In this document: positions 1-43,807 of the stretch, one piece after another
Layout of the letters: every line of letters starts with the position of its first letter
How positions within the stretch are numbered: the first letter of the stretch is position 1
IMG/VR virus record: IMGVR_UViG_3300020429_000529
Span: 454,762-498,568 of that record
Length of the DNA stretch: 43,807 nucleotides
DNA from: a virus
Direction: 5' to 3' (one strand)
The notes under the pieces: model-generated
Told to the model about the DNA's origin: nothing
Seen by the model: the letters and a program-made list of their open reading frames with translations, nothing else
Databases searched by the model: none
Position numbers and translations under genes: made by a program

Positions 1-2
1 AG

Positions 3-1094
3 CCTTCGGACGAGGATCGCGTCGCTTACTGCGAGCGTCAGGTCCAGACTTCATCGAACAAGGCCAAGGCCAAGCAGACTTGGGGTTCTTTCCATCGCGG
101 CGGCAAGATGGTCAAGTCCAAGTTCGATGCCTACCTCAAGCTGCGCAATCAGCGGTTGAAGGAACAGGTACGGCGCGCTCGCAAGCAGGAGCAGTATCGT
201 CGCGAAAAGGCCGATGCTGCGGGCAGCCGAACCGAGGGCTTCGGCGGCGGCGGTTCTGTCCACGACATTCAGGAGCGGGCGGTCAGCCGTATCTCGACCG
301 GCGTTCCTACGCTCGATGAAATCTTCGGGTCCAACATGGGCGAGGAGACCTGCGGCATTCCTATCGGGACGACTACGCTGTTGGGCGGCGAGTATGGGGT
401 TGGCAAGACCCGAACGCTCGTTTGGCTTTCGGCGGTCATGTCTCGACCTGAGGGCGAGGCGGATGGGCAGGGTCATCGGGTCTTGTACCAGCAGGGCGAA
501 ATGCCGCCGGATATCTTCAAGACCAACTACATTCGGGCGGTCTTGGAGGGTTCCGAGGATATGTTCGTCTACGGCGATCTGAGTCTCGGCGCGCAGATTG
601 ACCGCATGTATGAGGTCATGCCGAAGTTGGTCATCGTTGACTCGTACCAGATGATTGCGGAGACCAGCAATCAGCGGGGCGCTCAGCGGGTCATTGATCG
701 CATGGCCGAGGTTGGGGCTGAGATTGGATGCGCTGTCATCTTCATTAGCCACCTCAACGCTGCGGGCGAGATCAAGGGCGGTACGAACATTCCCCACATG
801 GTGGATATCGTTATGACCGCGAAGAAGATGGTCAACCCGCAAGAATTCATGATTTCCTGTCCGAAGAAGAATCGCTTTGGGCCTACTGGTAGGTCTGCCA
901 TGTTTGCTCATGGCGAGTCGAAGATCATTCCGTTTACGCCTGGCAGCCGTACTTTGACGACTGGTAAGCGGAGCCTCGCGACGATTCAGCGTCCGAACCT
1001 GGATCAGCCGCGCAGACCTGCAACGGTCGGCGGTCGAGGGGCGGCTATTGATGTACCTCGCATCGACGCGCAGACGCCCGTTGATGAGGAGTAA
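3..1094 (+). CDS. DnaB-like replicative helicase, C-terminal RecA-fold domain. The 5' end is truncated by the window edge.
   Basis: The frame is open from the window start. Walker A is GGEYGVGKT. KLVIVDSYQM and IFISHLN resemble the DnaB IIDYLQLM and SQLNR motifs. GC3 is high. Confidence 0.6.
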   Translation, partial: PSDEDRVAYCERQVQTSSNKAKAKQTWGSFHRGGKMVKSKFDAYLKLRNQRLKEQVRRARKQEQYRREKADAAGSRTEGFGGGGSVHDIQERAVSRISTGVPTLDEIFGSNMGEETCGIPIGTTTLLGGEYGVGKTRTLVWLSAVMSRPEGEADGQGHRVLYQQGEMPPDIFKTNYIRAVLEGSEDMFVYGDLSLGAQIDRMYEVMPKLVIVDSYQMIAETSNQRGAQRVIDRMAEVGAEIGCAVIFISHLNAAGEIKGGTNIPHMVDIVMTAKKMVNPQEFMISCPKKNRFGPTGRSAMFAHGESKIIPFTPGSRTLTTGKRSLATIQRPNLDQPRRPATVGGRGAAIDVPRIDAQTPVDEE

Positions 1095-1143
1095 GAACCA
1101 TCTGAGTCCGCGGGCACTATGGGGATAGTTGCTTTGCGGGTGC

Positions 1144-1172
1144 TTGACGGTCCCTCAGTCTCTCGTTAGACT
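1144..1172 (+). promoter_or_regulatory. σ70-like promoter: TTGACG, 17-nt spacer, TAGACT
   Basis: The hexamers and spacing were read directly. CCACTGAC follows at 1193-1200, and the 1278 gene has an AAGGAGA Shine-Dalgarno site. Confidence 0.45.
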
Positions 1173-1277
1173 GGGGGATCGATTCATGGGAGCCACTGAC
1201 GGATTGCGGCTCTCGACAAAGCGGACGAATGGGCAACTCCGCCCGAAACATGTTCACCTCCAACAAGGAGAAGTATC

Positions 1278-2561
1278 ATGACTGCAACCGCTACCGCGCC
1301 GCCTGAGGGCGGCATTCGTTTGACCGAGGGGAGAAATCCCTTCCGTACCGAGGGGCGCGTCGCGCCCAACGGAAACGGCGTTGAGGATCGGATCTACGAT
1401 CCGAGCGATCTGCTCGGAGAGTTGGCCGCCCGCGCCGAGGATCGGCAGGACTTGCTGATCACCGACCCCACCGATGCTCGCATGACCTGGGAGCCGACGA
1501 ATGAGGCGACGGGAGTCAAGGGGCATTTCCGCCTCGCTCCCGAGAACCTCAGCCCCGGCGTTCTGCGGGACTACCTCGAACAGCATGGCGCTGTCGAGTT
1601 CGGATGGGGTTCGACGGCGCATCGTTCGCTCTGCAAGCTGATGGATACCACGCCCGAGCGCTACCGCAAGATGGGAGACAATCCCGAGCGGCGGTTCCTT
1701 GGCGAGGTTCGGGACTGGTTCTCGCATCCGCGCGAGGGCAACAACGGTTTCATCGTTCGTACCGAGAGCGAGGGTGCCAAGCGCGTCGTCAACGGCTTCG
1801 TTCCTGGTAACTTCAATACCTTGGACGAGTACGCCATTGTCGCGACGATCATGGAGCAGTTGGACAGCGCCAAGCAATACATCAACGGCGTGAATGTCCT
1901 CAACGATCCTCGTCGCGCTACTTCCTCGTTCCGAGTCATCTTCGGCGATCCGGTGATCAACCGCGATCAGCATGATCCGGCGTCTGACCTGTTCTGCATG
2001 TTGGACATTCGGTACTCGCCGATCGGCTTTACTTCGTTCGAGGCTTCCTTGGCGCTCTGGCGTCTGATCTGCCGCAACGGTATGATGCGGCGAGACCTGG
2101 ACTTCCTGCGCGTCAAGTGGGGTCAGCATTACCGCGAGAACGAGGATGCTTCCCACCGTCGTCTGTTCGATCGTACTGCCGAGGTCGTCGGCAAGGTCGA
2201 GCAGTTTGCTCCCATGATTGCCGCCAGCGTCAGCGACCTGCCTTCCAAGGCGCTTGGCGAGCAGCCCGAGGAAATCGTTTCGGCCCTCAACCGCATGCGC
2301 CTGCTTCCGCAGAAGCATCACGACCTGTCGTTGGCGCGGTTGGAGGCTCGGGTCGATGGACCTGTCACGACCGAGTGGGACATGCTGAATGTTCTGACCC
2401 GTTCGGCTCATGACCTGCCTTCGATCTCCGAGCGTCAGCAGGGCGAGCATCGCGCTATGCGTTTGGCGATGCAACCCGAAGCGTTCACGGGTGTTGTTCA
2501 GGCGGGACTCGATGAGACCATTGCCAAGGGCGACCTTGGCGATCTCGCCCGCCGCAACTGA
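1278..2561 (+). CDS. hypothetical protein (427 aa)
   Basis: An AAGGAGA Shine-Dalgarno site lies 7 nt upstream. GC3 bias is strong. A terminator hairpin follows. Confidence 0.75.
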   Translation: MTATATAPPEGGIRLTEGRNPFRTEGRVAPNGNGVEDRIYDPSDLLGELAARAEDRQDLLITDPTDARMTWEPTNEATGVKGHFRLAPENLSPGVLRDYLEQHGAVEFGWGSTAHRSLCKLMDTTPERYRKMGDNPERRFLGEVRDWFSHPREGNNGFIVRTESEGAKRVVNGFVPGNFNTLDEYAIVATIMEQLDSAKQYINGVNVLNDPRRATSSFRVIFGDPVINRDQHDPASDLFCMLDIRYSPIGFTSFEASLALWRLICRNGMMRRDLDFLRVKWGQHYRENEDASHRRLFDRTAEVVGKVEQFAPMIAASVSDLPSKALGEQPEEIVSALNRMRLLPQKHHDLSLARLEARVDGPVTTEWDMLNVLTRSAHDLPSISERQQGEHRAMRLAMQPEAFTGVVQAGLDETIAKGDLGDLARRN

Positions 2562-2604
2562 GTTTCCAAGGATCGGGCACTCAGGTCGCTCGTTCGTCCC
2601 TTCG

Positions 2605-2640
2605 CCCCTCCCGTCGTCAAGGCGGGAGGGGTTGTTGTTT
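2605..2640 (+). terminator. rho-independent terminator
   Basis: Hairpin CCCCTCCCG...CGGGAGGGG followed by TTGTTGTTT. Confidence 0.6.
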
Positions 2641-2681
2641 AAGGGGTCTGTTTGATAGTTGAGAGAATGCGGGGAAATTTG

Positions 2682-2709
2682 TTGACTTATCAGGTGGCTG
2701 TTCTATCCT
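2682..2709 (+). promoter_or_regulatory. σ70-like promoter: TTGACT, 16-nt spacer, TATCCT
   Basis: Read directly. CCACTGAC lies at 2720-2727, just downstream of the predicted transcription start. Confidence 0.45.
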
Positions 2710-2835
2710 GTGAGTATTGCCACTGACGGGTTGGCCGTTGGCGGCATAGTAACGAAGGGACGGAGTTGAAAGCAGTCTTTAGCTCTCGTCTTTGGAAGAC
2801 TCCAAACCTGACTGCATGACGAAGGATGGAAGCAA

Positions 2836-3504
2836 ATGGCTTCGAAGAAGAACAGCGGCAACGGCGGCTCCGGCGGTTCCACCCCGACCCTCGACAGCGC
2901 GACGACCGGCGCGATCGAGCAGCTTACCTCGGTCGCTCAGGGCGCTGTCGCGACTGCCCAGACTCACTCCGAGGCGCTCGCCACGGCGCAGACGGGCCTC
3001 GATGAGGCGATCGCTCAGGCGACGGCTGCCAACGAGCGGATCGTCGCTCTCGGCGGCACGCCCATCGAGATCCCCTCGTCCAACGGAACGGCGACGGCGA
3101 CCGCTCCGAGGCGTCGGCGCAACAGCGGCGGTCGGTCGAGTTCGAGCGCGCCTCGTACCAGCGGTCGGCGTCGTCCTCGCAACCCCTACGACTTCCCGAC
3201 CAGCATTCTGATCGCGATGGCTGGCAGTCGCGTCGGCACCGAGTTCGACAACGCTGCGATCCAGGCGGCGCTCCGCATCAACCAGGACGGCGGCTTCCGT
3301 ACCAACGCCAACGAGACCTCGCTGCGGACGCAGATCACGCAGAACATCGGGCGCGTCATGGACGGCAACCACGAGGCTCCGAAGGGTTCGTTCGTCCAGG
3401 TCCGTCGCGGCGTCTACGCCATCACCTCCGAGGGCAAGGCGTTCGTCAAGGGCTGCTCCCTCGCCGATGCGGTCGAGGCCGACGAGAGCGAGTCGTCCGA
3501 CTGA
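2836..3504 (+). CDS. DNA-binding protein with a Gly/Ser/Arg-rich N-terminus and a C-terminal Mrr_N-like winged helix
   Basis: Shine-Dalgarno site AAGGA. The C-terminus reads ...RTQITQNIGRVMDG...VQVRRGVYAITSEGKAFV, which matches the Mrr N-terminal winged-helix pattern. An RRRR/RRRPR tract is present. A terminator follows. Confidence 0.7.
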   Translation: MASKKNSGNGGSGGSTPTLDSATTGAIEQLTSVAQGAVATAQTHSEALATAQTGLDEAIAQATAANERIVALGGTPIEIPSSNGTATATAPRRRRNSGGRSSSSAPRTSGRRRPRNPYDFPTSILIAMAGSRVGTEFDNAAIQAALRINQDGGFRTNANETSLRTQITQNIGRVMDGNHEAPKGSFVQVRRGVYAITSEGKAFVKGCSLADAVEADESESSD

Positions 3505-3529
3505 CGACAGCCTCGGGCACGACTTCAAG

Positions 3530-3561
3530 GCCGTCGCTCCTTCGGGGGCGGCGGCTTTTTT
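3530..3561 (+). terminator. rho-independent terminator
   Basis: GCCGTCGCTCC, TTCG loop, GGGGCGGCGGC, then TTTTTT. Confidence 0.75.
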
Positions 3562-3587
3562 GCGCGAAATCCGATCGTTGGGGTTAT

Positions 3588-3599
3588 CAAAGATAGGTG
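3588..3599 (+). promoter_or_regulatory. CAAAGATAGGTG 12-mer, copy 1
   Basis: Exact 12-mer, downstream of the 3530-3561 terminator. Confidence 0.6.
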
Positions 3600-3845
3600 G
3601 GCGGCGTATACATAGTGGAGGGGAAGGATTCCTCTAACTGGGGCCTCGGCGCTATGGAGTTGGCGTCGGGGCCTTTTTCTTTCCGCATCTGCCCATGAGG
3701 GCTGTCTCGCTGACATCTATGGCAGACGGCTTCTCCTTGCCGTTGGGAAACTCGGTCGGCGGCGTCTCGTCGGGCGTCGTCGGCTTTACTCGCCACTGAC
3801 GGGCGGAACAATCGGGCATTTGCGTCATTCCCTGAAAGGACTCGG

Positions 3846-5405
3846 ATGCCTCAGATCACCCTCCCCAAATCGTTCTTCACCAAAGAGCGCGACAATCTCT
3901 ACTCTGACTGGCGGACCGCGTTCTGGCGCGAGGACTTCCAGAACAGCATCGACGCGGGCGCAACCGAGATCCGTATCTCCTTCGAGCAGATGGGAGATGA
4001 TCTCGCTGTCGAGTTCATCGACAATGGCTGCGGCATGACCCGAGATGTCATCGAGAATGTCTTTTTCGCGCTCGGAGAGACCACCAAGACCGGCAGCACG
4101 ACAGGCGGCTTCGGACGCGCCCGCATTCTGACATGCTTCGCTATGGGCTCTTACGAGTTCTGGACTGGCAACCTGCATGTTACGGGCGATGGCGCAAACT
4201 ACAACATCAACGACAACCAGCCTCATGTCAGCGGATGCCGCTTCCGAGTCGTCATCAACAACGAGACGGCAGAGAAGATGCGGACGGCGCTGAAGAAGGT
4301 TCTGCTGATGTCGCAGATGTCCTGCCATGTCTTCGTCGATGGCGAGCGTTGGACGAACTGGCTCCACAAGCGCCGGCTCGTCAAGACTGCGAGCTACGGC
4401 AGCATCCATGTCAACAAGAACGGACAGTTCACGAACCAGGTTATCGTCCGAGTCAATGGTCTTTGGATGTATTCCATCTACTGCGAGGCCAAGGCGCAGG
4501 TGATCGTCGAGATCGATCCGACCAAGAGCCGAGAGGTTTTGACCGTCAACCGAGACGGCATGCACTACAACTACAGCAACGACCTGCAATCATTCATCAA
4601 CGAGTTGGCTGTCGATACTCGATCGGCGCTGCGGGCACGCAGGCGCAAGACTCGGCTCATCGAAGGAACCGGCGTTCATACGACATCCCGTCCCATCGAC
4701 ATCCCGCAGAACGATTGGGAGGAAACCGCTCCTTCTGACACGATCTCTGTCGGCAACAATGTCGCTGTCGCTGCTGGCGGTACGATCGCCGCTGCGATCC
4801 AGGTCAACAGAGCGCAGTCGGTTCATGCCAACGAGGTTGAGTCTGAGATCATCAAGGGAGAGCAGATCGAGACTGGTCTGCCTGCGATCTACATCAACGA
4901 CGAGACCGATCCGATGGATCTGTCCCATGCGGCTGTTCGCAAGATCATCGACAACTTCGACCCGACCCGTTGGGTGCATGCGGTCAAGAAGGTTCGCGGG
5001 CACGAGCAGCCCTACCGCAAGGGAGCGAACTATCTCAAGCTGCTGATCGCATGGGAGGCATGTTGTCTTGAGGCGATCAAGGCGCTGCTGAACACGGACT
5101 ACGCTCCGCAGCAGTTGCGCTGGTTGGTCGGTTGGACGTTCTCTTTCGAGGACGGCGCATGTCATGTTGGTCTGTCGGAGGGTCATGCTCTTTGCTTGAA
5201 CCCTGTCAAGAAGGACGGCAAGCTGCGCTACAAGACCAGAGATCGCAGCGATCAGATTCGTCTGATGGCTCTTGCCAAGCATGAGGTTGCGCATGTCATC
5301 GTTGGTCCCCATAATGAGGACTATGCGGCGGTATTGACAGCAATCGACAGTCACTTCGATGCGCAGTCATGTTTCAAGGCGATTCGTCAAGCGCTTGCTG
5401 CATAA
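3846..5405 (+). CDS. GHKL-family (HATPase_c) ATPase-domain protein with a C-terminal HExxH motif
   Basis: Bergerat-fold motifs are present: EDFQNSIDAG, DNGCGM and GGFGRARIL. The C-terminus contains KHEVAHVIVGPH. A Shine-Dalgarno site AAAGGA precedes the start. Confidence 0.7.
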   Translation: MPQITLPKSFFTKERDNLYSDWRTAFWREDFQNSIDAGATEIRISFEQMGDDLAVEFIDNGCGMTRDVIENVFFALGETTKTGSTTGGFGRARILTCFAMGSYEFWTGNLHVTGDGANYNINDNQPHVSGCRFRVVINNETAEKMRTALKKVLLMSQMSCHVFVDGERWTNWLHKRRLVKTASYGSIHVNKNGQFTNQVIVRVNGLWMYSIYCEAKAQVIVEIDPTKSREVLTVNRDGMHYNYSNDLQSFINELAVDTRSALRARRRKTRLIEGTGVHTTSRPIDIPQNDWEETAPSDTISVGNNVAVAAGGTIAAAIQVNRAQSVHANEVESEIIKGEQIETGLPAIYINDETDPMDLSHAAVRKIIDNFDPTRWVHAVKKVRGHEQPYRKGANYLKLLIAWEACCLEAIKALLNTDYAPQQLRWLVGWTFSFEDGACHVGLSEGHALCLNPVKKDGKLRYKTRDRSDQIRLMALAKHEVAHVIVGPHNEDYAAVLTAIDSHFDAQSCFKAIRQALAA

Positions 5406-5465
5406 GGGTTTACGATAATGTCGCGAAAAATATCAAGAAACATGGAACACCAGAACGATGACGAC

Positions 5466-5494
5466 TTGCAAGCTCGATGAGAACTTGCTAATCT
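5466..5494 (+). promoter_or_regulatory. σ70-like promoter: TTGCAA, 17-nt spacer, TAATCT
   Basis: Read directly. It sits in an AT-richer intergenic stretch upstream of the 5579 gene. Confidence 0.4.
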
Positions 5495-5578
5495 GTCTCG
5501 ACCGAGCAACTCGGAAGCACAAAAACCAGGCGTGACGTTTGCCTCATACTCTCAAGGACGAGATAGGGAGGAAGAGAG

Positions 5579-6181
5579 ATGGCACTATGCATCCCAGACA
5601 ACCAGCCCATCGCACCGATGTGCAAGGAAGTAGTAGACGAATGTTGGGCGAAACGCGTACCTCCGGCTCTTGTCGCAGATCACATTACGCAGGTCGTCGA
5701 ACGGAAGATCGAGATCACAGGCATGACGCCTGGCGCAGCGAGAGACAATGTAATCGCTCTCTTGATTGAGAACGAGTACCGTTACAGCCTCGAAGACCAT
5801 CTCATCGTTTTGTCGCGCATGATTGAGAAGGGCGAAGTTGACCTGGACATTTACGCGCCTCAAGATACCCGCATCGACGATCTCCGCATGGTACATGACG
5901 GTAAGTGGGGCGAGGAGAAGGATGAGGTCGCAGAAGACATCCTGACGCCTGCCATCGATCAGGTTGTGGAAACTGGCGGGTTGACGAGGCTGATGCTTGC
6001 GGCGCAGACGGGAGACCTGGATGAGGTCATGCGTCTTGTCGAGATCGAATGCGCCGACACGCAGATCAGGTGCAACAGCAAGATGAATGCGTATCAGCGG
6101 GCACGGGACATGGGTTGGTTCGAGGTCTCAGACTACCTTGAGCAGTTCGAATCCACTGACGAGCTTGCTGAGGCTGTCTAA
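5579..6181 (+). CDS. hypothetical protein with an ankyrin-like repeat
   Basis: Shine-Dalgarno site GGGAGG. The C-terminus contains an ankyrin-like segment, GLTRLMLAAQTGDLDEVMRLVE. Confidence 0.6.
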   Translation: MALCIPDNQPIAPMCKEVVDECWAKRVPPALVADHITQVVERKIEITGMTPGAARDNVIALLIENEYRYSLEDHLIVLSRMIEKGEVDLDIYAPQDTRIDDLRMVHDGKWGEEKDEVAEDILTPAIDQVVETGGLTRLMLAAQTGDLDEVMRLVEIECADTQIRCNSKMNAYQRARDMGWFEVSDYLEQFESTDELAEAV

Positions 6182-6183
6182 CC

Positions 6184-6366
6184 ATGGAAGCTTCGAAGGA
6201 CATTCTGTTCGTCGCCGATTACCGGGGCTCGAAGAGACGGTGGAAGGTGGTCCGTCGTTACGGAGGAGGCTGGCTCTGTAGCCTTGAGGACGACGCAGCC
6301 GTCACCGCTGAGTTCACGGACGCATCGGTCAAGTTCGGTCGAGCAAGGCTCCTGGTGGAGTCCTGA
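6184..6366 (+). CDS. small hypothetical protein (60 aa)
   Basis: Tightly packed after the previous stop. GC3 is high. Confidence 0.45.
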   Translation: MEASKDILFVADYRGSKRRWKVVRRYGGGWLCSLEDDAAVTAEFTDASVKFGRARLLVES

Positions 6367-6383
6367 TCGATTAGAATGAGGCC

Positions 6384-6626
6384 ATGCATGAAGGCCCTCA
6401 AAAGAAGCAGAAGAAGCAGAAGACGACCAAGATGCAATACATGGTCTGGTGGAAGCCAGACGGCAAGAAGCGTCTTGAGTTCGGTCCTGTCTACAACAAG
6501 AAGGTAGCGAAGCGGGACGCTTTCCATTACCAGGCTCTCTACGGAGAAGCAAACGCTGGCTGGGAAGTCTACGATCCGAATCGAGATCGTCCTCGTCGAG
6601 ACTATCGGAGCAGGCGGTACGACTGA
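6384..6626 (+). CDS. small Lys-rich hypothetical protein (80 aa)
   Basis: GC3 is high. The stop overlaps the next start (ATGA). Confidence 0.5.
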   Translation: MHEGPQKKQKKQKTTKMQYMVWWKPDGKKRLEFGPVYNKKVAKRDAFHYQALYGEANAGWEVYDPNRDRPRRDYRSRRYD

Positions 6627-7264
6627 TGAAGGTGCTGGGCGACATCCATGGTCGCCTGCATGAACTCGCTCGGGTCATGAGATCCGTTGAGGGCGAAGTT
6701 CTCTGTGTAGGCGATGTAGGCATCGGATTCTCTGGCGTTGGCCAGAACCCATCGCTATCGAAGCGCTTCTGGTTTATCCGCGGCAACCATGACTGGCCCT
6801 ACTGGTGCAAGAAGCACCCGCAGTTCGCTGCCGACTACGGCATGTGGCGGGGCGTCTTCGTCATCGGAGGAGCCCGCTCGGTCGATCAGGCTGACAGGGT
6901 TGAGGGCAAGTCTTGGTGGCGGGATGAGGAGCTTTCTCATCGCGAGTGCGAAGAGGCGCTGGCTCTCTACGAGCAGGCGAAACCCAGGGTTGTCGTGTCG
7001 CATGACTGTCCCTTCAGCATTCAGCCTGAACTGAAGCGCCATGTGGTCAAGGGTAATCCGTTCCTTGAGGTATACGGCGAGCCTCGTCCGTATCCGCAGA
7101 CGGTCATGATGGACAAGATGTTGGAGGTTCATCAACCTGATCTTTGGTTGTTCGGGCACTGGCATACGAAATGGCAGAAGCAGGTTGGGAAGACGCTGTT
7201 CCGTTGCGTACACATCTTCGAGCTTGTAGACATCCCTGAGGAGCTACTTGATGGGGCGACGTGA
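6626..7264 (+). CDS. calcineurin-like metallophosphoesterase (Ser/Thr phosphatase family)
   Basis: GDIHG, VGDVG, GNHD and GHWH motifs are present. Confidence 0.8.
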   Translation: MKVLGDIHGRLHELARVMRSVEGEVLCVGDVGIGFSGVGQNPSLSKRFWFIRGNHDWPYWCKKHPQFAADYGMWRGVFVIGGARSVDQADRVEGKSWWRDEELSHRECEEALALYEQAKPRVVVSHDCPFSIQPELKRHVVKGNPFLEVYGEPRPYPQTVMMDKMLEVHQPDLWLFGHWHTKWQKQVGKTLFRCVHIFELVDIPEELLDGAT

Positions 7265-7661
7265 ACTGATGGTCTGGCTGGGGATGCCTCACGTCAACTG
7301 GTCAAAGATGTTCGAGTTGGTTGACGGGCTTGGCGTCATTGATGTGCTTGTTCGTTTGCTGTTTTGCGGCTTTGCGCTGAACGCTGTTGTCGAGCAGGGT
7401 TGGTATGGCTTCAGCATGGTGTCGCTGTTTGGCTTCATCATGTTCTTTTGCGCCTTCGGCGTTCTCCTTGCCATTCGGAAATGGGCTGGGTATATGCCGG
7501 GTCTCTGGGTGCTGCCGAACCCCATCTCCGCCGCCTTTCTGTGGTGGTTCTGCATTTGGACGAAGGGCGGAACGGATCTGCTCGTTCTGATCTGGCGTCC
7601 GTCGAAGGATGCGGGCACTCGTTTGCCTTTGCCCACTGACCAAATCCTGTCCTACGGATAG
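7248..7661 (+). CDS. integral membrane protein
   Basis: Several hydrophobic helices. It overlaps the upstream gene. Confidence 0.5.
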   Translation: MMGRRELMVWLGMPHVNWSKMFELVDGLGVIDVLVRLLFCGFALNAVVEQGWYGFSMVSLFGFIMFFCAFGVLLAIRKWAGYMPGLWVLPNPISAAFLWWFCIWTKGGTDLLVLIWRPSKDAGTRLPLPTDQILSYG

Positions 7662-7663
7662 TC

Positions 7664-8065
7664 ATGGCGATCCCTCGCATCGTAACTCGGATTACGAATC
7701 ATGCGAAGCCGAAGTATCAGTTCTACTTCCCTGGCTTCAATGAGGGGAACTCATGCTGGCTTGACGGAGGCTGGGTCACTGTTTCGAAGGAAGAGTTCGA
7801 TCGGGATGGCGCTGCTCATCAGGCTGAATGGGGCGATGTACGAGACCTGCAGAGGGGTCAGAATCATCGGGATCCTGGCACGCCTCGGGATCAGATGACT
7901 CCGAAGCAGCGACGAGCTTGGGAGCAGAACAGCGGAACGATCTACGTCGAGGCCGAGAAGGACGGCCATCGTCAGCGGATCGGTTTGAGTACGGCTGCTG
8001 GCGAGATCGATGCTGCGTCTCATCGTTGGATGGAGAAGCATGGATGGACGCTCGTCTCAGAGTAA
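7664..8065 (+). CDS. hypothetical protein (133 aa)
   Basis: ORF with moderate GC3. Confidence 0.45.
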   Translation: MAIPRIVTRITNHAKPKYQFYFPGFNEGNSCWLDGGWVTVSKEEFDRDGAAHQAEWGDVRDLQRGQNHRDPGTPRDQMTPKQRRAWEQNSGTIYVEAEKDGHRQRIGLSTAAGEIDAASHRWMEKHGWTLVSE

Positions 8066-8131
8066 TGGTCCACTGAATGGGCTTGCTGCTCAGATTTCTG
8101 CGCGAAAAAGCGTGGATTATTGAAGGAACTC

Positions 8132-8160
8132 CTTGACGGGTGCCGAAGAGAAGGGTACTA
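8132..8160 (+). promoter_or_regulatory. σ70-like promoter (TTGACG, 17-nt spacer, TACTAT) upstream of the tRNA cluster
   Basis: Read directly. Confidence 0.45.
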
Positions 8161-8338
8161 TGAGTCCCATGAGCGTATTCCGCTTACATCTCGGCCTGTT
8201 GCTTGCGTAAGGGGAAGACCCCCGCTAACGCATCTCTTGCGCCTTGAGATGACCTCAACCCACAACTGAAGAAACCGACTATCCCAAGAGGTGACAGCAG
8301 ACCGCGGTATGCTGATCGCTTGGCGGGGTAGCTCTTTT

Positions 8339-8420
8339 GGCCCCGTGGCGGAATTGGCAGACGCGCCAGATTTAGGATCTGGTTCCCTCGGGAGTGCAGG
8401 TTCGAAGCCTGTCGGGGCTA
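8339..8420 (+). tRNA. tRNA-Leu (anticodon TAG)
   Basis: Manual cloverleaf. The anticodon loop is TTTAGGA, the variable arm is long and the T-loop is TTCGAAG. The 1:72 pair is G:U. Confidence 0.75.
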
Positions 8421-8426
8421 TTTGAG

Positions 8427-8501
8427 GCCTGGGTGCGTCAATGTGGCAGAACGGCCAGCATGAGATGCTGGTGGATGGAGGTTCGAATCCTCTCTCAGGC
8501 A
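8427..8501 (+). tRNA. class-I tRNA (short variable loop) with anticodon GAG, identity uncertain
   Basis: The loop is ATGAGAT and the variable loop is 5 nt. The T-loop TTCGAAT is canonical. A73. Same scaffold as 9173-9247. Confidence 0.5.
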
Positions 8502-8514
8502 TTTGGAGACAGTC

Positions 8515-8670
8515 ATGACGGACGAAGCGAAGCAGGATCATGGAACATTCGTAGATCCCGCAGAAGCTCTGAAGCGGGCGTATGACGCAGCGCCAGAGAA
8601 GATGGCAGAGGTTCTCGGGGGCGAGCCTCATCCTCTGCCTGAGAAGAAGGACGAAGAAGACGACGACTGA
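8515..8670 (+). CDS. small acidic hypothetical protein (51 aa)
   Basis: A GGAGA Shine-Dalgarno site lies 7 nt upstream. GC3 is high. Not in the ORF track because it is under 60 aa. Confidence 0.4.
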   Translation: MTDEAKQDHGTFVDPAEALKRAYDAAPEKMAEVLGGEPHPLPEKKDEEDDD

Positions 8671-8677
8671 ACAACTT

Positions 8678-8757
8678 GGCCCTGTGGCGGAATTGGCAGA
8701 CGCGCCGGATTCAAAACCCGGTTCTTAGGAGTGCAGGTTCGACCCCTGTCAGGGCTA
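8678..8757 (+). tRNA. tRNA-Leu (anticodon CAA)
   Basis: The loop is TTCAAAA and the variable arm is long. Paralog of 8339-8420. Confidence 0.7.
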
Positions 8758-8868
8758 TTGGAAGGAAGAGACATGCTTTTACCTGGAAGACTTCAGCTTG
8801 CTCTTTTGCTCTCTGAGAAGATCAAGGCATGGCAAGAGCGAAGGAGGCTGAAGAAGGAGGCCTCATGA

Positions 8869-9072
8869 ATGATGGACTTCAGCAACCCGCCGATGCATCG
8901 CATCGAATCGTGGGTGAACAAGTCGTTCAGAATACCTGATGCAGAGTTCACAGTAACAGATGTACGAAAGAGTCCGAAGGGATCGATCGTCGTACATGGC
9001 AGAGCAGTAGGAATACACGGATCAGTCAACAGAGTTCATTCAGCTTACTGGCTGGCGAAATGGGCTCCATAA
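8869..9072 (+). CDS. hypothetical protein (67 aa)
   Basis: An AAGGAGG Shine-Dalgarno site is upstream. The gene lies between tRNA genes. Confidence 0.45.
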   Translation: MMDFSNPPMHRIESWVNKSFRIPDAEFTVTDVRKSPKGSIVVHGRAVGIHGSVNRVHSAYWLAKWAP

Positions 9073-9077
9073 ATCAA

Positions 9078-9161
9078 GCGGACATGGCGGAATTGGCAGA
9101 CGCGCAACCTTGAGGTGGTTGTTCCCTAACGGGAGTGGAGGTTCGAGCCCTCTTGTCCGCA
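9078..9161 (+). tRNA. tRNA-Leu (anticodon GAG)
   Basis: The loop is TTGAGGT with G37. The variable arm is long. The acceptor stem GCGGACA/TGTCCGC is perfect. Confidence 0.75.
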
Positions 9162-9172
9162 TTTTACCCGAT

Positions 9173-9247
9173 GCCTGGGTGCGTCAACTTGGCAGAACGG
9201 CCATGCTCAGAACATGGTGGATGGAGGTTCGAATCCTCTCTCAGGCA
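9173..9247 (+). tRNA. class-I tRNA with anticodon CAG, identity uncertain
   Basis: The loop is CTCAGAA and the variable loop is 5 nt (TGGAT). The T-arm is canonical. A73. Confidence 0.5.
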
Positions 9248-9258
9248 CTTCCCCATTC

Positions 9259-9342
9259 GGGGGCGTAGCAGAATGGCATATGCGGCGGACTTAAAATCCG
9301 CAGTCCTCTGGACAGTTGCGGGTTCGACTCCCGTCGCCCCTA
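9259..9342 (+). tRNA. tRNA-Leu (anticodon TAA)
   Basis: The loop is CTTAAAA, the variable arm is long and the D stem is 3 bp. Confidence 0.7.
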
Positions 9343-9344
9343 TT

Positions 9345-9356
9345 CAAAGATAGGTG
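9345..9356 (+). promoter_or_regulatory. CAAAGATAGGTG 12-mer, copy 2
   Basis: Exact 12-mer, directly after tRNA-Leu(TAA). CACTGAC follows 20 nt later. Confidence 0.6.
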
Positions 9357-9370
9357 CCACCTGCAGCGAC

Positions 9371-9399
9371 TTGCGTCACTGACCGATCTGCGGTATACT
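9371..9399 (+). promoter_or_regulatory. σ70-like promoter (TTGCGT, 17-nt spacer, TATACT) giving a leaderless or near-leaderless mRNA
   Basis: The -10 box ends 8 nt before ATG 9408. CACTGAC occupies the first 7 nt of the spacer. Confidence 0.4.
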
Positions 9400-9407
9400 G
9401 CACCCGT

Positions 9408-9800
9408 ATGGCAAAGTACGGCGTTACAACCATGAGCGCTATCGCTCGCTCTGATCGCTGGGATGCGAAGTACCACATCGCTCTCTCAGAGAACAAGGGT
9501 CGAGTCGAAGCCCTGATTGAGCGCCATGACCGAGACTCGCTCAACGACATGATGAGCAAGATCGGCTACAGCCCCGCAGCGTGGGAGGTCATCTGTCGAG
9601 GCAGCAAGCCGAAGTCCCAATGGCCCGGCATCATCCCCCGTACCTACTCGGACGAGGAAGCTGCTCTTTACATCATCCTGTCTACGTTCGATGATGCGAT
9701 CACTGATGAGCTTCAACGCCTGCTGACCGAGGTCTCGACTGTCGAGGCCAAGATCGCTGCTCGGGATGCAATTTCCGCGCAACTTGGAGAGATCGCATGA
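9408..9800 (+). CDS. hypothetical protein (131 aa)
   Basis: Start chosen at ATGGCAAAG, 24 nt after CACTGAC. The ORF track extends upstream through a TTG start. Confidence 0.55.
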   Translation: MAKYGVTTMSAIARSDRWDAKYHIALSENKGRVEALIERHDRDSLNDMMSKIGYSPAAWEVICRGSKPKSQWPGIIPRTYSDEEAALYIILSTFDDAITDELQRLLTEVSTVEAKIAARDAISAQLGEIA

Positions 9801-10258
9801 ACGATGGCGCTGAACTCGAACGCTTCCTCGACGAGGCCGAAACGATCACCGCCATCGATCTGTCGCTCGATATCGCCCGCATGAGAGCGGAAGGCGATAC
9901 GATGACAGATGACGAGTTCTCTGTGGAGAGATTCGACGCTGCGTATGAGTCAATGCTGCGCAAGAGCAATGCTGAGAGACTGACCAGTCGTCTGTCGGAA
10001 CTGTGGTGTAAGGACACCAAGCTCGATGGCGAGTTGGTCATGACTGTTACGGAGGACGGGATTCAGTTCGAGGGCATCGAAGCGTGGCTGCCTCAGGTTT
10101 ACGCTGTCAAGGTGCCGCATCGAGCAGACGAAGCAAGGGAAGCCGCTGCTGCTCATCTGGCTGATGACGAGAAACGACCTCAGATCATCGAGAGCGTGAA
10201 GGCGATGTTCTGGCGGAGTACGGCTCGTACATTCGTTGAAGAAGCGGAGGCTGACTGA
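9797..10258 (+). CDS. acidic hypothetical protein (153 aa)
   Basis: ATGA overlap with the upstream gene. GC3 is high. Confidence 0.55.
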   Translation: MNDGAELERFLDEAETITAIDLSLDIARMRAEGDTMTDDEFSVERFDAAYESMLRKSNAERLTSRLSELWCKDTKLDGELVMTVTEDGIQFEGIEAWLPQVYAVKVPHRADEAREAAAAHLADDEKRPQIIESVKAMFWRSTARTFVEEAEAD

Positions 10259-10587
10259 TGTGCAAGGCGCTGGCACTGATTCCCGGAGTTCGAGAAGAAC
10301 CTGACCGAGCCGAGATCGTTGAGGGCAAGAGTCCCGAGGAGATCATCGAGAGGGTCTTCGGCGTTGGCGCTGAGCTTCGGATGCGTATGCCTGTCGGGCA
10401 CGGGCGCAGCACTGTTCGAGTCATCGAGGGGAAGTACGCATGGAACGGCTATGGGACGCCGAACCTCTTGGCGAGTCGAGAGCTTGGTACGAAGCCAGGC
10501 ATGCGTCAGCTTGGCGGACCTGTGGTTGTTTTCTCACCTGATGCGCCGCATTCTGCGCCCGAGGATTGGTTGGCTCTCGCTCAGTAA
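10258..10587 (+). CDS. hypothetical protein (109 aa)
   Basis: Start and stop overlap the neighbours. Confidence 0.5.
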   Translation: MCKALALIPGVREEPDRAEIVEGKSPEEIIERVFGVGAELRMRMPVGHGRSTVRVIEGKYAWNGYGTPNLLASRELGTKPGMRQLGGPVVVFSPDAPHSAPEDWLALAQ

Positions 10588-10642
10588 GTGACAAGCGTTT
10601 GTGATATGATAGTTCCTGCGTTCTAAGTAGGAGCAATATCAC

Positions 10643-10924
10643 ATGACAGAGCAGATCGATTCACGCAGGCCCTCGTTCAACATCATGGAGCCGAACCCGC
10701 TATTGGGCAATCGGACTCTGATCCTTGTCAACCCTGAAATGAGCCGGTCGATCTGCGAGTTGGTCGAGTCGCTGGCGGACAAGCAAGCACTGACTGATGA
10801 GCAGAAGCATCTCTACGCCTTCGCCAAGCGGTTGAGGGCGCATTACTACGAGATGTCGCAGATGTTCTCGAAGAGGGAGAACGGCGAGACGTTCAGCAAG
10901 CGTCCCGAGGCTATTTCGGCTTGA
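10643..10924 (+). CDS. hypothetical protein (93 aa)
   Basis: Shine-Dalgarno site AGGAGC. Confidence 0.55.
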   Translation: MTEQIDSRRPSFNIMEPNPLLGNRTLILVNPEMSRSICELVESLADKQALTDEQKHLYAFAKRLRAHYYEMSQMFSKRENGETFSKRPEAISA

Positions 10925-11078
10925 TTGCAGATTTTTGCTGCTTTCGAGTGGAATAGTGAAGGGATTTGGGTAGTATGGTCGAAGAGGAAAGTCGCAATGC
11001 AGCAGATAATCGTCCATGTCGGAATCGTGATTACCACCTGAGGGAGGTTTTACGTTATCGTCTGGACGACAAGCGTAG

Positions 11079-11107
11079 AGGCCTCCCCGAGCAGGGAGGT
11101 CTTTTTT
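11079..11107 (+). terminator. rho-independent terminator
   Basis: GGCCTCCCCGAGCAGGGAGGTC followed by TTTTTT. Confidence 0.7.
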
Positions 11108-11114
11108 CGTGTAT

Positions 11115-11189
11115 GGGCGGGTAGCTCAATTGGCCAGAGCGCCTGGTTTACACCCAGGAGGTTTGAGGGTTCGAGTCCCTCCTCGCCTA
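11115..11189 (+). tRNA. tRNA-Val (anticodon TAC)
   Basis: The loop is TTTACAC and the T-loop is TTCGAGT. The variable loop appears to be 6 nt. Confidence 0.65.
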
Positions 11190-11205
11190 CTTCAGACATT
11201 TGATG

Positions 11206-11287
11206 GTGGCCTTGGCAGATAGGCAATGCACCTGGTTGTGGTCCAGGGTCCGTAAGGACAATGCGGGTTCGAATCCCGTAGGTCACC
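11206..11287 (+). tRNA. class-II tRNA-like gene (long variable arm) with anticodon GTG, identity uncertain
   Basis: The anticodon arm is CCTGG, TTGTGGT, CCAGG. The variable arm is 15 nt, the D stem is 3 bp, the T-loop is TTCGAAT and the discriminator is C. Confidence 0.45.
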
Positions 11288-11299
11288 CTTTAGATAGAC

Positions 11300-11371
11300 A
11301 GGCTTGTAGCTCAGCGGCAGAGCGCTCCCCTGATAAGGGAGAGGACGGGATCTCGGAATTCCCCAAGCCTA
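11300..11371 (+). tRNA. tRNA-Ile (anticodon GAT)-like with a degenerate T-loop
   Basis: The acceptor stem and anticodon arm are nearly identical to bacterial tRNA-Ile(GAU). The T-loop is CTCGGAA and lacks T54 and A58. Confidence 0.45.
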
Positions 11372-11372
11372 T

Positions 11373-11457
11373 TGGGTCGTGCGCCGAATTGGTTAGGCAC
11401 CCGACTGATAATCGGGGAGCGTTAAGCTCTATGCAGGTTCGAGTCCTGTCGGCCCTA
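11373..11457 (+). tRNA. class-II tRNA-like gene with anticodon GAT, identity uncertain
   Basis: The anticodon arm is CCCGA, CTGATAA, TCGGG. The 16-nt variable arm forms a hairpin. Position 1:72 is a mismatch. Confidence 0.4.
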
Positions 11458-11476
11458 TTGACGATACACTGAATGA

Positions 11477-11550
11477 GGCCCCTTAGCTCAGTTGGCCAGA
11501 GCGCTTGCATGACACGCAAGAGGCCGTTGGTTCGAGTCCAACAGGGGTCA
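11477..11550 (+). tRNA. tRNA-Val (anticodon GAC)
   Basis: Clean class-I cloverleaf. The loop is ATGACAC. Confidence 0.75.
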
Positions 11551-11555
11551 TTCGG

Positions 11556-11630
11556 GGAGCAGGTACAAGTTAGTCCACATTCCGCGGATGCGGAGCGACG
11601 TTGGCTCAAGATACCTGCTCCCTCTTTTTC
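11556..11630 (+). terminator. long imperfect hairpin (~70 nt) followed by TCTTTTTC
   Basis: GGAGCAGGTA pairs with TACCTGCTCC, with a nested CCGCGGATGCGG hairpin. A T-tract follows. Confidence 0.45.
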
Positions 11631-11632
11631 AT

Positions 11633-11707
11633 GGGGGCGTAGCTTAGCTGGCCCAAAGCATACGACTCATAATCGTGAGATCGTCGGTTCGAATCCGACC
11701 GCCCCTA
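11633..11707 (+). tRNA. tRNA-Met (anticodon CAT), elongator or Ile2-like
   Basis: The loop is CTCATAA. There are no initiator features such as a C1:A72 mismatch or GGG/CCC pairs. Confidence 0.7.
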
Positions 11708-12064
11708 CTTTTCAGGCACGCATAAACCCAAGCGCAACAACGACTTGCTCCTCGGAGCCGAAAAAAGTCGCGCAGAAAGACCACTGACGCTTGAAGGTGC
11801 AATGAAGATTGGGTATACTTCTCGAACCGCCGCAGCGAGCAGCAGCGAGCTACGACGGACTTTGGCAACCGAATACTGAACGATGCCCCGACGCTCATCT
11901 GAGACGATCTTCGGATCAACTGAGCCGAGCTTAGGGGCACCTTGGGGCTGAAAGCCGAACCGACAAGAATGGTCGATTTAGTACGAGCAGAGTCGTGAAA
12001 CACTGATCTGCGAAGGACGGACATACCGATCATCATTCAGTAAGAAAGTCGTAGGCCCCGCCTT

Positions 12065-12231
12065 GGGACGGTAGCTCAGCGAAGATGACCTTCGGGTCTA
12101 AGGAGCGCCGCTCGCCAACGATCTCTTTGGAGACCATGCTTCTCCCTTTGCCTTGGTCGGCTGGGGAAACAAGAAGTACCCGAGAGATCGTTGGAGAGCG
12201 GAGGTCGGAGGTTCAAATCCTCCCCGTCCCA
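12065..12231 (+). ncRNA. giant tRNA-shaped RNA 1 (~167 nt)
   Basis: Perfect 7-bp acceptor stem GGGACGG/CCGTCCC. TA plus D-stem GCTC/GAGC, with a UUCG hairpin inserted in the D-loop. About 17-bp anticodon-position helix, CCGCTC-CCAACGATCTC with GAGATCGTTGG-GAGCGG, enclosing 58 nt. Variable loop AGGTC. Canonical T-arm GGAGG, TTCAAAT, CCTCC. Confidence 0.55.
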
Positions 12232-12237
12232 CTTCTT

Positions 12238-12403
12238 GCGGCGATAGCTCAGCGAAGAAGCGATCACCTTCGGGAGATCGTCAAGGAGCGCTGTTCCGCT
12301 TGAAGAACCGTTCGTACCTGTCCCGCCTGGCACTGACCTCGCGGCCTGGACAACGGCTCTTCAAATGGAACAGAGGTCGGGAGTTCAAATCTCTCTCGCC
12401 GCT
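12238..12403 (+). ncRNA. giant tRNA-shaped RNA 2 (~166 nt)
   Basis: Same architecture as giant 1. Acceptor stem GCGGCGA/TCGCCGC. UUCG hairpin in the D-loop. About 20-bp helix CTGTTCCGCTTGAAGAACCG with CGGCTCTTCAAATGGAACAG, enclosing 43 nt that include GCACTGACC. Variable loop AGGTC. T-loop TTCAAAT. Confidence 0.55.
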
Positions 12404-12405
12404 TT

Positions 12406-13470
12406 AGATTGGCCCAACAGCAATGGGAAAGCCAATCGACATACGCAGAGATCCGAACCTGCTTGCAGAAAGGATCAAAGCTTCAAGATTCAGGTACGAA
12501 TAGATGGAAACATCTTCAAATACCTGAGTACGCCTCAGTTCGCTATGTCTCGTACATGACGGCTGAGCGAGCAAGAAACCGAAAGGGAAACTTGCTTGAG
12601 GCACACCAACTTGAGAGAGTTGGAAGCATGTGGCCGCTAACGGGCACTGACCGGCGACGGTCTGAGCAACGAGCGACAGTCATCCGAGCGAGGAAACTCG
12701 TTGGGATGGCTTTCACCAAGGCTTGTCAGTTCAACCTTCATGGTGACATAGAAGAACTGACCTCTGACTGGTCCCGGTCAGCCAAAAGGGACAGGCATGT
12801 TGGCATACCTGAGTATGTCCTACCGCCTCGTTCCAGACGCGTGGGTCGTCTGTTCGCCCTCTGCACGTTCTTCGAACCTGCATGGTGACAACGGCTTGAA
12901 AATATGGCTCATGGTCGAGTCAAACACGGTCCCTTGGTTCAGGCTTAACGGGTAGGCCTCAAACGGCCAACAGTCTGCGTCAGCGTTAAAAGCGTAACGC
13001 AGGCTTTCCCAATACCTTGCCAAGCTCTCAAAGAGGGAGGGCAGCAAGGCTCTGGCTGCTCACGGCTAAACCAAGAGTGAGAGGCAGTTCATGCCTTCAT
13101 AAGACTCGGCGGCCTTCCTTCGATGCCTGGTAAACATCGATGAGCGGAGGATGCCTGTGTCAATGTAGAAATGGGCTACAGAGGTCCGGGTGAGAAACCC
13201 GGCCCTTCTGTTTTCCGCAGTCGAATGCGCAATACCTGATCTCTGCCGCCCTTGGAAAAGGCACGATCAACGCAGAAGGATGGGCGCTTCGACGGTCGAG
13301 ATCAGTTCGGCGAATGTTCTGCAGAACTCGTCGGGCACGGAGATGTGACGGCTTCAATCCGTCATGGCGAGTTTCGATTCTCGTCCTCGGTTTTCCTCAG
13401 CGGCGGGCGTCGATGGCTACGGCGCAGCAGAGACTCAAGCCCCTTGTCTTCGGACGAGGGGCTTTTTTCG
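12406..13470 (+). ncRNA. about 1 kb region with poor coding potential, ending in a strong terminator. Candidate long structured RNA or regulatory region.
   Basis: The only long ORF, 12409-12888, lacks the GC3 bias seen in every accepted gene. Hairpins are present, for example GATTGGC...GCCAATC at 12406-12437. Terminator at 13438-13468. Confidence 0.3.
13438..13468 (+). terminator. rho-independent terminator
   Basis: GCCCCTTGTC, TTCG loop, GACGAGGGGC, then TTTTTTCG. Confidence 0.8.
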
Positions 13471-13508
13471 TGCGCTGCCACTGACCTCTACCTGCTGAAA
13501 TCTTGGTC

Positions 13509-13796
13509 ATGGCAACCAAACAAGCAACGCTGCATGCAGCGAAGAGAATCGTGATCGACTGCGAACGGAACGATGATGTTGACATCCGTTGCGGCGGTCC
13601 TGCTGTCCTTGGCTTCGATTTCCTCGTCCCCTTCGAGGAGAAGACGCCTGACCTGCGCAAGTGGCTTCAGGCAACGCTCAGCAAGCACGATCGCCCTGTC
13701 ATGAGCATCTCGATCAGCCGCTCAAAGGAATGGGTCGTCAAGGGTCGTCTCTGGGGCAAGCGCCGTATGGAGGCTTGCATCAAGAGCGGCTATTGA
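13509..13796 (+). CDS. hypothetical protein (95 aa)
   Basis: CCACTGAC, then 23 nt, then ATGGCAACC. Confidence 0.55.
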   Translation: MATKQATLHAAKRIVIDCERNDDVDIRCGGPAVLGFDFLVPFEEKTPDLRKWLQATLSKHDRPVMSISISRSKEWVVKGRLWGKRRMEACIKSGY

Positions 13797-13898
13797 CAGG
13801 AGCCCTCAGAGCGGCTATTCTCGGGTAGCCACTGACGGACCAGCCGTCAGATCGTTAGAGTCATCTCGCACCGCCAAACCCAAACAAAGGAGAACCCA

Positions 13899-14534
13899 AT
13901 GGCGAGCAAATCCAAGTCCAAGTCGTCCGCCGCTGCCACGCTGACCGCCCCCAAGGGCTCGGTCCACAATGTCGTCGAGTTCAGCGACGACTCGAAGACC
14001 GATGTGTTCGATCTCGTCGCGTCGTACAACCCCAAGAAGGACGGCTCCTGGCAGGAGTTCATCAAGTCCGATCGGGTCCGCGAGGCGCTGGGCCGCAAGC
14101 TGCTCATCAACGAGACGGGTCTGTCGGTCCCGCTCGACGGCAAGGTTGCCGATGCCGCTGCCGCTCTGTCGGGCGTCGTTACGGTCTGGGGCGGTATCTC
14201 CCAGAACTGGGAGGCGACCAGCGCCTACGGCAACCAGCACTACACCGCTCAGGGGCCGATGCACTTCAACGGCGTCGATCGCCTCTCGACCGATGCGCTC
14301 ATGCTCAACGCCGCCATGTTCATCGAGGTCATCGCCCAGCGCGCCGGGCTCAAGGCCCTCTCGCCCGATGATCCGAACTTCGCTCAGGCGCAGGCGGCTC
14401 TCTCGGCTCTCCGCCAGTTCGCTCAGAACCGCCCCGGCGAGATCAAGGACGCCAAGAAGGCGCAGATGTACGCTGCGGTCGGCAAGGGCGATGAGGCCGA
14501 GGTCGTCAGCAAGGCCGATACCGCCGCTGCCTGA
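13899..14534 (+). CDS. Ala-rich hypothetical protein (211 aa), probably highly expressed
   Basis: Strong AAAGGAGA Shine-Dalgarno site 7 nt upstream. Very strong GC3 bias. A terminator hairpin follows. Confidence 0.75.
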   Translation: MASKSKSKSSAAATLTAPKGSVHNVVEFSDDSKTDVFDLVASYNPKKDGSWQEFIKSDRVREALGRKLLINETGLSVPLDGKVADAAAALSGVVTVWGGISQNWEATSAYGNQHYTAQGPMHFNGVDRLSTDALMLNAAMFIEVIAQRAGLKALSPDDPNFAQAQAALSALRQFAQNRPGEIKDAKKAQMYAAVGKGDEAEVVSKADTAAA

Positions 14535-14679
14535 TCCATCGGGCACCTGAGAACCCCCAAGGCCGCTCGTCCGCTCTGCGGGCGGGCGGTCGTTTTCGTG
14601 ACTCTCTAAATCTACAATGTGACAACCGGACGATGTATCATTAGATGCAGTTGGGTCTGAGCTACAGGAGAGTCAAGCC

Positions 14680-14916
14680 ATGACCAATGAAAGTCCTCAA
14701 TCATGGGCCGATGCGATGAGCAGCATCCCCGCCCTCAACGCCGATGTCGTCTTCATTCAGACGGCGATGGACAGTCTCATCCGCGATCGCAGTCCTGCGC
14801 CTGGCGATACTGCCGCGCTCGATAAGGTCGCCGATGATGCTGTCTACCTGTCGAACAGGATCTTCGAGCGACTGCAAGCGCAGTTGGAAGAGCCTACGGC
14901 TGCCATCGAAAGCTGA
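14680..14916 (+). CDS. hypothetical protein (78 aa)
   Basis: Shine-Dalgarno site AGGAGAG. Confidence 0.55.
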   Translation: MTNESPQSWADAMSSIPALNADVVFIQTAMDSLIRDRSPAPGDTAALDKVADDAVYLSNRIFERLQAQLEEPTAAIES

Positions 14917-14975
14917 TTTGGGATTGGGGGAAGGGAGCATGAGCGGTTGCGTTTGCGCCGCTCTGTTCCCGTGCG

Positions 14976-14987
14976 CAAAGATAGGTG
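14976..14987 (+). promoter_or_regulatory. CAAAGATAGGTG 12-mer, copy 3
   Basis: Exact 12-mer, 7 nt upstream of ATG 14995. Confidence 0.6.
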
Positions 14988-14994
14988 GAGAACT

Positions 14995-15720
14995 ATGTCA
15001 TTCATCGAAGTCCAAGACGGCGTTGCACTGATCGATGCGAACCAATGGGTCCGCATCAAAGCCATAGGCGAAACAGAGAGCCCCAACATCAGAGGCGGCA
15101 CTGTTATCTTCTATGGCGCTGAGCAGAAGAAGGTCATCGACGAGCCATCCCGACTGAAGGATCGAACCGAGTTCGCAGATCCTCCTCTGGATCCTGCTGC
15201 ATGGGACGACTTCATCAACGGTCGCATTACTGAGTCCGTCTGGCGAGATCGTCAGCGTGCTTTTGGCGACAGCAACGGCTTCGGCTACATCCTTGACGGC
15301 ATCGGCGGCAACAAGGTCTTCGAGACTGACCGAGATCGCTACGACCGCCTGTACGCTCAGTATGGTCCCGACGACATGCCTCGGCACACCTATTGGACGA
15401 CAGAACGTTCTCATTACGAGCCGTCGCATTTTGATTGGCAAGGAGTTCCAACAAACAATGGCGGTAACTGGCATACTCTACCTGGCAATATCATCGAGAT
15501 GGATCTGAAGCCTGAAGTTAACTACGAGGTACAAGTCATCCGTCCTGATGTTCCTGCTAATGAGACGTATCTGATTCTCGGAGGGGCCGTCGAGGAGCCG
15601 CAGGCACCTTCAAGGAATCCGGAGTTCGGCGCTGCTCGGCTCCATGATCCGATCTTCAGTACGCCAGCGGGCAAGTTCGGCAGGCCGCTCGCCACTGACG
15701 ATTCGCAGGACGATTCGTAG
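14995..15720 (+). CDS. hypothetical protein (241 aa)
   Basis: Start at ATGTCATTC, immediately after CAAAGATAGGTGGAGAACT. GGTGGAG serves as the Shine-Dalgarno site. Confidence 0.6.
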   Translation: MSFIEVQDGVALIDANQWVRIKAIGETESPNIRGGTVIFYGAEQKKVIDEPSRLKDRTEFADPPLDPAAWDDFINGRITESVWRDRQRAFGDSNGFGYILDGIGGNKVFETDRDRYDRLYAQYGPDDMPRHTYWTTERSHYEPSHFDWQGVPTNNGGNWHTLPGNIIEMDLKPEVNYEVQVIRPDVPANETYLILGGAVEEPQAPSRNPEFGAARLHDPIFSTPAGKFGRPLATDDSQDDS

Positions 15721-15792
15721 GGGTACTTGCAGGTGCCGCTCGAAAGCGGTACGATGCGGAAGAAGTCCGACAACCCTTACGGAGAAACAGCC

Positions 15793-16245
15793 ATGAGCGA
15801 CGGCGAAGCCACCAGCACCACCCCCAAAACCAAGCGCAAGTCCATCGAGGTTCCGCAGTTCGACAGCGCCGACGCGCTGATGACGCTCGTCCAGGGCCAT
15901 CGTACCGCCACCGCCGACGACAACGCCCGCCAGTTCACCGGCGAGGGCTTCAAGTCCGCTGGCGGCATCGACAGCCTCCCCCTCAACACGAGGGCTCTCA
16001 TGGCGGCTTCGCTCGTCATGTCGATCGCCAACGACGCCCAGGGCGACGGCGACGAGGGCAAGGCGGCGACCGCTGTTCTCGGCATTCTGACGCCGTTCGT
16101 CGGCGACGCGCAGACCCATGCGACCGAGGCGGCGAAGCTCAGCGCCTACGAGCAGATCGCTGCCCTCGAAGGCATCGACGCTCGCAAGGCCGACGAGACT
16201 TCGGCGCAGTTCATCGCTCGCGTCAAGAAGGCCACGAAGGGCTAA
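15793..16245 (+). CDS. hypothetical protein (150 aa)
   Basis: GGAGAAACAGCC then ATG. A terminator lies downstream at 16290-16328. Confidence 0.6.
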   Translation: MSDGEATSTTPKTKRKSIEVPQFDSADALMTLVQGHRTATADDNARQFTGEGFKSAGGIDSLPLNTRALMAASLVMSIANDAQGDGDEGKAATAVLGILTPFVGDAQTHATEAAKLSAYEQIAALEGIDARKADETSAQFIARVKKATKG

Positions 16246-16289
16246 TCGCCCTCGACAACTGACCCACCACTCTTCTCCTCGGAGAGGCC

Positions 16290-16328
16290 ACGGGCACGGT
16301 CCTTGCACAACGGGCCGTGCCTTTTTTC
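16290..16328 (+). terminator. rho-independent terminator
   Basis: GGCACGG...CCGTGCC followed by TTTTTTC. Confidence 0.7.
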
Positions 16329-16383
16329 TCGCCACTGACAATTCGAACCTGCCGCTACGCTGTACCTCAAACAGGAGACAGCC

Positions 16384-16590
16384 ATGAGCTTCGGAACCCC
16401 TCCCGAGAACCCGCCCAATAGCACGGCGGTCTGCATTGATGTTCCGCAGGAAATGACCCCCGAACAGCAGCGGGATTTCGCTCAGCGGATGAGCCGAGCC
16501 GCCCGAGAGATGGGCTTCGATGGCGCTCAGGCGATATGGGTGCAGTCATACGGCGACCGCTTCGGCGATCCCGTCTTCTACATCCCATGA
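16384..16590 (+). CDS. hypothetical protein (68 aa)
   Basis: Shine-Dalgarno site CAGGAGACA. The stop TGA lies inside CCACTGAC. Confidence 0.55.
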   Translation: MSFGTPPENPPNSTAVCIDVPQEMTPEQQRDFAQRMSRAAREMGFDGAQAIWVQSYGDRFGDPVFYIP

Positions 16591-16622
16591 CCCACTGACA
16601 TCAGAACAAGGATGTAAGAACC

Positions 16623-16901
16623 ATGTGCGAAGGCAATTACAAGATCAAGTTCCGTTGTCCCGACGAGACATGCGGCGGAGAAGTTCTCGAAGAGGTTATG
16701 GTTGACGTTACTCAGTCGTCCAACCTCAACGAGATCACGGATGAGGGCGACATCGAGTATGGCGATACGAGCGCCGATGGCGGAGTCGTAGATCGTTACC
16801 AGTGCATGCGCTGCGGCAAGGTGGTTCCGCTCGGCGATGATCCTCAGCCCGATGACCTGTTCGCCTGGCTTCGCGACAACAACATGTTGGAGCAGGCATG
16901 A
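16623..16901 (+). CDS. zinc-ribbon protein (92 aa)
   Basis: CPDETCGG...CMRCG. CACTGAC, then 23 nt, then ATG. Confidence 0.55.
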   Translation: MCEGNYKIKFRCPDETCGGEVLEEVMVDVTQSSNLNEITDEGDIEYGDTSADGGVVDRYQCMRCGKVVPLGDDPQPDDLFAWLRDNNMLEQA

Positions 16902-17224
16902 TGATGGGCATGTCCATGTCGATGCAGATGCTCTGCACGGTCTGTCAGCAGCCTATTACGGGCCCTGACGCCGATCAGAACGCTGTCCATGTTGCGCTCG
17001 TTGGAGCGTGTCACAAGAACTCATCGGCTTGCTGCAAATGCCATCAACCTGTAGGCGTTGAGAGTCAGACCTCCGCCTACAAGCGGCGCTGGCGCGACTA
17101 CATGAAGCTGTTTGCTGCTCGTCGGCTGAGAGAGATCGCCGATGCGGGCACTGACATGACGAGTTTGCATCTTGAGGAACTGAGAACGATCGCCAACTTC
17201 CTTGATGGAGGCTCGCAGCTATGA
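16898..17224 (+). CDS. Cys-rich hypothetical protein (108 aa)
   Basis: ATGA overlap with the upstream gene. Contains CTVCQQ...CCKCHQ. Confidence 0.5.
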   Translation: MMMGMSMSMQMLCTVCQQPITGPDADQNAVHVALVGACHKNSSACCKCHQPVGVESQTSAYKRRWRDYMKLFAARRLREIADAGTDMTSLHLEELRTIANFLDGGSQL

Positions 17225-17457
17225 AGTATTACCTGGTCTTTGTTACGGGCTGCACTGAGCCGTCCCATGAAGCAGTCGATTCGCATGAGCATGGCCTGCG
17301 CCGCTACTGCGAAGACCTCATCAGCGGCGAATGCGATGAGGGCACTGATTGCGCCTTCATGCTTCAGATCGACGACAAGGGAGAGCCCAACACCTACGCT
17401 TTCTCGAACTCGGAGGTCGAGGAGATGCGGGCTCAGTTGGAAGGAGACCCCGAATGA
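17221..17457 (+). CDS. hypothetical protein (78 aa)
   Basis: ATGA overlap with the upstream gene. Confidence 0.5.
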   Translation: MKYYLVFVTGCTEPSHEAVDSHEHGLRRYCEDLISGECDEGTDCAFMLQIDDKGEPNTYAFSNSEVEEMRAQLEGDPE

Positions 17458-17696
17458 GCAAGAGAACTGTCCTTCTCCGCTCGGACCATCCTGGCGAGGA
17501 CGAGGCGTACACCATCTGCGCTGTCGAGATCGACACCGATTCGATCACTCTCGATGACTTCGAGAAGCGGGCCACAGCCATGATGGACGAGATTCGGGAG
17601 CGTCCCGAGTACGAGGACAGCGAACTTGTCGTCGCCCTCGAACGCGCTGGCTTCAGCGTCGTTCCTGCGCCGACCGAGATCATCGTCCGCAGTTGA
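17454..17696 (+). CDS. hypothetical protein (80 aa)
   Basis: ATGAGCAAG start overlaps the upstream stop. The stop lies inside TGACACTGAC. Confidence 0.5.
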   Translation: MSKRTVLLRSDHPGEDEAYTICAVEIDTDSITLDDFEKRATAMMDEIRERPEYEDSELVVALERAGFSVVPAPTEIIVRS

Positions 17697-17740
17697 CACT
17701 GACGATCCGGCGACGGGTCAGAAGCGAAGGAGCAACAACT

Positions 17741-18391
17741 ATGGACGACTCAGGTCAAACCCAACTCGCAGACGGAACCACTCGCATCCAGTTCGTGCCG
17801 ACGCATCAGCAGTTGACCAAGATCGCTGATGACATGGCGGGCCTTGTTGATACCTACAGTCACAATGCGCCCGAAATCGACGCAAATCTCGGCAGCGACA
17901 GGTTCAGAAGGCGAGCGAGAGAACTCGAACTTGATATCGAGCAGCTTCGGCTCATCGCCGCCAAGCTCGAACGAGAGCCTGATCCTGGCGTTCTGGCTGA
18001 TCGCATCTACAACTGGCTCAAGGACTGGGTGACCGCAACTTTCGCGGGCAAGGACATGACCAAGAGCGGTCCCTTCCTGACGCCTGGCTTCGTCCACAAC
18101 GCCATCCTCGACATCCTGACCGATCAGTACCGCCATCTCGACTCTGTTCAGCGAGAAGCGATCACCGACATGACGGCGCAAGTCATGGTCGCCCGAGGCA
18201 ACGATAATGTCACGCTGCTTACGGGCACCGGCCCCGCGAGGGCGTTGATGGTTCGAGAGGGTTGGTCGATTGCGCAGATGCTCGAATACTGCGGCTTCGA
18301 CGAGGGCAACCTTCGTCAGCGGCTCGACTTCGATCCCGACACCGGCGGAGATTGGTACACTGACGATGACGACGAGGCAGAGAGCGAATGA
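17741..18391 (+). CDS. hypothetical protein (216 aa)
   Basis: GAAGGAGC Shine-Dalgarno site. The start was moved in from the ORF-track TTG. Confidence 0.6.
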   Translation: MDDSGQTQLADGTTRIQFVPTHQQLTKIADDMAGLVDTYSHNAPEIDANLGSDRFRRRARELELDIEQLRLIAAKLEREPDPGVLADRIYNWLKDWVTATFAGKDMTKSGPFLTPGFVHNAILDILTDQYRHLDSVQREAITDMTAQVMVARGNDNVTLLTGTGPARALMVREGWSIAQMLEYCGFDEGNLRQRLDFDPDTGGDWYTDDDDEAESE

Positions 18392-18840
18392 GAATCATCA
18401 CCGTCAACGACATGACCTTCGAGAACGCCGGCGACGTTCGCATCGACGTTCGGATCGAGGGCATCGGCTCTCTCCTTGTCAACTGCACGAGCGAGGGCGT
18501 CATCATCGACGCTTTCGGCGAGGACGGAGAGCAGATCGGGACATCTTCTGAGATGTTCGACGAGATCCATGAGCGGCTCCGCCTCAAAGAGGCTCGCTTC
18601 GCAGCGGCAGCGCAGATCAACGCCGCCATCGACGAGCTTCCCCAAAGCCGACAGGCTGAGATCCAAGCTGTCCTGGACGAACTGACCGACGACATGAAGG
18701 GCAGCGAGCGAGCGGACCTCAACAACGGCGCTGGCGTCGAGCAGATCGAATACCTGCTGACGAGCCATGCTGATGTTGAGCAGGCGGTCGCTTCGTTGAA
18801 GAATGACCTCGAAAACAATGGCGTTGGACTCGGGCACTGA
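18388..18840 (+). CDS. hypothetical protein (150 aa)
   Basis: ATGA overlap with the upstream gene. Confidence 0.55.
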   Translation: MRIITVNDMTFENAGDVRIDVRIEGIGSLLVNCTSEGVIIDAFGEDGEQIGTSSEMFDEIHERLRLKEARFAAAAQINAAIDELPQSRQAEIQAVLDELTDDMKGSERADLNNGAGVEQIEYLLTSHADVEQAVASLKNDLENNGVGLGH

Positions 18841-18857
18841 CTGAGATCAAGGACGAC

Positions 18858-19589
18858 ATGAGCATGAACGACAGAGAACGACAGACCGTTGCCGCAGCGC
18901 TCCAATACTGGAACGACATGGAAATGTCTCGACTGGTCGAGGAATCCATGACGAGCGAGGAAGCCAATGACGCTGCTGGTCGCTATCGTCCCTTCTTCGA
19001 CGCTCACTACCCTCTCAACGGTGATGAGATCGCAGCCCTTGTCGAGCGGACGCTGAAGGGCGACAACTTCTCGCAGTTCGGCTATGAGATCAGCGGCGGC
19101 TATATCTCTTTCCCCGACCATGATGACGGCACCATCCGCCGCGTCGATGACGACGGCAACACGATGGAGATTCGTCGCTGGGGCGATGATAACTACGACG
19201 AATGGGCCGAGTTGTTTGTCAACTACCCCGCCTTCGTCGCTCTGCGCATCGCTCGAACGATCGAGGCTGTTCAGTTGCGGTACTCCAAGCAGGGCGCGTC
19301 TGACACTGAGCCTGACTACCAGATCCATCAGATCATGCGCCTGGCAGCGGACGGGCACCCTTACGACGACTCGATTCGGTTCGACTTGTATTGGTCGGGC
19401 GCTGATGCCGAGATGCAGGAGGCTTGCGAACAGGGCAACACCGAGCTTCACAACGCCTGTCGTTTCGCTCATAGCGAGATCGAGCGTATGAGGTCGAACA
19501 TCCCTGCTTCGGAGTTCGCCGACTTCCGCAACTCGCTCGCCGAGACATTTGATCGGGTCGATTGGGGCGTCAACATCGCCACTGACTGA
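18858..19589 (+). CDS. hypothetical protein (243 aa)
   Basis: CACTGAC is upstream and the start is ATGAGCATGAAC. Confidence 0.6.
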   Translation: MSMNDRERQTVAAALQYWNDMEMSRLVEESMTSEEANDAAGRYRPFFDAHYPLNGDEIAALVERTLKGDNFSQFGYEISGGYISFPDHDDGTIRRVDDDGNTMEIRRWGDDNYDEWAELFVNYPAFVALRIARTIEAVQLRYSKQGASDTEPDYQIHQIMRLAADGHPYDDSIRFDLYWSGADAEMQEACEQGNTELHNACRFAHSEIERMRSNIPASEFADFRNSLAETFDRVDWGVNIATD

Positions 19590-19611
19590 TCGAGCATAGG
19601 GGAGCAGCATG
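19579..19611 (+). promoter_or_regulatory. representative CCACTGAC, 22 nt, ATGAGC start cassette
   Basis: CCACTGAC at 19579-19586. ATG at 19609. Confidence 0.6.
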
Positions 19612-20202
19612 AGCCGAACAGCCAAACTCAGAGAACAGATCGAAGCCCTCGGACTCGAAGATCCCTCCATCGTTGAGCGGATCGTCGGTCAGGCAGACCA
19701 CTTCCTCTCAGCATCGCAGAGCTTTGTCGAGCAAGGACAGCAGGTCGAAATGTGCTTCTTCCTTATCCCCCGAGAAGGGGATATCAGTATGTTCATGCCT
19801 TCGGTTTCGATGATCGGTCTGCCGAAGATGAACGTTCAGCAAGAGAAGGATGTGGTCGCTTCGGCGGTTCGCCAGCTTGCGAGCGAGAGCAAGGCGATTG
19901 CTGTCATCCATATCGCCGAGGCTTGGGGATTGAGTCTTCAGCGCGAAGATATCACGCAGGACGATATCGACTTCGTTCAGCGCAACGGCGTTGCCGCCCA
20001 CCCCAAGGCCGTCGAAATGGTCCATTGTCAGGTTAGCCTCAACTGCCGAGGTCAGGGCAACGAGTTCGTCGCTGCCTACCAGATCGAGGGAGAGAAGGAC
20101 AACCGAACGATGACCGAGCATACGCCTTGGACTCGAACTCGGGCGCAGGGGCAAGGCGGTCGTTTCAATATCGAGGCTCATTACCTCGAACCACTGACCT
20201 GA
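19609..20202 (+). CDS. hypothetical protein (197 aa)
   Basis: CCACTGAC at 19579-19586, then 22 nt, then ATGAGC. Confidence 0.6.
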   Translation: MSRTAKLREQIEALGLEDPSIVERIVGQADHFLSASQSFVEQGQQVEMCFFLIPREGDISMFMPSVSMIGLPKMNVQQEKDVVASAVRQLASESKAIAVIHIAEAWGLSLQREDITQDDIDFVQRNGVAAHPKAVEMVHCQVSLNCRGQGNEFVAAYQIEGEKDNRTMTEHTPWTRTRAQGQGGRFNIEAHYLEPLT

Positions 20203-20220
20203 TCGGGAGGCTTCGAGATC

Positions 20221-20523
20221 ATGGCAAACCTTTCTCGCAAACCCGGTAAGAACACCACTCCCGTCAGGCACGGCGAACGCCATATCTTCGGCTTCCTCGT
20301 CGCCTCGTCGAGCGGTCGCAGCAACTACAAGATCAGCTTCGACTCTGCGCCTGGTTCAATGTGCTGGGTCTGCTCTTGTCCTGGCTGCATCCGTCACGGG
20401 CAGTGCAAGCATCTTACCGCCGCCGGTCTGCGAGGCCGCAAGTTCGGCAAGCAGCCCCTTCCTCAGAAGGCAGAGGGCGAGCGGGCGCAGCGCAGCGGCA
20501 AGGCTCTGCCTGCCGGGAGTTGA
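20221..20523 (+). CDS. SWIM-type zinc-finger protein (100 aa)
   Basis: CWVCSCPGCIRHGQCKH fits the CxC, Xn, CxH pattern. CCACTGAC at 20191-20198, then 22 nt, then ATGGCAAAC. Confidence 0.6.
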   Translation: MANLSRKPGKNTTPVRHGERHIFGFLVASSSGRSNYKISFDSAPGSMCWVCSCPGCIRHGQCKHLTAAGLRGRKFGKQPLPQKAEGERAQRSGKALPAGS

Positions 20524-20570
20524 GCCACTGATAAATCAGGTATGCGTTTCCTACCAGCAAAGGAGCAAAC

Positions 20571-21722
20571 ATGCAAACGCATATCTCGATCGCATCAACC
20601 AACGCATCATCCGTCAGCGGCCTCATCGACTGCGTAGCGAGCCATCTTGAGCCGTTCGTTGCTCCCGCCGAGGGTCGAACGGTCGCTGAGAAGATCTCGT
20701 CCATCATCTTTGGGACGGGCAAATCCCGCATCGGCAAGGCTCCCACCCCCGACCAGCAGAGCTTCATGGTCAAGCTGATCGACCGATTTGTCAAGGTCGG
20801 CGCTCCGATCGAGATGCTTGGGATGTGGTCTGCCGTCAAGGGATTCGGACTCGATCGCACCCGTTTCGGCGTCGATGTGATGGACCTGATCTCGCTGCGA
20901 CGGTTCACCTCTGTCGCCGATCAGGTTCAGAGCGTCTACGAGCCCGGCATGAACATCCGTCTTGTCCGAGAGGACATCGGCGAGCGAGTTCTGACGGGCG
21001 AACCTGATACCCTCGATGAGCAGATCGCAGCGTACAGCGGCGAGCTTGATTGTCTCGTTAACATGCTCGGGATCTCCGAGTCTGTGTCGTTCGATGATGA
21101 GTCTCGCATTCTGATTGAGCGAGGCGCAACGCCCGATGAGTTCCTTGCTCTTGGTCGGGAGTTCACGACCAAGCTTGTTTCTTACTGGTTCGCTTCGGAC
21201 TCGCTGCCCGAGGACGCCCACTACGCCATGCCTGAGTTTCAGGAGCTTGAGGCGGCGATGGGCTGGCGCGGCGCTCTTGACCAGAGCATGAGGGACTACT
21301 ACCTGTCGAGGGCTGGCAACTCGTATCCCTCCATGACCAAGCCTCAACTGGCGGAGATGGTCTGCACCTACCTCGGCTACGCCAAGGCTCGGGGCCGCTT
21401 CGACTTTTTCCGCGGAACATTCGAGGATGGCGAAGGCGCGATCTCGCCCGTTCGAGTCTCGCTTGTTCCCTACCCCAAGGGGACCGATGCTTCGATGATG
21501 ATGGGTCGGGTCGTCTACAAGGTCAAGGACAGCCGCAACAGCAACAACACGATCGCCCCTTGGTGCGGCTTCGGCGCTGCCAATCGCAAGGATGACGGGC
21601 ACTACAATCCCTCCATCTATCGTACATCGGAATGCCGAGACGCATGGGCTGAGACAGAGCTTCGATTGGACGGCCCCAACGGTTCGAGCATCATCCGTTG
21701 CGATATCTGCGAGGCTGCCTAA
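20571..21722 (+). CDS. hypothetical protein (383 aa)
   Basis: Shine-Dalgarno site AAAGGAGC. GC3 is high. Confidence 0.7.
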   Translation: MQTHISIASTNASSVSGLIDCVASHLEPFVAPAEGRTVAEKISSIIFGTGKSRIGKAPTPDQQSFMVKLIDRFVKVGAPIEMLGMWSAVKGFGLDRTRFGVDVMDLISLRRFTSVADQVQSVYEPGMNIRLVREDIGERVLTGEPDTLDEQIAAYSGELDCLVNMLGISESVSFDDESRILIERGATPDEFLALGREFTTKLVSYWFASDSLPEDAHYAMPEFQELEAAMGWRGALDQSMRDYYLSRAGNSYPSMTKPQLAEMVCTYLGYAKARGRFDFFRGTFEDGEGAISPVRVSLVPYPKGTDASMMMGRVVYKVKDSRNSNNTIAPWCGFGAANRKDDGHYNPSIYRTSECRDAWAETELRLDGPNGSSIIRCDICEAA

Positions 21723-21752
21723 ACACTGACGATGAAAGGGCGCAGCGAAACC

Positions 21753-21932
21753 ATGACTCTTAGAAAGCTCATCTTCGAGGCTGTTGTCTTGATTCTGTTC
21801 TTGTGCTACTTGTTTAGCATCATCGTTCTGGCGTTGCAGTTCGCAGGTCCGATTAGGCCCTTTGCATGGGTATGCGTTATTCTCGGATCACTGATCGTCG
21901 TTTATCCCGGCCTTCGTAAGATACTGAAGTAG
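21753..21932 (+). CDS. small two-helix membrane protein, holin-like (59 aa)
   Basis: CACTGAC, then 22 nt, then ATG. Local GC is lower. The sequence has two hydrophobic helices. Confidence 0.5.
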   Translation: MTLRKLIFEAVVLILFLCYLFSIIVLALQFAGPIRPFAWVCVILGSLIVVYPGLRKILK

Positions 21933-21940
21933 GAGGCATC

Positions 21941-22285
21941 ATGGGTATTTGGGACGATCCGCACGGCTACAACGCAAACCGCTACGGCGAGCCAGATGCG
22001 CCCGGTACGCCTGCCCAATGGAAGGCTGCCTATGAGGATGTCATGGGCCGCGCCGAGGCCGAGGAAGTTCTGAGCGGATCGAAGCGTCGAGGTTCGCCCG
22101 AGCAGAAGGCGAGAACGATCCTCAAGATCACGATCGAAACACTGACTGTCGATACGGTCAAGGCGGCTTATCGCAAGCTGGTATTCAAGGTCCATCCCGA
22201 CCACGGCGGCGATGCCGAACAGTTCAAGGAAGTCCACGCGGCGTACTCGCTGCTGATGGATGCGCTCGGAGCGAATGTCAAATGA
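21941..22285 (+). CDS. J-domain (DnaJ-like) co-chaperone protein
   Basis: Shine-Dalgarno site AGGAGG. AAYRKLVFKVHPDHGGDAEQFKEVHAAYSLL contains the canonical HPD tripeptide. Confidence 0.8.
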   Translation: MGIWDDPHGYNANRYGEPDAPGTPAQWKAAYEDVMGRAEAEEVLSGSKRRGSPEQKARTILKITIETLTVDTVKAAYRKLVFKVHPDHGGDAEQFKEVHAAYSLLMDALGANVK

Positions 22286-22734
22286 GAACCATGTTTGCTA
22301 CAGGATGGCGTTGGGGGCAGAAGCATCTGCCGAACGAAATCCTCCTGAGTCAGTTCCCTCTGATTTTCAGGTTGTTTGTTCTCGACTTCCTGCTGCTTTT
22401 GGTATTTCTCTGCGTCGGCTACATCTGTCTTGCTTTGGACATGTTGTTCATCATGCCGTACCTCGCCGGCGCATACGCCCTTCTTCTCATCGGCACGCCC
22501 TTCATCGCAGGCTACTACGACCCGTTAAACCGGGCGAAGCGTTTGACTTGGGGCACTTACGGTCTGCATGAGAGCGGCGACATTCATAAGCTCGGCCCTG
22601 GTCCGCTGCGACAGGTGAGGCTCGGCGATTGCGACAGCGATCATCTTCGCAACATTCTGCGGACTCAGCATCAGATCACTGACAGGTATCGTACTGCGAT
22701 CAACCTGATACTTGAATCAAGGGAGACCGCATGA
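22282..22734 (+). CDS. membrane protein (150 aa)
   Basis: ATGA overlap with the upstream gene. Multiple hydrophobic helices. Confidence 0.55.
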   Translation: MRTMFATGWRWGQKHLPNEILLSQFPLIFRLFVLDFLLLLVFLCVGYICLALDMLFIMPYLAGAYALLLIGTPFIAGYYDPLNRAKRLTWGTYGLHESGDIHKLGPGPLRQVRLGDCDSDHLRNILRTQHQITDRYRTAINLILESRETA

Positions 22735-23279
22735 AACCGAACCGAGTCACTACAGTCGCAACGCTGAGCGGAGACATGGGCTCTCTTGGCAGAGCTTCCA
22801 ACAAGCTGTTCTGCCAGCGAGATTTCCCTCTGTTCTACTGCGAGCAGGAGTATGTCGAGGGAGCGCCCGAGGATCTCGACTACGACCGCATGATTCAGGC
22901 CGACAGCGATCGGATCTCGGGATGGGACTACGAACACGCTCGCCGAGTCAGCGAGAAGTTCTTCGGGCGAGGCGGCTACTCAGGTCATGATATCATGGGT
23001 CTGAGCGAGCCGAAGCGGATCGAGTTTTTGCGCGAGATTCTGAAGGCCGACGAGCATTACCCCGACCGAGAGTGGACGGGCTACCGAGTGACGGGCACCG
23101 TCAACGTCAGCAACGGCTTTCCCATCTACTCGCTCTGGCTGTTCAGCAAGGGACGCAAGACCGAAACCGAAGTCAACGCCCCGAACACAGCCATCAGCCG
23201 AGAAGAAGCTCAGCAGCAAGACTGGCGGAACCGAGACACGCTCCGCGCTGCACTGACCGAGGAGGAGGCCAAGGCCTGA
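22731..23279 (+). CDS. hypothetical protein (182 aa)
   Basis: ATGA overlap with the upstream gene. Confidence 0.55.
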   Translation: MKPNRVTTVATLSGDMGSLGRASNKLFCQRDFPLFYCEQEYVEGAPEDLDYDRMIQADSDRISGWDYEHARRVSEKFFGRGGYSGHDIMGLSEPKRIEFLREILKADEHYPDREWTGYRVTGTVNVSNGFPIYSLWLFSKGRKTETEVNAPNTAISREEAQQQDWRNRDTLRAALTEEEAKA

Positions 23280-23280
23280 C

Positions 23281-23652
23281 ATGATCGAAGTCAAGCAATC
23301 AACCGAGGGTACGGCAGTTCGGACGGACTACATCGACGGCGATCAGTTCGTCTCGATCATCCACGACAACGGCGCTACCTCTGTCTCATCCAACCTGTCC
23401 GACGCCTGCCAATGGTGCGGTCAGGTCCATTGCTACCTCGAATGCGAGGACTCAAGGGAGGCACTGAACGGCGATCAGGATGCCGCTGCTGACCTTCGAG
23501 AGGATGAGGCCGAGCGCGAGCGGTTCAACCTCATAGTCGATGGTATCGAAGCTCTCCTCATGACGATGGCTGGCGAGGGCGTGGACATGAACAACGAAGC
23601 GATCGCCCGAGCGGTGTTCGCTGCTGTAGAGGGAGCCGCCAACAATGCCTAA
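23281..23652 (+). CDS. hypothetical protein (123 aa)
   Basis: Tightly packed with its neighbours. Confidence 0.5.
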   Translation: MIEVKQSTEGTAVRTDYIDGDQFVSIIHDNGATSVSSNLSDACQWCGQVHCYLECEDSREALNGDQDAAADLREDEAERERFNLIVDGIEALLMTMAGEGVDMNNEAIARAVFAAVEGAANNA

Positions 23653-24202
23653 GCTGATCGACAGCATCGACAATCCCGATCCGATGGGTCGCCCTTGCTA
23701 CAAGAAGGGCGGCGCAACCATGATGATCACTCCGCCCAACGGAGACCATCGAGAAGTCGATCCGAGCGCGACCTCGCCGTGGAACAACAACTACATCCAG
23801 TTCGCCCGTCTGCTTTCCGAGATCTGCGCCGAAGGCATCGGCGAAGCTCTTTGGGATGGCATCCTCGAACAAATGGGCATCGAGTCGGATGATCTGTCTG
23901 ACCTGCTCGATCGGGCGCAGGACGTATTCGAGCGAGAGAAGCGGTTGACGCTCAGCGATGCGCAGGCACGATGGGGCGTTCAGCATCAGATGGACGACGA
24001 GCCGACATACCTCGTCGATCTGGTCAACGATCCCGATGGCGACAACGCTATCGAGTTCCCTGCTGCTCTGCCCTGGCAGTTGCGTTTGTTCGCTGCTCGG
24101 ATGCTGGCGCTGATCCTCAACACGGACGGGCGTTACTGCCATCCCGAAGCCAAGGGGCTGTACGAGATCACTGACGCCATCCGTACTCGGCCTCAGTCAT
24201 GA
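23645..24202 (+). CDS. hypothetical protein (185 aa)
   Basis: Overlaps both neighbours. Confidence 0.55.
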   Translation: MPKLIDSIDNPDPMGRPCYKKGGATMMITPPNGDHREVDPSATSPWNNNYIQFARLLSEICAEGIGEALWDGILEQMGIESDDLSDLLDRAQDVFEREKRLTLSDAQARWGVQHQMDDEPTYLVDLVNDPDGDNAIEFPAALPWQLRLFAARMLALILNTDGRYCHPEAKGLYEITDAIRTRPQS

Positions 24203-24744
24203 CCACAGCCGCAGAAATCCAGCGCATCGACGACGACGAAGCCATCCGCCGCATCAACAACTTTCTCGAAGCCGCGGACCTCGACGACCTGGCAACCGTT
24301 CTCTCTCAGTTCTGCGAGAACGGGCCGATCGCTGTCACCGATGACTCGGGCGAGTCCGATGTCTTTGAGGACGGTAAGCGAGTTCAGACCACGCCCTTCC
24401 GTATCACAGCGCAGTCGTACTCGGATGACCGCAACGTTGACGTTCGGTACGATGCGTTCGATTGGTTTCGGCAGGCGTCTGCCGAGGACATCTACGCTCT
24501 CGCCGAATGCGGTTGGGGCGGAGACTATCCCGCCGACGCAATCGCTCAGTTCTTCGCTGAGAAGCTGGAAGGGGTCGCTGAGATTTTCGCGCACATCGAG
24601 AATGTCAGCGACACCCGCAACTCGGTCGGCCATGAAACCCATGTCGATGCAACGGAGGCACTGACATGGCTCGACGCCAACCGACCTGACGTTGCAGAGG
24701 CAATCCGCCGCAACGAGAACATCGACACCACCAAGAGGCTGTGA
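24199..24744 (+). CDS. acidic hypothetical protein (181 aa)
   Basis: ATGA overlap with the upstream gene. Confidence 0.55.
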   Translation: MTTAAEIQRIDDDEAIRRINNFLEAADLDDLATVLSQFCENGPIAVTDDSGESDVFEDGKRVQTTPFRITAQSYSDDRNVDVRYDAFDWFRQASAEDIYALAECGWGGDYPADAIAQFFAEKLEGVAEIFAHIENVSDTRNSVGHETHVDATEALTWLDANRPDVAEAIRRNENIDTTKRL

Positions 24745-25008
24745 ATGCGTTCCATCAACTCTCTGACCAATGACGAAATCGGACGGGCCATGCGGAAGCT
24801 GCTCGTTGGCACTGACTCGCAAGGCGGGTTGGATCTTGACCTCCTCCATACGCAGAAGCAAGACCTTCTCCGTCGCATCGACGAGGACGGAGGCGACACA
24901 GCCGACGCAGAGGGGCTCATCGGTTTCCTCGACGCCTTCCAGGACATCTGCGCTGATGAACTGGGCGTTTGGGAGTTTCCCACTGACAGCGACCAAGAAG
25001 AGGACTAA
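24745..25008 (+). CDS. acidic hypothetical protein (87 aa)
   Basis: Tightly packed with its neighbours. Confidence 0.5.
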   Translation: MRSINSLTNDEIGRAMRKLLVGTDSQGGLDLDLLHTQKQDLLRRIDEDGGDTADAEGLIGFLDAFQDICADELGVWEFPTDSDQEED

Positions 25009-25010
25009 AC

Positions 25011-25517
25011 ATGCCCTGTAGAAGCGATCACATGGAACCGAACGCCCGCGAAGCTGAGTCGCAGCGCGTGGCTCAGCATCTCCTTTACATCCTGCCCGCC
25101 CTCGAACGACAGGTTCCTCCCGGCGTCGGCGCTGCGGCATCGAGCATCTACGGCGACAGAGACAGCCTCGACGAATGGACCGCCCTCCTTTGCTCGACAT
25201 GCAAGGAGGTTGAATCGGACCCGCCCAGCGCCGAAGCGTACCTATACAACGGTCGCAAGGCGCAGGCTCGGAGGCTCGCCGATTGGTGGGATCAGCACAA
25301 GGCTGCCGACGCTCGCCGAGAAGAAGCCGAGGCGGAGGCAGATGAGAGGGCTCGCACTGAACCGCTGCTGGCGATCCTGAAAGCGAACGGGCACGATCCC
25401 GAAACAATGGTCAGCACTGACACGGGCGAGCGTACCGCCCTACAAGTTCTTGAGTCGCAAGTCGGTCATGCGCTCGATCTTATCGAGGGGACCGAGGAAG
25501 CTCAGATCCCGGAGTAA
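25011..25517 (+). CDS. hypothetical protein (168 aa). Its C-terminal module is paralogous to the 29824 protein.
   Basis: The C-terminus ...NGHDPETMVSTDTGERTALQVLE... resembles 29824-29982. Confidence 0.55.
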   Translation: MPCRSDHMEPNAREAESQRVAQHLLYILPALERQVPPGVGAAASSIYGDRDSLDEWTALLCSTCKEVESDPPSAEAYLYNGRKAQARRLADWWDQHKAADARREEAEAEADERARTEPLLAILKANGHDPETMVSTDTGERTALQVLESQVGHALDLIEGTEEAQIPE

Positions 25518-25520
25518 GAC

Positions 25521-25829
25521 ATGCTCAACAAGATCCCGTTCTTTGGCTGGATTCTCACCGCCATCGCCGCTATCGGCCTCGCTGTTCCGTTCTGGCTCTG
25601 TTGGACGATCGGCGGCATCGGCGCAACCTTCTTTGGAGCGTGGCTGCCCGCTCAGTTCGTTGCGCCTGGCTTCTGGCAGATTTTTGGTCTGTTCATCTGC
25701 CTCGGCATCTTCAAGTGGATTCTGTCCTGCATCACGCCGCGGTTCGCCGTTGTTAGCGTCAGCAACGACAGCACTTCCAAGTCGAAAAACCAGAACGCCT
25801 CTGTCAAGGCGCAGGGTCCTGCACAATGA
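25521..25829 (+). CDS. membrane protein (102 aa)
   Basis: Three hydrophobic helices. Confidence 0.5.
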   Translation: MLNKIPFFGWILTAIAAIGLAVPFWLCWTIGGIGATFFGAWLPAQFVAPGFWQIFGLFICLGIFKWILSCITPRFAVVSVSNDSTSKSKNQNASVKAQGPAQ

Positions 25830-26149
25830 ACCTGATCCGCAACAACTCCGAAACCGACAGCAAAGGGCTGTTCTGGTCCAACGACGATGGTTGGGTCGGG
25901 ATCGAAGATGCAGACATCTTTCAGGATCAAAGCCTGAACCTGCCCATCGACGGCGAATGGGTCGAGGGCGCAGCACTGATCTTCGAGCTTCATCGGGCTG
26001 CGAGTCGATCCCTCGCTTGCTTCCGAGAGATGTACGACCGGATGGAAGCAGGTGCCGACGCTGCGGCTATAATGGAGGACAGCAATCTATGGCCGCTGAC
26101 ATGGCTGCGCGACAGCCTCGGCGGTCTCACTGTCGAGTACGAGGACTGA
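25826..26149 (+). CDS. hypothetical protein (107 aa)
   Basis: ATGA overlap with the upstream gene. Confidence 0.5.
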   Translation: MNLIRNNSETDSKGLFWSNDDGWVGIEDADIFQDQSLNLPIDGEWVEGAALIFELHRAASRSLACFREMYDRMEAGADAAAIMEDSNLWPLTWLRDSLGGLTVEYED

Positions 26150-26150
26150 T

Positions 26151-26603
26151 ATGAAACTTCTCAAGAGCGGCAAGGGCATCCTTGCACTGATCGTGCTGCT
26201 GGTCGTTGCCGTCATCGGCATCAAGGTCGCTTTCTTCGGCGTATGGGCTGGCTACAGCGATGGTCAGCGCGTCGGAACACTGCATCAGTTCACGCAGAAG
26301 GGCGTCTACCGAATCGGCAAGGGCGAACTGCTCATCAACGACTTCGGCGTCTCTGGCGGAGGCAAGGGCGCAACGACCATCGGTAACAACTGGACGTTCA
26401 ACGTCAGCGACGACGAGTTGATCGAAGCGTGCCGTAACTCCATCGACAAGCGGATCATCGTCGAGTACCGCCAATGGTGGAGATCGCCCTGGTACATGAC
26501 GACCGACTACGAGGTCATCCTCATCCGAGACGCCGATACCAACGAGATCATCGCTCCGAAGAGGACGGGCACTGACGGATCGTTACCTGCATCTGAGCCA
26601 TGA
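26151..26603 (+). CDS. secreted or membrane-anchored protein (150 aa)
   Basis: N-terminal hydrophobic helix. Confidence 0.55.
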   Translation: MKLLKSGKGILALIVLLVVAVIGIKVAFFGVWAGYSDGQRVGTLHQFTQKGVYRIGKGELLINDFGVSGGGKGATTIGNNWTFNVSDDELIEACRNSIDKRIIVEYRQWWRSPWYMTTDYEVILIRDADTNEIIAPKRTGTDGSLPASEP

Positions 26604-26929
26604 GCCACGCAGTAATCATCCATCACGTTGCGTCCGTCGCAGTTCCCGACAACGAGCGAGAGGCGGTCATGCTTGCCATCGCCTCGGCCAATCAGTTTGT
26701 CAACGACAACTACGATGTCGATGACGAGAACACGGCCTACTTTGCCCCTTGCGGTTCGAGCGTTCTCGTTCCGATTCGTAAGGACATCGTGGGCAATCTG
26801 CTTGTTTGGGTCGAGACGGCGCAGGTTCAGATCCCCCATTTCATCGCCAACATGTCTGCGGCGTTGCAGGCGAACGGTATCCGCCTTCGGGATTGCGCCA
26901 GCGTTGGCGGATTCCGACAGACCGCATAA
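26600..26929 (+). CDS. hypothetical protein (109 aa)
   Basis: ATGA overlap with the upstream gene. Confidence 0.5.
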   Translation: MSHAVIIHHVASVAVPDNEREAVMLAIASANQFVNDNYDVDDENTAYFAPCGSSVLVPIRKDIVGNLLVWVETAQVQIPHFIANMSAALQANGIRLRDCASVGGFRQTA

Positions 26930-26938
26930 GGAGCCAAC

Positions 26939-27451
26939 ATGAATCGCGGAGTCGCATTTCTGATCGGTCTCGTTCTTCTCATCCCTTTGGTCATCCATCA
27001 GATCGGAGCCTACTACAAGGGCTACATGTTCGACATTCAGGTCGCCAACTATCTCAAGCGGGCGGCTGATGCGCCGAGCCTCGTCCTCGCGACGGAGGCG
27101 ATGGACACAGCGATCGAGGGCATCGAGAGTCGAGGTCTGACCGAGGGCAACAGCGGCATCATCTTCAAGAAGCCTGAGCATGATGTCGGCTACTGGTACA
27201 AACAGATCACTGATGCTCGGGCGGAACTCGCTCAGGCAGAGGAGGAGGGCGGCGAACTCGTCGAGTCCAATGCCCTGATGAAGCTGAGGGAGGTTCTGCT
27301 CGATTCGGGCTCTGAGGGCGATGCTCTCACCGTCCCAATCCGAGCGGCGACCTTCCCGAACCATGTCGCATGGTCGGTCACGCTCTGGATCTTCGCTCCC
27401 ATCGGCATCATCGGTTTCTTCTTCATCATTGGATCGTTCCATTCAAGCTGA
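26939..27451 (+). CDS. membrane protein (170 aa)
   Basis: Shine-Dalgarno site AAGGAG. Hydrophobic helices at both the N- and C-terminus. Confidence 0.6.
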   Translation: MNRGVAFLIGLVLLIPLVIHQIGAYYKGYMFDIQVANYLKRAADAPSLVLATEAMDTAIEGIESRGLTEGNSGIIFKKPEHDVGYWYKQITDARAELAQAEEEGGELVESNALMKLREVLLDSGSEGDALTVPIRAATFPNHVAWSVTLWIFAPIGIIGFFFIIGSFHSS

Positions 27452-27482
27452 ACGGGCACCCTCGGCAACGAGGGTATGTCAG

Positions 27483-27494
27483 CAAAGATAGGTG
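27483..27494 (+). promoter_or_regulatory. CAAAGATAGGTG 12-mer, copy 4
   Basis: Exact 12-mer. Confidence 0.6.
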
Positions 27495-27546
27495 CGCGAA
27501 TTTGTACCTGTCTCGGTCACTGACGGATTTCGGGTCGAGCGAGGCC

Positions 27547-27819
27547 ATGAGCAACGCAACACAAACGCAAACCGAACCCGTCCTTGAGATTGACGAGCGC
27601 AAGACGATCGGCAATGAAGTCCATCGCCTTCGCCTGTACCGCCTGCCTGAGTTGTCGTCCCGTTGGGCCGATGGAATCGCTCGCCGATTCGAGTTGGTCT
27701 ATACTTGGATGGACGCAACGACCGGCGGAGTCAAGGGGCAAGAATGCCAAGGCGCAACCTTCAAGGATTTCCGCGCTTGCAAGCGGGTCGGCATCTTCGG
27801 CCATTACAATCTGTTCTGA
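27547..27819 (+). CDS. hypothetical protein (90 aa)
   Basis: CAAAGATAGGTG, then CACTGAC, then 22 nt, then ATGAGCAAC. Confidence 0.55.
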   Translation: MSNATQTQTEPVLEIDERKTIGNEVHRLRLYRLPELSSRWADGIARRFELVYTWMDATTGGVKGQECQGATFKDFRACKRVGIFGHYNLF

Positions 27820-27872
27820 CCACTGACGCCTGAGCAGCGCAGCAGAATCAACCCAAGCGGAGAACAAACCCC

Positions 27873-28595
27873 ATGACGACGATCATCAACGAAGCCGACC
27901 TCAGAACTCGCCTCTCCAATCTGCGAGGCGCAACCTTCTGTTCCATCATCAGCGTCACCGACCCCAAGCGGAGCGGCATGAGAATGAACGCGACCGATGG
28001 GACGGGCGACCGCAACCCCTGGATCGAGGGGGCTGGCCGCAACGCTGTCTGCCACCTGCGCAAGGTTCAGCGTACCGCCGTCTGCCTGAATGAGCAGTAC
28101 GACAACGGCGTCCGGAAGCAGTTGGAGCGCGAGGGTATCGACCCCGATACTTGGACGCCCGGAACGACCTGGTACACCCGCCAACGGCGCGAGGATGGTA
28201 CGCTCCTGCCCTTCGCCGAACACGACACGAACGGCTCGCTGTACCTCTGCGGGCGCAACCTCGGGCGGTTGTCCGATCCCTACTTCATCGACCTGCGAAC
28301 GGGCGAGCGCGTCGATCCGATCGAAGTCGATCGGTTCCTCCCCGAGAATGAGCAGTACGCCAAGCAGATCGAGGCTGGCATCGCGCCCGCCAATGTCGTC
28401 CGCCGCCAGGTTTGGGGCTTGGAAGGCATCCGAGCCATGAACATCAACGGCGAGCGGTTGGAGATCCACCGTTCATACGCCGAACCCGAGAACGCCGAAG
28501 TCATCGGCATCATCGGCGAGATGATCGCCGCCGCCGAAGCCGACCACGAGACGGCGCAGCAGCGGGCGACCCCCACTGACGCCGCCGTCGCCTGA
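27873..28595 (+). CDS. hypothetical protein (240 aa)
   Basis: Shine-Dalgarno site GCGGAGAA. A terminator follows. Confidence 0.65.
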   Translation: MTTIINEADLRTRLSNLRGATFCSIISVTDPKRSGMRMNATDGTGDRNPWIEGAGRNAVCHLRKVQRTAVCLNEQYDNGVRKQLEREGIDPDTWTPGTTWYTRQRREDGTLLPFAEHDTNGSLYLCGRNLGRLSDPYFIDLRTGERVDPIEVDRFLPENEQYAKQIEAGIAPANVVRRQVWGLEGIRAMNINGERLEIHRSYAEPENAEVIGIIGEMIAAAEADHETAQQRATPTDAAVA

Positions 28596-28668
28596 ACCGC
28601 TTGGGAAGCCGATCGTTCGGCCCCGCCCCCTCCCCTCTCCCCCGAGGGGAGCGAGGGTTTTCTCGCCT

Positions 28669-28680
28669 CAAAGATAGGTG
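28669..28680 (+). promoter_or_regulatory. CAAAGATAGGTG 12-mer, copy 5
   Basis: Exact 12-mer, after a terminator hairpin. Confidence 0.6.
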
Positions 28681-28720
28681 ACCCGTTTCTCCACTGACGC
28701 TGACGACTCGGAGCATCAGC

Positions 28721-28921
28721 ATGAGCAAATGCGACAGATGCCGTCAAGAGTCCAGCATCCTGACGGGCTCCTACTTCAATACGCAGATGATCTGTCTCGA
28801 CTGCGAAGCCAAAGAGCAGGCGCATCCCGACTACGCTGAAGCCAAGCGTATCGAGAACGAGGCGGTCGCTGCGGGCGATACAAACTTCCCCGGGGTTGGC
28901 CTCCCCTCTGATTTGAGATAG
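28721..28921 (+). CDS. zinc-ribbon protein (66 aa)
   Basis: CDRC...CLDC. CCACTGAC, then 22 nt, then ATGAGCAAA. Confidence 0.5.
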   Translation: MSKCDRCRQESSILTGSYFNTQMICLDCEAKEQAHPDYAEAKRIENEAVAAGDTNFPGVGLPSDLR

Positions 28922-28930
28922 AATACCGTC

Positions 28931-29449
28931 ATGGGAGATATGGCTGACGCAATCATTGAGGGTCTGTTCTGCGAGGGATGCGGCCAAGTCATCGACGGCG
29001 ACTCGCCAGGTTTTCCGCGCAAATGCAACGAATGCGGCGGCTCCAAACCCAAGTCCAAGAAGAAGCGGCGCAGCAGAGGCAAAGGCAGCCAGTTCGTCGA
29101 AGTCACGCTCGATCAGTTCCATGAAGTCCTCAAGGCAGACAAAGGCTGGTATCTCTGCGAGGACAACGCCCATGAGCATATCTTCGGTTGGCGTCCGAAG
29201 TCCCCAAGCGAAATAGAGATCAAGGTCGCTACGACTGTCAACAAGGGAACCGAGCGGCATCGTCGCTACGGCAAGGACGCAATCCGTATTTGGGCGATAT
29301 GGTGTCCCGAGGACAAGAAGAACACGCATGGTCTGGTCAAGAGCGTTTCCATCAAACGCACTGACGGATGGCAGAAGCGTTTAGAGACAAAGGTACTCGA
29401 AGTCCTGCAACAGGCACGGAACAACGCAGCAGTATTCGGAGCAAGATAA
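28931..29449 (+). CDS. hypothetical protein with an N-terminal zinc ribbon (172 aa)
   Basis: CEGCG...CNECGG followed by a Lys/Arg-rich tract. Confidence 0.55.
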   Translation: MGDMADAIIEGLFCEGCGQVIDGDSPGFPRKCNECGGSKPKSKKKRRSRGKGSQFVEVTLDQFHEVLKADKGWYLCEDNAHEHIFGWRPKSPSEIEIKVATTVNKGTERHRRYGKDAIRIWAIWCPEDKKNTHGLVKSVSIKRTDGWQKRLETKVLEVLQQARNNAAVFGAR

Positions 29450-29793
29450 TGAGGAAGCCCAAGGATAAGCATGGATACGACCTGAGAGAAGGCGACATGC
29501 TGTACGCCCACGGGTATCCTGGCTCTCCTTGCGCCATCATCCATTCGATCGACTGGGACAAGAAGATCGTCCGACTCGTCGAGCGGCACATCATGTTCCG
29601 CTATGGCTACCAGACCCATTCGACCATCGAAGTCATCGCATCGAACACATGGGTTATCAACTTCCGAAGCATCAATCGGAGCTACTGGCGGCGCTGGCAA
29701 CGGTCCAAGGATGCTGGCATCGTCGGCGAGCAACTGCGAGCCTCCAAGCCCTACGAGCATCGCCGCACTGAGCGGAAGTCTTGGGCCGCCTGA
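29449..29793 (+). CDS. hypothetical protein (114 aa)
   Basis: TAATG overlap with the upstream gene. Start chosen over the ORF-track upstream extension. Confidence 0.5.
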   Translation: MRKPKDKHGYDLREGDMLYAHGYPGSPCAIIHSIDWDKKIVRLVERHIMFRYGYQTHSTIEVIASNTWVINFRSINRSYWRRWQRSKDAGIVGEQLRASKPYEHRRTERKSWAA

Positions 29794-29823
29794 CACTGAC
29801 GGTATCGAACGGAGAATGTTCCC

Positions 29824-29982
29824 ATGAGCGGACGCGAACACATCGAAGCAACGCTGAGAGCCAACGACATCGACCCCGATGAGGCGATTCAGACCGATTC
29901 GGGCACGAGAACGGCCTACGAGATCGCTGAAGCGCACCTCATGGCAGCGATGGATGAGATCGAGGAAGGCCAAGGTCACTGA
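29824..29982 (+). CDS. small hypothetical protein (52 aa), paralog of the 25011 C-terminus
   Basis: CACTGAC, then 23 nt, then ATGAGCGGA. Not in the ORF track because it is under 60 aa. Confidence 0.45.
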   Translation: MSGREHIEATLRANDIDPDEAIQTDSGTRTAYEIAEAHLMAAMDEIEEGQGH

Positions 29983-30005
29983 CAACCTGAGGCAGTTGCA
30001 AGGTC

Positions 30006-30278
30006 ATGCCGATGACCACGAACAGCAACGAACTCAGCGAGATCATGCACCGCCTTCAGGAGCTTGTCTCTCCCCTCCGAGCCGACGCCGAGGAGCGCAA
30101 CAGCACCTTCATCCATGAGGCCGCTGAGGGCATCGAGGCGGCTGCTACGGAGCTTGAGAGCGCCATGCAGCACCTTGAGTCCTTCGAGGCTGGCGAAGAC
30201 GATGAGCCCCTCAACGATGTCGAGGAAGACGACGAGCATCTGGAAGAGGACCGACGCCTGGCAGCGGGCGAGGGCTGA
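30006..30278 (+). CDS. highly acidic hypothetical protein (90 aa)
   Basis: CACTGAC, then 22 nt, then ATG. The stop lies inside CTGACCACTGAC. Confidence 0.5.
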   Translation: MPMTTNSNELSEIMHRLQELVSPLRADAEERNSTFIHEAAEGIEAAATELESAMQHLESFEAGEDDEPLNDVEEDDEHLEEDRRLAAGEG

Positions 30279-30308
30279 CCACTGACCAGAAAGGGAGCAG
30301 GCACTCGC

Positions 30309-30797
30309 ATGAGCGAAACACAAACCCAAGCGTCAATCACCGTCCCCATGAACAACCAGTTCCCGATCCAGCGGATCACGGACCTCATGGTTGGAGCCTT
30401 CGAGCAAAGCTGCGGCTACTGGGCGCAGAACGCCCGCCACGAGCTTCCTGAGGGCTTCGACATGGAAGCCTGGCGAGAGGCCAACGGCTTCACGGATCGT
30501 TGGTCTCACGGCGGCAAGGACTACCAGACGAGCGACTTCTACCTTGCTCCATTCGTCGGCGGAGTCATCATCTTCGATGAGATCACCGAGGAGCGGACTG
30601 GCGAGACTGAGGAGCGCCGTCTCGATCTGGCAGCCATTCAGAGCGGACTGGCACTGATGGCGGCTGGCGGTCCCGAGAACAAGCGATGGGGCTGCGGCGC
30701 AAGGCACTACGCCGACTGGATCGCTGAGAACGACGACGCCGAGACTGCCGATGTCTTCCTGCAAGCCTGCGTACTCGGCGATATCGTCTACGGCTGA
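30309..30797 (+). CDS. hypothetical protein (162 aa)
   Basis: CCACTGAC, then 22 nt, then ATGAGCGAA. Confidence 0.55.
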   Translation: MSETQTQASITVPMNNQFPIQRITDLMVGAFEQSCGYWAQNARHELPEGFDMEAWREANGFTDRWSHGGKDYQTSDFYLAPFVGGVIIFDEITEERTGETEERRLDLAAIQSGLALMAAGGPENKRWGCGARHYADWIAENDDAETADVFLQACVLGDIVYG

Positions 30798-30827
30798 ACA
30801 CTGACGATCTGACGCAGCGGTATTGGC

Positions 30828-31058
30828 ATGAGCCAAACATCCATAACGCTGCATTTCATCGAGGAAGAAGGACTCCATAGCGACAACAAGGTCATTGGAG
30901 TTCAGCAAGGGACAGACGGGGAAATGATCGCTGGTCATTCGTCCAAGCTGACTAAGACCTTCGAGTTCCCGTCCAAGAACGATGGCCGCTATGAGCGACT
31001 GTACGGCATGAAGTATCGAGATGTCGATAAGGTCGTCTCTGGTCTCTGGGGACTCTGA
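30828..31058 (+). CDS. hypothetical protein (76 aa)
   Basis: CACTGAC, then 22 nt, then ATGAGCCAA. A terminator follows. Confidence 0.5.
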   Translation: MSQTSITLHFIEEEGLHSDNKVIGVQQGTDGEMIAGHSSKLTKTFEFPSKNDGRYERLYGMKYRDVDKVVSGLWGL

Positions 31059-31063
31059 CAAGC

Positions 31064-31112
31064 TGCTCCGCCCGCCGCCTGAGCCGAATGGCTCGGCGGT
31101 AGGGTTCATCTG
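31064..31112 (+). terminator. terminator hairpin preceding CAAAGATAGGTG
   Basis: GCCGCCTGAGCCGAATGGCTCGGCGG. Confidence 0.5.
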
Positions 31113-31115
31113 CCG

Positions 31116-31127
31116 CAAAGATAGGTG
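31116..31127 (+). promoter_or_regulatory. CAAAGATAGGTG 12-mer, copy 6
   Basis: Exact 12-mer, after a terminator hairpin. Confidence 0.6.
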
Positions 31128-31163
31128 AACGGTCCACTGACTGGCATATGATCCGTCAAGACC

Positions 31164-31505
31164 ATGAGCAATACCGCAACAATCGAAGCTCCCCTGTTCC
31201 CCGAGGGGATTCTCTATCTCGATGGTCTGACCGAAACGCAAGCGGCCCTTGTGGATCGCATGGTCTACGCCATCATTCGACCTGCGCTGAATGTCGGACT
31301 CGATAACGCATTCTCCAATGCCGAGAATGTCAAGCGGTTCGTTAAGCATGTCGTCGATAAGGTCAACGAGTATGCTGAGTTCGTTCGCATACTCGGCGGG
31401 CACCACTACTACAACCAACTCATGCTTGAGAATGTCATCGCGGCGCTCCGAGATCATCACGATGCGCCCAAGAGTGTGCTTGTTGCGCTTGAGGCTTGCG
31501 TCTGA
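31164..31505 (+). CDS. hypothetical protein (113 aa)
   Basis: CAAAGATAGGTG, then CCACTGAC, then 22 nt, then ATGAGCAAT. Confidence 0.55.
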   Translation: MSNTATIEAPLFPEGILYLDGLTETQAALVDRMVYAIIRPALNVGLDNAFSNAENVKRFVKHVVDKVNEYAEFVRILGGHHYYNQLMLENVIAALRDHHDAPKSVLVALEACV

Positions 31506-31529
31506 CCACTGACCTGAAACAGCGAGGGC

Positions 31530-32234
31530 ATGAGCATGAGCAACCACCCCAAACCGTTTTCGCCCGACCAGTTCACCCACGCCCAATGCGGCTCGCCGCA
31601 AGACAAGGCGGACTTCGGCAACAACCTTGTCGCCTTCATTCTCGGAGGCTACAAGTTCGCCGACTTCACGGACGCGCTCTACAAGCGTCTGTCAATGACA
31701 TTCGGCCATATCGCCCACTACGATCGGCGAGGCTTCTACTCCGAATGGTTCAGCGACGGCAACAGCATCCTCCAATGGATCGACTACATCCGCAACTACA
31801 CGCCGCTCGGTTCGGCTGAATGGACTTTCTCCGACCTTGAGCGCGAGTTCAAGGGATGGATCGAGCGCAACCTTCCGACCCTCATGGAGCATCTGCAAGA
31901 CAAGGCCGATCAGGAGGAACAGACCGCCGAGGCCGCCGGCAGCAGCGTCGAGTTCAAGGTCATCGCGATCAGCCTCAACACCGGACCCTTCGGGCACCGC
32001 CAGCATATCCTCATCGGGCGCAACGCCGTCATGGTCAAGGGCGACCGCCAGCCTTCGATGCACAACCCCACGCTGGAAGACCTGAAAGAGGGCGACATTC
32101 TGACCTTCGAGGTCGATGCCAACGGCTCGCCCATCAACTGGAACAGCAACGGCTTCGAGTTCATGGACACGCATCCCGACGAGGTTCCCGAGAAGGTCAT
32201 GGCCGAGGCTTGGCCCGCTGAGTCTGCGGCATAA
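31530..32234 (+). CDS. hypothetical protein (234 aa)
   Basis: CCACTGAC at 31506-31513. The start is ATGAGCATGAGCAAC. Confidence 0.6.
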   Translation: MSMSNHPKPFSPDQFTHAQCGSPQDKADFGNNLVAFILGGYKFADFTDALYKRLSMTFGHIAHYDRRGFYSEWFSDGNSILQWIDYIRNYTPLGSAEWTFSDLEREFKGWIERNLPTLMEHLQDKADQEEQTAEAAGSSVEFKVIAISLNTGPFGHRQHILIGRNAVMVKGDRQPSMHNPTLEDLKEGDILTFEVDANGSPINWNSNGFEFMDTHPDEVPEKVMAEAWPAESAA

Positions 32235-32292
32235 CGATTGCTCATCCCCTCCCCCGAGGCCGAGAGGCTTCGGCGGTTGAGGGGTAGCCAAG

Positions 32293-32304
32293 CAAAGATA
32301 GGTG
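32293..32304 (+). promoter_or_regulatory. CAAAGATAGGTG 12-mer, copy 7
   Basis: Exact 12-mer, after a terminator hairpin. Confidence 0.6.
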
Positions 32305-32342
32305 CATATGGCCCACTGACTCGATCGCCCCTTCGCATCGGC

Positions 32343-32537
32343 ATGAGCGAACCCAAACCCATGAATGACGAGCAGCGCATCACCGCAGTCCGAGAGCGGC
32401 AAGGCTGGAACGATTCGACCATGCTAACCCTTGCGCTCGAATTCATCGACGACCAGGGCGGCATGGACGACTTCGCCGACATGCTCGAAAATCAGGCTGC
32501 CACTGAGAACAAAGCGGCGGAGGATCTGCATGGATAA
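32343..32537 (+). CDS. hypothetical protein (64 aa)
   Basis: CAAAGATAGGTG, then CCACTGAC, then 22 nt, then ATGAGCGAA. Confidence 0.5.
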   Translation: MSEPKPMNDEQRITAVRERQGWNDSTMLTLALEFIDDQGGMDDFADMLENQAATENKAAEDLHG

Positions 32538-32763
32538 CCGAGCAACAGCCGTCATGCTCCTGACCATCTCTGCCGCAGCGATGGCTCCGGACATTCCCTT
32601 CATCCCCGATCTTGTCGAGCGCGACCGAGCGCCTTGGGCTCGCAAGGGCAGCCGAGGCCCAGGTCGTCGGCGTTGGGGCGGCGATACCAAAGCGAGCAGG
32701 CGCAACAGCCCCCGCTTCACCGCCAACGGTCGCAAACTCAAGCGAAAGAAGAACCGCCGATGA
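32530..32763 (+). CDS. small protein with a hydrophobic N-terminus and a basic C-terminus (77 aa)
   Basis: ATGGATAA overlap with the upstream stop. Confidence 0.4.
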   Translation: MDNRATAVMLLTISAAAMAPDIPFIPDLVERDRAPWARKGSRGPGRRRWGGDTKASRRNSPRFTANGRKLKRKKNRR

Positions 32764-32975
32764 TCGTCGAAATTCGCGCATCGCTTCAACTTGACGGGAC
32801 GGTTCTATACTTCCCTTGCAGCGACGAAACAGGCGACTACGGCGATCCCATCGAGCCGAAAGAAGCGTTCCGCCTCATGCTCGAAGGGATAACTGTTACC
32901 TTCGCTGCGCCGAACATCGAAGACAAGAACAGCAACCTCGAAACCATCCCCTCGACAACACTGACGAAAGTCTGA
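32760..32975 (+). CDS. hypothetical protein (71 aa)
   Basis: ATGA overlap with the upstream gene. Confidence 0.45.
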   Translation: MIVEIRASLQLDGTVLYFPCSDETGDYGDPIEPKEAFRLMLEGITVTFAAPNIEDKNSNLETIPSTTLTKV

Positions 32976-32987
32976 CCTTACGAGGGT

Positions 32988-33365
32988 ATGAGCAAACTCA
33001 CATTCAAGACCGCAGAAGTCCGTCCTCTCTTCGATCACGCCAAGGCTGCCAGCAAGCATCGTCCGACATACGGACAAGAGCCGATTCCGAGTCTGCATCT
33101 CGTCGGCGACCAAGGCGTTTACCTCATGTCGAGCGGAATCCCTCCGATTGCTGAAGATAAAGACAATCGCATCCATCAAGTAGCCTACGCCGAGGGGACC
33201 GATCCGAACGATGGGGGCTTTGAGTGGTACGAGAACAAGCGAGCGCTGTACGGCGGCGATGATGGCGTCGATGCGGTTCCTCTGCATATGTTCGAGAAGG
33301 CGATGGCTCGCGACAGCGAGACATTTACCATCACGCTGACCGCCCGATCCATCCGAGTCCACTGA
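32988..33365 (+). CDS. hypothetical protein (125 aa)
   Basis: CACTGAC lies inside the upstream coding sequence, exactly 22 nt before ATGAGCAAA. Confidence 0.55.
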   Translation: MSKLTFKTAEVRPLFDHAKAASKHRPTYGQEPIPSLHLVGDQGVYLMSSGIPPIAEDKDNRIHQVAYAEGTDPNDGGFEWYENKRALYGGDDGVDAVPLHMFEKAMARDSETFTITLTARSIRVH

Positions 33366-33391
33366 CCTATTCGGGTCTGAGTATCAGCATG
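33360..33391 (+). promoter_or_regulatory. representative CACTGAC, 22 nt, ATG(AGCAAC) start cassette
   Basis: CACTGAC at 33360-33366, a 22-nt spacer, then ATG at 33389. This same architecture precedes about 40 genes. Confidence 0.6.
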
Positions 33392-33652
33392 AGCAACAGA
33401 ATCACCATCGAGACGGACGAATCTTTCGCGCCAGGTTGTTTCATCCTCTGCCAGGTTGACAAGGATGGCAACTACAGTACGAGGGACGAGAGCCGTACCA
33501 AACTCGTTCAGCGCGATACCGACTTCCCCGCTATGGCCCGCAACTTCGGGTGGACGGGCGAGGATGACGATATCGAAGGAGCCGTGGACTACCTCCACGA
33601 TACCGCTTGCGGCGATATCATCGAGGATCCAGGTTACTTCACTGACGACTGA
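33389..33652 (+). CDS. hypothetical protein (87 aa)
   Basis: CACTGAC at 33360-33366, then 22 nt, then ATGAGCAAC. Confidence 0.55.
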   Translation: MSNRITIETDESFAPGCFILCQVDKDGNYSTRDESRTKLVQRDTDFPAMARNFGWTGEDDDIEGAVDYLHDTACGDIIEDPGYFTDD

Positions 33653-33668
33653 GCAAGGGAGCAGCAGC

Positions 33669-33881
33669 ATGAATGTCGGCGAGCTAATTCGACAGCTTCA
33701 GCAGTTTCCTCCCGAGTTCCCCGTCTGCGTCTACGACGAGGGAGAGCCCGAGGCGCATGAGATCCTCGCGGCAGAGGAAAGCGAATCGGACGGCGTACTC
33801 TGGACAGACAGCGCGTGCGATGGATCGCATGGCGGCACCGAGCACCCGACCGTTCAACTGAGGATCAGGGCAACCCACTGA
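33669..33881 (+). CDS. hypothetical protein (70 aa)
   Basis: CACTGAC, then ~23 nt, then ATGAATGTC. The stop lies inside CCACTGAC. Confidence 0.5.
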   Translation: MNVGELIRQLQQFPPEFPVCVYDEGEPEAHEILAAEESESDGVLWTDSACDGSHGGTEHPTVQLRIRATH

Positions 33882-33904
33882 CGGGTAGCGGAGCAGGTAA
33901 GATC

Positions 33905-34339
33905 ATGAGCAATGCAACCGAAACAATCAACTCGTCAGACCTCGGACATTTCACGGGCACTTCGCAATGGTATGTCGCCAGCATCTTCCTGCGGCGGCGG
34001 TTCCTCCTGACGGACGGGACCATGTACCTCGCCAAGCGAGGGTGCCACTGGCTGTTCGATGTCGTCGCCAGCGTCCTGCATACGCAAGGGCGAGCCTTCA
34101 ACGAGAAGGCGGAAGGCTTCTCTGTCTGGCGCATCGAGAAGGTCACTGATGTCGCTGGCGTTGCGGCCCGAGTATCAGCATGGACCGATACGCCTGGCAA
34201 CAGCGGTCGTCTGTATGTCCAGGACATTCCCTACACTGACTTCCCCTTCGACGAGTTGGGAGAACAGTTCGACTTCTATGTCGAGGGCATCGGCATCCCT
34301 GAGAGCCCTTGGGTCGCGCTTCTCAAGAGCGAACACTGA
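33905..34339 (+). CDS. hypothetical protein (144 aa)
   Basis: CCACTGAC, then 22 nt, then ATGAGCAAT. Confidence 0.55.
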   Translation: MSNATETINSSDLGHFTGTSQWYVASIFLRRRFLLTDGTMYLAKRGCHWLFDVVASVLHTQGRAFNEKAEGFSVWRIEKVTDVAGVAARVSAWTDTPGNSGRLYVQDIPYTDFPFDELGEQFDFYVEGIGIPESPWVALLKSEH

Positions 34340-34444
34340 ACAACGGCGGCGGGCGCGTTGAAAGGCAGCCTTGTCAACTGCCGCAAATCCCAGATAAGGT
34401 TGACAATAAAACAAACCCTGGGCACCGCCGCCCATTTCACTTGC

Positions 34445-34456
34445 CAAAGATAGGTG
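34445..34456 (+). promoter_or_regulatory. CAAAGATAGGTG 12-mer, copy 8
   Basis: Exact 12-mer, after a long hairpin and inverted-repeat region. Confidence 0.6.
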
Positions 34457-34495
34457 AAGACGTTACACTGACGCAATCCAAACGAAGGAGTCAGC

Positions 34496-34888
34496 ATGGC
34501 AACCCCACTCGCAGAGCAAGCGTCCCAAGAACTGTTCGACCTCGCCCGTCAGATACCCGAGTTGAAGGCCCATCTCAAGGAGAGCGGCATCATCTTTGAC
34601 GACCAAGGCTGGCGCATTCATGGCACCAATGTCATGAACAACAACGGGATGCTCTGTATCAAGGGAGCCGTTGCGGAATACCTCGCCAAACTCGGAGGGT
34701 TCATCGCCGACTTCAAGCACGAAGGCAACTGGCGATTTTCTGGCGAGTTTGTCAGCATCAATGATGAATCTGAGGATATCGCCATGTCCTATGAGGGAGA
34801 CCCGAAAGCGCGCAGAACTTCGCATCTGACCGCTTGGCTGTTCATGGCAAATCAGGTCATCAGAGAACGGGCACAGATCGCAGCCTGA
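34496..34888 (+). CDS. hypothetical protein (130 aa)
   Basis: CAAAGATAGGTG, then CACTGAC, then an AAGGAG Shine-Dalgarno site, then ATGGCAACC. Confidence 0.6.
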   Translation: MATPLAEQASQELFDLARQIPELKAHLKESGIIFDDQGWRIHGTNVMNNNGMLCIKGAVAEYLAKLGGFIADFKHEGNWRFSGEFVSINDESEDIAMSYEGDPKARRTSHLTAWLFMANQVIRERAQIAA

Positions 34889-34918
34889 CCACTGACTCTC
34901 CAAGGCTTCCGCATCAGC

Positions 34919-35161
34919 ATGAGCAACACAACTTTCCTCAGCGACGAACACACGACCAGCAGCCCCAAGTACCCCGATGTCGAGGTTCAGCTTTCCGAGC
35001 AGGATGGCAATGTCTTCGGCATCATCGGGCGCATCGCCAAAGCGCTCAAGCGAGCAGGCTACGAGGCGTGGGAGGTGAAGGAGTTTGAGGAAATGATGAT
35101 GGGCAGCGAGTCATACGACGAGGCGCTGCAGCGAGCCATGCGAACTGTCAATGTTACCTGA
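34919..35161 (+). CDS. hypothetical protein (80 aa)
   Basis: Cassette start ATGAGCAAC. Confidence 0.55.
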   Translation: MSNTTFLSDEHTTSSPKYPDVEVQLSEQDGNVFGIIGRIAKALKRAGYEAWEVKEFEEMMMGSESYDEALQRAMRTVNVT

Positions 35162-35191
35162 CCACTGACCCCAGCGGATCGGAGCAAGGGC

Positions 35192-35476
35192 ATGAGCAAC
35201 ACCGCAACCATGACAGAATCGGAAGCCATCGCCTACGCTGCATCCTGGGGCTCGTATATGAGCGGCGGAGATCCCGGCGCTTGCATGTACGGCTTCAGCC
35301 CCGAAATCGGTCTCAAGGTCCAGTCCGAGCAGCATCGGGCCGCCTGCCTCGCCCGCATCGACGACTGCATCGAACGGTGCGACCCCGAGGGCAACGATGC
35401 GCATGACGAGGATGACCCCGACAAGCTCGCCGAACTGCGGCGCATGATCGAAGCGGCTCCACTGACTGACGATTGA
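35192..35476 (+). CDS. acidic hypothetical protein (94 aa)
   Basis: Cassette start ATGAGCAAC. Confidence 0.55.
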   Translation: MSNTATMTESEAIAYAASWGSYMSGGDPGACMYGFSPEIGLKVQSEQHRAACLARIDDCIERCDPEGNDAHDEDDPDKLAELRRMIEAAPLTDD

Positions 35477-35500
35477 GCCCGCATCGGCAGGAGCAGAACC

Positions 35501-35878
35501 ATGCCGAAGAACATCGAAGGATCAACTTTCACTTGCGACGGAGAAACCCTCTGGCGCAGCGTCGAGCCGACCCGAACAGACAGAGGGCAGCAACCCTACA
35601 GGCACTCGTGCAGCAAAGCGACTTTCGAGCGCATCTGTCACGATGTCGAAGCGCTCAACGGCGCGCGCTTCTCAGGTCAGGCAATCGGCGAGGCGGGCGA
35701 CTATCCGCTATCCCAACTTGCTACGGCCCTGGCGTTTCTTGAGGAGCGCGGCATCATCGAGCAGAGCGGGCGCATGAGAATCGCCCAGACCGACAGCGTT
35801 TACCTCGACGGCATGACCGAGTTTCATGCCCTGTACGAGGAGACCACTGACCTCCCTATCGTTCGGGTCGAAGCATGA
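35501..35878 (+). CDS. hypothetical protein, possibly winged-helix DNA-binding (125 aa)
   Basis: LSQLATALAFLEERGIIEQSGR looks like a helix-turn-helix. The assignment is by inference only. Confidence 0.45.
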   Translation: MPKNIEGSTFTCDGETLWRSVEPTRTDRGQQPYRHSCSKATFERICHDVEALNGARFSGQAIGEAGDYPLSQLATALAFLEERGIIEQSGRMRIAQTDSVYLDGMTEFHALYEETTDLPIVRVEA

Positions 35879-36261
35879 GCAAGAAACTCGCGCAAATCGA
35901 AATGACCCGCTTCCCCGAAGACTGGATGCGGACCCACAACATCAAGGCGATCATGGCGGTCATCGTCATCGACCCCGAAGATATCAGCATCGAAGACGAC
36001 TGCGGATACATCGTCCAATGCGGACAGATCCGAGTCATCCACGAGGGAGAGATCGACCAGGCGACCGTCTTTACCGGCATCTGCCGCATGGGTCCGATCG
36101 GTCCCGTTTGGTCCGCCGACGATATCGACGGTCTTCCCGATGCTGACGACTTCAGCGCAATCGGACAGACCAACGAGGGCATCCAGATCATCGACAGCGC
36201 AGCGGCGCAGTCATTCGAGGACGGGCTCACTGACGCAATCGTCTTTGAGGCAGCAGCATGA
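35875..36261 (+). CDS. hypothetical protein (128 aa)
   Basis: ATGA overlap with the upstream gene. Confidence 0.5.
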   Translation: MSKKLAQIEMTRFPEDWMRTHNIKAIMAVIVIDPEDISIEDDCGYIVQCGQIRVIHEGEIDQATVFTGICRMGPIGPVWSADDIDGLPDADDFSAIGQTNEGIQIIDSAAAQSFEDGLTDAIVFEAAA

Positions 36262-36530
36262 GCATGAAACCCGTAGCAAACCGATTCATCGACGACCTCA
36301 TGGCCGATGTCATGCCCAGCGCAGCCGCTATGGTTGACTTCGGCCTCAACAACGGCGATCAGTTTCCCCTGTACGAAGCCTACCAGAAGGGCATCCGCTC
36401 GGGCACGATCAAAGCCGCCGAACTCAACGAAGCGCTCGGCGACGGCCCCAAGCTGACCTCTCTGGTTCAACGGATCAATCCCGAACTGACCGTCACGACC
36501 GACTACGACGACATGGAGCCGCCCGCCTAA
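36258..36530 (+). CDS. hypothetical protein (90 aa)
   Basis: ATGA overlap with the upstream gene. A terminator follows. Confidence 0.5.
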   Translation: MSMKPVANRFIDDLMADVMPSAAAMVDFGLNNGDQFPLYEAYQKGIRSGTIKAAELNEALGDGPKLTSLVQRINPELTVTTDYDDMEPPA

Positions 36531-36588
36531 ACCGCCTGCTCAGCCCGTCGCCCTTGAGCTTAGCTCGGGCGACAGGGTTTTCCCGCGC

Positions 36589-36600
36589 CAAAGATAGGTG
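36589..36600 (+). promoter_or_regulatory. CAAAGATAGGTG 12-mer, copy 9
   Basis: Exact 12-mer, after a terminator hairpin. Confidence 0.6.
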
Positions 36601-36645
36601 ACTCGCTTACCTGCTCCACTGACCTGTCTGCAAGGATGCAACAGC

Positions 36646-36858
36646 ATGAGCAACCGAATGGAACACATCAAATTCTTGCAACTCAAACCCGATGAGAATG
36701 GCATCATGGAAGTCCGTCCATTGTCAGTCCCTCACATGGCTGAAGTCATCCTCGACCGCAACGGGCGAGCCATCAAGAACCGCTTCGGCCCCTCGTACAC
36801 TCCGACCTGGCGAAACCTGTTCCGAGACCTGCGGACACTGATGCGCCGCAAGAAGTAG
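36646..36858 (+). CDS. hypothetical protein (70 aa)
   Basis: CAAAGATAGGTG, then CCACTGAC, then 22 nt, then ATGAGCAAC. Confidence 0.5.
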   Translation: MSNRMEHIKFLQLKPDENGIMEVRPLSVPHMAEVILDRNGRAIKNRFGPSYTPTWRNLFRDLRTLMRRKK

Positions 36859-36865
36859 CAACAGC

Positions 36866-37165
36866 ATGAGCAAGACCGAAGTACCCGTCAACGAACTCCT
36901 CGCCTCGATCCGCCCCCGAGATCGAGTCACCATCCTGAGGCCCAACGGCAAGGGTCGCGACGGCATCGAATGGAAGGAAGCGACTGGCCGCTGCGTCATC
37001 GCTCCCGGTCGCCATCAGTCCCACGCTACGCTCAACATGGGCGGACCTCATGGGACGCCTGGCATCGCCGATGCTCGCAACCTGGTTCGGGTCGGTCAGC
37101 GTATCGCTGTCTACGATGCCGAACAGGGACAGTACCGCTGCGACGAGAAACAGACTTGCGGGTGA
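36866..37165 (+). CDS. hypothetical protein (99 aa)
   Basis: ACACTGAT, then 23 nt, then ATGAGCAAG. Confidence 0.5.
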   Translation: MSKTEVPVNELLASIRPRDRVTILRPNGKGRDGIEWKEATGRCVIAPGRHQSHATLNMGGPHGTPGIADARNLVRVGQRIAVYDAEQGQYRCDEKQTCG

Positions 37166-37384
37166 CACTGACGACGCTACACTCGTAGCATCAGAGAAGG
37201 ACCGACGATCAGAGAACACCAACGGAGGACCGCCCCATGAAGCTGCGTTAGCCCACTGATTCAAGCCACGGCACTGAATGTCAACCTCAACCTCCAACAG
37301 CGCCACGAAGGAGGACCGAGACATGGGCAAACAACTGAGGGCTGGACCTCACTAAAAACCAGCGCCGAGTTGAGGCGAATGAAC

Positions 37385-37420
37385 ACTCAAGAGAAACTGC
37401 CCGCCCCTGAAACATGGGGC
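37385..37420 (+). terminator. rho-independent terminator
   Basis: GCCCGCCCCTGAAACATGGGGCGGGC followed by TTGTTTT. Confidence 0.7.
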
Positions 37421-37461
37421 GGGCTTGTTTTCCACTGACGCATAGCCGACCGAGCAACGGC

Positions 37462-37929
37462 ATGAGCAGCGAACATCAGTCAGCGACAGGCACAGCGACC
37501 CGCATCAAGAACGGGCGCTTCACGATCCACTCGAACCGTTCGGGCGAGCATCGTACCTTCCAGATCAAGACCGTCATCGGCGACAAGAAGAAGCCCAAGG
37601 ACGCATTCTGCAACAAGATGGCAGGCAATCGGATTGTCGGCCTCCTGACAGGCCCCGACAACGAGAGCAGCTATACCAACTTCGGATTCGTCAACGACGA
37701 CGGTATCCGTTGCTGGCGGGCGCACAGCGACAAGCGACCCCTCGCCGATATCCTCTGGCGCTTCGCCGTTGAGGGCGTTCACGACGCTGAGAGCGGGCGT
37801 ATCATGCTTGAGGGCGTAGATGGCTACATGCTCTGCGAGGGCAAGTGTATACGCTGCAATCGTACACTGACGACTCCCGAATCCATCGAAAGCGGCATCG
37901 GACCTGTTTGCGCCGGGAGGGCAACATGA
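37462..37929 (+). CDS. hypothetical protein with a C-terminal zinc-ribbon-like motif (155 aa)
   Basis: CEGKCIRCNRTL...GIGPVCAGR. Cassette start ATGAGCAGC. Confidence 0.55.
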   Translation: MSSEHQSATGTATRIKNGRFTIHSNRSGEHRTFQIKTVIGDKKKPKDAFCNKMAGNRIVGLLTGPDNESSYTNFGFVNDDGIRCWRAHSDKRPLADILWRFAVEGVHDAESGRIMLEGVDGYMLCEGKCIRCNRTLTTPESIESGIGPVCAGRAT

Positions 37930-38348
37930 GCGACCATATCGACTTCACCTACGATGGCGTTTGCGACTACTACCACCGAGGCTGTTACTGCCGCGTCAGA
38001 ACTGACGAACTCGTGGACTACATCCCTGGCACCGGCATCGCTAAGGGCGTGCGCCTGCATGGCTACCGACTCCGCAAGATCGAGAACGGCACGGTGCTGA
38101 TCGAGAAGGAAGGCCACGGCCCCCTCGATGGCGTCCCCTTCCGAGTCAACGACTGGGAGATCCGCCCGACGACCGAGTGCCCCCGAGCGGCAGCCGAGCG
38201 AGTGCGGCATATGGCAGCCGATCGCTGCAAGGCGAGACGAGCCGCCAGACGAGCGGGGCATCGGGTCAAGGCCAATGCCCCCGTCCGCTTCACCCAGCAT
38301 GGCGCGTATGTCCATACCGAGGGCGAAGCGTTCGTGCCGATGAACTGA
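37926..38348 (+). CDS. Cys-rich hypothetical protein (140 aa)
   Basis: ATGA overlap with the upstream gene. Confidence 0.5.
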   Translation: MSDHIDFTYDGVCDYYHRGCYCRVRTDELVDYIPGTGIAKGVRLHGYRLRKIENGTVLIEKEGHGPLDGVPFRVNDWEIRPTTECPRAAAERVRHMAADRCKARRAARRAGHRVKANAPVRFTQHGAYVHTEGEAFVPMN

Positions 38349-38352
38349 GAGA

Positions 38353-38426
38353 GCCCCGGTAGCTCAACTGGATAGAGCGGCGGACTTCTAATCCGCAGGT
38401 TACAGGTTCGAATCCTGTCCGGGGTG
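38353..38426 (+). tRNA. tRNA-Arg (anticodon TCT)
   Basis: Clean class-I cloverleaf. The loop is CTTCTAA and the T-loop is TTCGAAT. The 1:72 pair is G:U. Confidence 0.75.
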
Positions 38427-38462
38427 TTTCGTTCACTGACCGATACCTGGTATCGTATCGGC

Positions 38463-38627
38463 ATGAGCAACCACAACAACCGTTTGAACCCGAAGCGCCA
38501 CCTCGATCCGCTCGACCTCGAAGCCGAGAAGGAAGGAGCAGCCATCCGCCGTCACAACGCCATCCGTCCGACCGTCAAGCGCAAGCCGAAGCGCGGCTCC
38601 TGCCACCAGACCAGGCACGCCGCCTGA
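38463..38627 (+). CDS. small basic protein (54 aa)
   Basis: Cassette start ATGAGCAAC. Lys/Arg-rich. Confidence 0.45.
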   Translation: MSNHNNRLNPKRHLDPLDLEAEKEGAAIRRHNAIRPTVKRKPKRGSCHQTRHAA

Positions 38628-38656
38628 CCCAACGCCCCGCAAGGGGCAAATGCCCG

Positions 38657-38668
38657 CAAAGATAGGTG
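38657..38668 (+). promoter_or_regulatory. CAAAGATAGGTG 12-mer, copy 10
   Basis: Exact 12-mer, after a terminator hairpin. Confidence 0.6.
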
Positions 38669-38707
38669 CGACGTTTGCCACTGACTCCGTTGCGTCACCG
38701 CAGCGGC

Positions 38708-39031
38708 ATGAAAGCAATCGAAGTCAACGAAGAATTCCTTACCGCCGTCGCTGAACTGATCGTCGCTGACGAGAACAGAGCAGACACGAGCGGTCCCGCC
38801 CGAACCATCCGCGAGTACCTTGTCGATCGTCTGAATCGACCTGATCCGTTGGGTCATATCACGCCCGATCCCAAGATCAAGGAACGGCTCGAATATCTCC
38901 GAGGCGAACTGCGAGCCGAACGCATCAGCTACGGTGAACTCGCCGAACTCGCGGACCTTGCGCCGCATATCGACCCCTCCGATGTCGAACTGTTGGAAGC
39001 CGCAGGCGTACCCGAAGATTCGGCCCACTGA
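38708..39031 (+). CDS. hypothetical protein (107 aa)
   Basis: CAAAGATAGGTG, then CCACTGAC, then 22 nt, then ATGAAAGCA. Confidence 0.5.
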   Translation: MKAIEVNEEFLTAVAELIVADENRADTSGPARTIREYLVDRLNRPDPLGHITPDPKIKERLEYLRGELRAERISYGELAELADLAPHIDPSDVELLEAAGVPEDSAH

Positions 39032-39081
39032 ACAACTTGCGCCCACTCACCCTCTGAACCCAAGCCCATAGGAGCAGAACC

Positions 39082-39444
39082 ATGAGCCTTGCCGTTGCCG
39101 AGAAGATCATCACCGATGCGCTCGCCGCAGACCCTCGAACCGCCAACCTCCGAGTCAGCCGCAGCGGAACGCTCGTGACGCTTACCGATGTCGCCTCCGC
39201 CGACAAGATCGTGGCGCAGACCAACGAGGATGTCGCCAACGGTCGGGCGCTGATCGGTACGCCGATCCAAGACAAGTACGATACTCGATGGAAGGGCATC
39301 ATCGTCGATGTCAAGCAGACCAACTACATCGTCGAGCGGACGAGCAGCCGCAGCGGACGAGGGCAGAGCGGCAAGCGGTTCCGTATGCCGATGAACCGAT
39401 GCGAACTCGATCCGAGCCAAGTCAAGGCCGCATCCGCCGCCTGA
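39082..39444 (+). CDS. hypothetical protein (120 aa)
   Basis: Shine-Dalgarno site AGGAGCAGAACC. A terminator follows. Confidence 0.6.
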   Translation: MSLAVAEKIITDALAADPRTANLRVSRSGTLVTLTDVASADKIVAQTNEDVANGRALIGTPIQDKYDTRWKGIIVDVKQTNYIVERTSSRSGRGQSGKRFRMPMNRCELDPSQVKAASAA

Positions 39445-39531
39445 TCCGTCAACCCATCAGAACCCCTCAACGGCTCCGCCTCATCGGGCGGGGCCGTTGT
39501 TTCACTGACTGAACCGAGCAGAGGCAGAGGC

Positions 39532-39861
39532 ATGAGCAACCAGACATACACCGCAGGCACAACTCCGCAGGAAACGATCAAGGCAGCCGCCGAGCAGCAG
39601 ACGCCCGATGGTTACAAGATCGCGTGCTGGCCGAACTCCGAGGAGTTTGACGCTTTGCAGCGCATGACGGCGCAGGGCATCGACAGCCGCCTCGAAGCGA
39701 TCCATTTCGAGCAGGAGACCGACAGCAGAGGAGCGCCGCAGTTTACTTTCGATCCTCAGTCCGTCAGCGTGCTTTGTCGCCGACTGGCCGAGTCCGAAAA
39801 CGATGCCGACCTCAGCCTCCGCATCGACATTCTCGGAACCTTGGGGATTGAGGAAGTCTAA
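39532..39861 (+). CDS. hypothetical protein (109 aa)
   Basis: Cassette start ATGAGCAAC. Confidence 0.55.
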   Translation: MSNQTYTAGTTPQETIKAAAEQQTPDGYKIACWPNSEEFDALQRMTAQGIDSRLEAIHFEQETDSRGAPQFTFDPQSVSVLCRRLAESENDADLSLRIDILGTLGIEEV

Positions 39862-39953
39862 ATTTCCGCGCAAACTTCTCAAGCCAGCCCGGCAGAACGC
39901 CGATTACAGAGGCATGAACGAAAGACTTGCCCAACTGTACGACTTTCTGACCG

Positions 39954-40082
39954 ATGGAAACCCCGACCTACAGCCCGTCGCTGAACAGGTCTTGGAGGAA
40001 GCGCTTGAAACTCCCCTCACTGACCGAAGAGGATCGAAAGATCATCATACTGACAATCCTCGCATTCATCGCCCTTTGTTGA
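39954..40082 (+). CDS. possible small membrane peptide (42 aa). The frame is uncertain.
   Basis: The frame with METPTYS...IIILTILAFIALC has strong GC3. An alternative ATG at 39914 in another frame (MNERLAQLY...) loses its GC3 bias after about 40 codons. Confidence 0.25.
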   Translation: METPTYSPSLNRSWRKRLKLPSLTEEDRKIIILTILAFIALC

Positions 40083-40094
40083 ACGGAGCAAATC

Positions 40095-40433
40095 ATGCCA
40101 GCAGGCGGAAACGCATGGGATCAAGCGGCAGAGATGGTCGAAGCAGACTCCATCACCGCCGCTGCAACTGACAACCTGCAAACCATCATCGACAACGATC
40201 GCGAGCAGCTTTCCAACGCTGTCCAGATCGTCGGCAAGGCCACGACCCGCCTCGAAGCCGCAACGAACCTCCGAGAGCATTTCACGACCGTCCTCGACGA
40301 TCCCCGTCCCGAGGGCGGAGAGTCATTCGAGCGCCTCGCCGTCGTCGAACTGTTTACCGTCATGCTCGGCGCTGTCAACTGGTTCGTCCTTACCGATCAC
40401 TACATGGAGAAATGGAACGAGGGCGTGCGGTAG
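40095..40433 (+). CDS. hypothetical protein (112 aa)
   Basis: Shine-Dalgarno site AACGGAGCAAATC. Confidence 0.55.
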   Translation: MPAGGNAWDQAAEMVEADSITAAATDNLQTIIDNDREQLSNAVQIVGKATTRLEAATNLREHFTTVLDDPRPEGGESFERLAVVELFTVMLGAVNWFVLTDHYMEKWNEGVR

Positions 40434-40463
40434 TCACTGACAATCCATCGGGCTCGCATCAGC

Positions 40464-40781
40464 ATGAGCAGCACCCAGACATACGACCCGAGGAAGCCAG
40501 GCCGATCCATCCCGCCAGGTCACGAAGGATGGCGCATCGTCCATATCACCGTCCGCAAGGCGATGGACAATACCTACAGCCTTGAGATCGACGGCCCAGG
40601 CACTCGCAAGTCATTCCGCGAGGGATTCGAGAAGCCCGACCCCGAAGCCATGAAGCCGCATACGCCCGCCCACCTCCACGAGGCGCTCGAATCGGCTTGC
40701 TCGATGGTTGGAGACTACGCCGCTGTCCATAGCTGGGGAGACTACCACAAGACCTATCCCGCCCGTCGTCGTCGTCACTGA
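40464..40781 (+). CDS. hypothetical protein (105 aa)
   Basis: Cassette start ATGAGCAGC. Confidence 0.55.
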   Translation: MSSTQTYDPRKPGRSIPPGHEGWRIVHITVRKAMDNTYSLEIDGPGTRKSFREGFEKPDPEAMKPHTPAHLHEALESACSMVGDYAAVHSWGDYHKTYPARRRRH

Positions 40782-40804
40782 CGACCTGACGCGGTAGCAT
40801 CGGC

Positions 40805-41206
40805 ATGAGCAACAACCGCCGAATCAGCTTTGACCTTCCGACCACCACCGAGGGCGTCGTCATCGAAGTCGTCGCCCGATACACCAAGGGAGACCCGTAC
40901 AGCAGCGAGCAGCAAGGTTTCTGGATCGGCATGACGCCGGTCAAGGTTGAAGAGAACTGGCGGACCACCCGAGCATTCTCTGGCCTCAAGGCGTTTGATT
41001 CGACCGCAACCCGCTTCAGCGCCAAGAAGCTCGAAGCCGTCCGAGATAAGGTCCGCCATCAGATCATGAACGGCACCCCCACTGACCGCTACGCCATGAT
41101 GCTACAGCGAGTCGTCGAACAAGCGGGACTCAAGCTCGAACGAACCGTCCTCGCCGAGAAGCACGCCGAACGAGCCGCCGAAGTCGCCGAAGCCCTCGCA
41201 TCCTGA
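40805..41206 (+). CDS. hypothetical protein (133 aa)
   Basis: Cassette start ATGAGCAAC. A terminator follows. Confidence 0.55.
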   Translation: MSNNRRISFDLPTTTEGVVIEVVARYTKGDPYSSEQQGFWIGMTPVKVEENWRTTRAFSGLKAFDSTATRFSAKKLEAVRDKVRHQIMNGTPTDRYAMMLQRVVEQAGLKLERTVLAEKHAERAAEVAEALAS

Positions 41207-41239
41207 ACTCCTCGCCCCCGAAGTAGGGGGTTGCTTCAG

Positions 41240-41251
41240 CAAAGATAGGTG
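41240..41251 (+). promoter_or_regulatory. CAAAGATAGGTG 12-mer, copy 11
   Basis: Exact 12-mer, after a terminator hairpin. Confidence 0.6.
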
Positions 41252-41291
41252 AGCCGCTTGCTCACTGACAACCTGGCGCTCCCGCAACCGC

Positions 41292-41549
41292 ATGAGCAAA
41301 CTCCCCAAACACCTCCGAGAGATGGACCCCGAGAACCTCGCGAAGCTCCAAACCGGCTTCGCCCGCTTCCGCTTCGGATTCGCTGAGCCCGGCGAGATCC
41401 AGAACGGCGCGGAGTTTGTGGGCAACTTCGGGCGCAAGAAGGATGCCGTCGCCGCTCGCGAAGCCTGCGATGGGACGATGAACCCCTATCTTCACGGTCG
41501 CCTGGCTACAGGTTGGTCCGTTTGGAAGAAGGCCCCACTGACGACCTGA
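41292..41549 (+). CDS. hypothetical protein (85 aa)
   Basis: Cassette start ATGAGCAAA. Confidence 0.5.
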   Translation: MSKLPKHLREMDPENLAKLQTGFARFRFGFAEPGEIQNGAEFVGNFGRKKDAVAAREACDGTMNPYLHGRLATGWSVWKKAPLTT

Positions 41550-41592
41550 CGGCGCAGCAACAGCGAGCAACCCAAGAGCAAGGGGAACCGAC

Positions 41593-41898
41593 ATGAGCGA
41601 CCGCAAGCGAATTCTGTGCATCACCAGCAACGGCGAGGAAGTCATCTTCGGAACGATTCGGTGGACCGATCATCCGAGCGATCCCGAGACCCGCGTCGCG
41701 TTCGTCCGCGATGAACAGGATCCCGATGATGAGATCCGCCTTGTGGACATGGATATCCTCGAAGTCAGCGATGCCCCCGATGAGGACGATGAGCCCTGGG
41801 ACGGCTTCCGACATGACGGCGAAGCCGACGCCGATGCCCTGGCTTCCGCTGGCTTTGGGACCGATGAGGACTACGGCGGCGACTGCGAACACCTCTAA
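41593..41898 (+). CDS. highly acidic protein (101 aa), possible DNA mimic
   Basis: Shine-Dalgarno site AAGGGGAA. The C-terminal half is about 35% Asp/Glu. Confidence 0.55.
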   Translation: MSDRKRILCITSNGEEVIFGTIRWTDHPSDPETRVAFVRDEQDPDDEIRLVDMDILEVSDAPDEDDEPWDGFRHDGEADADALASAGFGTDEDYGGDCEHL

Positions 41899-41940
41899 CC
41901 CCTCAGGCACCCGCAACAGGGTGCCAAACTTTCCGCGCCC

Positions 41941-41952
41941 CAAAGATAGGTG
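41941..41952 (+). promoter_or_regulatory. CAAAGATAGGTG 12-mer, copy 12
   Basis: Exact 12-mer, after a terminator hairpin. Confidence 0.6.
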
Positions 41953-42046
41953 CCGTGCCCGCAGCACAACCTGCACCTGTAGCCACTGACCACAGAGGAG
42001 CCCGAGTAACTACGCAGAAGGTCTAAATATACAGGAGAAACAGACC

Positions 42047-42364
42047 ATGCGATTCGCAAGACTTGAAATTCTTGTCGGCATCCTCATCCTTACCCTTGTC
42101 CTCAGCCTCAGCATTCACCTGAATGTCGAGAACGGAGTGCAGGCAGCGGCGGCAACGAACCCCGCCACGAATCAGCCGAGCCTCGAAGAAATGAACGAGT
42201 ACGCCCGACGACTCGGCATGGAGCCGATCGAAAACCTCCCGTGGATCAACCCCGAGACGGGCCGCAACATCTACGAGGAGCGCCAGGAGGAACTCGATCA
42301 GATCGGACTCGAAGCGTACCGAGAGAAGTACGGCGTGACCCCCGAGATCGTTTACACTCACTGA
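42047..42364 (+). CDS. secreted or membrane-anchored protein (105 aa)
   Basis: Shine-Dalgarno site CAGGAGAAA. N-terminal hydrophobic helix. Confidence 0.6.
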   Translation: MRFARLEILVGILILTLVLSLSIHLNVENGVQAAAATNPATNQPSLEEMNEYARRLGMEPIENLPWINPETGRNIYEERQEELDQIGLEAYREKYGVTPEIVYTH

Positions 42365-42388
42365 CCTGCCCAAGCCTCAATTAGAGGC

Positions 42389-42580
42389 ATGAGCAGCGAC
42401 CAAGCCAAACTCGAACTCTTCCGACTCAAACAGCGGAGAGAGCGGATCATCCGCCGGTTCTGGTTCTCAGACCGAGGGCAGATGGTCTGCGAAAGCGACC
42501 AAGCCATCCGAGCCGTCGCCATGCTCAGCGTCCGCATACGGATGCTCACTGACCCCTCAGCCGTCAGCGTAGCGGCATGA
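42389..42580 (+). CDS. hypothetical protein (63 aa)
   Basis: Cassette start ATGAGCAGC. Confidence 0.45.
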   Translation: MSSDQAKLELFRLKQRRERIIRRFWFSDRGQMVCESDQAIRAVAMLSVRIRMLTDPSAVSVAA

Positions 42581-42735
42581 TGACGAGCAGCGACAGCCAA
42601 CGATTCGCAGTCTGCGAACGCAACGGAGACGGTTCCCTCACCGTCCTGTTCTACTGCGACACCATCCAAGTCAGCCATTGGCAGCGGCAAGGGTATCAGA
42701 TCCGAGAAGCCGCCAAGATGAGAGGCGCAGCATGA
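42577..42735 (+). CDS. small hypothetical protein (52 aa)
   Basis: ATGA overlap with the upstream gene. GC3 is strong. Not in the ORF track because it is under 60 aa. Confidence 0.4.
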   Translation: MMTSSDSQRFAVCERNGDGSLTVLFYCDTIQVSHWQRQGYQIREAAKMRGAA

Positions 42736-42881
42736 GCAGAGAAGACGACCGATTCTTCCCATGCAACGAGCGAGAAGCCGAGATCCTGCGAACCCTCAAG
42801 GGCGACGACCTGGAACGGTACAAGGAACTCAGGCACGGCGGCGCGACGGTCACTGAAGCCCTCGAAGCCGTACAGAAGTAA
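42732..42881 (+). CDS. small hypothetical protein (49 aa)
   Basis: ATGA overlap with the upstream gene. Confidence 0.4.
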   Translation: MSREDDRFFPCNEREAEILRTLKGDDLERYKELRHGGATVTEALEAVQK

Positions 42882-43183
42882 TGAGCAAGAAGCGCCAAAC
42901 CAAGCGGTGGAATCCTCGATTCCGGTTCTACGCCAGAACCCAAGGGCGAACCCCTCAGCAACAACTCGATCACGACCGAGAGGAATATCCGGGCGGCGCT
43001 ATGGTCGGCTTTATCTGCTGGCTCCGAGAGACCTACAGCAACTACGCCATGACTTGTCGGCTTGTGCATGTCCCGGGATTGCAAGGCGCTCCCGGATCAG
43101 GTTGGTCCTATCGAGAGACGAGCGAAGAAGGTTTCGCGGCATACCTAAGAAAGACCTACCCGAAGATTCGGATAGCATGGTAG
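42881..43183 (+). CDS. hypothetical protein (100 aa)
   Basis: TAATG overlap with the upstream gene. The start is ATGAGCAAG. Confidence 0.5.
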   Translation: MSKKRQTKRWNPRFRFYARTQGRTPQQQLDHDREEYPGGAMVGFICWLRETYSNYAMTCRLVHVPGLQGAPGSGWSYRETSEEGFAAYLRKTYPKIRIAW

Positions 43184-43192
43184 GAGATTCAA

Positions 43193-43402
43193 ATGAAACT
43201 GCGCCGACCCAAGTTCTATGAAGTTTGTTACATTATCGTTATCATTGTTTCAGCCGTTTCGGTACTGCTTAGCGTTCACACAATGGGATACAATCAGGGA
43301 TTCAGAGAGGCGTTTCTTCCTCGGCAAGAGAGACTATGGAACTCACTGACCTCAACCGATGCAGAACAACAGAATGAGCAAGACCCAAGTATCCTCGAAT
43401 AA
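43193..43402 (+). CDS. small membrane protein (69 aa)
   Basis: Shine-Dalgarno site GGTAGGAG. Local GC is lower. The protein has one transmembrane helix. The cassette for the next gene is embedded in its 3' end. Confidence 0.45.
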   Translation: MKLRRPKFYEVCYIIVIIVSAVSVLLSVHTMGYNQGFREAFLPRQERLWNSLTSTDAEQQNEQDPSILE

Positions 43403-43568
43403 GCTTCCCGCATTCCGAATTGTCTTCGATGACGGAGACATCATCGAAACAAGCATGGCCGCAGGTATCACCCTCGAACAGGCCAAAGCCTACTACATCG
43501 GGCAGCCGTTCGTGAAGGCCGATGAGCGGACATTCCGCCGAGGCGTCAGCGTCGAGCAAATCCACTGA
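43374..43568 (+). CDS. hypothetical protein (64 aa)
   Basis: CACTGAC, then 22 nt, then ATGAGCAAG. Confidence 0.5.
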   Translation: MSKTQVSSNKLPAFRIVFDDGDIIETSMAAGITLEQAKAYYIGQPFVKADERTFRRGVSVEQIH

Positions 43569-43591
43569 CCCCTCAGAGAGCAGGTAGGAAC

Positions 43592-43807
43592 ATGAGCAGC
43601 GCCCAAACCAACCGAATCGTCCAGACCGAGTACGGCCCCGTTGTCTGCGAAGCCAACCCCGAAGGGCTCGTCATGGTCCGCACGCCCGAAGCCCTCAACG
43701 GCAGAGGCACCGACCCCAAAGCCCTCGAACCCCTCGACGGAGGCGGACAACGCTACCGAATATCATTCTTTGTCAACGCCGACACCAATGAGATCGTCGG
43801 GCACCAC
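43592..43807 (+). CDS. hypothetical protein, 3' truncated by the window edge
   Basis: CCACTGAC, then 21 nt, then ATGAGCAGC. There is no stop before the window ends. Confidence 0.5.
   Translation, partial: MSSAQTNRIVQTEYGPVVCEANPEGLVMVRTPEALNGRGTDPKALEPLDGGGQRYRISFFVNADTNEIVGHH

Follow-up and report, generated by a model that had tools for sequence, protein, structure and literature searches.

A strand-specific 12-nt word behind stem-loops at the heads of gene groups in an uncultured marine phage-like element

The DNA analyzed here (the window, 43,807 nucleotides in full) carries 12 exact copies of the word CAAAGATAGGTG, all on the + strand and at the positions that an earlier sequence-only reading had listed. 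They are intergenic, co-oriented with the genes, located after stem-loops and at the heads of gene groups, and relatives with DNA that cannot otherwise be aligned have the exact word at corresponding positions. All of this fits the terminator-plus-restart unit pictured in that reading. We see about an even chance that each transcription unit begins with the 12-mer as a promoter specific to the element, comparable to the early promoters of jumbo phages.

Copies of the 12-mer and their placement

The window comes from a ~498.6 kb contig of an uncultured marine phage-like element of ~0.5 Mb that is seen in Tara Oceans and other marine metagenomes. Sequenced phages, IMG/VR and GTDB genomes contain nothing closely related to it. 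Our reading covered ~57 kb of the ~499 kb contig, an extended region that includes the window, and almost none of the proteins in it have a family match. The part of the window that carries the 12-mer is made up of small genes without assigned function.

None of the 12 copies overlaps a called gene or tRNA, although the space outside these amounts to only 15.7% of the window (chance ~2e-10). No extra sites with ≤2 mismatches occur in the window, against ~1.8 expected in shuffles, and partial cores are absent, as every sub-word of at least 8 nt is found exactly 12 times on the + strand and 0–1 times on the - strand. Conservation ends at 12–14 nt. Over 48 unique contexts the flanks hold almost no information beyond a pyrimidine at -1 and an A at +1 (≤0.4 bits per position), and the fuller form of the word is Y-CAAAGATAGGTG-A. 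Its A+T content is only 58%.

Across the extended region and the relatives, 47 exact copies point with the genes and one against them. The latter, the sole - strand copy, lies outside the window at window coordinate 45309, where it points into a terminator with no gene to serve and faces leftward transcription from a - strand gene block. Just outside the window a long + strand block opens with three copies in tandem, spaced 31 and 22 bp, beside a divergently transcribed gene. In the right arm the density is ~1 per 1.8 kb, and the 12-mer heads nine units there, fewer than the roughly 12 short units first proposed. The next start codon follows 36–94 nt downstream, with two exceptions: 246 nt at 3588 and 7 nt at 14976, the latter as already noted from the sequence. 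The genes behind the copy at 14976 are closely packed over ~12.5 kb (14995-27451) and form a block that it heads. The gene after the last copy has a 56-nt spacer with a Shine-Dalgarno sequence. Only a terminator lies downstream of the first copy, which suggests a short RNA, and this copy could mark a short-RNA or leader unit.

Table 1. Copies of the 12-mer in the window and associated features (window coordinates)
Feature	Position	Strand	Stem-loop upstream	CACTGAC	Gene start	Remarks
Stem-loop before copy 1	3527..3558	+				GGCCGTCGCTCC TTCG GGGGCGGCGGC TTTTTT; ends gene finishing at 3504; 29 nt before copy 1
12-mer copy 1	3588..3599	+		none within 190 nt (nearest 194 nt)		alone
Hairpin after copy 1	3640-3675					strong, terminator-like; then TTTTTCTTTCC; 40 nt downstream
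tRNA-Leu(TAA)	9259-9342					last of six-tRNA-Leu array; copy 2 begins 2 nt after
12-mer copy 2	9345..9356	+		9377	9408	
12-mer copy 3	14976..14987	+	14933-14970	absent	ATG 14995	7 nt before ATG
12-mer copy 4	27483..27494	+	27459-27474	27518	ATG 27547	
12-mer copy 5	28669..28680	+	28628-28657, then TTTTCTCGCCT	28692	ATG 28721	
12-mer copy 6	31116..31127	+	31071-31104	31135	ATG 31164	
12-mer copy 7	32293..32304	+	32246-32284	32314		
12-mer copy 8	34445..34456	+	34419-34434 (weak)	34466	ATG 34496	
12-mer copy 9	36589..36600	+	36544-36577, then TTTTCCCGCGC	36617	ATG 36646	
12-mer copy 10	38657..38668	+	38634-38647 (short, GC)	38679	ATG 38708	
12-mer copy 11	41240..41251	+	41214-41231	41263	ATG 41292	
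12-mer copy 12	41941..41952	+	41906-41925	41984	ATG 42047 (next gene)	
CACTGAC gene-start element	span 1193..43569	+				72 copies on + strand, 0 on - strand (window)

The 12-mer might instead be the core of a dispersed repeat, the end of a mobile cassette, or a replication, packaging or recombination signal with no direct role in expression, which we consider very improbable. The order of the units that it heads is shuffled between relatives, as if they were mobile cassettes, four adjacent cassettes in the relative L035 have longer flanks in common, and six window copies are 62–81% similar over 42 nt (family D5). However, the flanks in the 48 contexts are nearly information-free, and G-rich 3' hairpin arms and T-tracts account for the family D5 similarity. 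Packaging or replication signals would also not be expected to keep strictly between genes at the start of units or to follow the genes in orientation. The sequence-only reading had held that a longer dispersed repeat would overturn it; flank information and the analysis of family D5 gave no sign of one.

Stem-loops, the CACTGAC element and conservation in relatives

A GC-rich stem-loop ends 5–31 nt upstream of 10 or 11 of the 12 window copies. The 50 nt upstream of the 12-mers fold with a median of -19.1 kcal/mol, compared with -11.9 for random 50-mers (p = 1e-5) and -12.1 at gene starts that have CACTGAC without the 12-mer (p = 3.5e-4). Family-wide, 67% of copies and 18% of random positions have a stem-loop upstream. 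Several are textbook intrinsic terminators with T-tracts, and a run of at least four T follows the hairpin in only 15 of 48 cases in the family. At three sites (13437, 37399, 39478) CACTGAC comes directly after a terminator with no 12-mer between them, so the 12-mer is not required for restart. Like the sequence-only reading, we regard the hairpin and the 12-mer as separable elements.

Another candidate role is one in the nascent RNA, or in the non-template strand while a polymerase transcribes. The 12-mer could be a processing site that parts the mRNAs of successive units behind a protective 3' hairpin, an antitermination pause and loading site (ops-RfaH, boxA-Nus) or a Shine-Dalgarno-like anchor (AGGUG). 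We rate this as improbable. Strand specificity would suit a transcribed signal, AGGTG can pair with the anti-Shine-Dalgarno sequence and is correctly spaced for a ribosome-binding site at 14976, and with T-runs after only 15 of 48 hairpins many of these may be leaky or RNA-stabilizing. In rrn boxB-boxA leaders, too, a hairpin precedes a linear conserved word of ~12 nt, and the ops element is also 12 nt long and ends in TG. However, the 12-mer matches neither ops nor boxA in sequence, has no Rfam family match, and is near a start codon in only one of the 12 copies, while the stand-alone copies (the tandem triple and the post-tRNA copy) have no upstream unit from which to be processed. A loader behind every terminator would be illogical. 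The antiterminator loading site suggested earlier is a poor fit because transcripts that cross the 12-mer would have to come through the upstream stem-loop.

CACTGAC is a signal separate from the 12-mer, much commoner than it (72 copies against 12 on the + strand) and present with most genes. It follows the 12-mer by 7–31 nt at 10 of the 12 copies, the exceptions being 3588 and 14976, and in the extended 57 kb an ATG lies exactly 22–23 nt 3' of it at 46 copies. Its consensus is CACTGAC-N14-GCAnCAGC-ATG-AGC-AAC, and the reverse complement of CACTGA is purged from the coding strand. In the right arm, CCACTGAC precedes ~78% of genes; we rejected it as a companion of the 12-mer (9/9 after the 12-mer against a background of 0.78, p ~0.1), and as a general gene-start element its presence there needs no special coupling. 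With its position at -29 to -23 relative to the start codon, CACTGAC is most simply read as a promoter of individual genes that would yield leaderless mRNAs.

Some 13 relatives, metagenome contigs of 43–57% GC, have proteins in common with the window at only 27–75% identity, and blastn detects no DNA similarity. Their layout matches that of the window: stem-loop, exact 12-mer, 1–38 nt without helical phasing, CACTGAC, 22–23 nt, ATG. Non-redundant contigs of these relatives (74.5 kb, 43–57% GC) hold 33 exact copies. The word is identical in at least five lineages, an invariance that is partly circular since the relatives were fetched using the exact 12-mer. It is absent from relatives found by protein homology alone (L011, L012, L136, L138), and a few one-mismatch variants occur in the family in the correct context. 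In an aligned orthologous gap the surviving blocks are only the 12-mer, CCCACTGACT and ATGA. Copy 7 (32293) also keeps its position after an orthologous gene in L035, where the 12-mer is at 2559. L011, a distant relative, carries a palindrome that resembles an operator within the same terminator-to-promoter gap.

Candidate functions of the 12-mer

If the 12-mer is a promoter, it would serve as a recognition element, with a new transcription unit starting just past the stem-loop that closes the previous one. With copy 14976 as the guide, the only one 7 nt before a start codon, the word would cover roughly positions -19 to -8 and transcripts would begin ~8 nt beyond it. That would make the 12-mer one compact element close to -10, of the sort found in the early promoters of jumbo-phage virion polymerases or T4 late promoters. 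The word does not vary between relatives that differ widely in base composition, and it is unlike a host sigma-70 promoter. From this we infer a reader in a transcription apparatus that the element specifies, whether an RNA polymerase of its own or a sigma-like factor. Sigma-70-like promoters in the window do not exceed shuffle expectation. Most units would meet a second, gene-proximal signal in CACTGAC, so that the first gene of each unit may have two tandem promoters, probably for use at separate times or by distinct forms of polymerase. The 12-mer can also stand alone, as the ~12.5 kb operon behind 14976 is without CACTGAC.

Several observations count against a promoter. Transcripts from the 12-mer would have leaders of 30–60 nt that mostly carry no Shine-Dalgarno sequence, the - strand copy serves no gene, and the three terminators followed directly by CACTGAC make the 12-mer dispensable for restart. 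Neither a polymerase or sigma gene nor split beta/beta' polymerase genes were found in the ~57 kb read of the ~499 kb contig.

A broader reading, which we put forward tentatively as a possibility, is that this is a family of uncultured aquatic ~0.5 Mb elements that runs a two-tier expression code of its own and does not depend on the promoter rules of the host. In the first tier, the invariant 12-mer would restart each unit after a stem-loop. In the second, nearly every gene would have CACTGAC (-29 to -23) and C(-1)A(+1)TG, which would act as a per-gene promoter with TATA-box-like spacing and leaderless mRNAs. Such a code, if true, would mean that the element encodes a polymerase or initiation factor unlike any described so far.

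The main rival to the promoter, and in our view a rather unlikely one, is that a DNA-binding regulator encoded by the element attaches to the 12-mer as a monomer and that the word is its asymmetric site, in the manner of a stoperator; a site for a phage-encoded DNA-binding protein was also among the options that the sequence-only reading listed. Acting in one orientation, the bound regulator would either block polymerases that leak through the stem-loop (insulation) or control the adjacent CACTGAC promoter. The chief cluster of operators would then be the tandem triple just beyond the window. Stoperators, the sites of L5 gp71-type repressors in Cluster A mycobacteriophages, are asymmetric 13-mers with >20 copies per genome that sit in promoter regions and short intergenic gaps and whose orientation correlates strictly with the direction of transcription (PMC9283540). 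The 12-mer has these defining traits, as an asymmetric word of 12–13 bp in many near-identical intergenic copies oriented with transcription, and its density in the right arm is similar. A probable promoter (CACTGAC) lies downstream of 10 of 12 copies, the tandem triple beside a divergent gene resembles an operator array, the lone reversed copy opposes the leftward transcription, and L011 has its operator-like motif in the same gap. With the immunity repressor in place, such a site stops elongation in a single orientation. However, a link to terminator hairpins is not a trait of stoperators, which differ by immunity group and serve the lysogeny of temperate phages of ~50 kb. Sites of the immunity type change along with their repressor and so differ from lineage to lineage, whereas the 12-mer is identical at 27–75% protein identity. 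The variable, unphased spacing to CACTGAC argues against a contact-dependent activator, and the operon behind 14976 has no other recognizable promoter. Neither a DNA-binding protein nor a repressor candidate for the 12-mer was identified.

Comparison with known systems

The promoter that we favor for the 12-mer would differ from the standard bacterial and T7 types. A sigma-70 promoter (TTGACA-like and TATAAT-like boxes 16–18 bp apart) was rejected, since no conserved sequence lies 14–19 nt upstream of the word and window matches are at shuffle level. The promoter of a T7-type single-subunit polymerase is continuous over ~23 bp (-17 to +6), whereas conservation of the 12-mer stops at 12–14 nt. 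The RfaH loading site ops has the consensus GGCGGTAGnnTG and lies in a transcribed leader downstream of a promoter; the 12-mer differs from it save for TAG and the final TG, and leaves no room for a promoter between stem-loop and word.

T4 late promoters (TATAAATA, read by gp55) are a short, near-invariant element near -10 with no -35 partner, are conserved across a wide phage family and are often downstream of other promoters of the same gene. The 12-mer is alike in being a single short, near-invariant element without a -35, but the sequences differ and T4 late promoters are not known to be linked to terminators. No gp55 homologue was identified.

The start-associated sequence (SAS) of Cluster K mycobacteriophages, GGGATAGGAGCCC, sits 3–7 bp before the start codon, has an AGGAG ribosome-binding core and is still of unknown function (PMC3203893, PMC12699233). 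SAS/ESAS and the 12-mer have in common a GATAGG core, asymmetry, a single orientation and often an inverted repeat just upstream; both are confined to a non-structural arm and are conserved across sub-lineages before unrelated genes. The likeness to these actinobacteriophage sequences suggested earlier comes down to GATAGG and a G two bases on: the best register has at least three mismatches (the rule allows ≤2), the 3–7 bp placement is found in only one of 12 copies (14976), and the core is AGGTG rather than AGGAG. The CCC positions of SAS fall on the non-conserved flank of the 12-mer. The 12-mer fails as an SAS and belongs to no longer dispersed repeat.

Early operons of jumbo phages that have polymerases of their own are marked by a highly conserved motif of ~10 nt centered near -10, and in AR9 some genes have tandem promoters, one early and one late (PMC7598289). 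These motifs are AT-rich with mapped starts and vary from phage to phage, whereas the 12-mer has 58% A+T, is known from sequence alone and is identical across its lineages. The early promoters of phiKZ and AR9 are read by the virion polymerase, one of the multisubunit RNA polymerases that these phages encode; the polymerases have split beta/beta'-like subunits, and one set is carried in the virion. These promoters are alike with the 12-mer in being a compact conserved word of ~10 nt that is detectable by sequence alone and lies upstream of operons of small early-type genes, near -10 if the geometry of copy 14976 is general. They are likewise unrelated to host sigma-70 promoters and differ between phage lineages, and the source of the 12-mer is itself a phage-like element of ~0.5 Mb.

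The 12-mer in the window and its flanks

The window carries twelve exact copies of the 12-mer CAAAGATAGGTG at the coordinates that the sequence-only reading had listed, from 3588 to 41941. All are on the + strand. No further site with two or fewer mismatches occurs in the window. Sub-words of the 12-mer of at least 8 nt number exactly 12 each on the + strand and at most one on the − strand, so the copies have no halo of degenerate versions. By the gene calls of the sister contigs, 12/12 copies lie wholly outside genes and tRNAs, which leave 15.7% of the window free. The hairpin that had been noticed ahead of the word also holds up: a GC-rich stem-loop precedes 10 or 11 of the copies, ending 5-31 nt upstream. 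The copy at 9345 begins 2 nt past the last tRNA of the tRNA-Leu array. The 50 nt upstream of the 12-mers have a median fold of −19.1 kcal/mol; random 50-mers reach only −11.9 (p = 1e-5), and gene starts that have the separate 7-nt signal CACTGAC without a 12-mer reach −12.1 (p = 3.5e-4). Since three terminator-like hairpins run straight into CACTGAC (see table), the 12-mer is a module that the stretch from terminator to gene start can do without.

Two copies have an unusual downstream context. The copy at 14976 heads a packed 12.5 kb operon without CACTGAC. Downstream of the copy at 3588, after 40 nt, come a strong hairpin (3640-3675) and then TTTTTCTTTCC, with no gene in between (3588-3690). 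From its layout, this interval is a candidate ~80 nt short RNA, or an attenuating leader for the gene of the 519 aa GHKL ATPase; it has no match in Rfam. Searching Rfam returned tRNAs only and nothing for the 12-mer, and the exact 12-mer turned up in the literature only in primers or unrelated sequence. Pairing of the 12-mer with the 3′ tail of 16S rRNA was rejected on a manual check, in which pairing was limited to AGGUG and did not extend to the upstream half.

Joining the fetched flanks to the window gave a stretch of 57 kb with additional copies. A tandem triple stands at the left end of ~1 kb of non-coding DNA (4087-5105 of flank L001; window coordinates −2068 to −1050) that lies between a divergently transcribed Fic-like gene on the − strand and the + strand block. 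This stretch contains repeated GCACTGTTTGC and CTTCAG(A/G)GC words, and it may be an origin or have a control function. The sole − strand copy marks the right edge of the motif-governed + strand block and faces into a + strand terminator. Neither motif accompanies the genes beyond this copy, among them a − strand block at ~47.5-50.7 kb.

Terminators that lack the 12-mer, and 12-mer copies in the flanks
Feature	Coordinates	Location
Terminator-like hairpin then CACTGAC-N22/23-ATG, 12-mer absent	13437-13485	window
Terminator-like hairpin then CACTGAC-N22/23-ATG, 12-mer absent	37399-37439	window
Terminator-like hairpin then CACTGAC-N22/23-ATG, 12-mer absent	39478-39509	window
Tandem 12-mer triple, two exact and one with two mismatches (TGAAGATAGGTG), starts 31 and 22 bp apart		outside window
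Sole − strand 12-mer	window coordinate 45309; flank L010 ~14494-14505	outside window

Source element and distant relatives

The window corresponds to ~401,022-444,828 of a 498,610 bp contig (ENA ERZ17089788). Its proteins recur unchanged on contigs of 498,618 and 502,461 bp, as well as in Tara Oceans scaffolds (station 128, DCM, 0.22-3 um) and other runs. The window has a GC content of ~59%, 13 tRNA genes and a gene direction that is almost wholly confined to one strand. The tRNA cluster includes six tRNA-Leu genes (8338-9342) and a tRNA at 11300-11371 detected by Rfam alone. Long variable arms, the class II shape usual in Leu, Ser and Tyr tRNAs, are found here in two tRNAs with His (GTG) and Ile (GAT) anticodons (11206-11288 and 11372-11458).

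Almost none of the ~100 proteins readable in the element could be assigned to a family. Comparing the ten largest with Pfam and PHROGs identified only a DnaB/KaiC-like ATPase, a GHKL ATPase and a metallophosphoesterase. The latter shares 35-37% identity with those of large Alphaproteobacteria phages and a cyanophage, which may give a faint hint about the host. The window has no close relatives among INPHARED phages, IMG/VR or GTDB species genomes, where the matches are tRNAs or isolated co-occurrences by chance, among them a coding repeat in a Flavobacteriales MAG. We treat the source as a very large phage-like element.

A metagenome scan for the 12-mer followed by CACTGAC within 5-35 nt returned 95 loci. 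The majority are single chance co-occurrences, and ~13 distinct contigs (43-57% GC) differ from these; because the relatives were retrieved by the exact word, the scan would overlook lineages in which the word differs. In 74.5 kb of non-redundant sequence from the relatives, the 12-mer occurs 33 times on one strand and 0 times on the other, and CACTGAC 108 and 0 times. They encode homologues of window proteins with 27-75% identity and partial synteny, and none of the ~13 has blastn-level similarity to the window. The layout is shared throughout: a stem-loop (often with TTTTTCGCGC), the 12-mer, 1-38 nt, CACTGAC, 22-23 nt and ATG. A stem of at least 6 bp ends within 35 nt upstream of 67% of the copies, compared with 18% of random positions. 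Aligning an orthologous gap leaves just the 12-mer, CCCACTGACT and ATGA as conserved blocks, and one-mismatch variants in the correct context are few (CAAAGATGGGTG, CTAAGATAGGTG, AAAAGATAGGTG and CAAAGATAGGTA).

Across 48 unique contexts, the flanks of the 12-mer are uninformative save for a pyrimidine at −1 and an A at +1. That the word might be a piece of a longer dispersed repeat, as the sequence-only reading had allowed, is highly improbable, being excluded by the flanks. We conclude that the 12-mer is a genuine signal, under strong selection and shared across the family. The relatives found through protein homology alone (L011, L012, L136 and L138) lack it.

Other words recur as well. TTTT(T)C(N)CGCGC follows terminator hairpins in L035, L033, L023, L086 and other relatives, and at window coordinates 36578-36588, 41930-41940 and 45634-45650. 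In lower-GC relatives it also lies inside the spacer between CACTGAC and ATG (TTTTCGCGCAAA, partly palindromic). Copies of TTTTCGCG number 26 on the + strand and 6 on the other.

The CACTGAC signal at gene starts

The window has 72 copies of CACTGAC on its + strand (1193-43569) and none on the − strand, and about half of them have an ATG exactly 22-23 nt downstream. L014, L026, L035 and other relatives carry the word too. The hexamer CACTGA on the strand opposite the genes numbers 1/114 in the 57 kb stretch and 1/197 in the 74.5 kb from the relatives, against an expectation of ~14-18. So nearly complete a purge of the reverse orientation suggests that the signal acts at the DNA level, depends on orientation and does harm when in antisense.

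Among 194 unique sites, the distance from CACTGAC to the first ORF-opening ATG is 22 nt in 52, 23 nt in 34 and 24 nt in 5, and spacings of 25-33 nt are almost missing. The 22-23 nt class has the consensus C(-1)ATGAGCAAC, extended to CACTGAC-N14-GCAnCAGC-ATG-AGC-AAC, and usually lacks a Shine-Dalgarno sequence. A second class with spacings of 34-77 nt carries a Shine-Dalgarno core in 41/47 cases, and genes that lack CACTGAC show an ordinary GGAG. The ATG is the genuine start: conservation among orthologues sets in at the first 5-10 codons. In the CACTGAC class, AGC AAC comes directly after the start codon (Met-Ser-Asn; for example, 27547 onward), which matches at the nucleotide level in 59% and 44-49% GC relatives. 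This conservation suggests a nucleic-acid signal that reaches into the first codons.

The simplest reading of these spacings is that the position ~23 nt past CACTGAC behaves as the mRNA 5′ end, which would coincide with the start codon (leaderless) or leave a leader that fits a ribosome-binding site. Two relatives from protein homology show the same design with other words and an unmistakable −10 box. L011 has TTGACA-N17-TATAAT-N7-ATG, and L136 has TTCCCAC...GGTATAAT-N6-ATG (in full, TTCCCAC-N12-GTATAAT-N6-ATG) in 42 copies per 12 kb, compared with 1 on the other strand. Both words place the ATG at the transcription start, and the wider group seems to share the use of leaderless promoters for single genes. 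Because of the spacing and start context, together with this shared design, we infer that CACTGAC is a per-gene promoter element of unusual geometry, at −29 to −23, for leaderless mRNAs. L011 also carries a palindromic operator-like site, ACTTCTAG-SS-CTAGAAGT.

Other architectures were considered for CACTGAC. A sigma-70 promoter with CTGACN as −35, a 17-18 nt spacer and nAnCAT as −10, ending in the AT of the ATG, fits the spacing well. We rejected it because transcription would start ~7 nt inside the gene, yet the first 5-10 codons are conserved and there are no alternative starts. A termination-reinitiation signal was discarded, as the TGA within CACTGAC serves as the stop codon of the preceding gene in only 8/46 cases. 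Nor do the 12-mer and CACTGAC form a single bipartite promoter; the gap between them is 1-38 nt and unphased. CACTGAC follows 9/9 of the 12-mers in the right arm, which needs no special coupling because it precedes 78% of right-arm genes.

The 12-mer at unit heads, a probable promoter

The likeliest role of the 12-mer is that of an element-specific promoter at the start of each unit. Its position at unit heads, behind stem-loops and co-oriented with the genes, counts for this, and the word can stand alone: the copy at 14976 heads an operon, the one at 3588 has only a terminator after it and would give an RNA of ~80 nt, and the tandem triple opens the whole block. Sigma-70-like promoters in the window do not exceed the chance level. 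Furthermore, a word unchanged in lineages of very different composition is expected of a signal read by conserved core machinery.

Several observations count against a promoter. The available 57 kb contains no polymerase gene, and leaders starting from the 12-mer would be without ribosome-binding sites. The terminators at 13437, 37399 and 39478 lead to CACTGAC with no 12-mer, and the reversed copy faces no gene that it could serve. This copy and the tandem triple would be accounted for by an asymmetric site for a monomeric regulator, resembling the stoperators (repressor sites) of Cluster A mycobacteriophages, whose definition the 12-mer matches well (PMC9283540). Such a site is possible but doubtful, as it is a poorer fit to the cross-lineage invariance, the stem-loop link and the copy at 14976. 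Roles at the RNA level, in processing, in loading of an antitermination factor or as a Shine-Dalgarno-like anchor, are less coherent, match no Rfam family and seem unlikely. Contig ends were discarded as transcript evidence: every contig carrying the region is metagenomic, so they are uninformative on transcription starts.

The 12-mer and CACTGAC together mark most unit and gene starts in this element, one of a very poorly known group of giant elements, and thus offer an entry point to predict operons and timing classes. As a sequence tag, the pair pulled otherwise unrecognisable relatives from metagenomes, and affinity capture with the motifs is a route to the proteins that read them. If these readers are element-encoded, they would represent a new promoter specificity, may bring a new polymerase or factor conserved across 43 to 59% GC lineages, and could supply a compact orthogonal promoter-and-terminator cassette. 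We consider the CACTGAC system at least as interesting as the 12-mer.

The GATAGG core of the 12-mer had been likened to the start-associated sequences of some actinobacteriophages. Those of Cluster K mycobacteriophages read GGGATAGGAGCCC with AGGAG inside, lie 3-7 bp ahead of start codons, often follow an imperfect inverted repeat, and their function is still unknown (PMC3203893, PMC12699233). The resemblances are real: both contain GATAGG, keep to one orientation and are confined to the non-structural arm. The 12-mer breaks the rule on sequence as well as the rule on position and is therefore not a member of that family. As a promoter, it would have its nearest precedent in the early-promoter motif found in jumbo phages that have polymerases of their own.

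Follow-up and report, generated by a model that had tools for sequence, protein, structure and literature searches.

A viral protein family joining a GHKL ATPase module to a predicted Wss1-like minimal zincin domain

The gene at positions 3846 to 5405 of the window, i.e., the whole 43,807-nucleotide stretch of viral DNA that was analyzed, encodes a 519-residue protein in which a GHKL ATPase and transducer module is followed by a predicted minimal zincin domain, and this fusion is the fixed architecture of an essentially purely viral family. At 50% identity and E ≤ 1e-3, the family comprises 1124 clusters, the full-length matches carrying the zincin at approximately residues 350 to 520. The zincin domain lies almost always behind a GHKL ATPase; longer variants likewise begin with GHKL, and relatives with just 25 to 34% identity in the ATPase keep the zinc motif. 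Fifty loci were found in IMG/VR, on contigs of up to 494 kb, and two in 185,579 species genomes. Neither the GHKL-zincin protein nor the DnaB-like helicase encoded upstream of it gave a tblastn match among the 50,697 reference phage records of INPHARED, which include many jumbo phages.

The preliminary description of this DNA, made from the sequence alone, had called a fused metallopeptidase-like motif unusual, which agrees with the database and literature searches. No family in Pfam, NCBIfam, PADLOC, or PHROG spans the whole 519-residue protein: the defense-system match in PADLOC was not significant (best, REase_II, with E 0.008 and 12.5 bits), and NCBIfam MzaB reached 13.9 bits against a cutoff of 850. 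Full-text literature searches for a fusion of GHKL with WLM or zincin, and for HATPase_c plus SprT in phage, found no description. The homologs are labeled "ATP-binding protein" or "hypothetical" in the databases.

Gene and genomic context

All features described here lie on the plus strand. According to the ORF listing, the gene is complete (3846..5405, stop codon included) and starts with ATG, 5 nt 3′ of a ribosome-binding site, AAGGA (3836..3840), that was read directly from the sequence. At least 175 full-length homologs share 30 to 53% identity with the protein at approximately 100% coverage, and since their alignments begin at residue 1, the ATG is supported as the start codon. The identical 519-residue protein is carried by at least 24 contigs of up to 498.6 kb.

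Two strong terminator-like hairpins precede the gene. The first, formed by positions 3527 to 3558 and followed by U6 (3527..3564), comes after the preceding 222-residue ORF and has a folding energy of −25.8 kcal/mol (z −3.85); the second, formed by positions 3640 to 3675 with a U-rich tail (3640..3685), was also detected by the terminator scan, lies 160 nt upstream of the gene, and has a folding energy of −27.3 kcal/mol (z −3.52). The gene had been described as standing alone between a terminator and an AT-rich promoter region. Both hairpins lie on the terminator side of this picture, but the AT-richer part is located downstream, in the 173-nt spacer (5406..5578; 47% GC compared with 58% for the window) that separates the gene from the next, ankyrin-like ORF of 200 residues, which it would therefore serve, and the promoter scan found no sigma-70 consensus promoter between positions 3300 and 5800. 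Promoters of the phage's own type may be used as an alternative. RNA folding indicated no hairpin after the stop codon and no stable structure in the spacer.

The window contains 12 tRNA genes, with the DnaB-like helicase gene upstream of the GHKL-zincin gene, which resides in the genome of a huge phage and not in a defense island. The source genome is marine, huge-phage-like, and roughly 0.5 Mb in size; the sequence originates from the DCM at Tara station 128. Neighborhoods were compared across 56 loci using crude ORF calls and all-versus-all BLASTP, which has limited power to match phage genes that evolve fast; at this sensitivity, no neighbor family was common to more than 7 of the 56 loci. 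Synteny with the helicase is confined to about seven closely related huge-phage loci, with unrelated neighbors elsewhere, and a partner gene of the kind the preliminary description had proposed to look for did not emerge beyond this subgroup. The 56 neighborhoods likewise gave no pointer to a substrate.

Domain architecture

The assignment of residues 1 to 295 to a GHKL ATPase plus transducer module is solid. The GHKL (Bergerat-fold) ATP-binding domain spans residues 1 to 140, including an N-terminal strap helix (3846..4265), and is supported by Pfam, PDB profile matches, and Foldseek. The Pfam search, one of the checks proposed beforehand, placed both HATPase_c (29.3 bits; cutoff, 26.4) and HATPase_c_3 (28.5 bits; cutoff, 25) above their gathering cutoffs, and the pLDDT values of the modeled domain exceed 90 except in the ATP-lid loop (85 to 88). 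The three motifs singled out in the preliminary description, the N-box, DNGCGM, and GGFGRARIL, are all located where it had placed them, and the conservation that it had named as a test is close to complete across 112 homologs. Specifically, motif I, the N-box (E29-x3-N33-x2-D36; 3930..3953), is predicted to provide the catalytic base and a Mg2+ ligand; motif II, the G1 box (D59-N-G-C-G-M64, residues 59 to 64; 4020..4037), is predicted to contact the adenine; and motif III, the G2 box (G87-G-F-G-R-A-R-I-L95; 4104..4130), forms the end of the ATP lid. E29, N33, D36, D59, G61, G63, M64, G87, and G90 are each found in 112/112 sequences, A92 and R93 are invariant as well, and G88 is present in 111/112.

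The GHKL domain is followed by a transducer-like middle domain (residues 141 to 295; 4266..4730), which is β-rich and, by charge computation, basic (pI 9.65, net charge +6.8). Foldseek searches of the PDB aligned approximately 345 to 385 columns with TRAP1/Hsp90 (NTD plus MD), the MORC3/4 ATPase cassettes, and MutL-N40, all at a probability of 1.00, the best E-values belonging to TRAP1/Hsp90; a match of this length therefore covers both the GHKL and the transducer domain. Against BFVD, a library of viral protein structures, approximately 295 to 310 columns aligned with phage rIIA proteins (E 1e-10 to 1e-12), and the matches for the N-terminal ~300 residues were mostly annotated as RIIA, phage "HSP90 family" proteins also being present. 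Within the transducer, R236 (4551..4553), part of the motif L-T-x-N-R-D-G, is conserved in 112/112 homologs. The γ-phosphate sensors of GHKL proteins include R380 of Hsp90 and the sensor lysine of MutL and GyrB, and by analogy R236 is a candidate for this role. The 519-residue protein would be expected to hydrolyze ATP and to dimerize.

In the linker region (residues 299 to 328; 4740..4829), pLDDT values drop below 50, indicating disorder, and the segment is hypervariable: the stretch of the homologs aligned to residues 290 to 335 ranges from 0 to 111 residues, with a median of 43.5. The full-length model nevertheless reaches a pTM of 0.81, which, given the disordered linker, suggests that the modules pack together. 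A Pfam match to UbiD_C (E 0.041, residues 308 to 387) was rejected, as it falls in this linker. Matches to Cake/SAKe designer β-propellers (phmmer against the PDB, E down to 1e-12) were set aside as an artifact of summing subthreshold repeats of one 30-residue match.

When the full-length family profile was searched against the PDB, MutL and MORC were matched in the GHKL domain, and the matches were exclusively GHKL proteins; the C-terminal domain was therefore excised and modeled separately. The AlphaFold model of this domain (residues 352 to 519; 4899..5402) has a pLDDT of 97.1 and a pTM of 0.90 and displays an α/β minimal-zincin fold, in the order helix, β-hairpin, long helix, three-stranded sheet, active-site helix, and two C-terminal helices. 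A noncatalytic helical C terminus, which the preliminary description had considered as an outcome that would overturn its reading, was not seen. The HEVAH sequence that it had noticed in the last 60 residues as a zincin-like signature (residues 479 to 483, nucleotides 5280 to 5294, 41 residues from the C terminus) is near-invariant and lies inside the modeled zincin fold, and the search for a third zinc ligand led to H489, whose position six residues after H483 corresponds to the WLM/metzincin spacing. For the resulting zinc/catalytic motif, H479-E480-V-A-H483-x5-H489-N-E491 (5280..5318), conservation amounts to 112/112 for H479, 111/112 each for E480, H483, and H489, and 109/112 for E491. Four of the 112 homologs deviate: P0106 (H-E-Y-D-N) and P0097 (HQxxH) are altered at residues expected to bind the metal or act in catalysis, whereas in P0096 and P0101 the sole change is Q in place of E491. 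Distant relatives retain the pattern HExxH-x5-8-H-[DN]-E-x-[FY].

By structure, the C-terminal domain is most closely related to Wss1 and SPRTN, which are proteases of DNA-protein crosslinks (DPCs), the solved WLM domains being nearest. In the profile search against the PDB, the top match was Wss1b (E 0.53), aligned over HExxHx5HxxxF; the zinc motif was aligned to HELTHNVHGEHD of Wss1b, and its HExxH-x5-H part to HELTHNVHGEH of this protein. Pfam WLM (PF08325) scored 12.5 bits (E 0.15), below its gathering threshold of 26 bits, although it is the commonest match among family members (23/46 at E ≤ 10, best E 2.2e-6), next to YgjP-like, which matches 22/46; no PHROG family matches the domain. 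The protein is thus a superfamily-level relative of WLM and not a curated member, and because of the E-values for WLM and Wss1b, its assignment as a protease rests on fold and motif, not on sequence-family membership. On these two grounds there is a solid case that residues 352 to 519 form a real minimal zincin as predicted, and Zn-dependent proteolysis would be its expected activity.

Proposed function and alternatives

The GHKL and transducer modules of Hsp90, MutL, MORC, and type II topoisomerases undergo ATP-driven dimerization and act as molecular clamps. By analogy, we propose that the GHKL-zincin protein may be an ATP-gated dimeric clamp carrying a Wss1/SPRTN/ArdC-like protease that cuts host proteins, probably DNA-associated or defense proteins, a reading that we hold to be quite plausible, if somewhat short of probable. 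The protein would be a cytoplasmic two-enzyme product of a huge marine phage, consisting of the ATPase module, the flexible linker, and a catalytically competent Wss1/SPRTN-like zinc metalloprotease. Upon binding of ATP, the N-terminal gate of the dimer would close on a client or encircle it. A DNA-bound protein would be the most likely client, because the transducer is basic and both modules have DNA-dependent relatives; binding of the GHKL-zincin protein itself to DNA is suggested by the domain charge and the same analogies. Gate closure would position or unmask the two zincin active sites, in each of which Zn would be held by H479, H483, and H489, with E480 as the general base, and the client would be cut. 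Hydrolysis of ATP, with E29 as the base and R236 as the γ-phosphate sensor, would then reset the clamp. The ATPase and protease activities would be coupled. At an early stage of infection, the protein may take part in host takeover or counterdefense as a protease, in analogy with ArdC, which is encoded by plasmids and huge phages. A more far-reaching version, which appears possible though doubtful to us, is that the family represents a new class of ATP-dependent protease with a GHKL dimeric clamp as the motor in place of an AAA+ ring. Gate closure would catch a specific host protein in its folded and probably DNA-bound state and hand it to the two Wss1-like sites, making the protein a programmable "clamp-and-cut" weapon against host defense or nucleoid proteins.

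Several of the observations would also fit genome maintenance, with the protein serving phage replication as a Wss1/SPRTN-type DPC protease whose GHKL clamp loads on DNA. The C-terminal domain is structurally nearest to Wss1 and SPRTN, a DnaB-like helicase gene precedes the gene in the subgroup from huge phages, the transducer is basic, and MutL and MORC, to which the ATPase is related, are DNA clamps. However, the helicase synteny extends to only about seven closely related loci, and the family is nearly absent from cellular genomes (2/185,579) and absent from the 50,697 reference phage records, a patchy spread more in line with conflict genes than with the core genes of replication. We regard such a role, in which the zincin would clear covalently or tightly trapped proteins such as topoisomerases and stalled complexes from the path of the replisome on the 0.5-Mb genome, as unlikely.

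That RIIA dominates the BFVD matches of the N-terminal ~300 residues, at E-values of 1e-10 to 1e-12, raises the alternative of an rIIA-type protector against abortive infection encoded by prophages or the host, the zincin being one of many interchangeable C-terminal modules. When the family profile was aligned with T4 rIIA using hhalign, the match (probability 85.7%, E 5.5e-6) included the N-terminal strap, and RIIA was weakly matched in PHROG. Yet the match with T4 rIIA, which has no HExxH, covers just 139 GHKL columns, the PHROG E-values (0.016 and 0.091) are not significant, and Pfam and PHROGs revealed no rIIB-like neighbor in the flanking ORFs. Moreover, the PDB matches to Hsp90, MORC, and MutL are equally good, so the similarity may be at the superfamily level only, and we give this explanation a rather small chance. 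It overlaps with the proposed clamp protease in that both would have counterdefense roles.

A zincin fold may also serve a hydrolase other than a peptidase. Nucleotide pyrophosphatase activity has been reported for YgjP-like proteins, and the RNase YbeY carries the motif HGxLH, without the general-base Glu. A GHKL-regulated enzyme of either kind would accord with the Pfam YgjP-like matches to 22/46 family members, but the general-base Glu of HExxH is present in 111/112 homologs and WLM proteases head both the structural and the Pfam matches, which makes such an activity improbable. We consider it very improbable that the protein is an Hsp90-like phage chaperone with its own protease for the processing of virion or other phage proteins. 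TRAP1/Hsp90 does give the best E-values among the PDB matches in Foldseek, and phage "HSP90 family" proteins occur in BFVD, but NCBIfam HSP90 reached 15 bits against a cutoff of 455, no recognizable structural or packaging gene is located nearby in the loci examined, and the patchy distribution is atypical of morphogenesis genes. Finally, a short HExxH often arises by chance, by our estimate in roughly 1 to 2% of proteins of ~519 residues, and 4 of the 112 homologs deviate at the zinc site; but the motif is counted as real because it is conserved, with five residues each at ≥109/112 and persistence at 25% identity, and lies in a confidently modeled zincin fold, so that a chance or vestigial HExxH in a noncatalytic dimerization domain is essentially refuted and receives next to no credence from us.

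To our knowledge, the well-characterized ATP-dependent proteases (Lon, FtsH, Clp, HslUV, and the proteasome) all use AAA+ unfoldases. If the proposed clamp protease is real, a zincin permanently joined to a GHKL clamp would represent a mechanistically different coupling of nucleotide state to proteolysis. Proteases of the Wss1/SPRTN type, so far a theme of eukaryotic genome maintenance with ArdC as a mobile-element outlier, would reach into a large phage-specific family. This family has no annotation, is missing from reference phages and PHROGs, and shows an enrichment on viral contigs of very large size, and a function for it would annotate recurrent dark matter of huge phages; it may also shed light on the long mysterious rIIA-type GHKL proteins, which have a similar ATPase module. 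With two sets of invariant catalytic residues, the hypothesis can be tested directly with point mutants.

Comparison with known systems

With MutL, MORC, and Hsp90, the GHKL-zincin protein shares a Bergerat fold with all motifs and a transducer domain behind it; as in MutL, a disordered linker connects the ATPase with a metal-dependent hydrolase domain at the C terminus. The C-terminal domain, however, has a protease fold and is neither the endonuclease/dimerization domain of MutL, nor the C-terminal domain of Hsp90, nor a MORC coiled-coil/CW domain. Membership in the MutL family was rejected on the basis of the NCBIfam score (TIGR00585, 27.8 bits; cutoff, 180) and the zincin nature of the C-terminal domain, membership in the Hsp90 family on the basis of the NCBIfam HSP90 score given above. 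The phage rIIA proteins likewise possess a phage-encoded GHKL plus transducer module (~300 columns in Foldseek). T4 rIIA differs in having 725 residues, no HExxH, and no similarity past residue ~190; since hhalign matches its GHKL domain alone, orthology was rejected. In addition, rIIA has a partner, rIIB, for which there is no counterpart at the locus analyzed here.

The AAA+ proteases FtsH and Lon also combine an ATPase and a protease on one polypeptide, the protease being a zincin in FtsH. This parallel is purely conceptual: the GHKL-zincin protein is predicted to form a dimeric clamp and not a hexameric AAA+ unfoldase ring, it has no membrane anchor, and searches of Pfam, NCBIfam, and Foldseek gave no AAA+ match and no sequence or fold relation to FtsH or Lon.

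Yeast Wss1, Wss1b of Schizosaccharomyces pombe, and SPRTN/Spartan have the same zinc site, HExxH-x5-H, with an acidic and then an aromatic residue behind it, and are likewise small and devoid of a propeptide. In contrast to these eukaryotic proteins, the protein described here is viral. Neither ubiquitin, SUMO, or Cdc48-binding modules nor a zinc-binding DNA subdomain of the SPRTN type were detected in it, and a GHKL ATPase is attached instead. It also has an additional near-invariant residue, E491, at position +2 from the third His, and an N-terminal helix plus β-hairpin (residues 352 to 391) preceding the core.

ArdC of plasmid R388 is a mobile-element protein as well, and its architecture, a DNA-engaging N-terminal module followed by a C-terminal Spartan-like zincin, resembles the one proposed here. 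It consists of a DNA-binding domain and the zincin and overcomes the restriction met in recipient cells (PMC7213743), and it has been reported in 101 huge-phage genomes (bioRxiv 10.1101/2025.02.27.640493). The N terminus of ArdC is a passive single-stranded-DNA-binding domain and not an ATPase, whereas that of the GHKL-zincin protein is a GHKL module; the third metal ligand of ArdC is a Glu on the "glutamate helix" (PMC7213743), compared with a predicted His at position +6; and no sequence similarity between the two proteins was detected. In terms of function, ArdC provides the best analogy for the GHKL-zincin protein.

Domain architecture and catalytic residues

The gene at positions 3846 to 5405 (+) of the window is an intact ORF of 519 amino acids, with a ribosome-binding site (AAGGA) read from the sequence 5 nt before the ATG; the start codon is supported, because homolog alignments run from residue 1 to the end. 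The preliminary description had taken the product to be a GHKL ATPase fused to a metallopeptidase-like C terminus, and this was supported and sharpened by folds and conservation. The protein consists of two folds, each with a complete conserved set of catalytic residues, and its molecular identity as a GHKL-transducer ATPase joined to a zincin is assigned with high confidence.

The Bergerat motifs lie at the places originally described (N-box E29-x3-N33-x2-D36; DNGCGM, residues 59 to 64; GGFGRARIL, residues 87 to 95), and E29, N33, D36, D59, G61, G63, G87, and G90 are each present in all 112 homologs of the full-protein alignment. The curated Pfam thresholds were exceeded by HATPase_c, at 29.3 bits (cut-off, 26.4), and by HATPase_c_3, at 28.5 bits (cut-off, 25). 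The AlphaFold model of the full-length protein is confident (pLDDT, 89.2; pTM, 0.81), with disorder only at the ATP-lid loop (residues 85 to 88) and in a linker (residues 299 to 328); since the pTM is high despite this linker, the model suggests that the ATPase and zincin modules pack together. Foldseek searches of the PDB aligned approximately 345 to 385 columns with TRAP1/Hsp90 (best E value, 6.5e-12), the ATPase cassettes of MORC3 and MORC4, and MutL-N40, and the match therefore spans the GHKL domain and a transducer-type second domain. Among PDB sequences, the best matches of the family profile were MutL and MORC. The GHKL domain is acidic and the transducer basic (pI 9.65), the latter featuring an invariant arginine, R236, in the motif L-T-x-N-R-D-G, which we take to resemble the catalytic-loop arginine of Hsp90. 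We conclude that the ATPase is a member of the clamp-forming GHKL-transducer class.

In the C-terminal part, HEVAH occupies residues 479 to 483, as first noted. H479 is present in 112 of 112 homologs, E480, H483, and H489 in 111 each, and E491 in 109; the motif is therefore HExxH-x5-H-x-E and not a bare HExxH, with the third histidine at +6, the spacing of WLM proteases and metzincins. When residues 352 to 519 were excised from 46 homologs and scanned singly against Pfam, WLM was the commonest family (23 of 46; best E value, 2.2e-6), the query's own best WLM value being only 0.15. The AlphaFold model of this domain is rated excellent (pLDDT, 97.1; pTM, 0.90), and comparison with known structures gave figures of 8.7 for projannalysin and 8.4 each for proabylysin and selecase. 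H479 and E480 are placed at the end of an active-site helix (residues 467 to 482), and H483 and H489 in the next turn, as in WLM domains. Rather than a noncatalytic helical domain devoid of zinc ligands, the C terminus thus presents a zincin model with conserved H479, H483, and H489. Four of the 112 homologs deviate at the zinc-site motif, with the ATPase intact despite the changes: P0106 (from a Candidimonas MAG; H-E-Y-D-N) and P0097 (HQxxH) are altered at catalytic or ligand positions and, judging from these residues, are possible pseudo-protease variants, and in P0096 and P0101 the sole motif change is E491Q. A chance occurrence of HExxH is ruled out by conservation and fold.

Genomic setting

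Two strong terminator-like hairpins lie 5' of the gene, at 3527 to 3558 followed by U6 (z, -3.85) and at 3640 to 3675 followed by a U-rich tail (z, -3.52), and a 173-nt spacer of 47% GC, versus 58% for the window, lies 3'; the gene is therefore physically isolated. Of the earlier view that it stands alone between a terminator and an AT-rich promoter region, the isolation and a terminator were borne out, but the AT-richer stretch is 3', not 5', and a promoter scan found no sigma-70 consensus around the gene. The 5' neighbors are a DnaB-like helicase gene (phrog_19; E value, 3.7e-10) and two ORFans, and the 3' neighbors an ankyrin-like ORF and a metallophosphoesterase gene. A relative of 477 to 502 kb (protein identity, 41%) keeps this order, as do a small number of further huge viral contigs. 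Neighbor clustering over 56 loci yielded no family common to more than 7 of them, the GHKL-zincin cluster itself spanning 46; the conserved partner gene considered earlier is absent over these loci, and the protein is therefore a self-contained unit.

An identical protein is encoded on at least 24 marine metagenome contigs (Tara and others), the longest of approximately 498.6 kb. The whole window derives from an element of this length, assembled near the same size in several marine samples (L001 is ENA NODE_1289088; 498,610 bp). Syntenic relatives at only about 41% protein identity measure 477 to 502 kb (loci L007 and L023, 477 to 488 kb; L012, 494 kb), and together they look like a clade of marine megaphage-like genomes of about 0.5 Mb and 58% GC; INPHARED contained no match to the helicase or GHKL-zincin gene. 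The ORFans of the window are small and mostly on the same strand. Its 12 tRNA genes form an array of six tRNA-Leu genes with five anticodons (TAG, GAG twice, CAA, CAG, TAA) within 1 kb (8338 to 9342, +), a Val-His-Ile-Val-Met array (11115 to 11708, +), and a lone tRNA-Arg(TCT) gene (38353 to 38426, +); such sets are typical of huge phages re-tooling translation. Cumulative GC skew over positions 1 to 43807 rises to about 12 to 14 kb and then falls, and AT skew increases gradually along the window, starting at about 0 and reaching +0.2; the compositional switch near the tRNA arrays is a possible boundary of replication or transcription.

The ankyrin-like ORF (5579 to 6181, +; 200 amino acids), whose L007 ortholog matches Ank_4, weakly matches MzaA (E value, 3.2e-5, far below the cut-off), and the GHKL protein weakly matches MzaB, which belongs with MzaA to the MZA anti-phage system; the pairing is probably shared-domain noise, though curious. 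The 222-residue ORF at 2836 to 3504 (+) combines a low-complexity Ala/Thr/Gly/Arg-rich N-terminal half with a C-terminal half weakly matching, below threshold, DUF2161, a putative PD-(D/E)XK phosphodiesterase (E value, 0.0012). Upstream of the window's start, at 2708 to 3953 of L001, a 224-residue SMC/AAA_23-like ORF overlaps a convergent 201-residue Fic-domain ORF; L007 also has a Fic ORF near the GHKL-zincin gene, and Fic toxins and AMPylators encoded in the early region of a megaphage may serve to manipulate the host.

Distribution of the fusion

A word-seeded search retrieved at least 175 full-length homologs (30 to 53% identity), nearly all of them unnamed or labeled "hypothetical" or "ATP-binding protein." When a profile of only the C-terminal domain was searched exhaustively, 1124 representative clusters matched at E ≤ 1e-3, of which 480 reached E ≤ 1e-10 and 145 reached E ≤ 1e-30. 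The GHKL-zincin fusion is an obligatory architecture joined by a variable disordered linker: full-length matches have the zincin at residues ~350 to 520 of a 500- to 550-residue protein, longer variants (690 to 780 residues) likewise begin with GHKL, and viral relatives whose ATPase is 25 to 34% identical retain HExxH-x5-8-H-[DN]-E-x-[FY]. Distribution is viral and patchy, with 50 related loci in IMG/VR (contigs of up to 494, 488, 370, 281, 235, and 215 kb), two among 185,579 species-representative genomes, both on MAG contigs, and no tblastn match in 50,697 reference phage records; the C-terminal domain matched no PHROG. Where homologs come from "bacterial" assemblies, their contigs are short and phage-like in content; one example is a 145- to 378-kb contig with endonuclease VII and SbcC.

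Distant IMG/VR relatives (L040 to L050 and L053; 54 to 69% GC; apparently 780 to 1240 residues by crude ORF calls) carry HE[CV]TH in mid-protein, a longer spacer to H-[DN]-E, and a large extra C-terminal extension. The top structural match in the viral library BFVD, A0A516L4L2_1 (1404 residues; 628 columns; E value, 2.4e-15), may, given the extent of the alignment, contain both modules within a much larger protein. In a Cereibacter sphaeroides assembly contig (L063, 206 to 6992), the homolog adjoins genes for NAPRTase, NAD synthase, and a nucleoside deoxyribosyltransferase-like protein; this NAD-salvage cluster is of the kind used by phages against NAD-depleting defense.

Possible function and known systems

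The N-terminal module would bind and hydrolyze ATP and dimerize as do other GHKL-transducer proteins, the zincin would act as an endopeptidase that requires Zn and uses E480 as its base, and the nucleotide cycle would gate either the capture of substrate or its entry to the protease. That the ATPase drives or gates proteolysis is a tentative proposal, and less likely than not; if true, the protein would represent a new kind of ATP-dependent protease, distinct from those built on AAA+ motors.

Any biological role is hypothetical, and several less probable rivals stand beside the reading favored below. A phage genome-maintenance DPC protease would accord with the Wss1 and SPRTN likeness of the C-terminal domain, for which SPRTN gave a structural figure of 7.4 and the S. 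pombe Wss1b WLM domain was the top PDB match of the 46-homolog profile (over HE..H.....H...F; E value, 0.53, nonsignificant). An rIIA-type protector, with the zincin as one of several variable modules, would accord with BFVD matches of the N-terminal ~300 residues to many annotated phage RIIA proteins (E values of 1e-10 to 1e-12) and with an hhalign probability of 85.7% for the family profile against T4 rIIA (139 columns, N-terminal strap included), and the ATPase may indeed be nearest to the rIIA group; T4 rIIA lacks HExxH and shows no similarity to the family beyond the GHKL domain, PHROG RIIA matches were not significant, and no rIIB-like gene occurs among the flanking ORFs. A non-peptidase hydrolase would have its models in YbeY-type proteins (figures of 7.4 to 8.4) and in YgjP-like, found in 22 of the 46 domains and, like WLM, an HExxHx5H zincin. 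A chaperone-linked maturation protease could appeal to the Hsp90-like fold; the protein fell outside the curated Hsp90, MutL, and rIIA families.

Both parts are of known kinds, a GHKL-transducer ATPase and a WLM-like minimal zincin. Their combination as a family is absent from Pfam, NCBIfam, PADLOC, and PHROGs, and the fusion was not found in full-text literature searches, which included a jumbo-phage comparative-genomics review naming SprT-like peptidases, ArdC-like peptidases, and rIIA separately. MutL and MORC clamps, like the DNA-dependent proteases Wss1 and SPRTN, have DNA-bound clients. Because relatives of both halves act on such clients, the transducer is basic, and ArdC provides a precedent, we favor a DNA-associated host protein as the putative target, with counter-defense or host takeover as the purpose. 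ArdC, a DNA binder with a Spartan-like zincin, allows mobile elements to overcome the restriction of the recipient cell (PMC7213743) and has been reported in 101 huge-phage genomes (bioRxiv 10.1101/2025.02.27.640493).

Follow-up and report, generated by a model that had tools for sequence, protein, structure and literature searches.

tRNA genes of unexpected variable-arm class in two arrays of a marine phage-like genome

The window, by which we mean the whole stretch of DNA analysed (43,807 nt), carries two co-oriented tRNA arrays. They lie where the marine phage-like genome, about 0.5 Mb in size, is rich in ORFans. Infernal with RF00005 (gathering score, 29 bits) found 13 tRNAs in the whole window, 12 of them within 8339-11707, where scores were 45 to 68 bits. 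ARAGORN recovered the same genes except that at 11300-11371. The coordinates, anticodons, architecture and loops agree with the original prediction. The 13th tRNA, Arg TCT at 38353-38426, and the CAT gene at 11633-11707 had not been listed before. CCA is encoded in none of these tRNA genes. The features of the two arrays are as follows, with RF00005 scores.

8339..8420, + strand: T1, class II tRNA-Leu(UAG); 51.7 bits, also called by ARAGORN
8427..8501, + strand: T2, type I tRNA-Leu(GAG); 47.2 bits, MFE fold, orthologs in L007 and L014
8678..8757, + strand: T3, class II tRNA-Leu(CAA); 49.3 bits
9078..9161, + strand: T4, class II tRNA-Leu(GAG); 49.2 bits
9173..9247, + strand: T5, type I tRNA-Leu(CAG); 46.7 bits
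9259..9342, + strand: T6, class II tRNA-Leu(UAA); 59 bits
11077..11104, + strand: intrinsic-terminator-like hairpin with T run, 10 nt upstream of the second array
11115..11189, + strand: T7, tRNA-Val(UAC), canonical class I; 65.4 bits
11205..11287 (G-1 at 11205), + strand: T8, tRNA-His(GUG) with long variable arm; 48.2 bits
11300..11371, + strand: T9, class I tRNA-Ile(GAU) with aberrant T arm; 52.5 bits
11373..11457, + strand: T10, long-arm tRNA with anticodon GAU; 45.3 bits, MFE class II cloverleaf
11477..11550, + strand: T11, tRNA-Val(GAC), canonical; 66.5 bits
11633..11707, + strand: T12, CAU tRNA (Met or Ile2), canonical class I; 67.6 bits

As predicted, there are four class II tRNALeu genes (TAG, CAA, GAG and TAA), and all five Leu anticodons are represented. 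T1 has G1.U72, A73 and G37 and is 97.6% identical to its copy in L007, the closest related contig, while T3 is 100% identical to its L007 copy. T4, with G37, and T5 together form a tandem duplicate of T1 and T2 at about 80% identity (internal blastn, query 886-1048 against 147-302). The acceptor stem of T6 is identical to that of T12, and the L007 ortholog of T6 is interrupted by an HNH gene and tRNA cassette. By the textbook rule, bacterial class II tRNAs are those for Leu, Ser and Tyr only. Against that rule the reported conflict between class and anticodon is real, and RF00005 and the folds indicate that the genes are real as well. The term "chimeric" is unproven; in a comparison with 1373 tRNAs, isotype information was confined to the acceptor and anticodon arms.

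The variable loop of T2 and T5 is 5 nt long and their T loop reads UUCGAAU; the two genes differ from each other only in the anticodon arm and at two D-loop bases. T2 has A73, a 3-bp D stem, the D loop AAUGUGGCAGA and A37, and its anticodon loop is complementary at A32-U38 and U33-A37. T5, the sole CAG tRNA of the set, has the body of T2 and A37. Both share A73, U8, A14-A15, G18G19 in an AAYUGGCAGA-type loop and the 3-bp D stem with the adjoining class II Leu genes; neither the A73 nor the Leu-type D arm had been remarked on. The scaffold had been called non-Leu, a description at odds with these features and with the company it keeps: all of 160 distinct short relatives have a Leu anticodon, and 157 of the 160 have A73. 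The original contrast between A37 after G36 in T2 and T5 and G37 in the class II TAG and GAG genes stands, but A37 is no oddity, being the usual state in this type (present in 47 of 64 short NAG tRNAs, versus 12 of 40 class II NAG tRNAs).

Judged by their sequences, T2 and T5 are members of a large family of tRNALeu with a short variable loop. Across eight related contigs (the window, L007, L009, L013, L014, L015, L017 and L222) the short type occurs with GAG, CAG, UAG, UAA and CAA anticodons. The L007 ortholog of T5 shows a compensatory change from U4-A69 to C4-G69. In an alignment of 49 type I tRNALeu sequences, 97.9% of cells are paired and double changes occur at 20 of 20 pairs, a covariation reached by none of 500 shuffles. 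The short tRNALeu is frequent in IMG/VR, and it also accounts for six of eight Leu tRNAs when phage-like metagenome loci are sampled without bias. Shigella phage Sf14, Cronobacter phage LPCS28 and cyanophage P-RSM6 have it annotated as tRNA-Leu; it is found in bacterial tRNA arrays too, and in many Actinomycetota it is a single chromosomal gene. A short-loop tRNALeu(TAG) has also been reported in a horizontally acquired mycobacterial tRNA cluster (PMC6582537). As to charging, LeuRS of S. coelicolor leucylates its type I tRNALeu(CAA), and the E. coli enzyme does not charge the Streptomyces type I tRNA (PMC6614811); thus, charging of T2 and T5 depends on the host enzyme and cannot be assumed. 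An A. aeolicus tRNALeu without its variable arm suffers mainly from lower affinity, A73 and the tertiary core are critical, and the anticodon is not needed by LeuRS (PMC2377443).

T8 presents the converse case, a GUG tRNA with a 15-nt variable arm that forms a 4-bp hairpin (GUCC/GGAC), together with a 3-bp D stem and G37. Aligned to RF00005, it has a 12-nt insertion in the variable region, and its MFE fold is a cloverleaf with G-1:C73 (z -2.9). The mismatch of class and anticodon survived refolding for both T8 and T10, with covariance-model alignment and MFE agreeing on a class II form with a variable-arm hairpin. T8 keeps the histidine identity set, G at -1 (11205) and C73, a detail that had gone unnoticed. 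A class I tRNAHis in IMG/VR has exactly the same acceptor, and every one of the nearest neighbours of T8 is a His tRNA. Since a class I His paralog shares the 3-bp D arm, T8 differs essentially by the variable-region hairpin. The ortholog of T8 (L404 c1473-1555) differs at three compensatory pairs: C5-G68 to U-A, U7-A66 to G-C and a variable-arm C-G to G-C. T8 is also 100% identical in L007, which is uninformative because the flanks there are 97 to 98% identical. For T8 we built a 16-sequence alignment; IMG/VR holds at least 20 other long-arm tRNAHis, with G at -1 in 26 of 26, and the cultured Arthrobacter phage Talia1610 has an annotated 86-nt tRNA-His.

Next to T8 lie two GAU genes of different class. 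T9, class I, has C4-G69, U12-A23 and C29-G41, and its T loop is, as predicted, the degenerate CUCGGAA; Infernal flags U53.U61 at the last T-stem pair, and the T loop of its L007 counterpart is canonical. In T10, an Ile-type anticodon arm (loop CUGAUAA) and A73 are retained on a body with a 3-bp D stem and a variable-arm hairpin (GAGC/GCUC). Two further features of T10 had not been noted before: a mismatch at U1.U72, and one additional base, a C, separating positions 9 and 10. Its acceptor is found on class I Ile tRNAs of L007, L011 and L222 as well. The ortholog of T10 (L533 c4148-4234) shows compensatory changes, with C12-G23 becoming U-A, two variable-arm pairs swapped and U72 replaced by A; with such orthologs, the suggestion that the GTG and long-arm GAT genes are pseudo-tRNAs is unlikely to be correct. 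The orthologs of T8 and T10 are placed in another marine viral contig of ~488 kb, and IMG/VR contains about 25 further long-arm tRNAs with a GAU anticodon. At the T10 position L007 has a class I gene, so the long arm is dispensable there. The idea that this set goes beyond the ordinary phage tRNA supplement does not hold, given how often such variants turn up in IMG/VR, bacterial tRNA arrays and certain cultured phages; the oddity is genuine, not unique.

We think it probable that the seemingly mismatched genes are working structural isoforms of the tRNAs that their anticodons specify, rather than tRNAs of some other identity, and that they are charged accordingly and serve the most-used codons. 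Direct observation covers the genes and how they fold, their conservation through compensatory change and the spread of each type; expression, charging and decoding are inferred. On this reading T2 and T5 are type I tRNALeu retaining what bacterial LeuRS reads, namely A73 and the core of U8-A14, G18G19 and U54-A58 together with a Leu-type D arm, the enzyme being blind to the anticodon and to variable-arm sequence. T8 is a tRNAHis (G-1:C73, GUG) with a hairpin in the variable region, and in T10 a long-arm body is joined to an acceptor and an anticodon arm of Ile type (GAU, A37, A38, C29-G41, A73). Once transcribed, processed and supplied with CCA, each would probably be charged by host synthetases according to its anticodon, and the charged isoforms would then read the dominant codons of the phage. 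CUC, CUU and CUG make up 85% of its Leu codons, and AUC and AUU 97% of its Ile codons; in the window ORFs, AUC accounts for 82% of Ile codons. Homing endonucleases located within these arrays likely drive gene turnover.

Decay offers another account, an unlikely one in our estimate: the variants would be neutral by-products of recombination and homing-endonuclease traffic, with T9, and perhaps T10, becoming pseudogenes. T9, missed by ARAGORN, has the non-canonical T loop and the U.U pair; T9 to T11 are only 56 to 60% identical to L007, versus 95 to 98% for the flanks; the HNH and tRNA cassette splits T6 in L007; and a long-arm GAU gene in L015, whose acceptor stem is poor, scores under the Rfam threshold. 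HNH, LAGLIDADG and TnpB genes lie inside the arrays of relatives. Against decay, selection on structure is evident from the compensated base changes in the orthologs of T8 and T10 and from the covariation of type I tRNALeu, and the same types recur in many unrelated phages.

It is improbable, we believe, that the set mistranslates, although T10 gives some grounds for the idea. Here, tRNAs with A73 and a Leu-like long-arm body (T10, and a Lys(UUU) paralog in a relative) would be charged by an anticodon-blind LeuRS. T10 has A73, U8, A14-A15, G18G19 in a GAAUUGG loop, U48, U54-A58 and the 3-bp D stem, and lacks two E. coli Ile determinants, C4-G69 and U12-A23, carrying G4-C69 and C12-G23 instead; with these determinants missing, U1.U72, the extra base in the 8-10 connector and A73 on a Leu-like core, LeuRS could compete for it. 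LeuRS can do without the anticodon (PMC2377443), and nev-tRNA(Ile/Gly) is leucylated (PMC3333845). The related contig L404 has a class II Lys(UUU) tRNA on a T10-like scaffold (79.5% identity), which would also fit one scaffold charged independently of its anticodon. If so, AUY codons (AAA in the relative) would be read partly as Leu, as with the nematode nev-tRNAs. However, the CUGAUAA loop and C29-G41 of T10 are tRNAIle features, IleRS and LysRS rely strongly on the anticodon, and U12-A23 and U1-A72 are restored in the L533 ortholog. Wholesale misreading would moreover be costly, given the share of AUC among Ile codons, and the idea is inapplicable to T8 (C73, G-1), T2 and T5.

We give least credence to decoys or non-translating tRNA-like RNAs, acting as a sponge for host enzymes that cleave or modify tRNA in defence or as substrates of a non-ribosomal tRNA-dependent enzyme: class I and class II copies of the same anticodon do adjoin, nucleases cutting anticodon or variable loops exist and are countered by phage tRNAs (PMC10264068, PMC11555353, PMC13096335), and G-1 tRNA-like species charged without being translated are described (PMC5389517), but the parts needed for translation are all retained and covary (7-bp acceptor, 5-bp T stem, 7-nt anticodon loops with U33), as are identity nucleotides and, T9 excepted, a canonical T loop, while the anticodons fit the most-used phage codons and T5 alone supplies CAG.

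With working isoforms as the preferred reading, one can speculate further. For a given anticodon, a short-arm and a long-arm copy are repeatedly found next to each other, and such pairs hint at redundancy against nucleases specific for a single tRNA architecture or sequence. No link to a nuclease or defence system turned up in the analysis.

Several known systems bear comparison. The type I tRNALeu(CAA) of Streptomyces coelicolor (Fan et al. 2019, PMC6614811) has the architecture of T2 and T5 and occurs alongside class II tRNALeu in the same cell; T2 and T5, in contrast, are phage encoded and comprise two isoacceptors (GAG and CAG), with five anticodons across relatives. In the Mycobacterium mucogenicum clade cluster (PMC6582537), Sf14, LPCS28 and P-RSM6, a short tRNALeu likewise lies in a dense array with an HNH endonuclease and is unlike the normal class II isoacceptor of the host, and it has received passing mention or annotation only. 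The nematode nev-tRNAs and the eukaryotic tRNAs with noncanonical V-arms (Hamashima et al., PMC3333845) are class II with anticodons other than Leu, Ser or Tyr (Ile, Gly), and T10 is their formal counterpart in a bacterial virus; nev-tRNAs retain the identity set of tRNALeu and accept leucine, whereas T8 has the His set (G-1, C73) and T10 an Ile-type anticodon arm. The allo-tRNAs (Mukai et al. 2017, PMC5389517) also have long variable arms and many anticodons and lie partly in phage clusters, and unusual tRNAHis are known in phages from the same work, as with T8. Yet the acceptor/T branches of allo-tRNAs are 8/4 or 9/3 and their D stem is long and closed by a tetraloop, unlike the 7/5 branches and 3-bp D stem of T8 and T10, and the (8/4) tRNAHis lack G-1 and have A73 or U73, where T8 has G-1:C73.

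Finally, phage tRNA copies whose variable or anticodon loop is unlike that of the host tRNAs escape tRNA-cleaving defences and restore translation after host tRNAs are cut; examples are the tRNATyr of phage T5, against retron-Eco7 or Septu (PMC11555353, PMC13096335), and anticodon-loop variants (PMC10264068). Those tRNAs keep their class and their effect has been demonstrated by experiment; here, a whole arm is lost or gained. Such tRNAs offer a rationale for altering or removing a variable arm, and the isoforms described here may plausibly evade tRNA-cutting host defences.

By the textbook rule, a long variable arm is confined in bacteria to Leu, Ser, Tyr, and Sec tRNAs. Phage tRNA arrays, those of this window among them, violate that rule in both directions, repeatedly and under structural selection. 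Infernal with RF00005 found 13 tRNAs in the window, 12 of them within 8339-11707. These 12 score 45-68 bits, the gathering threshold being 29, and each covers model positions 1-71 with a complete cloverleaf. ARAGORN recovered the same genes except T9, the class I tRNA-Ile(GAU). The window genes lie on the + strand and are for the most part ORFans; those discussed individually are:

8427-8501, tRNA-Leu(GAG) with a short variable loop (T2)
9173-9247, tRNA-Leu(CAG) with a short variable loop (T5)
9259-9342, class II tRNA-Leu(UAA) (T6)
11206-11287, long-arm tRNA-His(GUG) (T8)
11300-11371, class I tRNA-Ile(GAU) (T9)
11373-11457, long-arm tRNA with anticodon GAU (T10)
11633-11707, tRNA with anticodon CAU (T12)
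33815-34339, DUF6876 protein
37414-37929, protein with a C-terminal DUF6011 motif
38353-38426, lone, canonical tRNA-Arg(UCU)

Infernal, ARAGORN, and the CM alignment bear out exactly the anticodons, arm lengths, CUCGGAA T loop, and contrast between A37 and G37 given in the original prediction. Its main observation was that class and anticodon disagree in several of these genes, with refolding among its own refutation tests. The disagreement survives that test: both the CM alignments and the MFE folds, computed independently, keep the 5-nt variable loop of T2 and T5 and the variable-arm hairpin of T8 and T10, and refolding was dropped as a way out of the mismatch. The observation is thus confirmed; the interpretation attached to it, which ranged from pseudo-tRNAs and decoys to misincorporation and counter-defense, is only partly supported. 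The anticodon loop of T2, AUGAGAU (arm 8453-8475), is self-complementary (A32-U38, U33-A37), so that the MFE fold closes the arm to a 7-bp stem with a 3-nt loop; this arm is also conserved in a distant relative (contig L014, 12446-12521).

On the evidence of their sequences, T2 and T5 are ordinary members of a known, little-discussed kind of tRNA, given their D arm and A73, the abundance and covariation of the type, and the short tRNALeu already published. Both have A73, U8, A14-A15, a 3-bp D stem, and G18G19 in a AAUGUGGCAGA or AACUUGGCAGA loop, and their D arm is that of the neighboring class II Leu genes (UGGCGGAAUUGGCAGACGCG); T5 and the class II gene T4 (GAG) are a tandem duplicate of T2 and the class II gene T1 (UAG). 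By the LeuRS identity rules of PMC6614811 and PMC2377443, the tertiary core is present (U8-A14, G18G19 in UGGCAGA, the 3-bp D stem, and U54-A58 in UUCGAAU), and its columns are invariant or almost so across a 49-sequence alignment of the short type. In that alignment 97.9% of cells are paired and all 20 pairs show double changes; shuffles and slid registers all fall far short. The short type occurs in seven related contigs besides the window (L007, L009, L013, L014, L015, L017, and L222), and over all of these its anticodons are GAG, CAG, UAG, UAA, and CAA, never a non-Leu one. A73 is found in 157 of 160 distinct short relatives.

T2 and T5 combine the features that define short-loop tRNALeu (a Leu anticodon, a variable loop of 4-6 nt, a Leu-type D arm, A73, and covariation), and at 5 nt their variable loop is not the long arm of class II bacterial tRNALeu. 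The non-Leu scaffold originally proposed for them is ruled out by the D arm, A73, and the family's exclusively Leu anticodons. Likewise, A37 after G36, which had been taken for an oddity, is typical of the short type (47 of 64, versus 12 of 40 class II tRNAs).

Short tRNALeu are already known, and they are abundant. At least 111 were found among the first 120 matches listed in an IMG/VR pattern scan, and 111 among 120 matches listed from GTDB genomes, some of the latter as single genes in Actinomycetota and others within big tRNA arrays. A set of phage-like metagenome loci, mainly of distant phages and drawn from the matches listed in a metagenome scan with a metallophosphoesterase alignment, served as an unbiased sample of the base rate, and six of its eight Leu tRNAs were short; in the phage-like samples examined here, this form is commoner than class II. 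The cultured phages Sf14, LPCS28, and P-RSM6 have annotated tRNA-Leu genes of 74-77 nt. T2 and T5 themselves found no match to their own sequence in IMG/VR, and INPHARED held no close phage for T2 or for the window region. A horizontally transferred mycobacterial tRNA cluster includes a short-loop tRNALeu(TAG) (PMC6582537). Leucine charging of a type I tRNALeu has been demonstrated for Streptomyces coelicolor only, in which the native LeuRS, unlike that of E. coli, leucylates tRNALeu(CAA) (PMC6614811). For the Aquifex aeolicus tRNA, recognition hinges on A73 and the tertiary core; neither the anticodon nor the variable arm contains identity elements, and removal of the arm chiefly reduces affinity (PMC2377443). 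It seems very likely that T2 and T5 are functional isoforms charged as their anticodons say.

The converse case, T8, carries the histidine identity pair G-1 (11205) and C73 (11287), paired in the MFE fold, and presents the tRNAHis anticodon GUG in a 7-nt loop, UUGUGGU. Class I would call for a variable loop of 4-5 nt and a D stem of 4 bp; in T8 the variable region is 15 nt long and forms a 4-bp hairpin, and the D stem has 3 bp. With C73 and G-1, T8 has the identity of neither a Leu (A73) nor a Ser (G73) tRNA and is not nev-tRNA-like. The acceptor stem of T8 matches that of an IMG/VR class I tRNAHis at every base, and the nearest neighbors of its acceptor and anticodon arms are all His. In five related contigs (L008, L009, L011, L015, and L222), tRNAHis is class I. 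L007, the closest relative of the window, has a copy 100% identical to T8; since the flanks are 97-98% identical, this match is uninformative on selection and was dropped as proof of it.

We regard a targeted IMG/VR scan as the decisive evidence on T8. It yielded 20 or more different tRNAHis(GUG), 83-89 nt long and each with a hairpin in the variable arm; G is at -1 in 26 of 26 long-arm His hits, and C73 is present in the sequences listed. An ortholog of T8 in a 488-kb Tara viral contig (locus L404, c1473-1555) differs at three base pairs, each by a compensatory change (C5-G68 to U-A, U7-A66 to G-C, and, in the variable arm, C-G to G-C), and none of its changes is disruptive. A class I His paralog on the same contig shares with T8 both the T stem and the unusual 3-bp D arm, so that the long-arm form differs essentially by its variable-region hairpin. 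Two of the IMG/VR long-arm His sequences, used as queries, returned nothing useful from INPHARED. In Arthrobacter phage Talia1610 (L464; PQ559666.1, 107022-107107), an annotated tRNA-His(gtg) is of the long-arm kind: it is 86 nt long, has G-1 and C73, and its CCA is encoded. The gene lies directly 3′ of one for an RNA ligase, a position that hints at tRNA repair. Taken together, T8 is probably a functional isoform charged as its anticodon says.

For T10, two readings have to be weighed. Its anticodon arm is Ile-type (loop CUGAUAA, stem CCCGA/UCGGG). The identity set of E. coli tRNAIle(GAU), reportedly defined by Nureki et al. in 1994, comprises G34 A35 U36 A37 A38, A73, C29-G41, C4-G69, and U12-A23; all of these are present in T10 except the last two, in place of which it has G4-C69 and C12-G23. 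Of the Leu set it has A73, A14-A15, G18G19, U48, and U54-A58, but it also has an extra base between positions 9 and 10, a U1.U72 mismatch, and three unpaired bases on the 3′ side of the variable arm. The hairpin of that arm is GAGC/GCUC, and the D stem has 3 bp. Given the lack of C4-G69 and U12-A23, the Leu-like core with A73, and the use of the same scaffold (79.5% identity) by a class II Lys(UUU) gene of the 488-kb contig, T10 may instead be charged by LeuRS.

The acceptor of T10, U1.U72 included, also occurs on class I tRNAIle(GAU) of three relatives (L007, L011, and L222), and its variable arm recurs in the long-arm GAU gene of L015. Its ortholog in the 488-kb contig (locus L533, c4148-4234) has nine substitutions, none structure-breaking; U12-A23 replaces C12-G23, two pairs of the variable arm are swapped, and a change of U72 to A closes the 1-72 pair. 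About 25 more long-arm GAU tRNAs, of several body types, were found in IMG/VR. That T10 is a functional isoform charged as its anticodon says is a reading we hold only tentatively. One tRNA-Ile(GAU) lineage keeps U1.U72, U-1, and A73 across four related contigs (window 11373/11456; L007 6032-6106; L011 13680-13752; L222 11273-11349), spanning class I and class II bodies; the L533 gene has U1-A72.

T9 is near the E. coli tRNAIle determinants (C4-G69, U12-A23, and C29-G41) and has an aberrant T arm, that of its L007 counterpart being normal. Noncanonical T loops are seen elsewhere: next to CUCGGAA in T9 stand GUCGGAA in a tRNA-His of L015 (12920-12992) and AUCGUUN, with A54...U58 for U54...A58, in His and Val tRNAs of L222 (10835-10908 and 11495-11568). 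The last form is also found in about 10 tRNAs of the IMG/VR sample, and some such loops may be functional alternatives rather than decay.

The class switch extends to other isotypes. Of 1,212 viral-array and 1,006 genomic-array tRNAs sampled, about 2% have a long arm and belong to Asn, Gln, Ile(UAU), Arg, Lys, Met, and other isotypes, and one anticodon can occur in both forms within a contig.

Anticodons present in both short- and long-arm form, by contig or locus
Window: GAG, GAU
L009: UAG, UAA
L222: UAG, CAU
L015: GAU
L404: GUG
L533: GAU, GUU

In IMGVR_UViG_3300020429_000539 (488 kb), long-arm Lys(UUU), Arg(UCU), and Asn(GUU) tRNAs adjoin class I copies (L404 c6748-6834 and c1727-1799; L533 c259-350 and c4519-4601). 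Long-arm tRNA-Ile(UAU) is a conserved family of phage and bacterial tRNA arrays with the variable-arm loop motif GCGCCAGAUNAGCGC (IMG/VR L036 3104-3195, L047 1804-1892, and L091 8004-8096; genomes L225, L251, L273, L310, and L337), and accounts for 6 of 39 Ile tRNAs of the genome sample. As to origin, T8 and T10 could be pictured as Leu D, variable, and T arms grafted onto His or Ile acceptor and anticodon arms, and their nearest modules within the family are Leu-like in appearance. Compared with 1,373 tRNAs, D and T arms carry no isotype specificity, and the class I His paralog has the D arm of T8; the graft idea is therefore downgraded to unproven.

The arrays themselves turn over. Identity to L007 drops to 56-60% over T9 to T11, with flanks of 95-98% on either side. 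The T6 ortholog of L007 (3296-3963) is interrupted within the anticodon loop, after ...GGACUUA, by a cassette of about 584 nt that holds another complete class II tRNA-Leu(UAA) gene (3331-3413) and a 144-aa HNH endonuclease ORF (3480-3914). The arrangement resembles that of a homing cassette which, in destroying a tRNA gene, supplies its own replacement. Rfam found no group I intron in it, and its noncoding sequence is too scant for one. The arrays of other relatives contain genes for HNH, LAGLIDADG, and TnpB proteins and a group I intron, and such traffic, with the T6-ortholog cassette, explains the patchy identity of T9 to T11. Homing endonucleases and their cassettes also offer a likely mechanism for tRNA gene shuffling. 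In the tRNA region of L013, a group I intron (RF00028, 62 bits; 16083-16536) overlaps the 3′ part of an HNH ORF (15839-16393), and a 114-nt RF00005 hit (11864-11977) may be an interrupted tRNA. The T2-T3 (8502-8677) and T3-T4 (8758-9077) spacers, which hold small ORFs in the window, are mostly missing from L007 or have other sequence in their place there (165 and 218 gap columns, respectively), pointing to indels between near-identical tRNA genes. The acceptor stem and 5′ start of T6 and T12 are the same (GGGGGCGUAGC.../...CGCCCCUA), although the two differ in tRNA identity and class.

The contig carrying the window, about 498 kb, has been assembled repeatedly from marine metagenomes (ENA ERZ17089788 NODE_1289088; Tara/JGI 3300020386; NCBI MDTD01), and its gene content and syntenic relatives suggest a very large marine phage-like genome. 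Pfam and PHROGs matched, among about 40 window ORFs, a DnaB-like AAA ATPase, HATPase, metallophosphoesterase, DUF6011, and DUF6876, and found no synthetase, RNA ligase, CCA-adding enzyme, or nuclease among them. Downstream, the DUF6876 and DUF6011 proteins and the tRNA-Arg(UCU) are the sole further recognizable features, some 40 other ORFs having no Pfam match. The syntenic relatives (L007-L018 and L222) were retrieved through neighboring proteins: ORF 9797-10258 led to a weak viral locus and to a single useful contig (L007), ORF 10643-10924 led to L222, and the alignment of a 211-aa ORF was too divergent to serve as a query. A strong terminator-like hairpin (11077-11104) lies 5′ of the second array, its end 10 nt away. 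The sequence GCGGTATRCTG stands on the + strand just 5′ of the first array (8304-8314) and of the ORF at 9408 (9390-9400); with one mismatch permitted, it has four matches against 0.9 expected and may mark phage promoters. A sigma-70 promoter scan did no better than chance.

What might such tRNAs do? In the + strand ORFs of the window, CUC and CUU make up 53% of Leu codons and CUG 32%, AUC and AUU 97% of Ile codons, and GUC and GUU 85% of Val codons. Set against this usage, the doubling of GAG and GAU and the sole CAG gene, T5, indicate that the commonest phage codons are served. We conclude that the class-switched tRNAs are probably functional isoforms, charged according to their anticodons and reading those codons. 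A counter-defense rationale for the switch in architecture has precedent and could apply here. Retron-Eco7 and Septu cleave the variable loop of tRNATyr, and the tRNATyr of phage T5 evades them by a distinctive variable loop (PMC13096335, PMC11555353); anticodon nucleases are evaded by anticodon-loop variants (PMC10264068). One can envision, as a rather unlikely extension, that big phages systematically carry architecture-switched second copies (short-arm Leu; long-arm His, Ile, Lys, Asn, Arg, and Met) as armor against shape-reading nucleases made by host or phage, or that the A73 long-arm GAU/UUU scaffold is a substrate of LeuRS whatever its anticodon, so that Ile and Lys codons are deliberately recoded as Leu during infection.

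If charged according to their anticodons, these isoforms would be natural experiments on how far synthetases, EF-Tu, and the ribosome tolerate a changed tRNA body shape, and ready scaffolds for tRNA engineering. If the switch shields them from tRNA-cleaving defenses, it would add a counter-defense route to anticodon-loop and variable-loop variants. For annotation, a mismatch of class and anticodon in a phage tRNA does not count as evidence for a pseudogene or chimera. In the literature searched, we found no description of long-arm tRNAHis or tRNAIle(GAU) in phages; we find them in dozens of viral contigs and at least one cultured phage. Allo-tRNAs have an 8/4 or 9/3 acceptor/T branch and a long D stem with a tetraloop, and (8/4) tRNAHis lacks G-1 and has A73 or U73 (PMC5389517). 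In T8 and T10, in contrast, the acceptor stem is 7 bp, the T stem 5 bp, and the D stem 3 bp with a loop of 9-10 nt, and T8, unlike (8/4) tRNAHis, adds G-1:C73 to its 7-bp acceptor. Long-arm tRNAHis and tRNAIle(GAU) are new forms, widespread in sequence databases, of kinds already known, namely noncanonical V-arm tRNAs and phage tRNA variants.

Follow-up and report, generated by a model that had tools for sequence, protein, structure and literature searches.

Two tandem giant tRNA-like RNA genes of a marine megaphage and their relatives in phage tRNA arrays

The genome of a ~500-kb marine phage carries two tandem genes for ~166-nt tRNA-like RNAs (g1 and g2), each with the body of a tRNA and a long helix in place of the anticodon arm. 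The question raised by this locus is what such RNAs are, and whether they could serve in translation at all. It was studied within a stretch of 43,807 nt of the genome (hereafter the window). Where homologues are compared, g1 and g2 of the window are designated W_g1 and W_g2, and related megaphage contigs are designated by L0xx codes. The principal features of the two genes are:

12065–12231, + strand: g1, giant tRNA-like RNA 1, 167 nt including the discriminator A
12087–12098, + strand: D-loop insertion hairpin of g1, GACC-UUCG-GGUC
12108–12201, + strand: extended arm of g1, an inverted repeat (MFE fold) that replaces the anticodon arm
12238–12403, + strand: g2, giant tRNA-like RNA 2, 166 nt including the discriminator U (T in the DNA)
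12260–12281, + strand: D-loop insertion hairpin of g2, GCGATCACC-TTCG-GGAGATCGT (RNA: GCGAUCACC-UUCG-GGAGAUCGU), with one A·A mismatch
12291–12373, + strand: extended arm of g2, with helix strands 12291–12312 and 12352–12373

The acceptor stem of g1 consists of 7 perfect base pairs (GGGACGG, 12065–12071; CCGTCCC, 12224–12230) with the discriminator A at 12231. The TA corresponding to U8-A9 (12072–12073) leads into a D-stem (GCTC, 12074–12077; GAGC, 12103–12106) that closes a D-loop of 25 nt, and G26 lies at 12107. The helix strands of the extended arm (12108–12126 and 12183–12201) pair over 19 positions with a single G·A mismatch and enclose an apical module of 56 nt (12127–12182), which is followed by the variable loop AGGTC (12202–12206) and the T-arm GGAGG-TTCAAAT-CCTCC (12207–12223). 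The acceptor of g2 (GCGGCGA, 12238–12244; TCGCCGC, 12396–12402) precedes a discriminator T at 12403. Its helix extends over 22 positions with two mismatches and one G·U pair, and encloses a module of 39 nt (12313–12351); the variable loop AGGTC and the T-arm occupy 12374–12378 and 12379–12395. The MFE basal helices reach 21 bp in g1 and 24 bp in g2 if small interruptions are allowed. An initial sequence-only reading of this locus had described the acceptor, U8/A9, the D-stem, the D-loop UUCG hairpin, AGGTC, the T-arm and the long helix, all of which are present at the positions it gave; its range of 43–58 nt for the modules has to be replaced by the sizes given here.

Compared to canonical tRNA (RF00005), g1 and g2 retain the 7-bp acceptor with its discriminator, U8, A14, G15/C48, the GCUC/GAGC D-stem, G26/A44, the 5-nt AGGUC variable loop and a 5-bp T-stem with a UUCRANU loop, as well as the location in a tRNA cluster and the U-rich 3′ trailers. 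Acceptor, D-stem, T-arm and the core tertiary positions are thus those of a tRNA. The differences are equally clear. The 5-bp stem and 7-nt loop that would hold U33, the anticodon and R37 are replaced by the 19–22-position helix and its module. The elbow formed by G18G19 with ψ55/C56 is lacking, with position 19 being A. In addition, the D-loop bears a hairpin, the RNAs are 166 nt long, and they score below threshold in Rfam. The giants, as we refer to RNAs of this type, almost certainly cannot decode codons.

Database models did not assign the two RNAs to any family. ARAGORN in default mode called neither g1 nor g2, and no tmRNA. Rfam 15 gave no match to either at the gathering threshold (29 bits for tRNA, RF00005; 69 bits for YrlA, RF02553), and at E≤10 over 11700–12900 only a 14.9-bit tRNA T-arm fragment in g1 and nothing for g2. 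These searches covered the tRNA, tmRNA, YrlA and intron models that the initial reading had singled out. Its proposal of an undescribed phage tRNA-like family agrees with Rfam 15 and the searchable literature, neither of which describes one, and the class of phage tRNA look-alikes considered below is apparently undescribed.

The tRNA-like domain of tmRNA also has an acceptor and a T-arm, a long helix at the site of the anticodon stem and a non-canonical D-region. However, G3:U70, pseudoknots, a tag ORF and the absence of a D-stem mark tmRNA, which is 260–430 nt long, and none of these was found in the giants; both g1 and g2 have G3:C70. The earlier exclusion of tmRNA therefore stands, as does that of tRNA-Sec. 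Might the giants nevertheless be charged by an aminoacyl-tRNA synthetase that does not inspect the anticodon, and serve as non-ribosomal amino-acid donors or as a tag-less tmRNA-like domain? The acceptor is intact and conserved between orthologues (GGGAC... and GCGGCGA) while the arm drifts, and CCA is encoded in most of the short relatives described below. Known identity rules include G3:U70 for Ala, G-1 for His, a long variable arm for Ser and the G18G19 geometry used by LeuRS. The giants show none of the first three and their D-loop lacks the fourth, and neither a tag ORF nor a tmRNA was called. We consider charging very unlikely.

Both RNAs are predicted to fold more stably than dinucleotide-shuffled sequences, with MFE z-scores of −5.2 (g1) and −2.9 (g2). 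A genome variant with ~96% identity over an aligned 2.9 kb does not differ from the window at any of the 339 nt of g1 and g2; relative to the same variant, the flanking non-coding DNA differs at 2.5–5.9 positions per 100 nt, and the surroundings of the genes as a whole at 2.5–7.4. g1 and g2 are under purifying selection.

Contigs of related marine megaphages contain six further giants of 101–213 nt (L024a, L025a, L025b, L028a, L032a and L035a), in syntenic locations where the tRNA array ends. The g1 type (acceptor GGGAC...) comprises W_g1, L024a and L025a, and the g2 type (acceptor GCGGCGA) W_g2 and L028a, which has the same acceptor 5′ strand. The acceptor and T-stem of L024a are identical to those of W_g1, which adds a hairpin after AGCGAAGAU. 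As orthologues sharing the acceptor stem exist for each type, g1 and g2 are functional paralogous RNAs, as had been proposed, and not a decaying duplicate.

The fold of the giants is supported by covariation in these homologues from related phages, the check suggested at the outset: all six hold every helix via compensatory changes. In the core of the eight giants, compensatory double changes occur in 22 of 28 base pairs, and the covariation score was reached by none of 500 shuffles; in the extended arm of g1, all 12 basal pairs covary. The proportion of paired cells in the core alignment (97.3%, compared to 47–55% in slid controls) is inflated, because the giants were found in part with a descriptor that demanded pairing, which leaves the conserved unpaired motifs and the synteny unaffected. 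U8, A14, G15, G26 and G46 are invariant in all eight, A44 is kept opposite G26, and position 48 is C in six, A in L025b and U in L028a. Position 19 is A throughout: the D-loop starts AG(C/A)GAAGA or is AGAGAAA, and G19 does not occur. In L025a, L028a and L032a the D-loop insertion site is occupied by unrelated hairpins, and in L025b by an insert of 64 nt, which matches the largest D-loop expansion among the giants; the largest arm expansion is 133 nt. A shared module motif, GUACCYG, was discarded since its structural context differs between copies. Scans of viral, genome and metagenome collections with window-specific D-loop patterns (AGCGAAG...) returned nothing or chance matches, these patterns being too narrow for relatives with AGAGAAG or AGAGAAA. 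The 211-aa downstream protein, used as a search anchor, led only to near-identical genomes or to contigs that were too short.

These data bear on the reading of g1 and g2 as ordinary tRNA genes interrupted by introns or inserts, which the sequence-only reading had entertained, or as decaying pseudogenes. The surroundings are a tRNA cluster, extra hairpins also occur in true tRNAs of this phage, and the intron mode of ARAGORN does return models. Those models are forced, however, using the D-loop hairpin as the anticodon arm and discarding the real D-arm. No single excision yields a consistent U33 and anticodon across orthologues. Excision of the g1 arm gives a Pro-like loop, CUUGGAG, that has no counterpart in L024a and L025a, and L035a, the shortest relative, has a plain 19-bp hairpin with neither an anticodon loop nor an apical module. 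A group I intron would need more room than the inserts of 56 and 39 nt provide, as had been recognized from the start, and no intron or ribozyme family matched at E≤10. The compensatory changes, the zero substitutions relative to the 96% variant and the conservation across the wider class together exclude decay, and we regard interrupted or decaying tRNA genes as extremely improbable.

The wider class emerged from the D-loop. Two giants, L024a and L035a, have the short D-arm UAGCUC-AGAGAAA-GAGCG (exact 18-mer TAGCTCAGAGAAAGAGCG), and this 18-mer matches 35 IMG/VR contigs that contain 31 distinct tRNA-like genes in phage tRNA arrays. All but one of the 31 lack a canonical anticodon arm. The arms of these A19 short forms are only 5–9 bp long and are capped by UUCG or GNRA tetraloops or by odd loops; their helices covary, and most encode CCA. 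Position 56 is C in 18, U in eight, A in four and G in one. A control 18-mer with G19 retrieved 87 distinct genes, of which 66 are canonical, with 14 different anticodons, and all 87 have C56; the two sets differ with Fisher p = 3e-13 and 3e-9. The A19 set is defined by one exact 18-mer, so that its bounds need not be those of the class. As the 18-mer of two giants retrieves anticodon-less A19 genes and the G19 control mostly ordinary tRNAs, the giants are the extreme forms in a broader class of phage tRNA-like genes that have no anticodon arm of the usual kind.

A model built solely from the IMG/VR short forms (R1) scored L035a at 73 bits and L024a at 72.8 bits, and every true tRNA in the megaphage loci at 59.7 bits or less. 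R1 also matched W_g2 (48.8 bits), L028a and L032a over their full length, and gave no full-length match to W_g1, L025a or L025b. Because the score of W_g2 falls within the range of true tRNAs, the class membership of the window copies rests on the chain of orthology: the class features (D-arm UAGCUC-AGAGAA(A)-GAGC-G, A19, AGGUC, a non-canonical anticodon arm and a place in a phage tRNA array) reach them via L024a and L035a. The shared D-arm could partly reflect ancestry from a tRNA chassis of the AGAGGAA type, such as the tRNA-Asn of Vibrio phage Va1. The Va1 D-arm match itself, the only one followed up, proved to be a normal tRNA-Asn with AGAGGAA, and BLAST against cultured phages found ordinary tRNAs only. 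When the proteins encoded near the 35 IMG/VR loci were clustered, no neighbour proved universal; the best clusters (HNH, CoaD-like, vWA and Rsr-like) are present at 4–6 loci each.

The Rsr-like proteins are relevant to the kinship with YrlA-type Y RNAs that had been suggested for g1 and g2. YrlA (RF02553) is likewise a non-decoding tRNA mimic found in phages, with the D-arm UAGCUCA...GAGC, a T-arm, an acceptor-like stem and a long stem, so that a tRNA-like body and a long stem are common to both. YrlA of M. smegmatis is cut by RNase P and acquires CCA, and the Rsr-site motif is GNCGAAN0-1G (PMC4201824). In YrlA, however, the 5′ and 3′ ends pair to make the Rsr-binding stem, and a loop closes the acceptor-like stem; the giants reverse this arrangement, with their termini at the acceptor, and lack GNCGAAN0-1G. 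RF02553 does not match g1 or g2 at E≤10. AGCGAAG was rejected as an Rsr-site, being one base off the motif and present only in the window, with AGAGAAG in relatives. YrlA genes are expected within ~4 kb of a same-strand rsr, and no such neighbour was found for g1 and g2 within ±10 kb, nor any TROVE domain among the precomputed Pfam matches of called genes in that range; tblastn with a phage Rsr-like protein gave no match in the window or the megaphage loci. Among the 35 IMG/VR loci with short relatives, four encode a ~540-aa protein that, from its sequence, we take to be Rsr/TROVE-like, and three have weak, sub-threshold YrlA matches (32–40 bits); two of these three, L045 and L055, also carry the Rsr-like protein. 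The YrlA-like RNAs at these loci are nonetheless separate genes. YrlA membership of the giants is largely refuted, and it is highly improbable that they are circularly permuted YrlA-type partners of the Ro60/Rsr protein.

Taken together with the tRNA core, the identity of g1 and g2 as non-decoding tRNA mimics is very probable, and the next question is which part of them does the work. One answer is the double-stranded arm, with the tRNA body as no more than a chassis for processing and stability. The arm could be an RNase III substrate that frees the apical hairpin, or an uncleaved sponge for a dsRNA-binding protein, for which adenovirus VA RNA is the model. A basal helix of 19–26 bp (about two helical turns) is kept in all eight giants despite sequence turnover, with arm sequences only ~30–56% alike except in W_g2 and L032a (64%), whose modules have the block UACCUGUCC.GCCUG in common. 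The chassis principle is also known to work. In the engineered tRNA scaffold of Ponchon and Dardel, the acceptor, T- and D-arms are likewise kept and the anticodon stem-loop becomes an extended hairpin with an insert; such tRNA bodies are precisely processed and stable in E. coli (PMC3753655). The scaffold is artificial, with a normal D-loop and elbow, whereas the giants are natural, lack G19 and have an added D-loop hairpin. Against a working arm, the arms of the wider class are only 5–9 bp with tetraloops, and the long arm is therefore not the ancestral function; L035a does without an apical module, and most apical modules are not conserved between relatives. Additionally, a mere chassis would not require the degree of conservation seen in the D-arm and acceptor sequences. 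A functional arm on a tRNA chassis is therefore unlikely.

The giants are also part of a larger non-coding unit, whose other features are:

11791–11819, + strand: sigma-70-like promoter TTGAAG-17-TATACT; a copy of CACTGAC (11782) comes shortly before it
11820–12064, + strand: leader of ~245 nt upstream of g1, with no called gene
12404–13436, + strand: highly structured non-coding RNA region of ~1 kb, 3′ of g2 (MFE z-score −7.5), with no called gene
13437–13464, + strand: end of the unit, a strong intrinsic terminator with a 12-bp stem, a UUCG loop and a T-run

The unit begins directly after tRNA-Met, and the promoter-like site is probably its start. Direct reading finds equivalent −35/17/−10 hexamers before the unit in L024 (TTGCCT-17-TATACT), L031 (TTGACT-17-TAAACT) and L032 (TTGCAG-17-TAAGAT). 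The leader differs from the 96% variant at 2.5 positions per 100 nt. Read side by side, its blocks CGATTTAGT..CGTGAAA..CGAAGGACGGACATA appear common to L024, with blastn against L024 giving no match in 11820–12064. The ~1-kb RNA region has no Rfam match; blocks of it are 71–92% identical in L024, L025, L028 and L031, and the GACTGGTCCCGGT motif also occurs in L032. The g2 module is complementary to the downstream RNA over 15 nt, a feature that was discarded as it is not kept in L032. Nothing informative came from a search for partner proteins among the called genes within ±10 kb.

This arrangement raises the possibility that the giants are punctuation or embedded domains of one ornate ~1.65-kb non-coding RNA made up of the leader, g1, g2 and the ~1-kb RNA, acting as tRNA-like processing signals or as GOLLD-type linker cargo. 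A single promoter-like site and one strong terminator, with none between them, would fit such a transcript, as would the strong structure of the ~1-kb part and the recurrence of a giant (or a giant and tRNA-Met) followed by the conserved large RNA in L024, L025, L028, L032 and L035. Processing signals have precedents in mascRNA of MALAT1 and the t-elements of plant mitochondria, which are also anticodon-less tRNA folds beside long non-coding RNA and direct cleavage by RNase P/Z, although in eukaryotic or organellar systems. GOLLD and ROOL adjoin phage tRNA islands, one marine GOLLD lies 3′ of a Met-tRNA as this unit does, and tRNAs are sometimes found in the GOLLD linker (PMC12286853). But GOLLD is another RNA family. 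Neither the window nor L024 is matched by the Rfam models for GOLLD and ROOL, so that only the genomic setting is alike, and none of 11 IMG/VR loci scanned gave a match to them. The two components are moreover separable, since L031 has the large RNA and no giants, and relatives of the giants occur without the large RNA, the short forms sitting among ordinary tRNAs. Punctuation, finally, needs neither a conserved D-arm nor a 20-bp arm. We judge the embedded-domain reading quite unlikely.

Our preferred explanation, to which we give an even chance overall, is that g1 and g2 encode stable tRNA mimics that do not decode and that act off the ribosome via the tRNA body. An off-ribosome role is most likely because the anticodon loop and G19:C56 have both been lost while the acceptor/T/D core is strongly constrained. 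The RNAs would be transcribed with the tRNA and non-coding RNA operon and cut at the 5′ end by RNase P. Because the neighbouring true tRNAs likewise have U-rich trailers and no encoded CCA, the 3′ end would be formed by the same pathway as theirs; after receiving CCA, the RNAs would fold into an L shape with one much lengthened limb. The engineered scaffold, whose hairpin-bearing tRNA bodies are stable and precisely processed in E. coli (PMC3753655), is an experimental precedent here as well. They may then be nuclease-resistant RNAs that compete for a tRNA-binding factor or lure it as decoys, or else a platform on which it docks; the initial reading had likewise thought of a decoy or a scaffold. 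The factor could be a defence system or toxin of the host that targets tRNAs, or an enzyme of tRNA processing. As for the long helix, it would extend the structure, with selection acting on its shape and not on its sequence. A decoy or platform mechanism mediated by the body is tentative, and inclines toward the doubtful. A decoy role alone leaves unexplained the arm of at least 19 bp and the D-loop hairpins of this clade, and the giants, embedded in the larger unit, might never be released as free RNAs.

These observations may be joined in a broader proposal that is possible but, taken whole, rather doubtful: a widespread, unrecognised phage class of non-decoding mimics, marked by A19, a free position 56 and a nuclease-proof hairpin arm, has a role off the ribosome, and its giants belong to a ~1.65-kb GOLLD-like RNA operon. 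If so, the class would have a dedicated role, for example the neutralisation of host defences for which the tRNA body or the 3′ end is a target or a signal, and in a clade of ~500-kb marine megaphages the mimics would have grown into 100–213-nt giants with 19–26-bp arms. Phage tRNA arrays are usually read as codon supply or as devices against anticodon nucleases. Conserved non-decoding members would mean that part of the array serves otherwise, for instance in mimicry aimed at enzymes, toxins or sensors. The coupled loss of the anticodon loop and G19:C56, with the core and CCA end kept, provides a simple rule that separates mimics from true tRNAs; such mimics are now missed in phage annotation or given arbitrary anticodons, ARAGORN having assigned an amino acid to 11 of the 31 A19 genes. 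The giants also illustrate the tolerance of the tRNA fold to expansion, as natural counterparts of the engineered scaffold, and their fixed place beside a conserved ~1-kb RNA in abundant ocean megaphages bears on the role of ornate RNAs near tRNA islands.

Phage T4 offers a further comparison. Its rnaC and rnaD (species 1 and 2 RNAs; 139 and 119 nt) are also tandem stable non-tRNA RNAs at the distal end of a tRNA operon, and the end of rnaC is made up of a perfect T-arm, CCGGG-UUCGAAU-CCCGG, and a terminal stem. Unlike the giants, the two T4 RNAs lack a GCUC/GAGC D-arm, a clean 7-bp acceptor and a long single arm. A blastn search of the window against phage genomes had no T4 record among the matches listed. 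To our knowledge, the function of rnaC and rnaD is still unknown.

The motif CACTGAC, to which the sequence-only reading had drawn attention in the g2 module, is indeed present there, in the apical loop at 12331–12337. A special role in g2 does not follow, as it is a gene-start signal with 72 copies genome-wide. In L032a the apical loop of the homologous module is not the same, although the L032 phage also uses CACTGAC.

The two tRNA-like giants, g1 and g2, lie downstream of a tRNA cluster (11115–11708) whose last gene is a tRNA-Met, inside a gene-free stretch bounded by a promoter-like site and a terminator.

Elements of the gene-free stretch (window coordinates)
11791–11819, sigma-70-like promoter
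11820–12064, non-coding leader of ~245 nt
12065–12231, g1, followed by a 6-nt spacer
12238–12403, g2
12404–13436, gene-free structured region of ~1 kb
13437–13464, strong terminator

The sequence-only reading had proposed two tandem tRNA-shaped elements, and reading of 11700–12800 with a coordinate check bears this out, the claimed acceptor stem, discriminator, D-stem, variable loop and T-arm all being present in both. Each has a perfect 7-bp acceptor stem plus a discriminator base, and the common core comprises U8-A9, a GCUC/GAGC D-stem, G26, an AGGUC variable loop and a T-arm with a 5-bp stem and UUCAAAU loop. A UUCG-capped hairpin is inserted in the D-loop (4 bp in g1; in g2 it spans 9 positions, one of them an A.A mismatch). 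The place of the anticodon arm is taken by a helix of 19 positions with one G.A mismatch, enclosing a 56-nt module, in g1, and of 22 positions with two mismatches and one G.U, enclosing a 39-nt module, in g2. MFE folding, a check proposed with that reading, reproduces this architecture (z = -5.2 for g1 and -2.9 for g2).

ARAGORN called 12 ordinary tRNAs in the window, neither g1 nor g2 among them, and Rfam called 13 tRNAs with no match at the g1/g2 site at the gathering threshold. At E ≤ 10, the sole Rfam match at this site was a T-arm fragment (14.9 bits), with none to tmRNA, YrlA, intron or ribozyme families. The characteristic features of tmRNA are also missing, in agreement with its earlier dismissal. 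That the giants are introns or pseudogenes, the last-ranked of five rival explanations, is essentially excluded, the intron reading being opposed by the lack of any intron or ribozyme match. Compared with a variant genome (~96% identity across 2.9 kb of alignment), g1 and g2 contain 0 changes in 339 nt, whereas differences per 100 nt amount to 2.5 in the leader, 5.9 in the 1-kb region and 7.4 in the tRNA cluster. Both elements are under strong purifying selection.

DNA pattern scans using the window's own D-loop recovered no relatives. Relatives were reached through a metallophosphoesterase gene (6626–7264), 5 kb upstream of the giants, whose homologues (47–65% identity) sit on syntenic contigs. 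Structural descriptor and motif searches identified six further giants at the ends of tRNA arrays, five by a descriptor requiring pairing and L035a by motif alone. The descriptor did not demand synteny, nor the unpaired motifs UAGCUCAGAGAAGA, AAGGAGCG and AGGUC, all of which are conserved.

Further giants in related marine megaphage loci (L-numbers; a/b, giant at that locus)
L024a, 137 nt
L025a, 213 nt
L025b, 200 nt
L028a, 164 nt
L032a, 157 nt
L035a, 101 nt

In alignment A2, the 81-column shared core of the giants, 97.3% of cells are paired, five of the six further giants having been preselected for pairing. Changes on both sides occur in 22 of 28 pairs, including 7/7 acceptor pairs and 12/12 basal pairs of the long helix, the covariation that the sequence-only reading had proposed to look for. 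The pairing score was matched by 0 of 500 shuffles, and paired cells fall to 47–55% in slid controls. The acceptor sequence is kept among orthologues (GGGAC... in g1, L024a and L025a; GCGGCGA in g2 and L028a). Arm sequences are only ~30–56% alike, except those of g2 and L032a (64%), which have a common UACCUGUCC.GCCUG block; the homologous module of L032a lacks the apical CACUGAC seen in g2. No D-loop insert is present in L024a or L035a, and the longest, in L025b, measures 64 nt. The fold of g1 and g2 is conserved, covarying and tRNA-like, without an anticodon. The basal helix is 19–26 bp in every giant arm, and the first-ranked rival explanation takes this dsRNA arm as the active part, serving as an RNase III substrate or dsRBD sponge. 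However, conservation of the acceptor/T/D core, with an arm evolving for shape only, favors an off-ribosome role via the tRNA body, and we tentatively regard the giants as possible competitors, decoys or platforms for a tRNA-binding factor.

The insert-free D-arm of L024a and L035a (UAGCUC-AGAGAAA-GAGCG) is an 18-mer with A at position 19. Scanning IMG/VR for it returned 35 contigs with 31 distinct genes of 67–110 nt in phage tRNA arrays (the A19 set). These have 7-bp acceptors, a mostly encoded CCA, a T-arm and an AGGUC variable loop with variants, and their helices covary (96.5% of cells paired). The “anticodon arm” is an irregular hairpin, such as CCUGGG-UUCG-CCCAGG, CGCCGGC-GCAA-GCCGGGG or CAAGG-AG-UCC-GUAA-GGA-AAAA-CCUUG; ARAGORN made no call in 12/31 genes and reported 2- or 4-nt “anticodons” in 8/31. 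The same 18-mer with G19 (AGAGGAA), used as a control, gave 87 distinct genes: the arm is canonical in 66, which carry 14 different anticodons between them, and position 56 is C in all 87. In contrast, the arm is non-canonical in 30 of 31 A19 genes and position 56 is C in 18, U in 8, A in 4 and G in 1 (Fisher p = 3e-13 for the arm and 3e-9 for position 56). The anticodon loop and the G19:C56 elbow pair, which are both needed on the ribosome, are therefore lost in a coupled manner, while the remaining tRNA core stays fixed. The control set (L076–L195) also includes 21 genes that fail the canonical anticodon-arm test, some as long as 158 nt; additional non-canonical forms may exist in phage tRNA arrays.

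A covariance model (R1), whose sole input was 22 IMG/VR short forms, ranks L035a (73 bits) and L024a (72.8 bits) above all true tRNAs of the megaphage loci, which score ≤59.7 bits. It aligns g2, L028a and L032a full length at 45–51 bits, within the ≤59.7 bits of those true tRNAs. The g1 match is partial, and its assignment is based on the acceptor and T-stem in common with L024a. Both g1 and g2 belong to a non-decoding class. The finding is real and non-trivial, a variation on the tRNA-mimic theme that comes with a demonstrable larger family and a testable sequence signature. Full-text literature searches, of incomplete coverage such that a prior description is possible, turned up no account of phage tRNA-like genes that lack an anticodon.

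The giants would probably be matured by the tRNA pathway. Encoded CCA is absent from every true tRNA of the window, and U-rich trailers lie behind all of these and likewise behind the giants. The predicted fold is an L with one limb lengthened by roughly two or more helical turns, from whose elbow region the D-loop inserts would stick out. In E. coli, engineered tRNA-scaffold chimeras of this kind undergo processing and are stable (PMC3753655). The third-ranked rival holds that the giants are charged and then used in a non-ribosomal reaction.

Kinship with YrlA-type Y RNAs, suggested by the sequence-only reading and ranked fourth among the rivals, is essentially excluded. YrlA has a body of the same kind, but its topology is permuted relative to the giants, and it needs an Rsr site and rsr neighbor; the giants lack the former, and no rsr gene was found within ±10 kb, in the window or in the megaphage loci. 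Nor is there an Rfam YrlA match. A ~540-aa protein in L055 (2778–4232), L045, L057 and L073, which by eye we take to be Rsr/Ro60-like with a vWA domain, is encoded no more than a few kb from an A19 gene in 4 of the 35 IMG/VR loci. Weak YrlA-like matches beside it in L045 and L055 (32–40 bits; threshold 69) are separate genes adjoining A19 members, the order in L055 being A19 element, YrlA-like RNA, putative Rsr-like gene. By position, the closest cultured analogue is T4 rnaC/rnaD, two tandem stable RNAs closing a tRNA operon, with a T-arm in rnaC.

The window belongs to a phage contig of ~500 kb and is found again in marine assemblies from Tara, ENA and Logan (498,610 and 502,461 bp); no close relative was found among cultured phages. 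The ~1-kb region (12404–13436) is strongly structured (MFE z = -7.5) and matches no Rfam family. Its blocks are 71–92% identical in L024, L025, L028 and L031, whose phosphoesterase proteins are only ~50–65% identical, and one motif is also common to L032. A GACAUACGCAGAGAUCC..GGAUCAAAGCU module occurs twice in L024. The second-ranked rival would make the giants punctuation or domains of a GOLLD-like RNA of ~1.65 kb. GOLLD and ROOL have only their setting in common with the giants, and resemble the ~1-kb region, located after tRNA-Met, only in the adjoining tRNA island.

The leader has short blocks common to L024 when read side by side, with no blastn match between them, and might itself be an independent RNA, set free when RNase P cuts at g1. 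An ordinary tRNA-Met(CAU) occupies the g2 slot in L024 (17435–17511), 2 nt past the giant; this position seems to accept giants and true tRNAs interchangeably. Two direct copies of CCTTCCGCGGCCTCAAAGCCGCGGCCCCATTGAAGC (L028 17640–17770), each holding a GC-rich hairpin, precede the L028 giant immediately upstream.

Two class I tRNAs of the window carry an extra variable-region hairpin: tRNA-His(GUG) (11206–11288, 83 nt; GUCC-GUAA-GGAC) and tRNA-Ile(GAU) (11372–11458, 87 nt; GAGC-GUUAA-GCUC). Thus, decoding tRNAs of this phage also tolerate hairpin expansions; the tRNA-His of the ~96% variant has normal length. Six genes at 8338–9342 are called tRNA-Leu (UAG, GAG, CAA, GAG, CAG, UAA), in a Leu-rich block kept in all relatives (L024, L025, L028, L031, L032). 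Two, at only 75–76 nt, are therefore without the long variable arm that a bacterial tRNA-Leu would be expected to have.

CACTGAC occurs 72 times in the window, all on the + strand (e.g. 1194, 2721, ... 43563), versus 5.7 expected. Most copies are ~22–24 nt upstream of an ATG start, very often ATGAGC, and the pattern suggests that each gene junction has a single such signal in place of a clear Shine-Dalgarno sequence. Among the relatives, L028 (20 copies), L032 (19) and L035 (8) show + strand enrichment of CACTGA[CT], with no enrichment in L024 or L025 (2–3 copies). A second motif, CAAAGATAGGTG, perhaps a phage promoter or operator element, lies ~12–15 nt upstream of a subset of CACTGAC copies (28692, 31135, 32314, 34466, 36617, 38679 and 41263).
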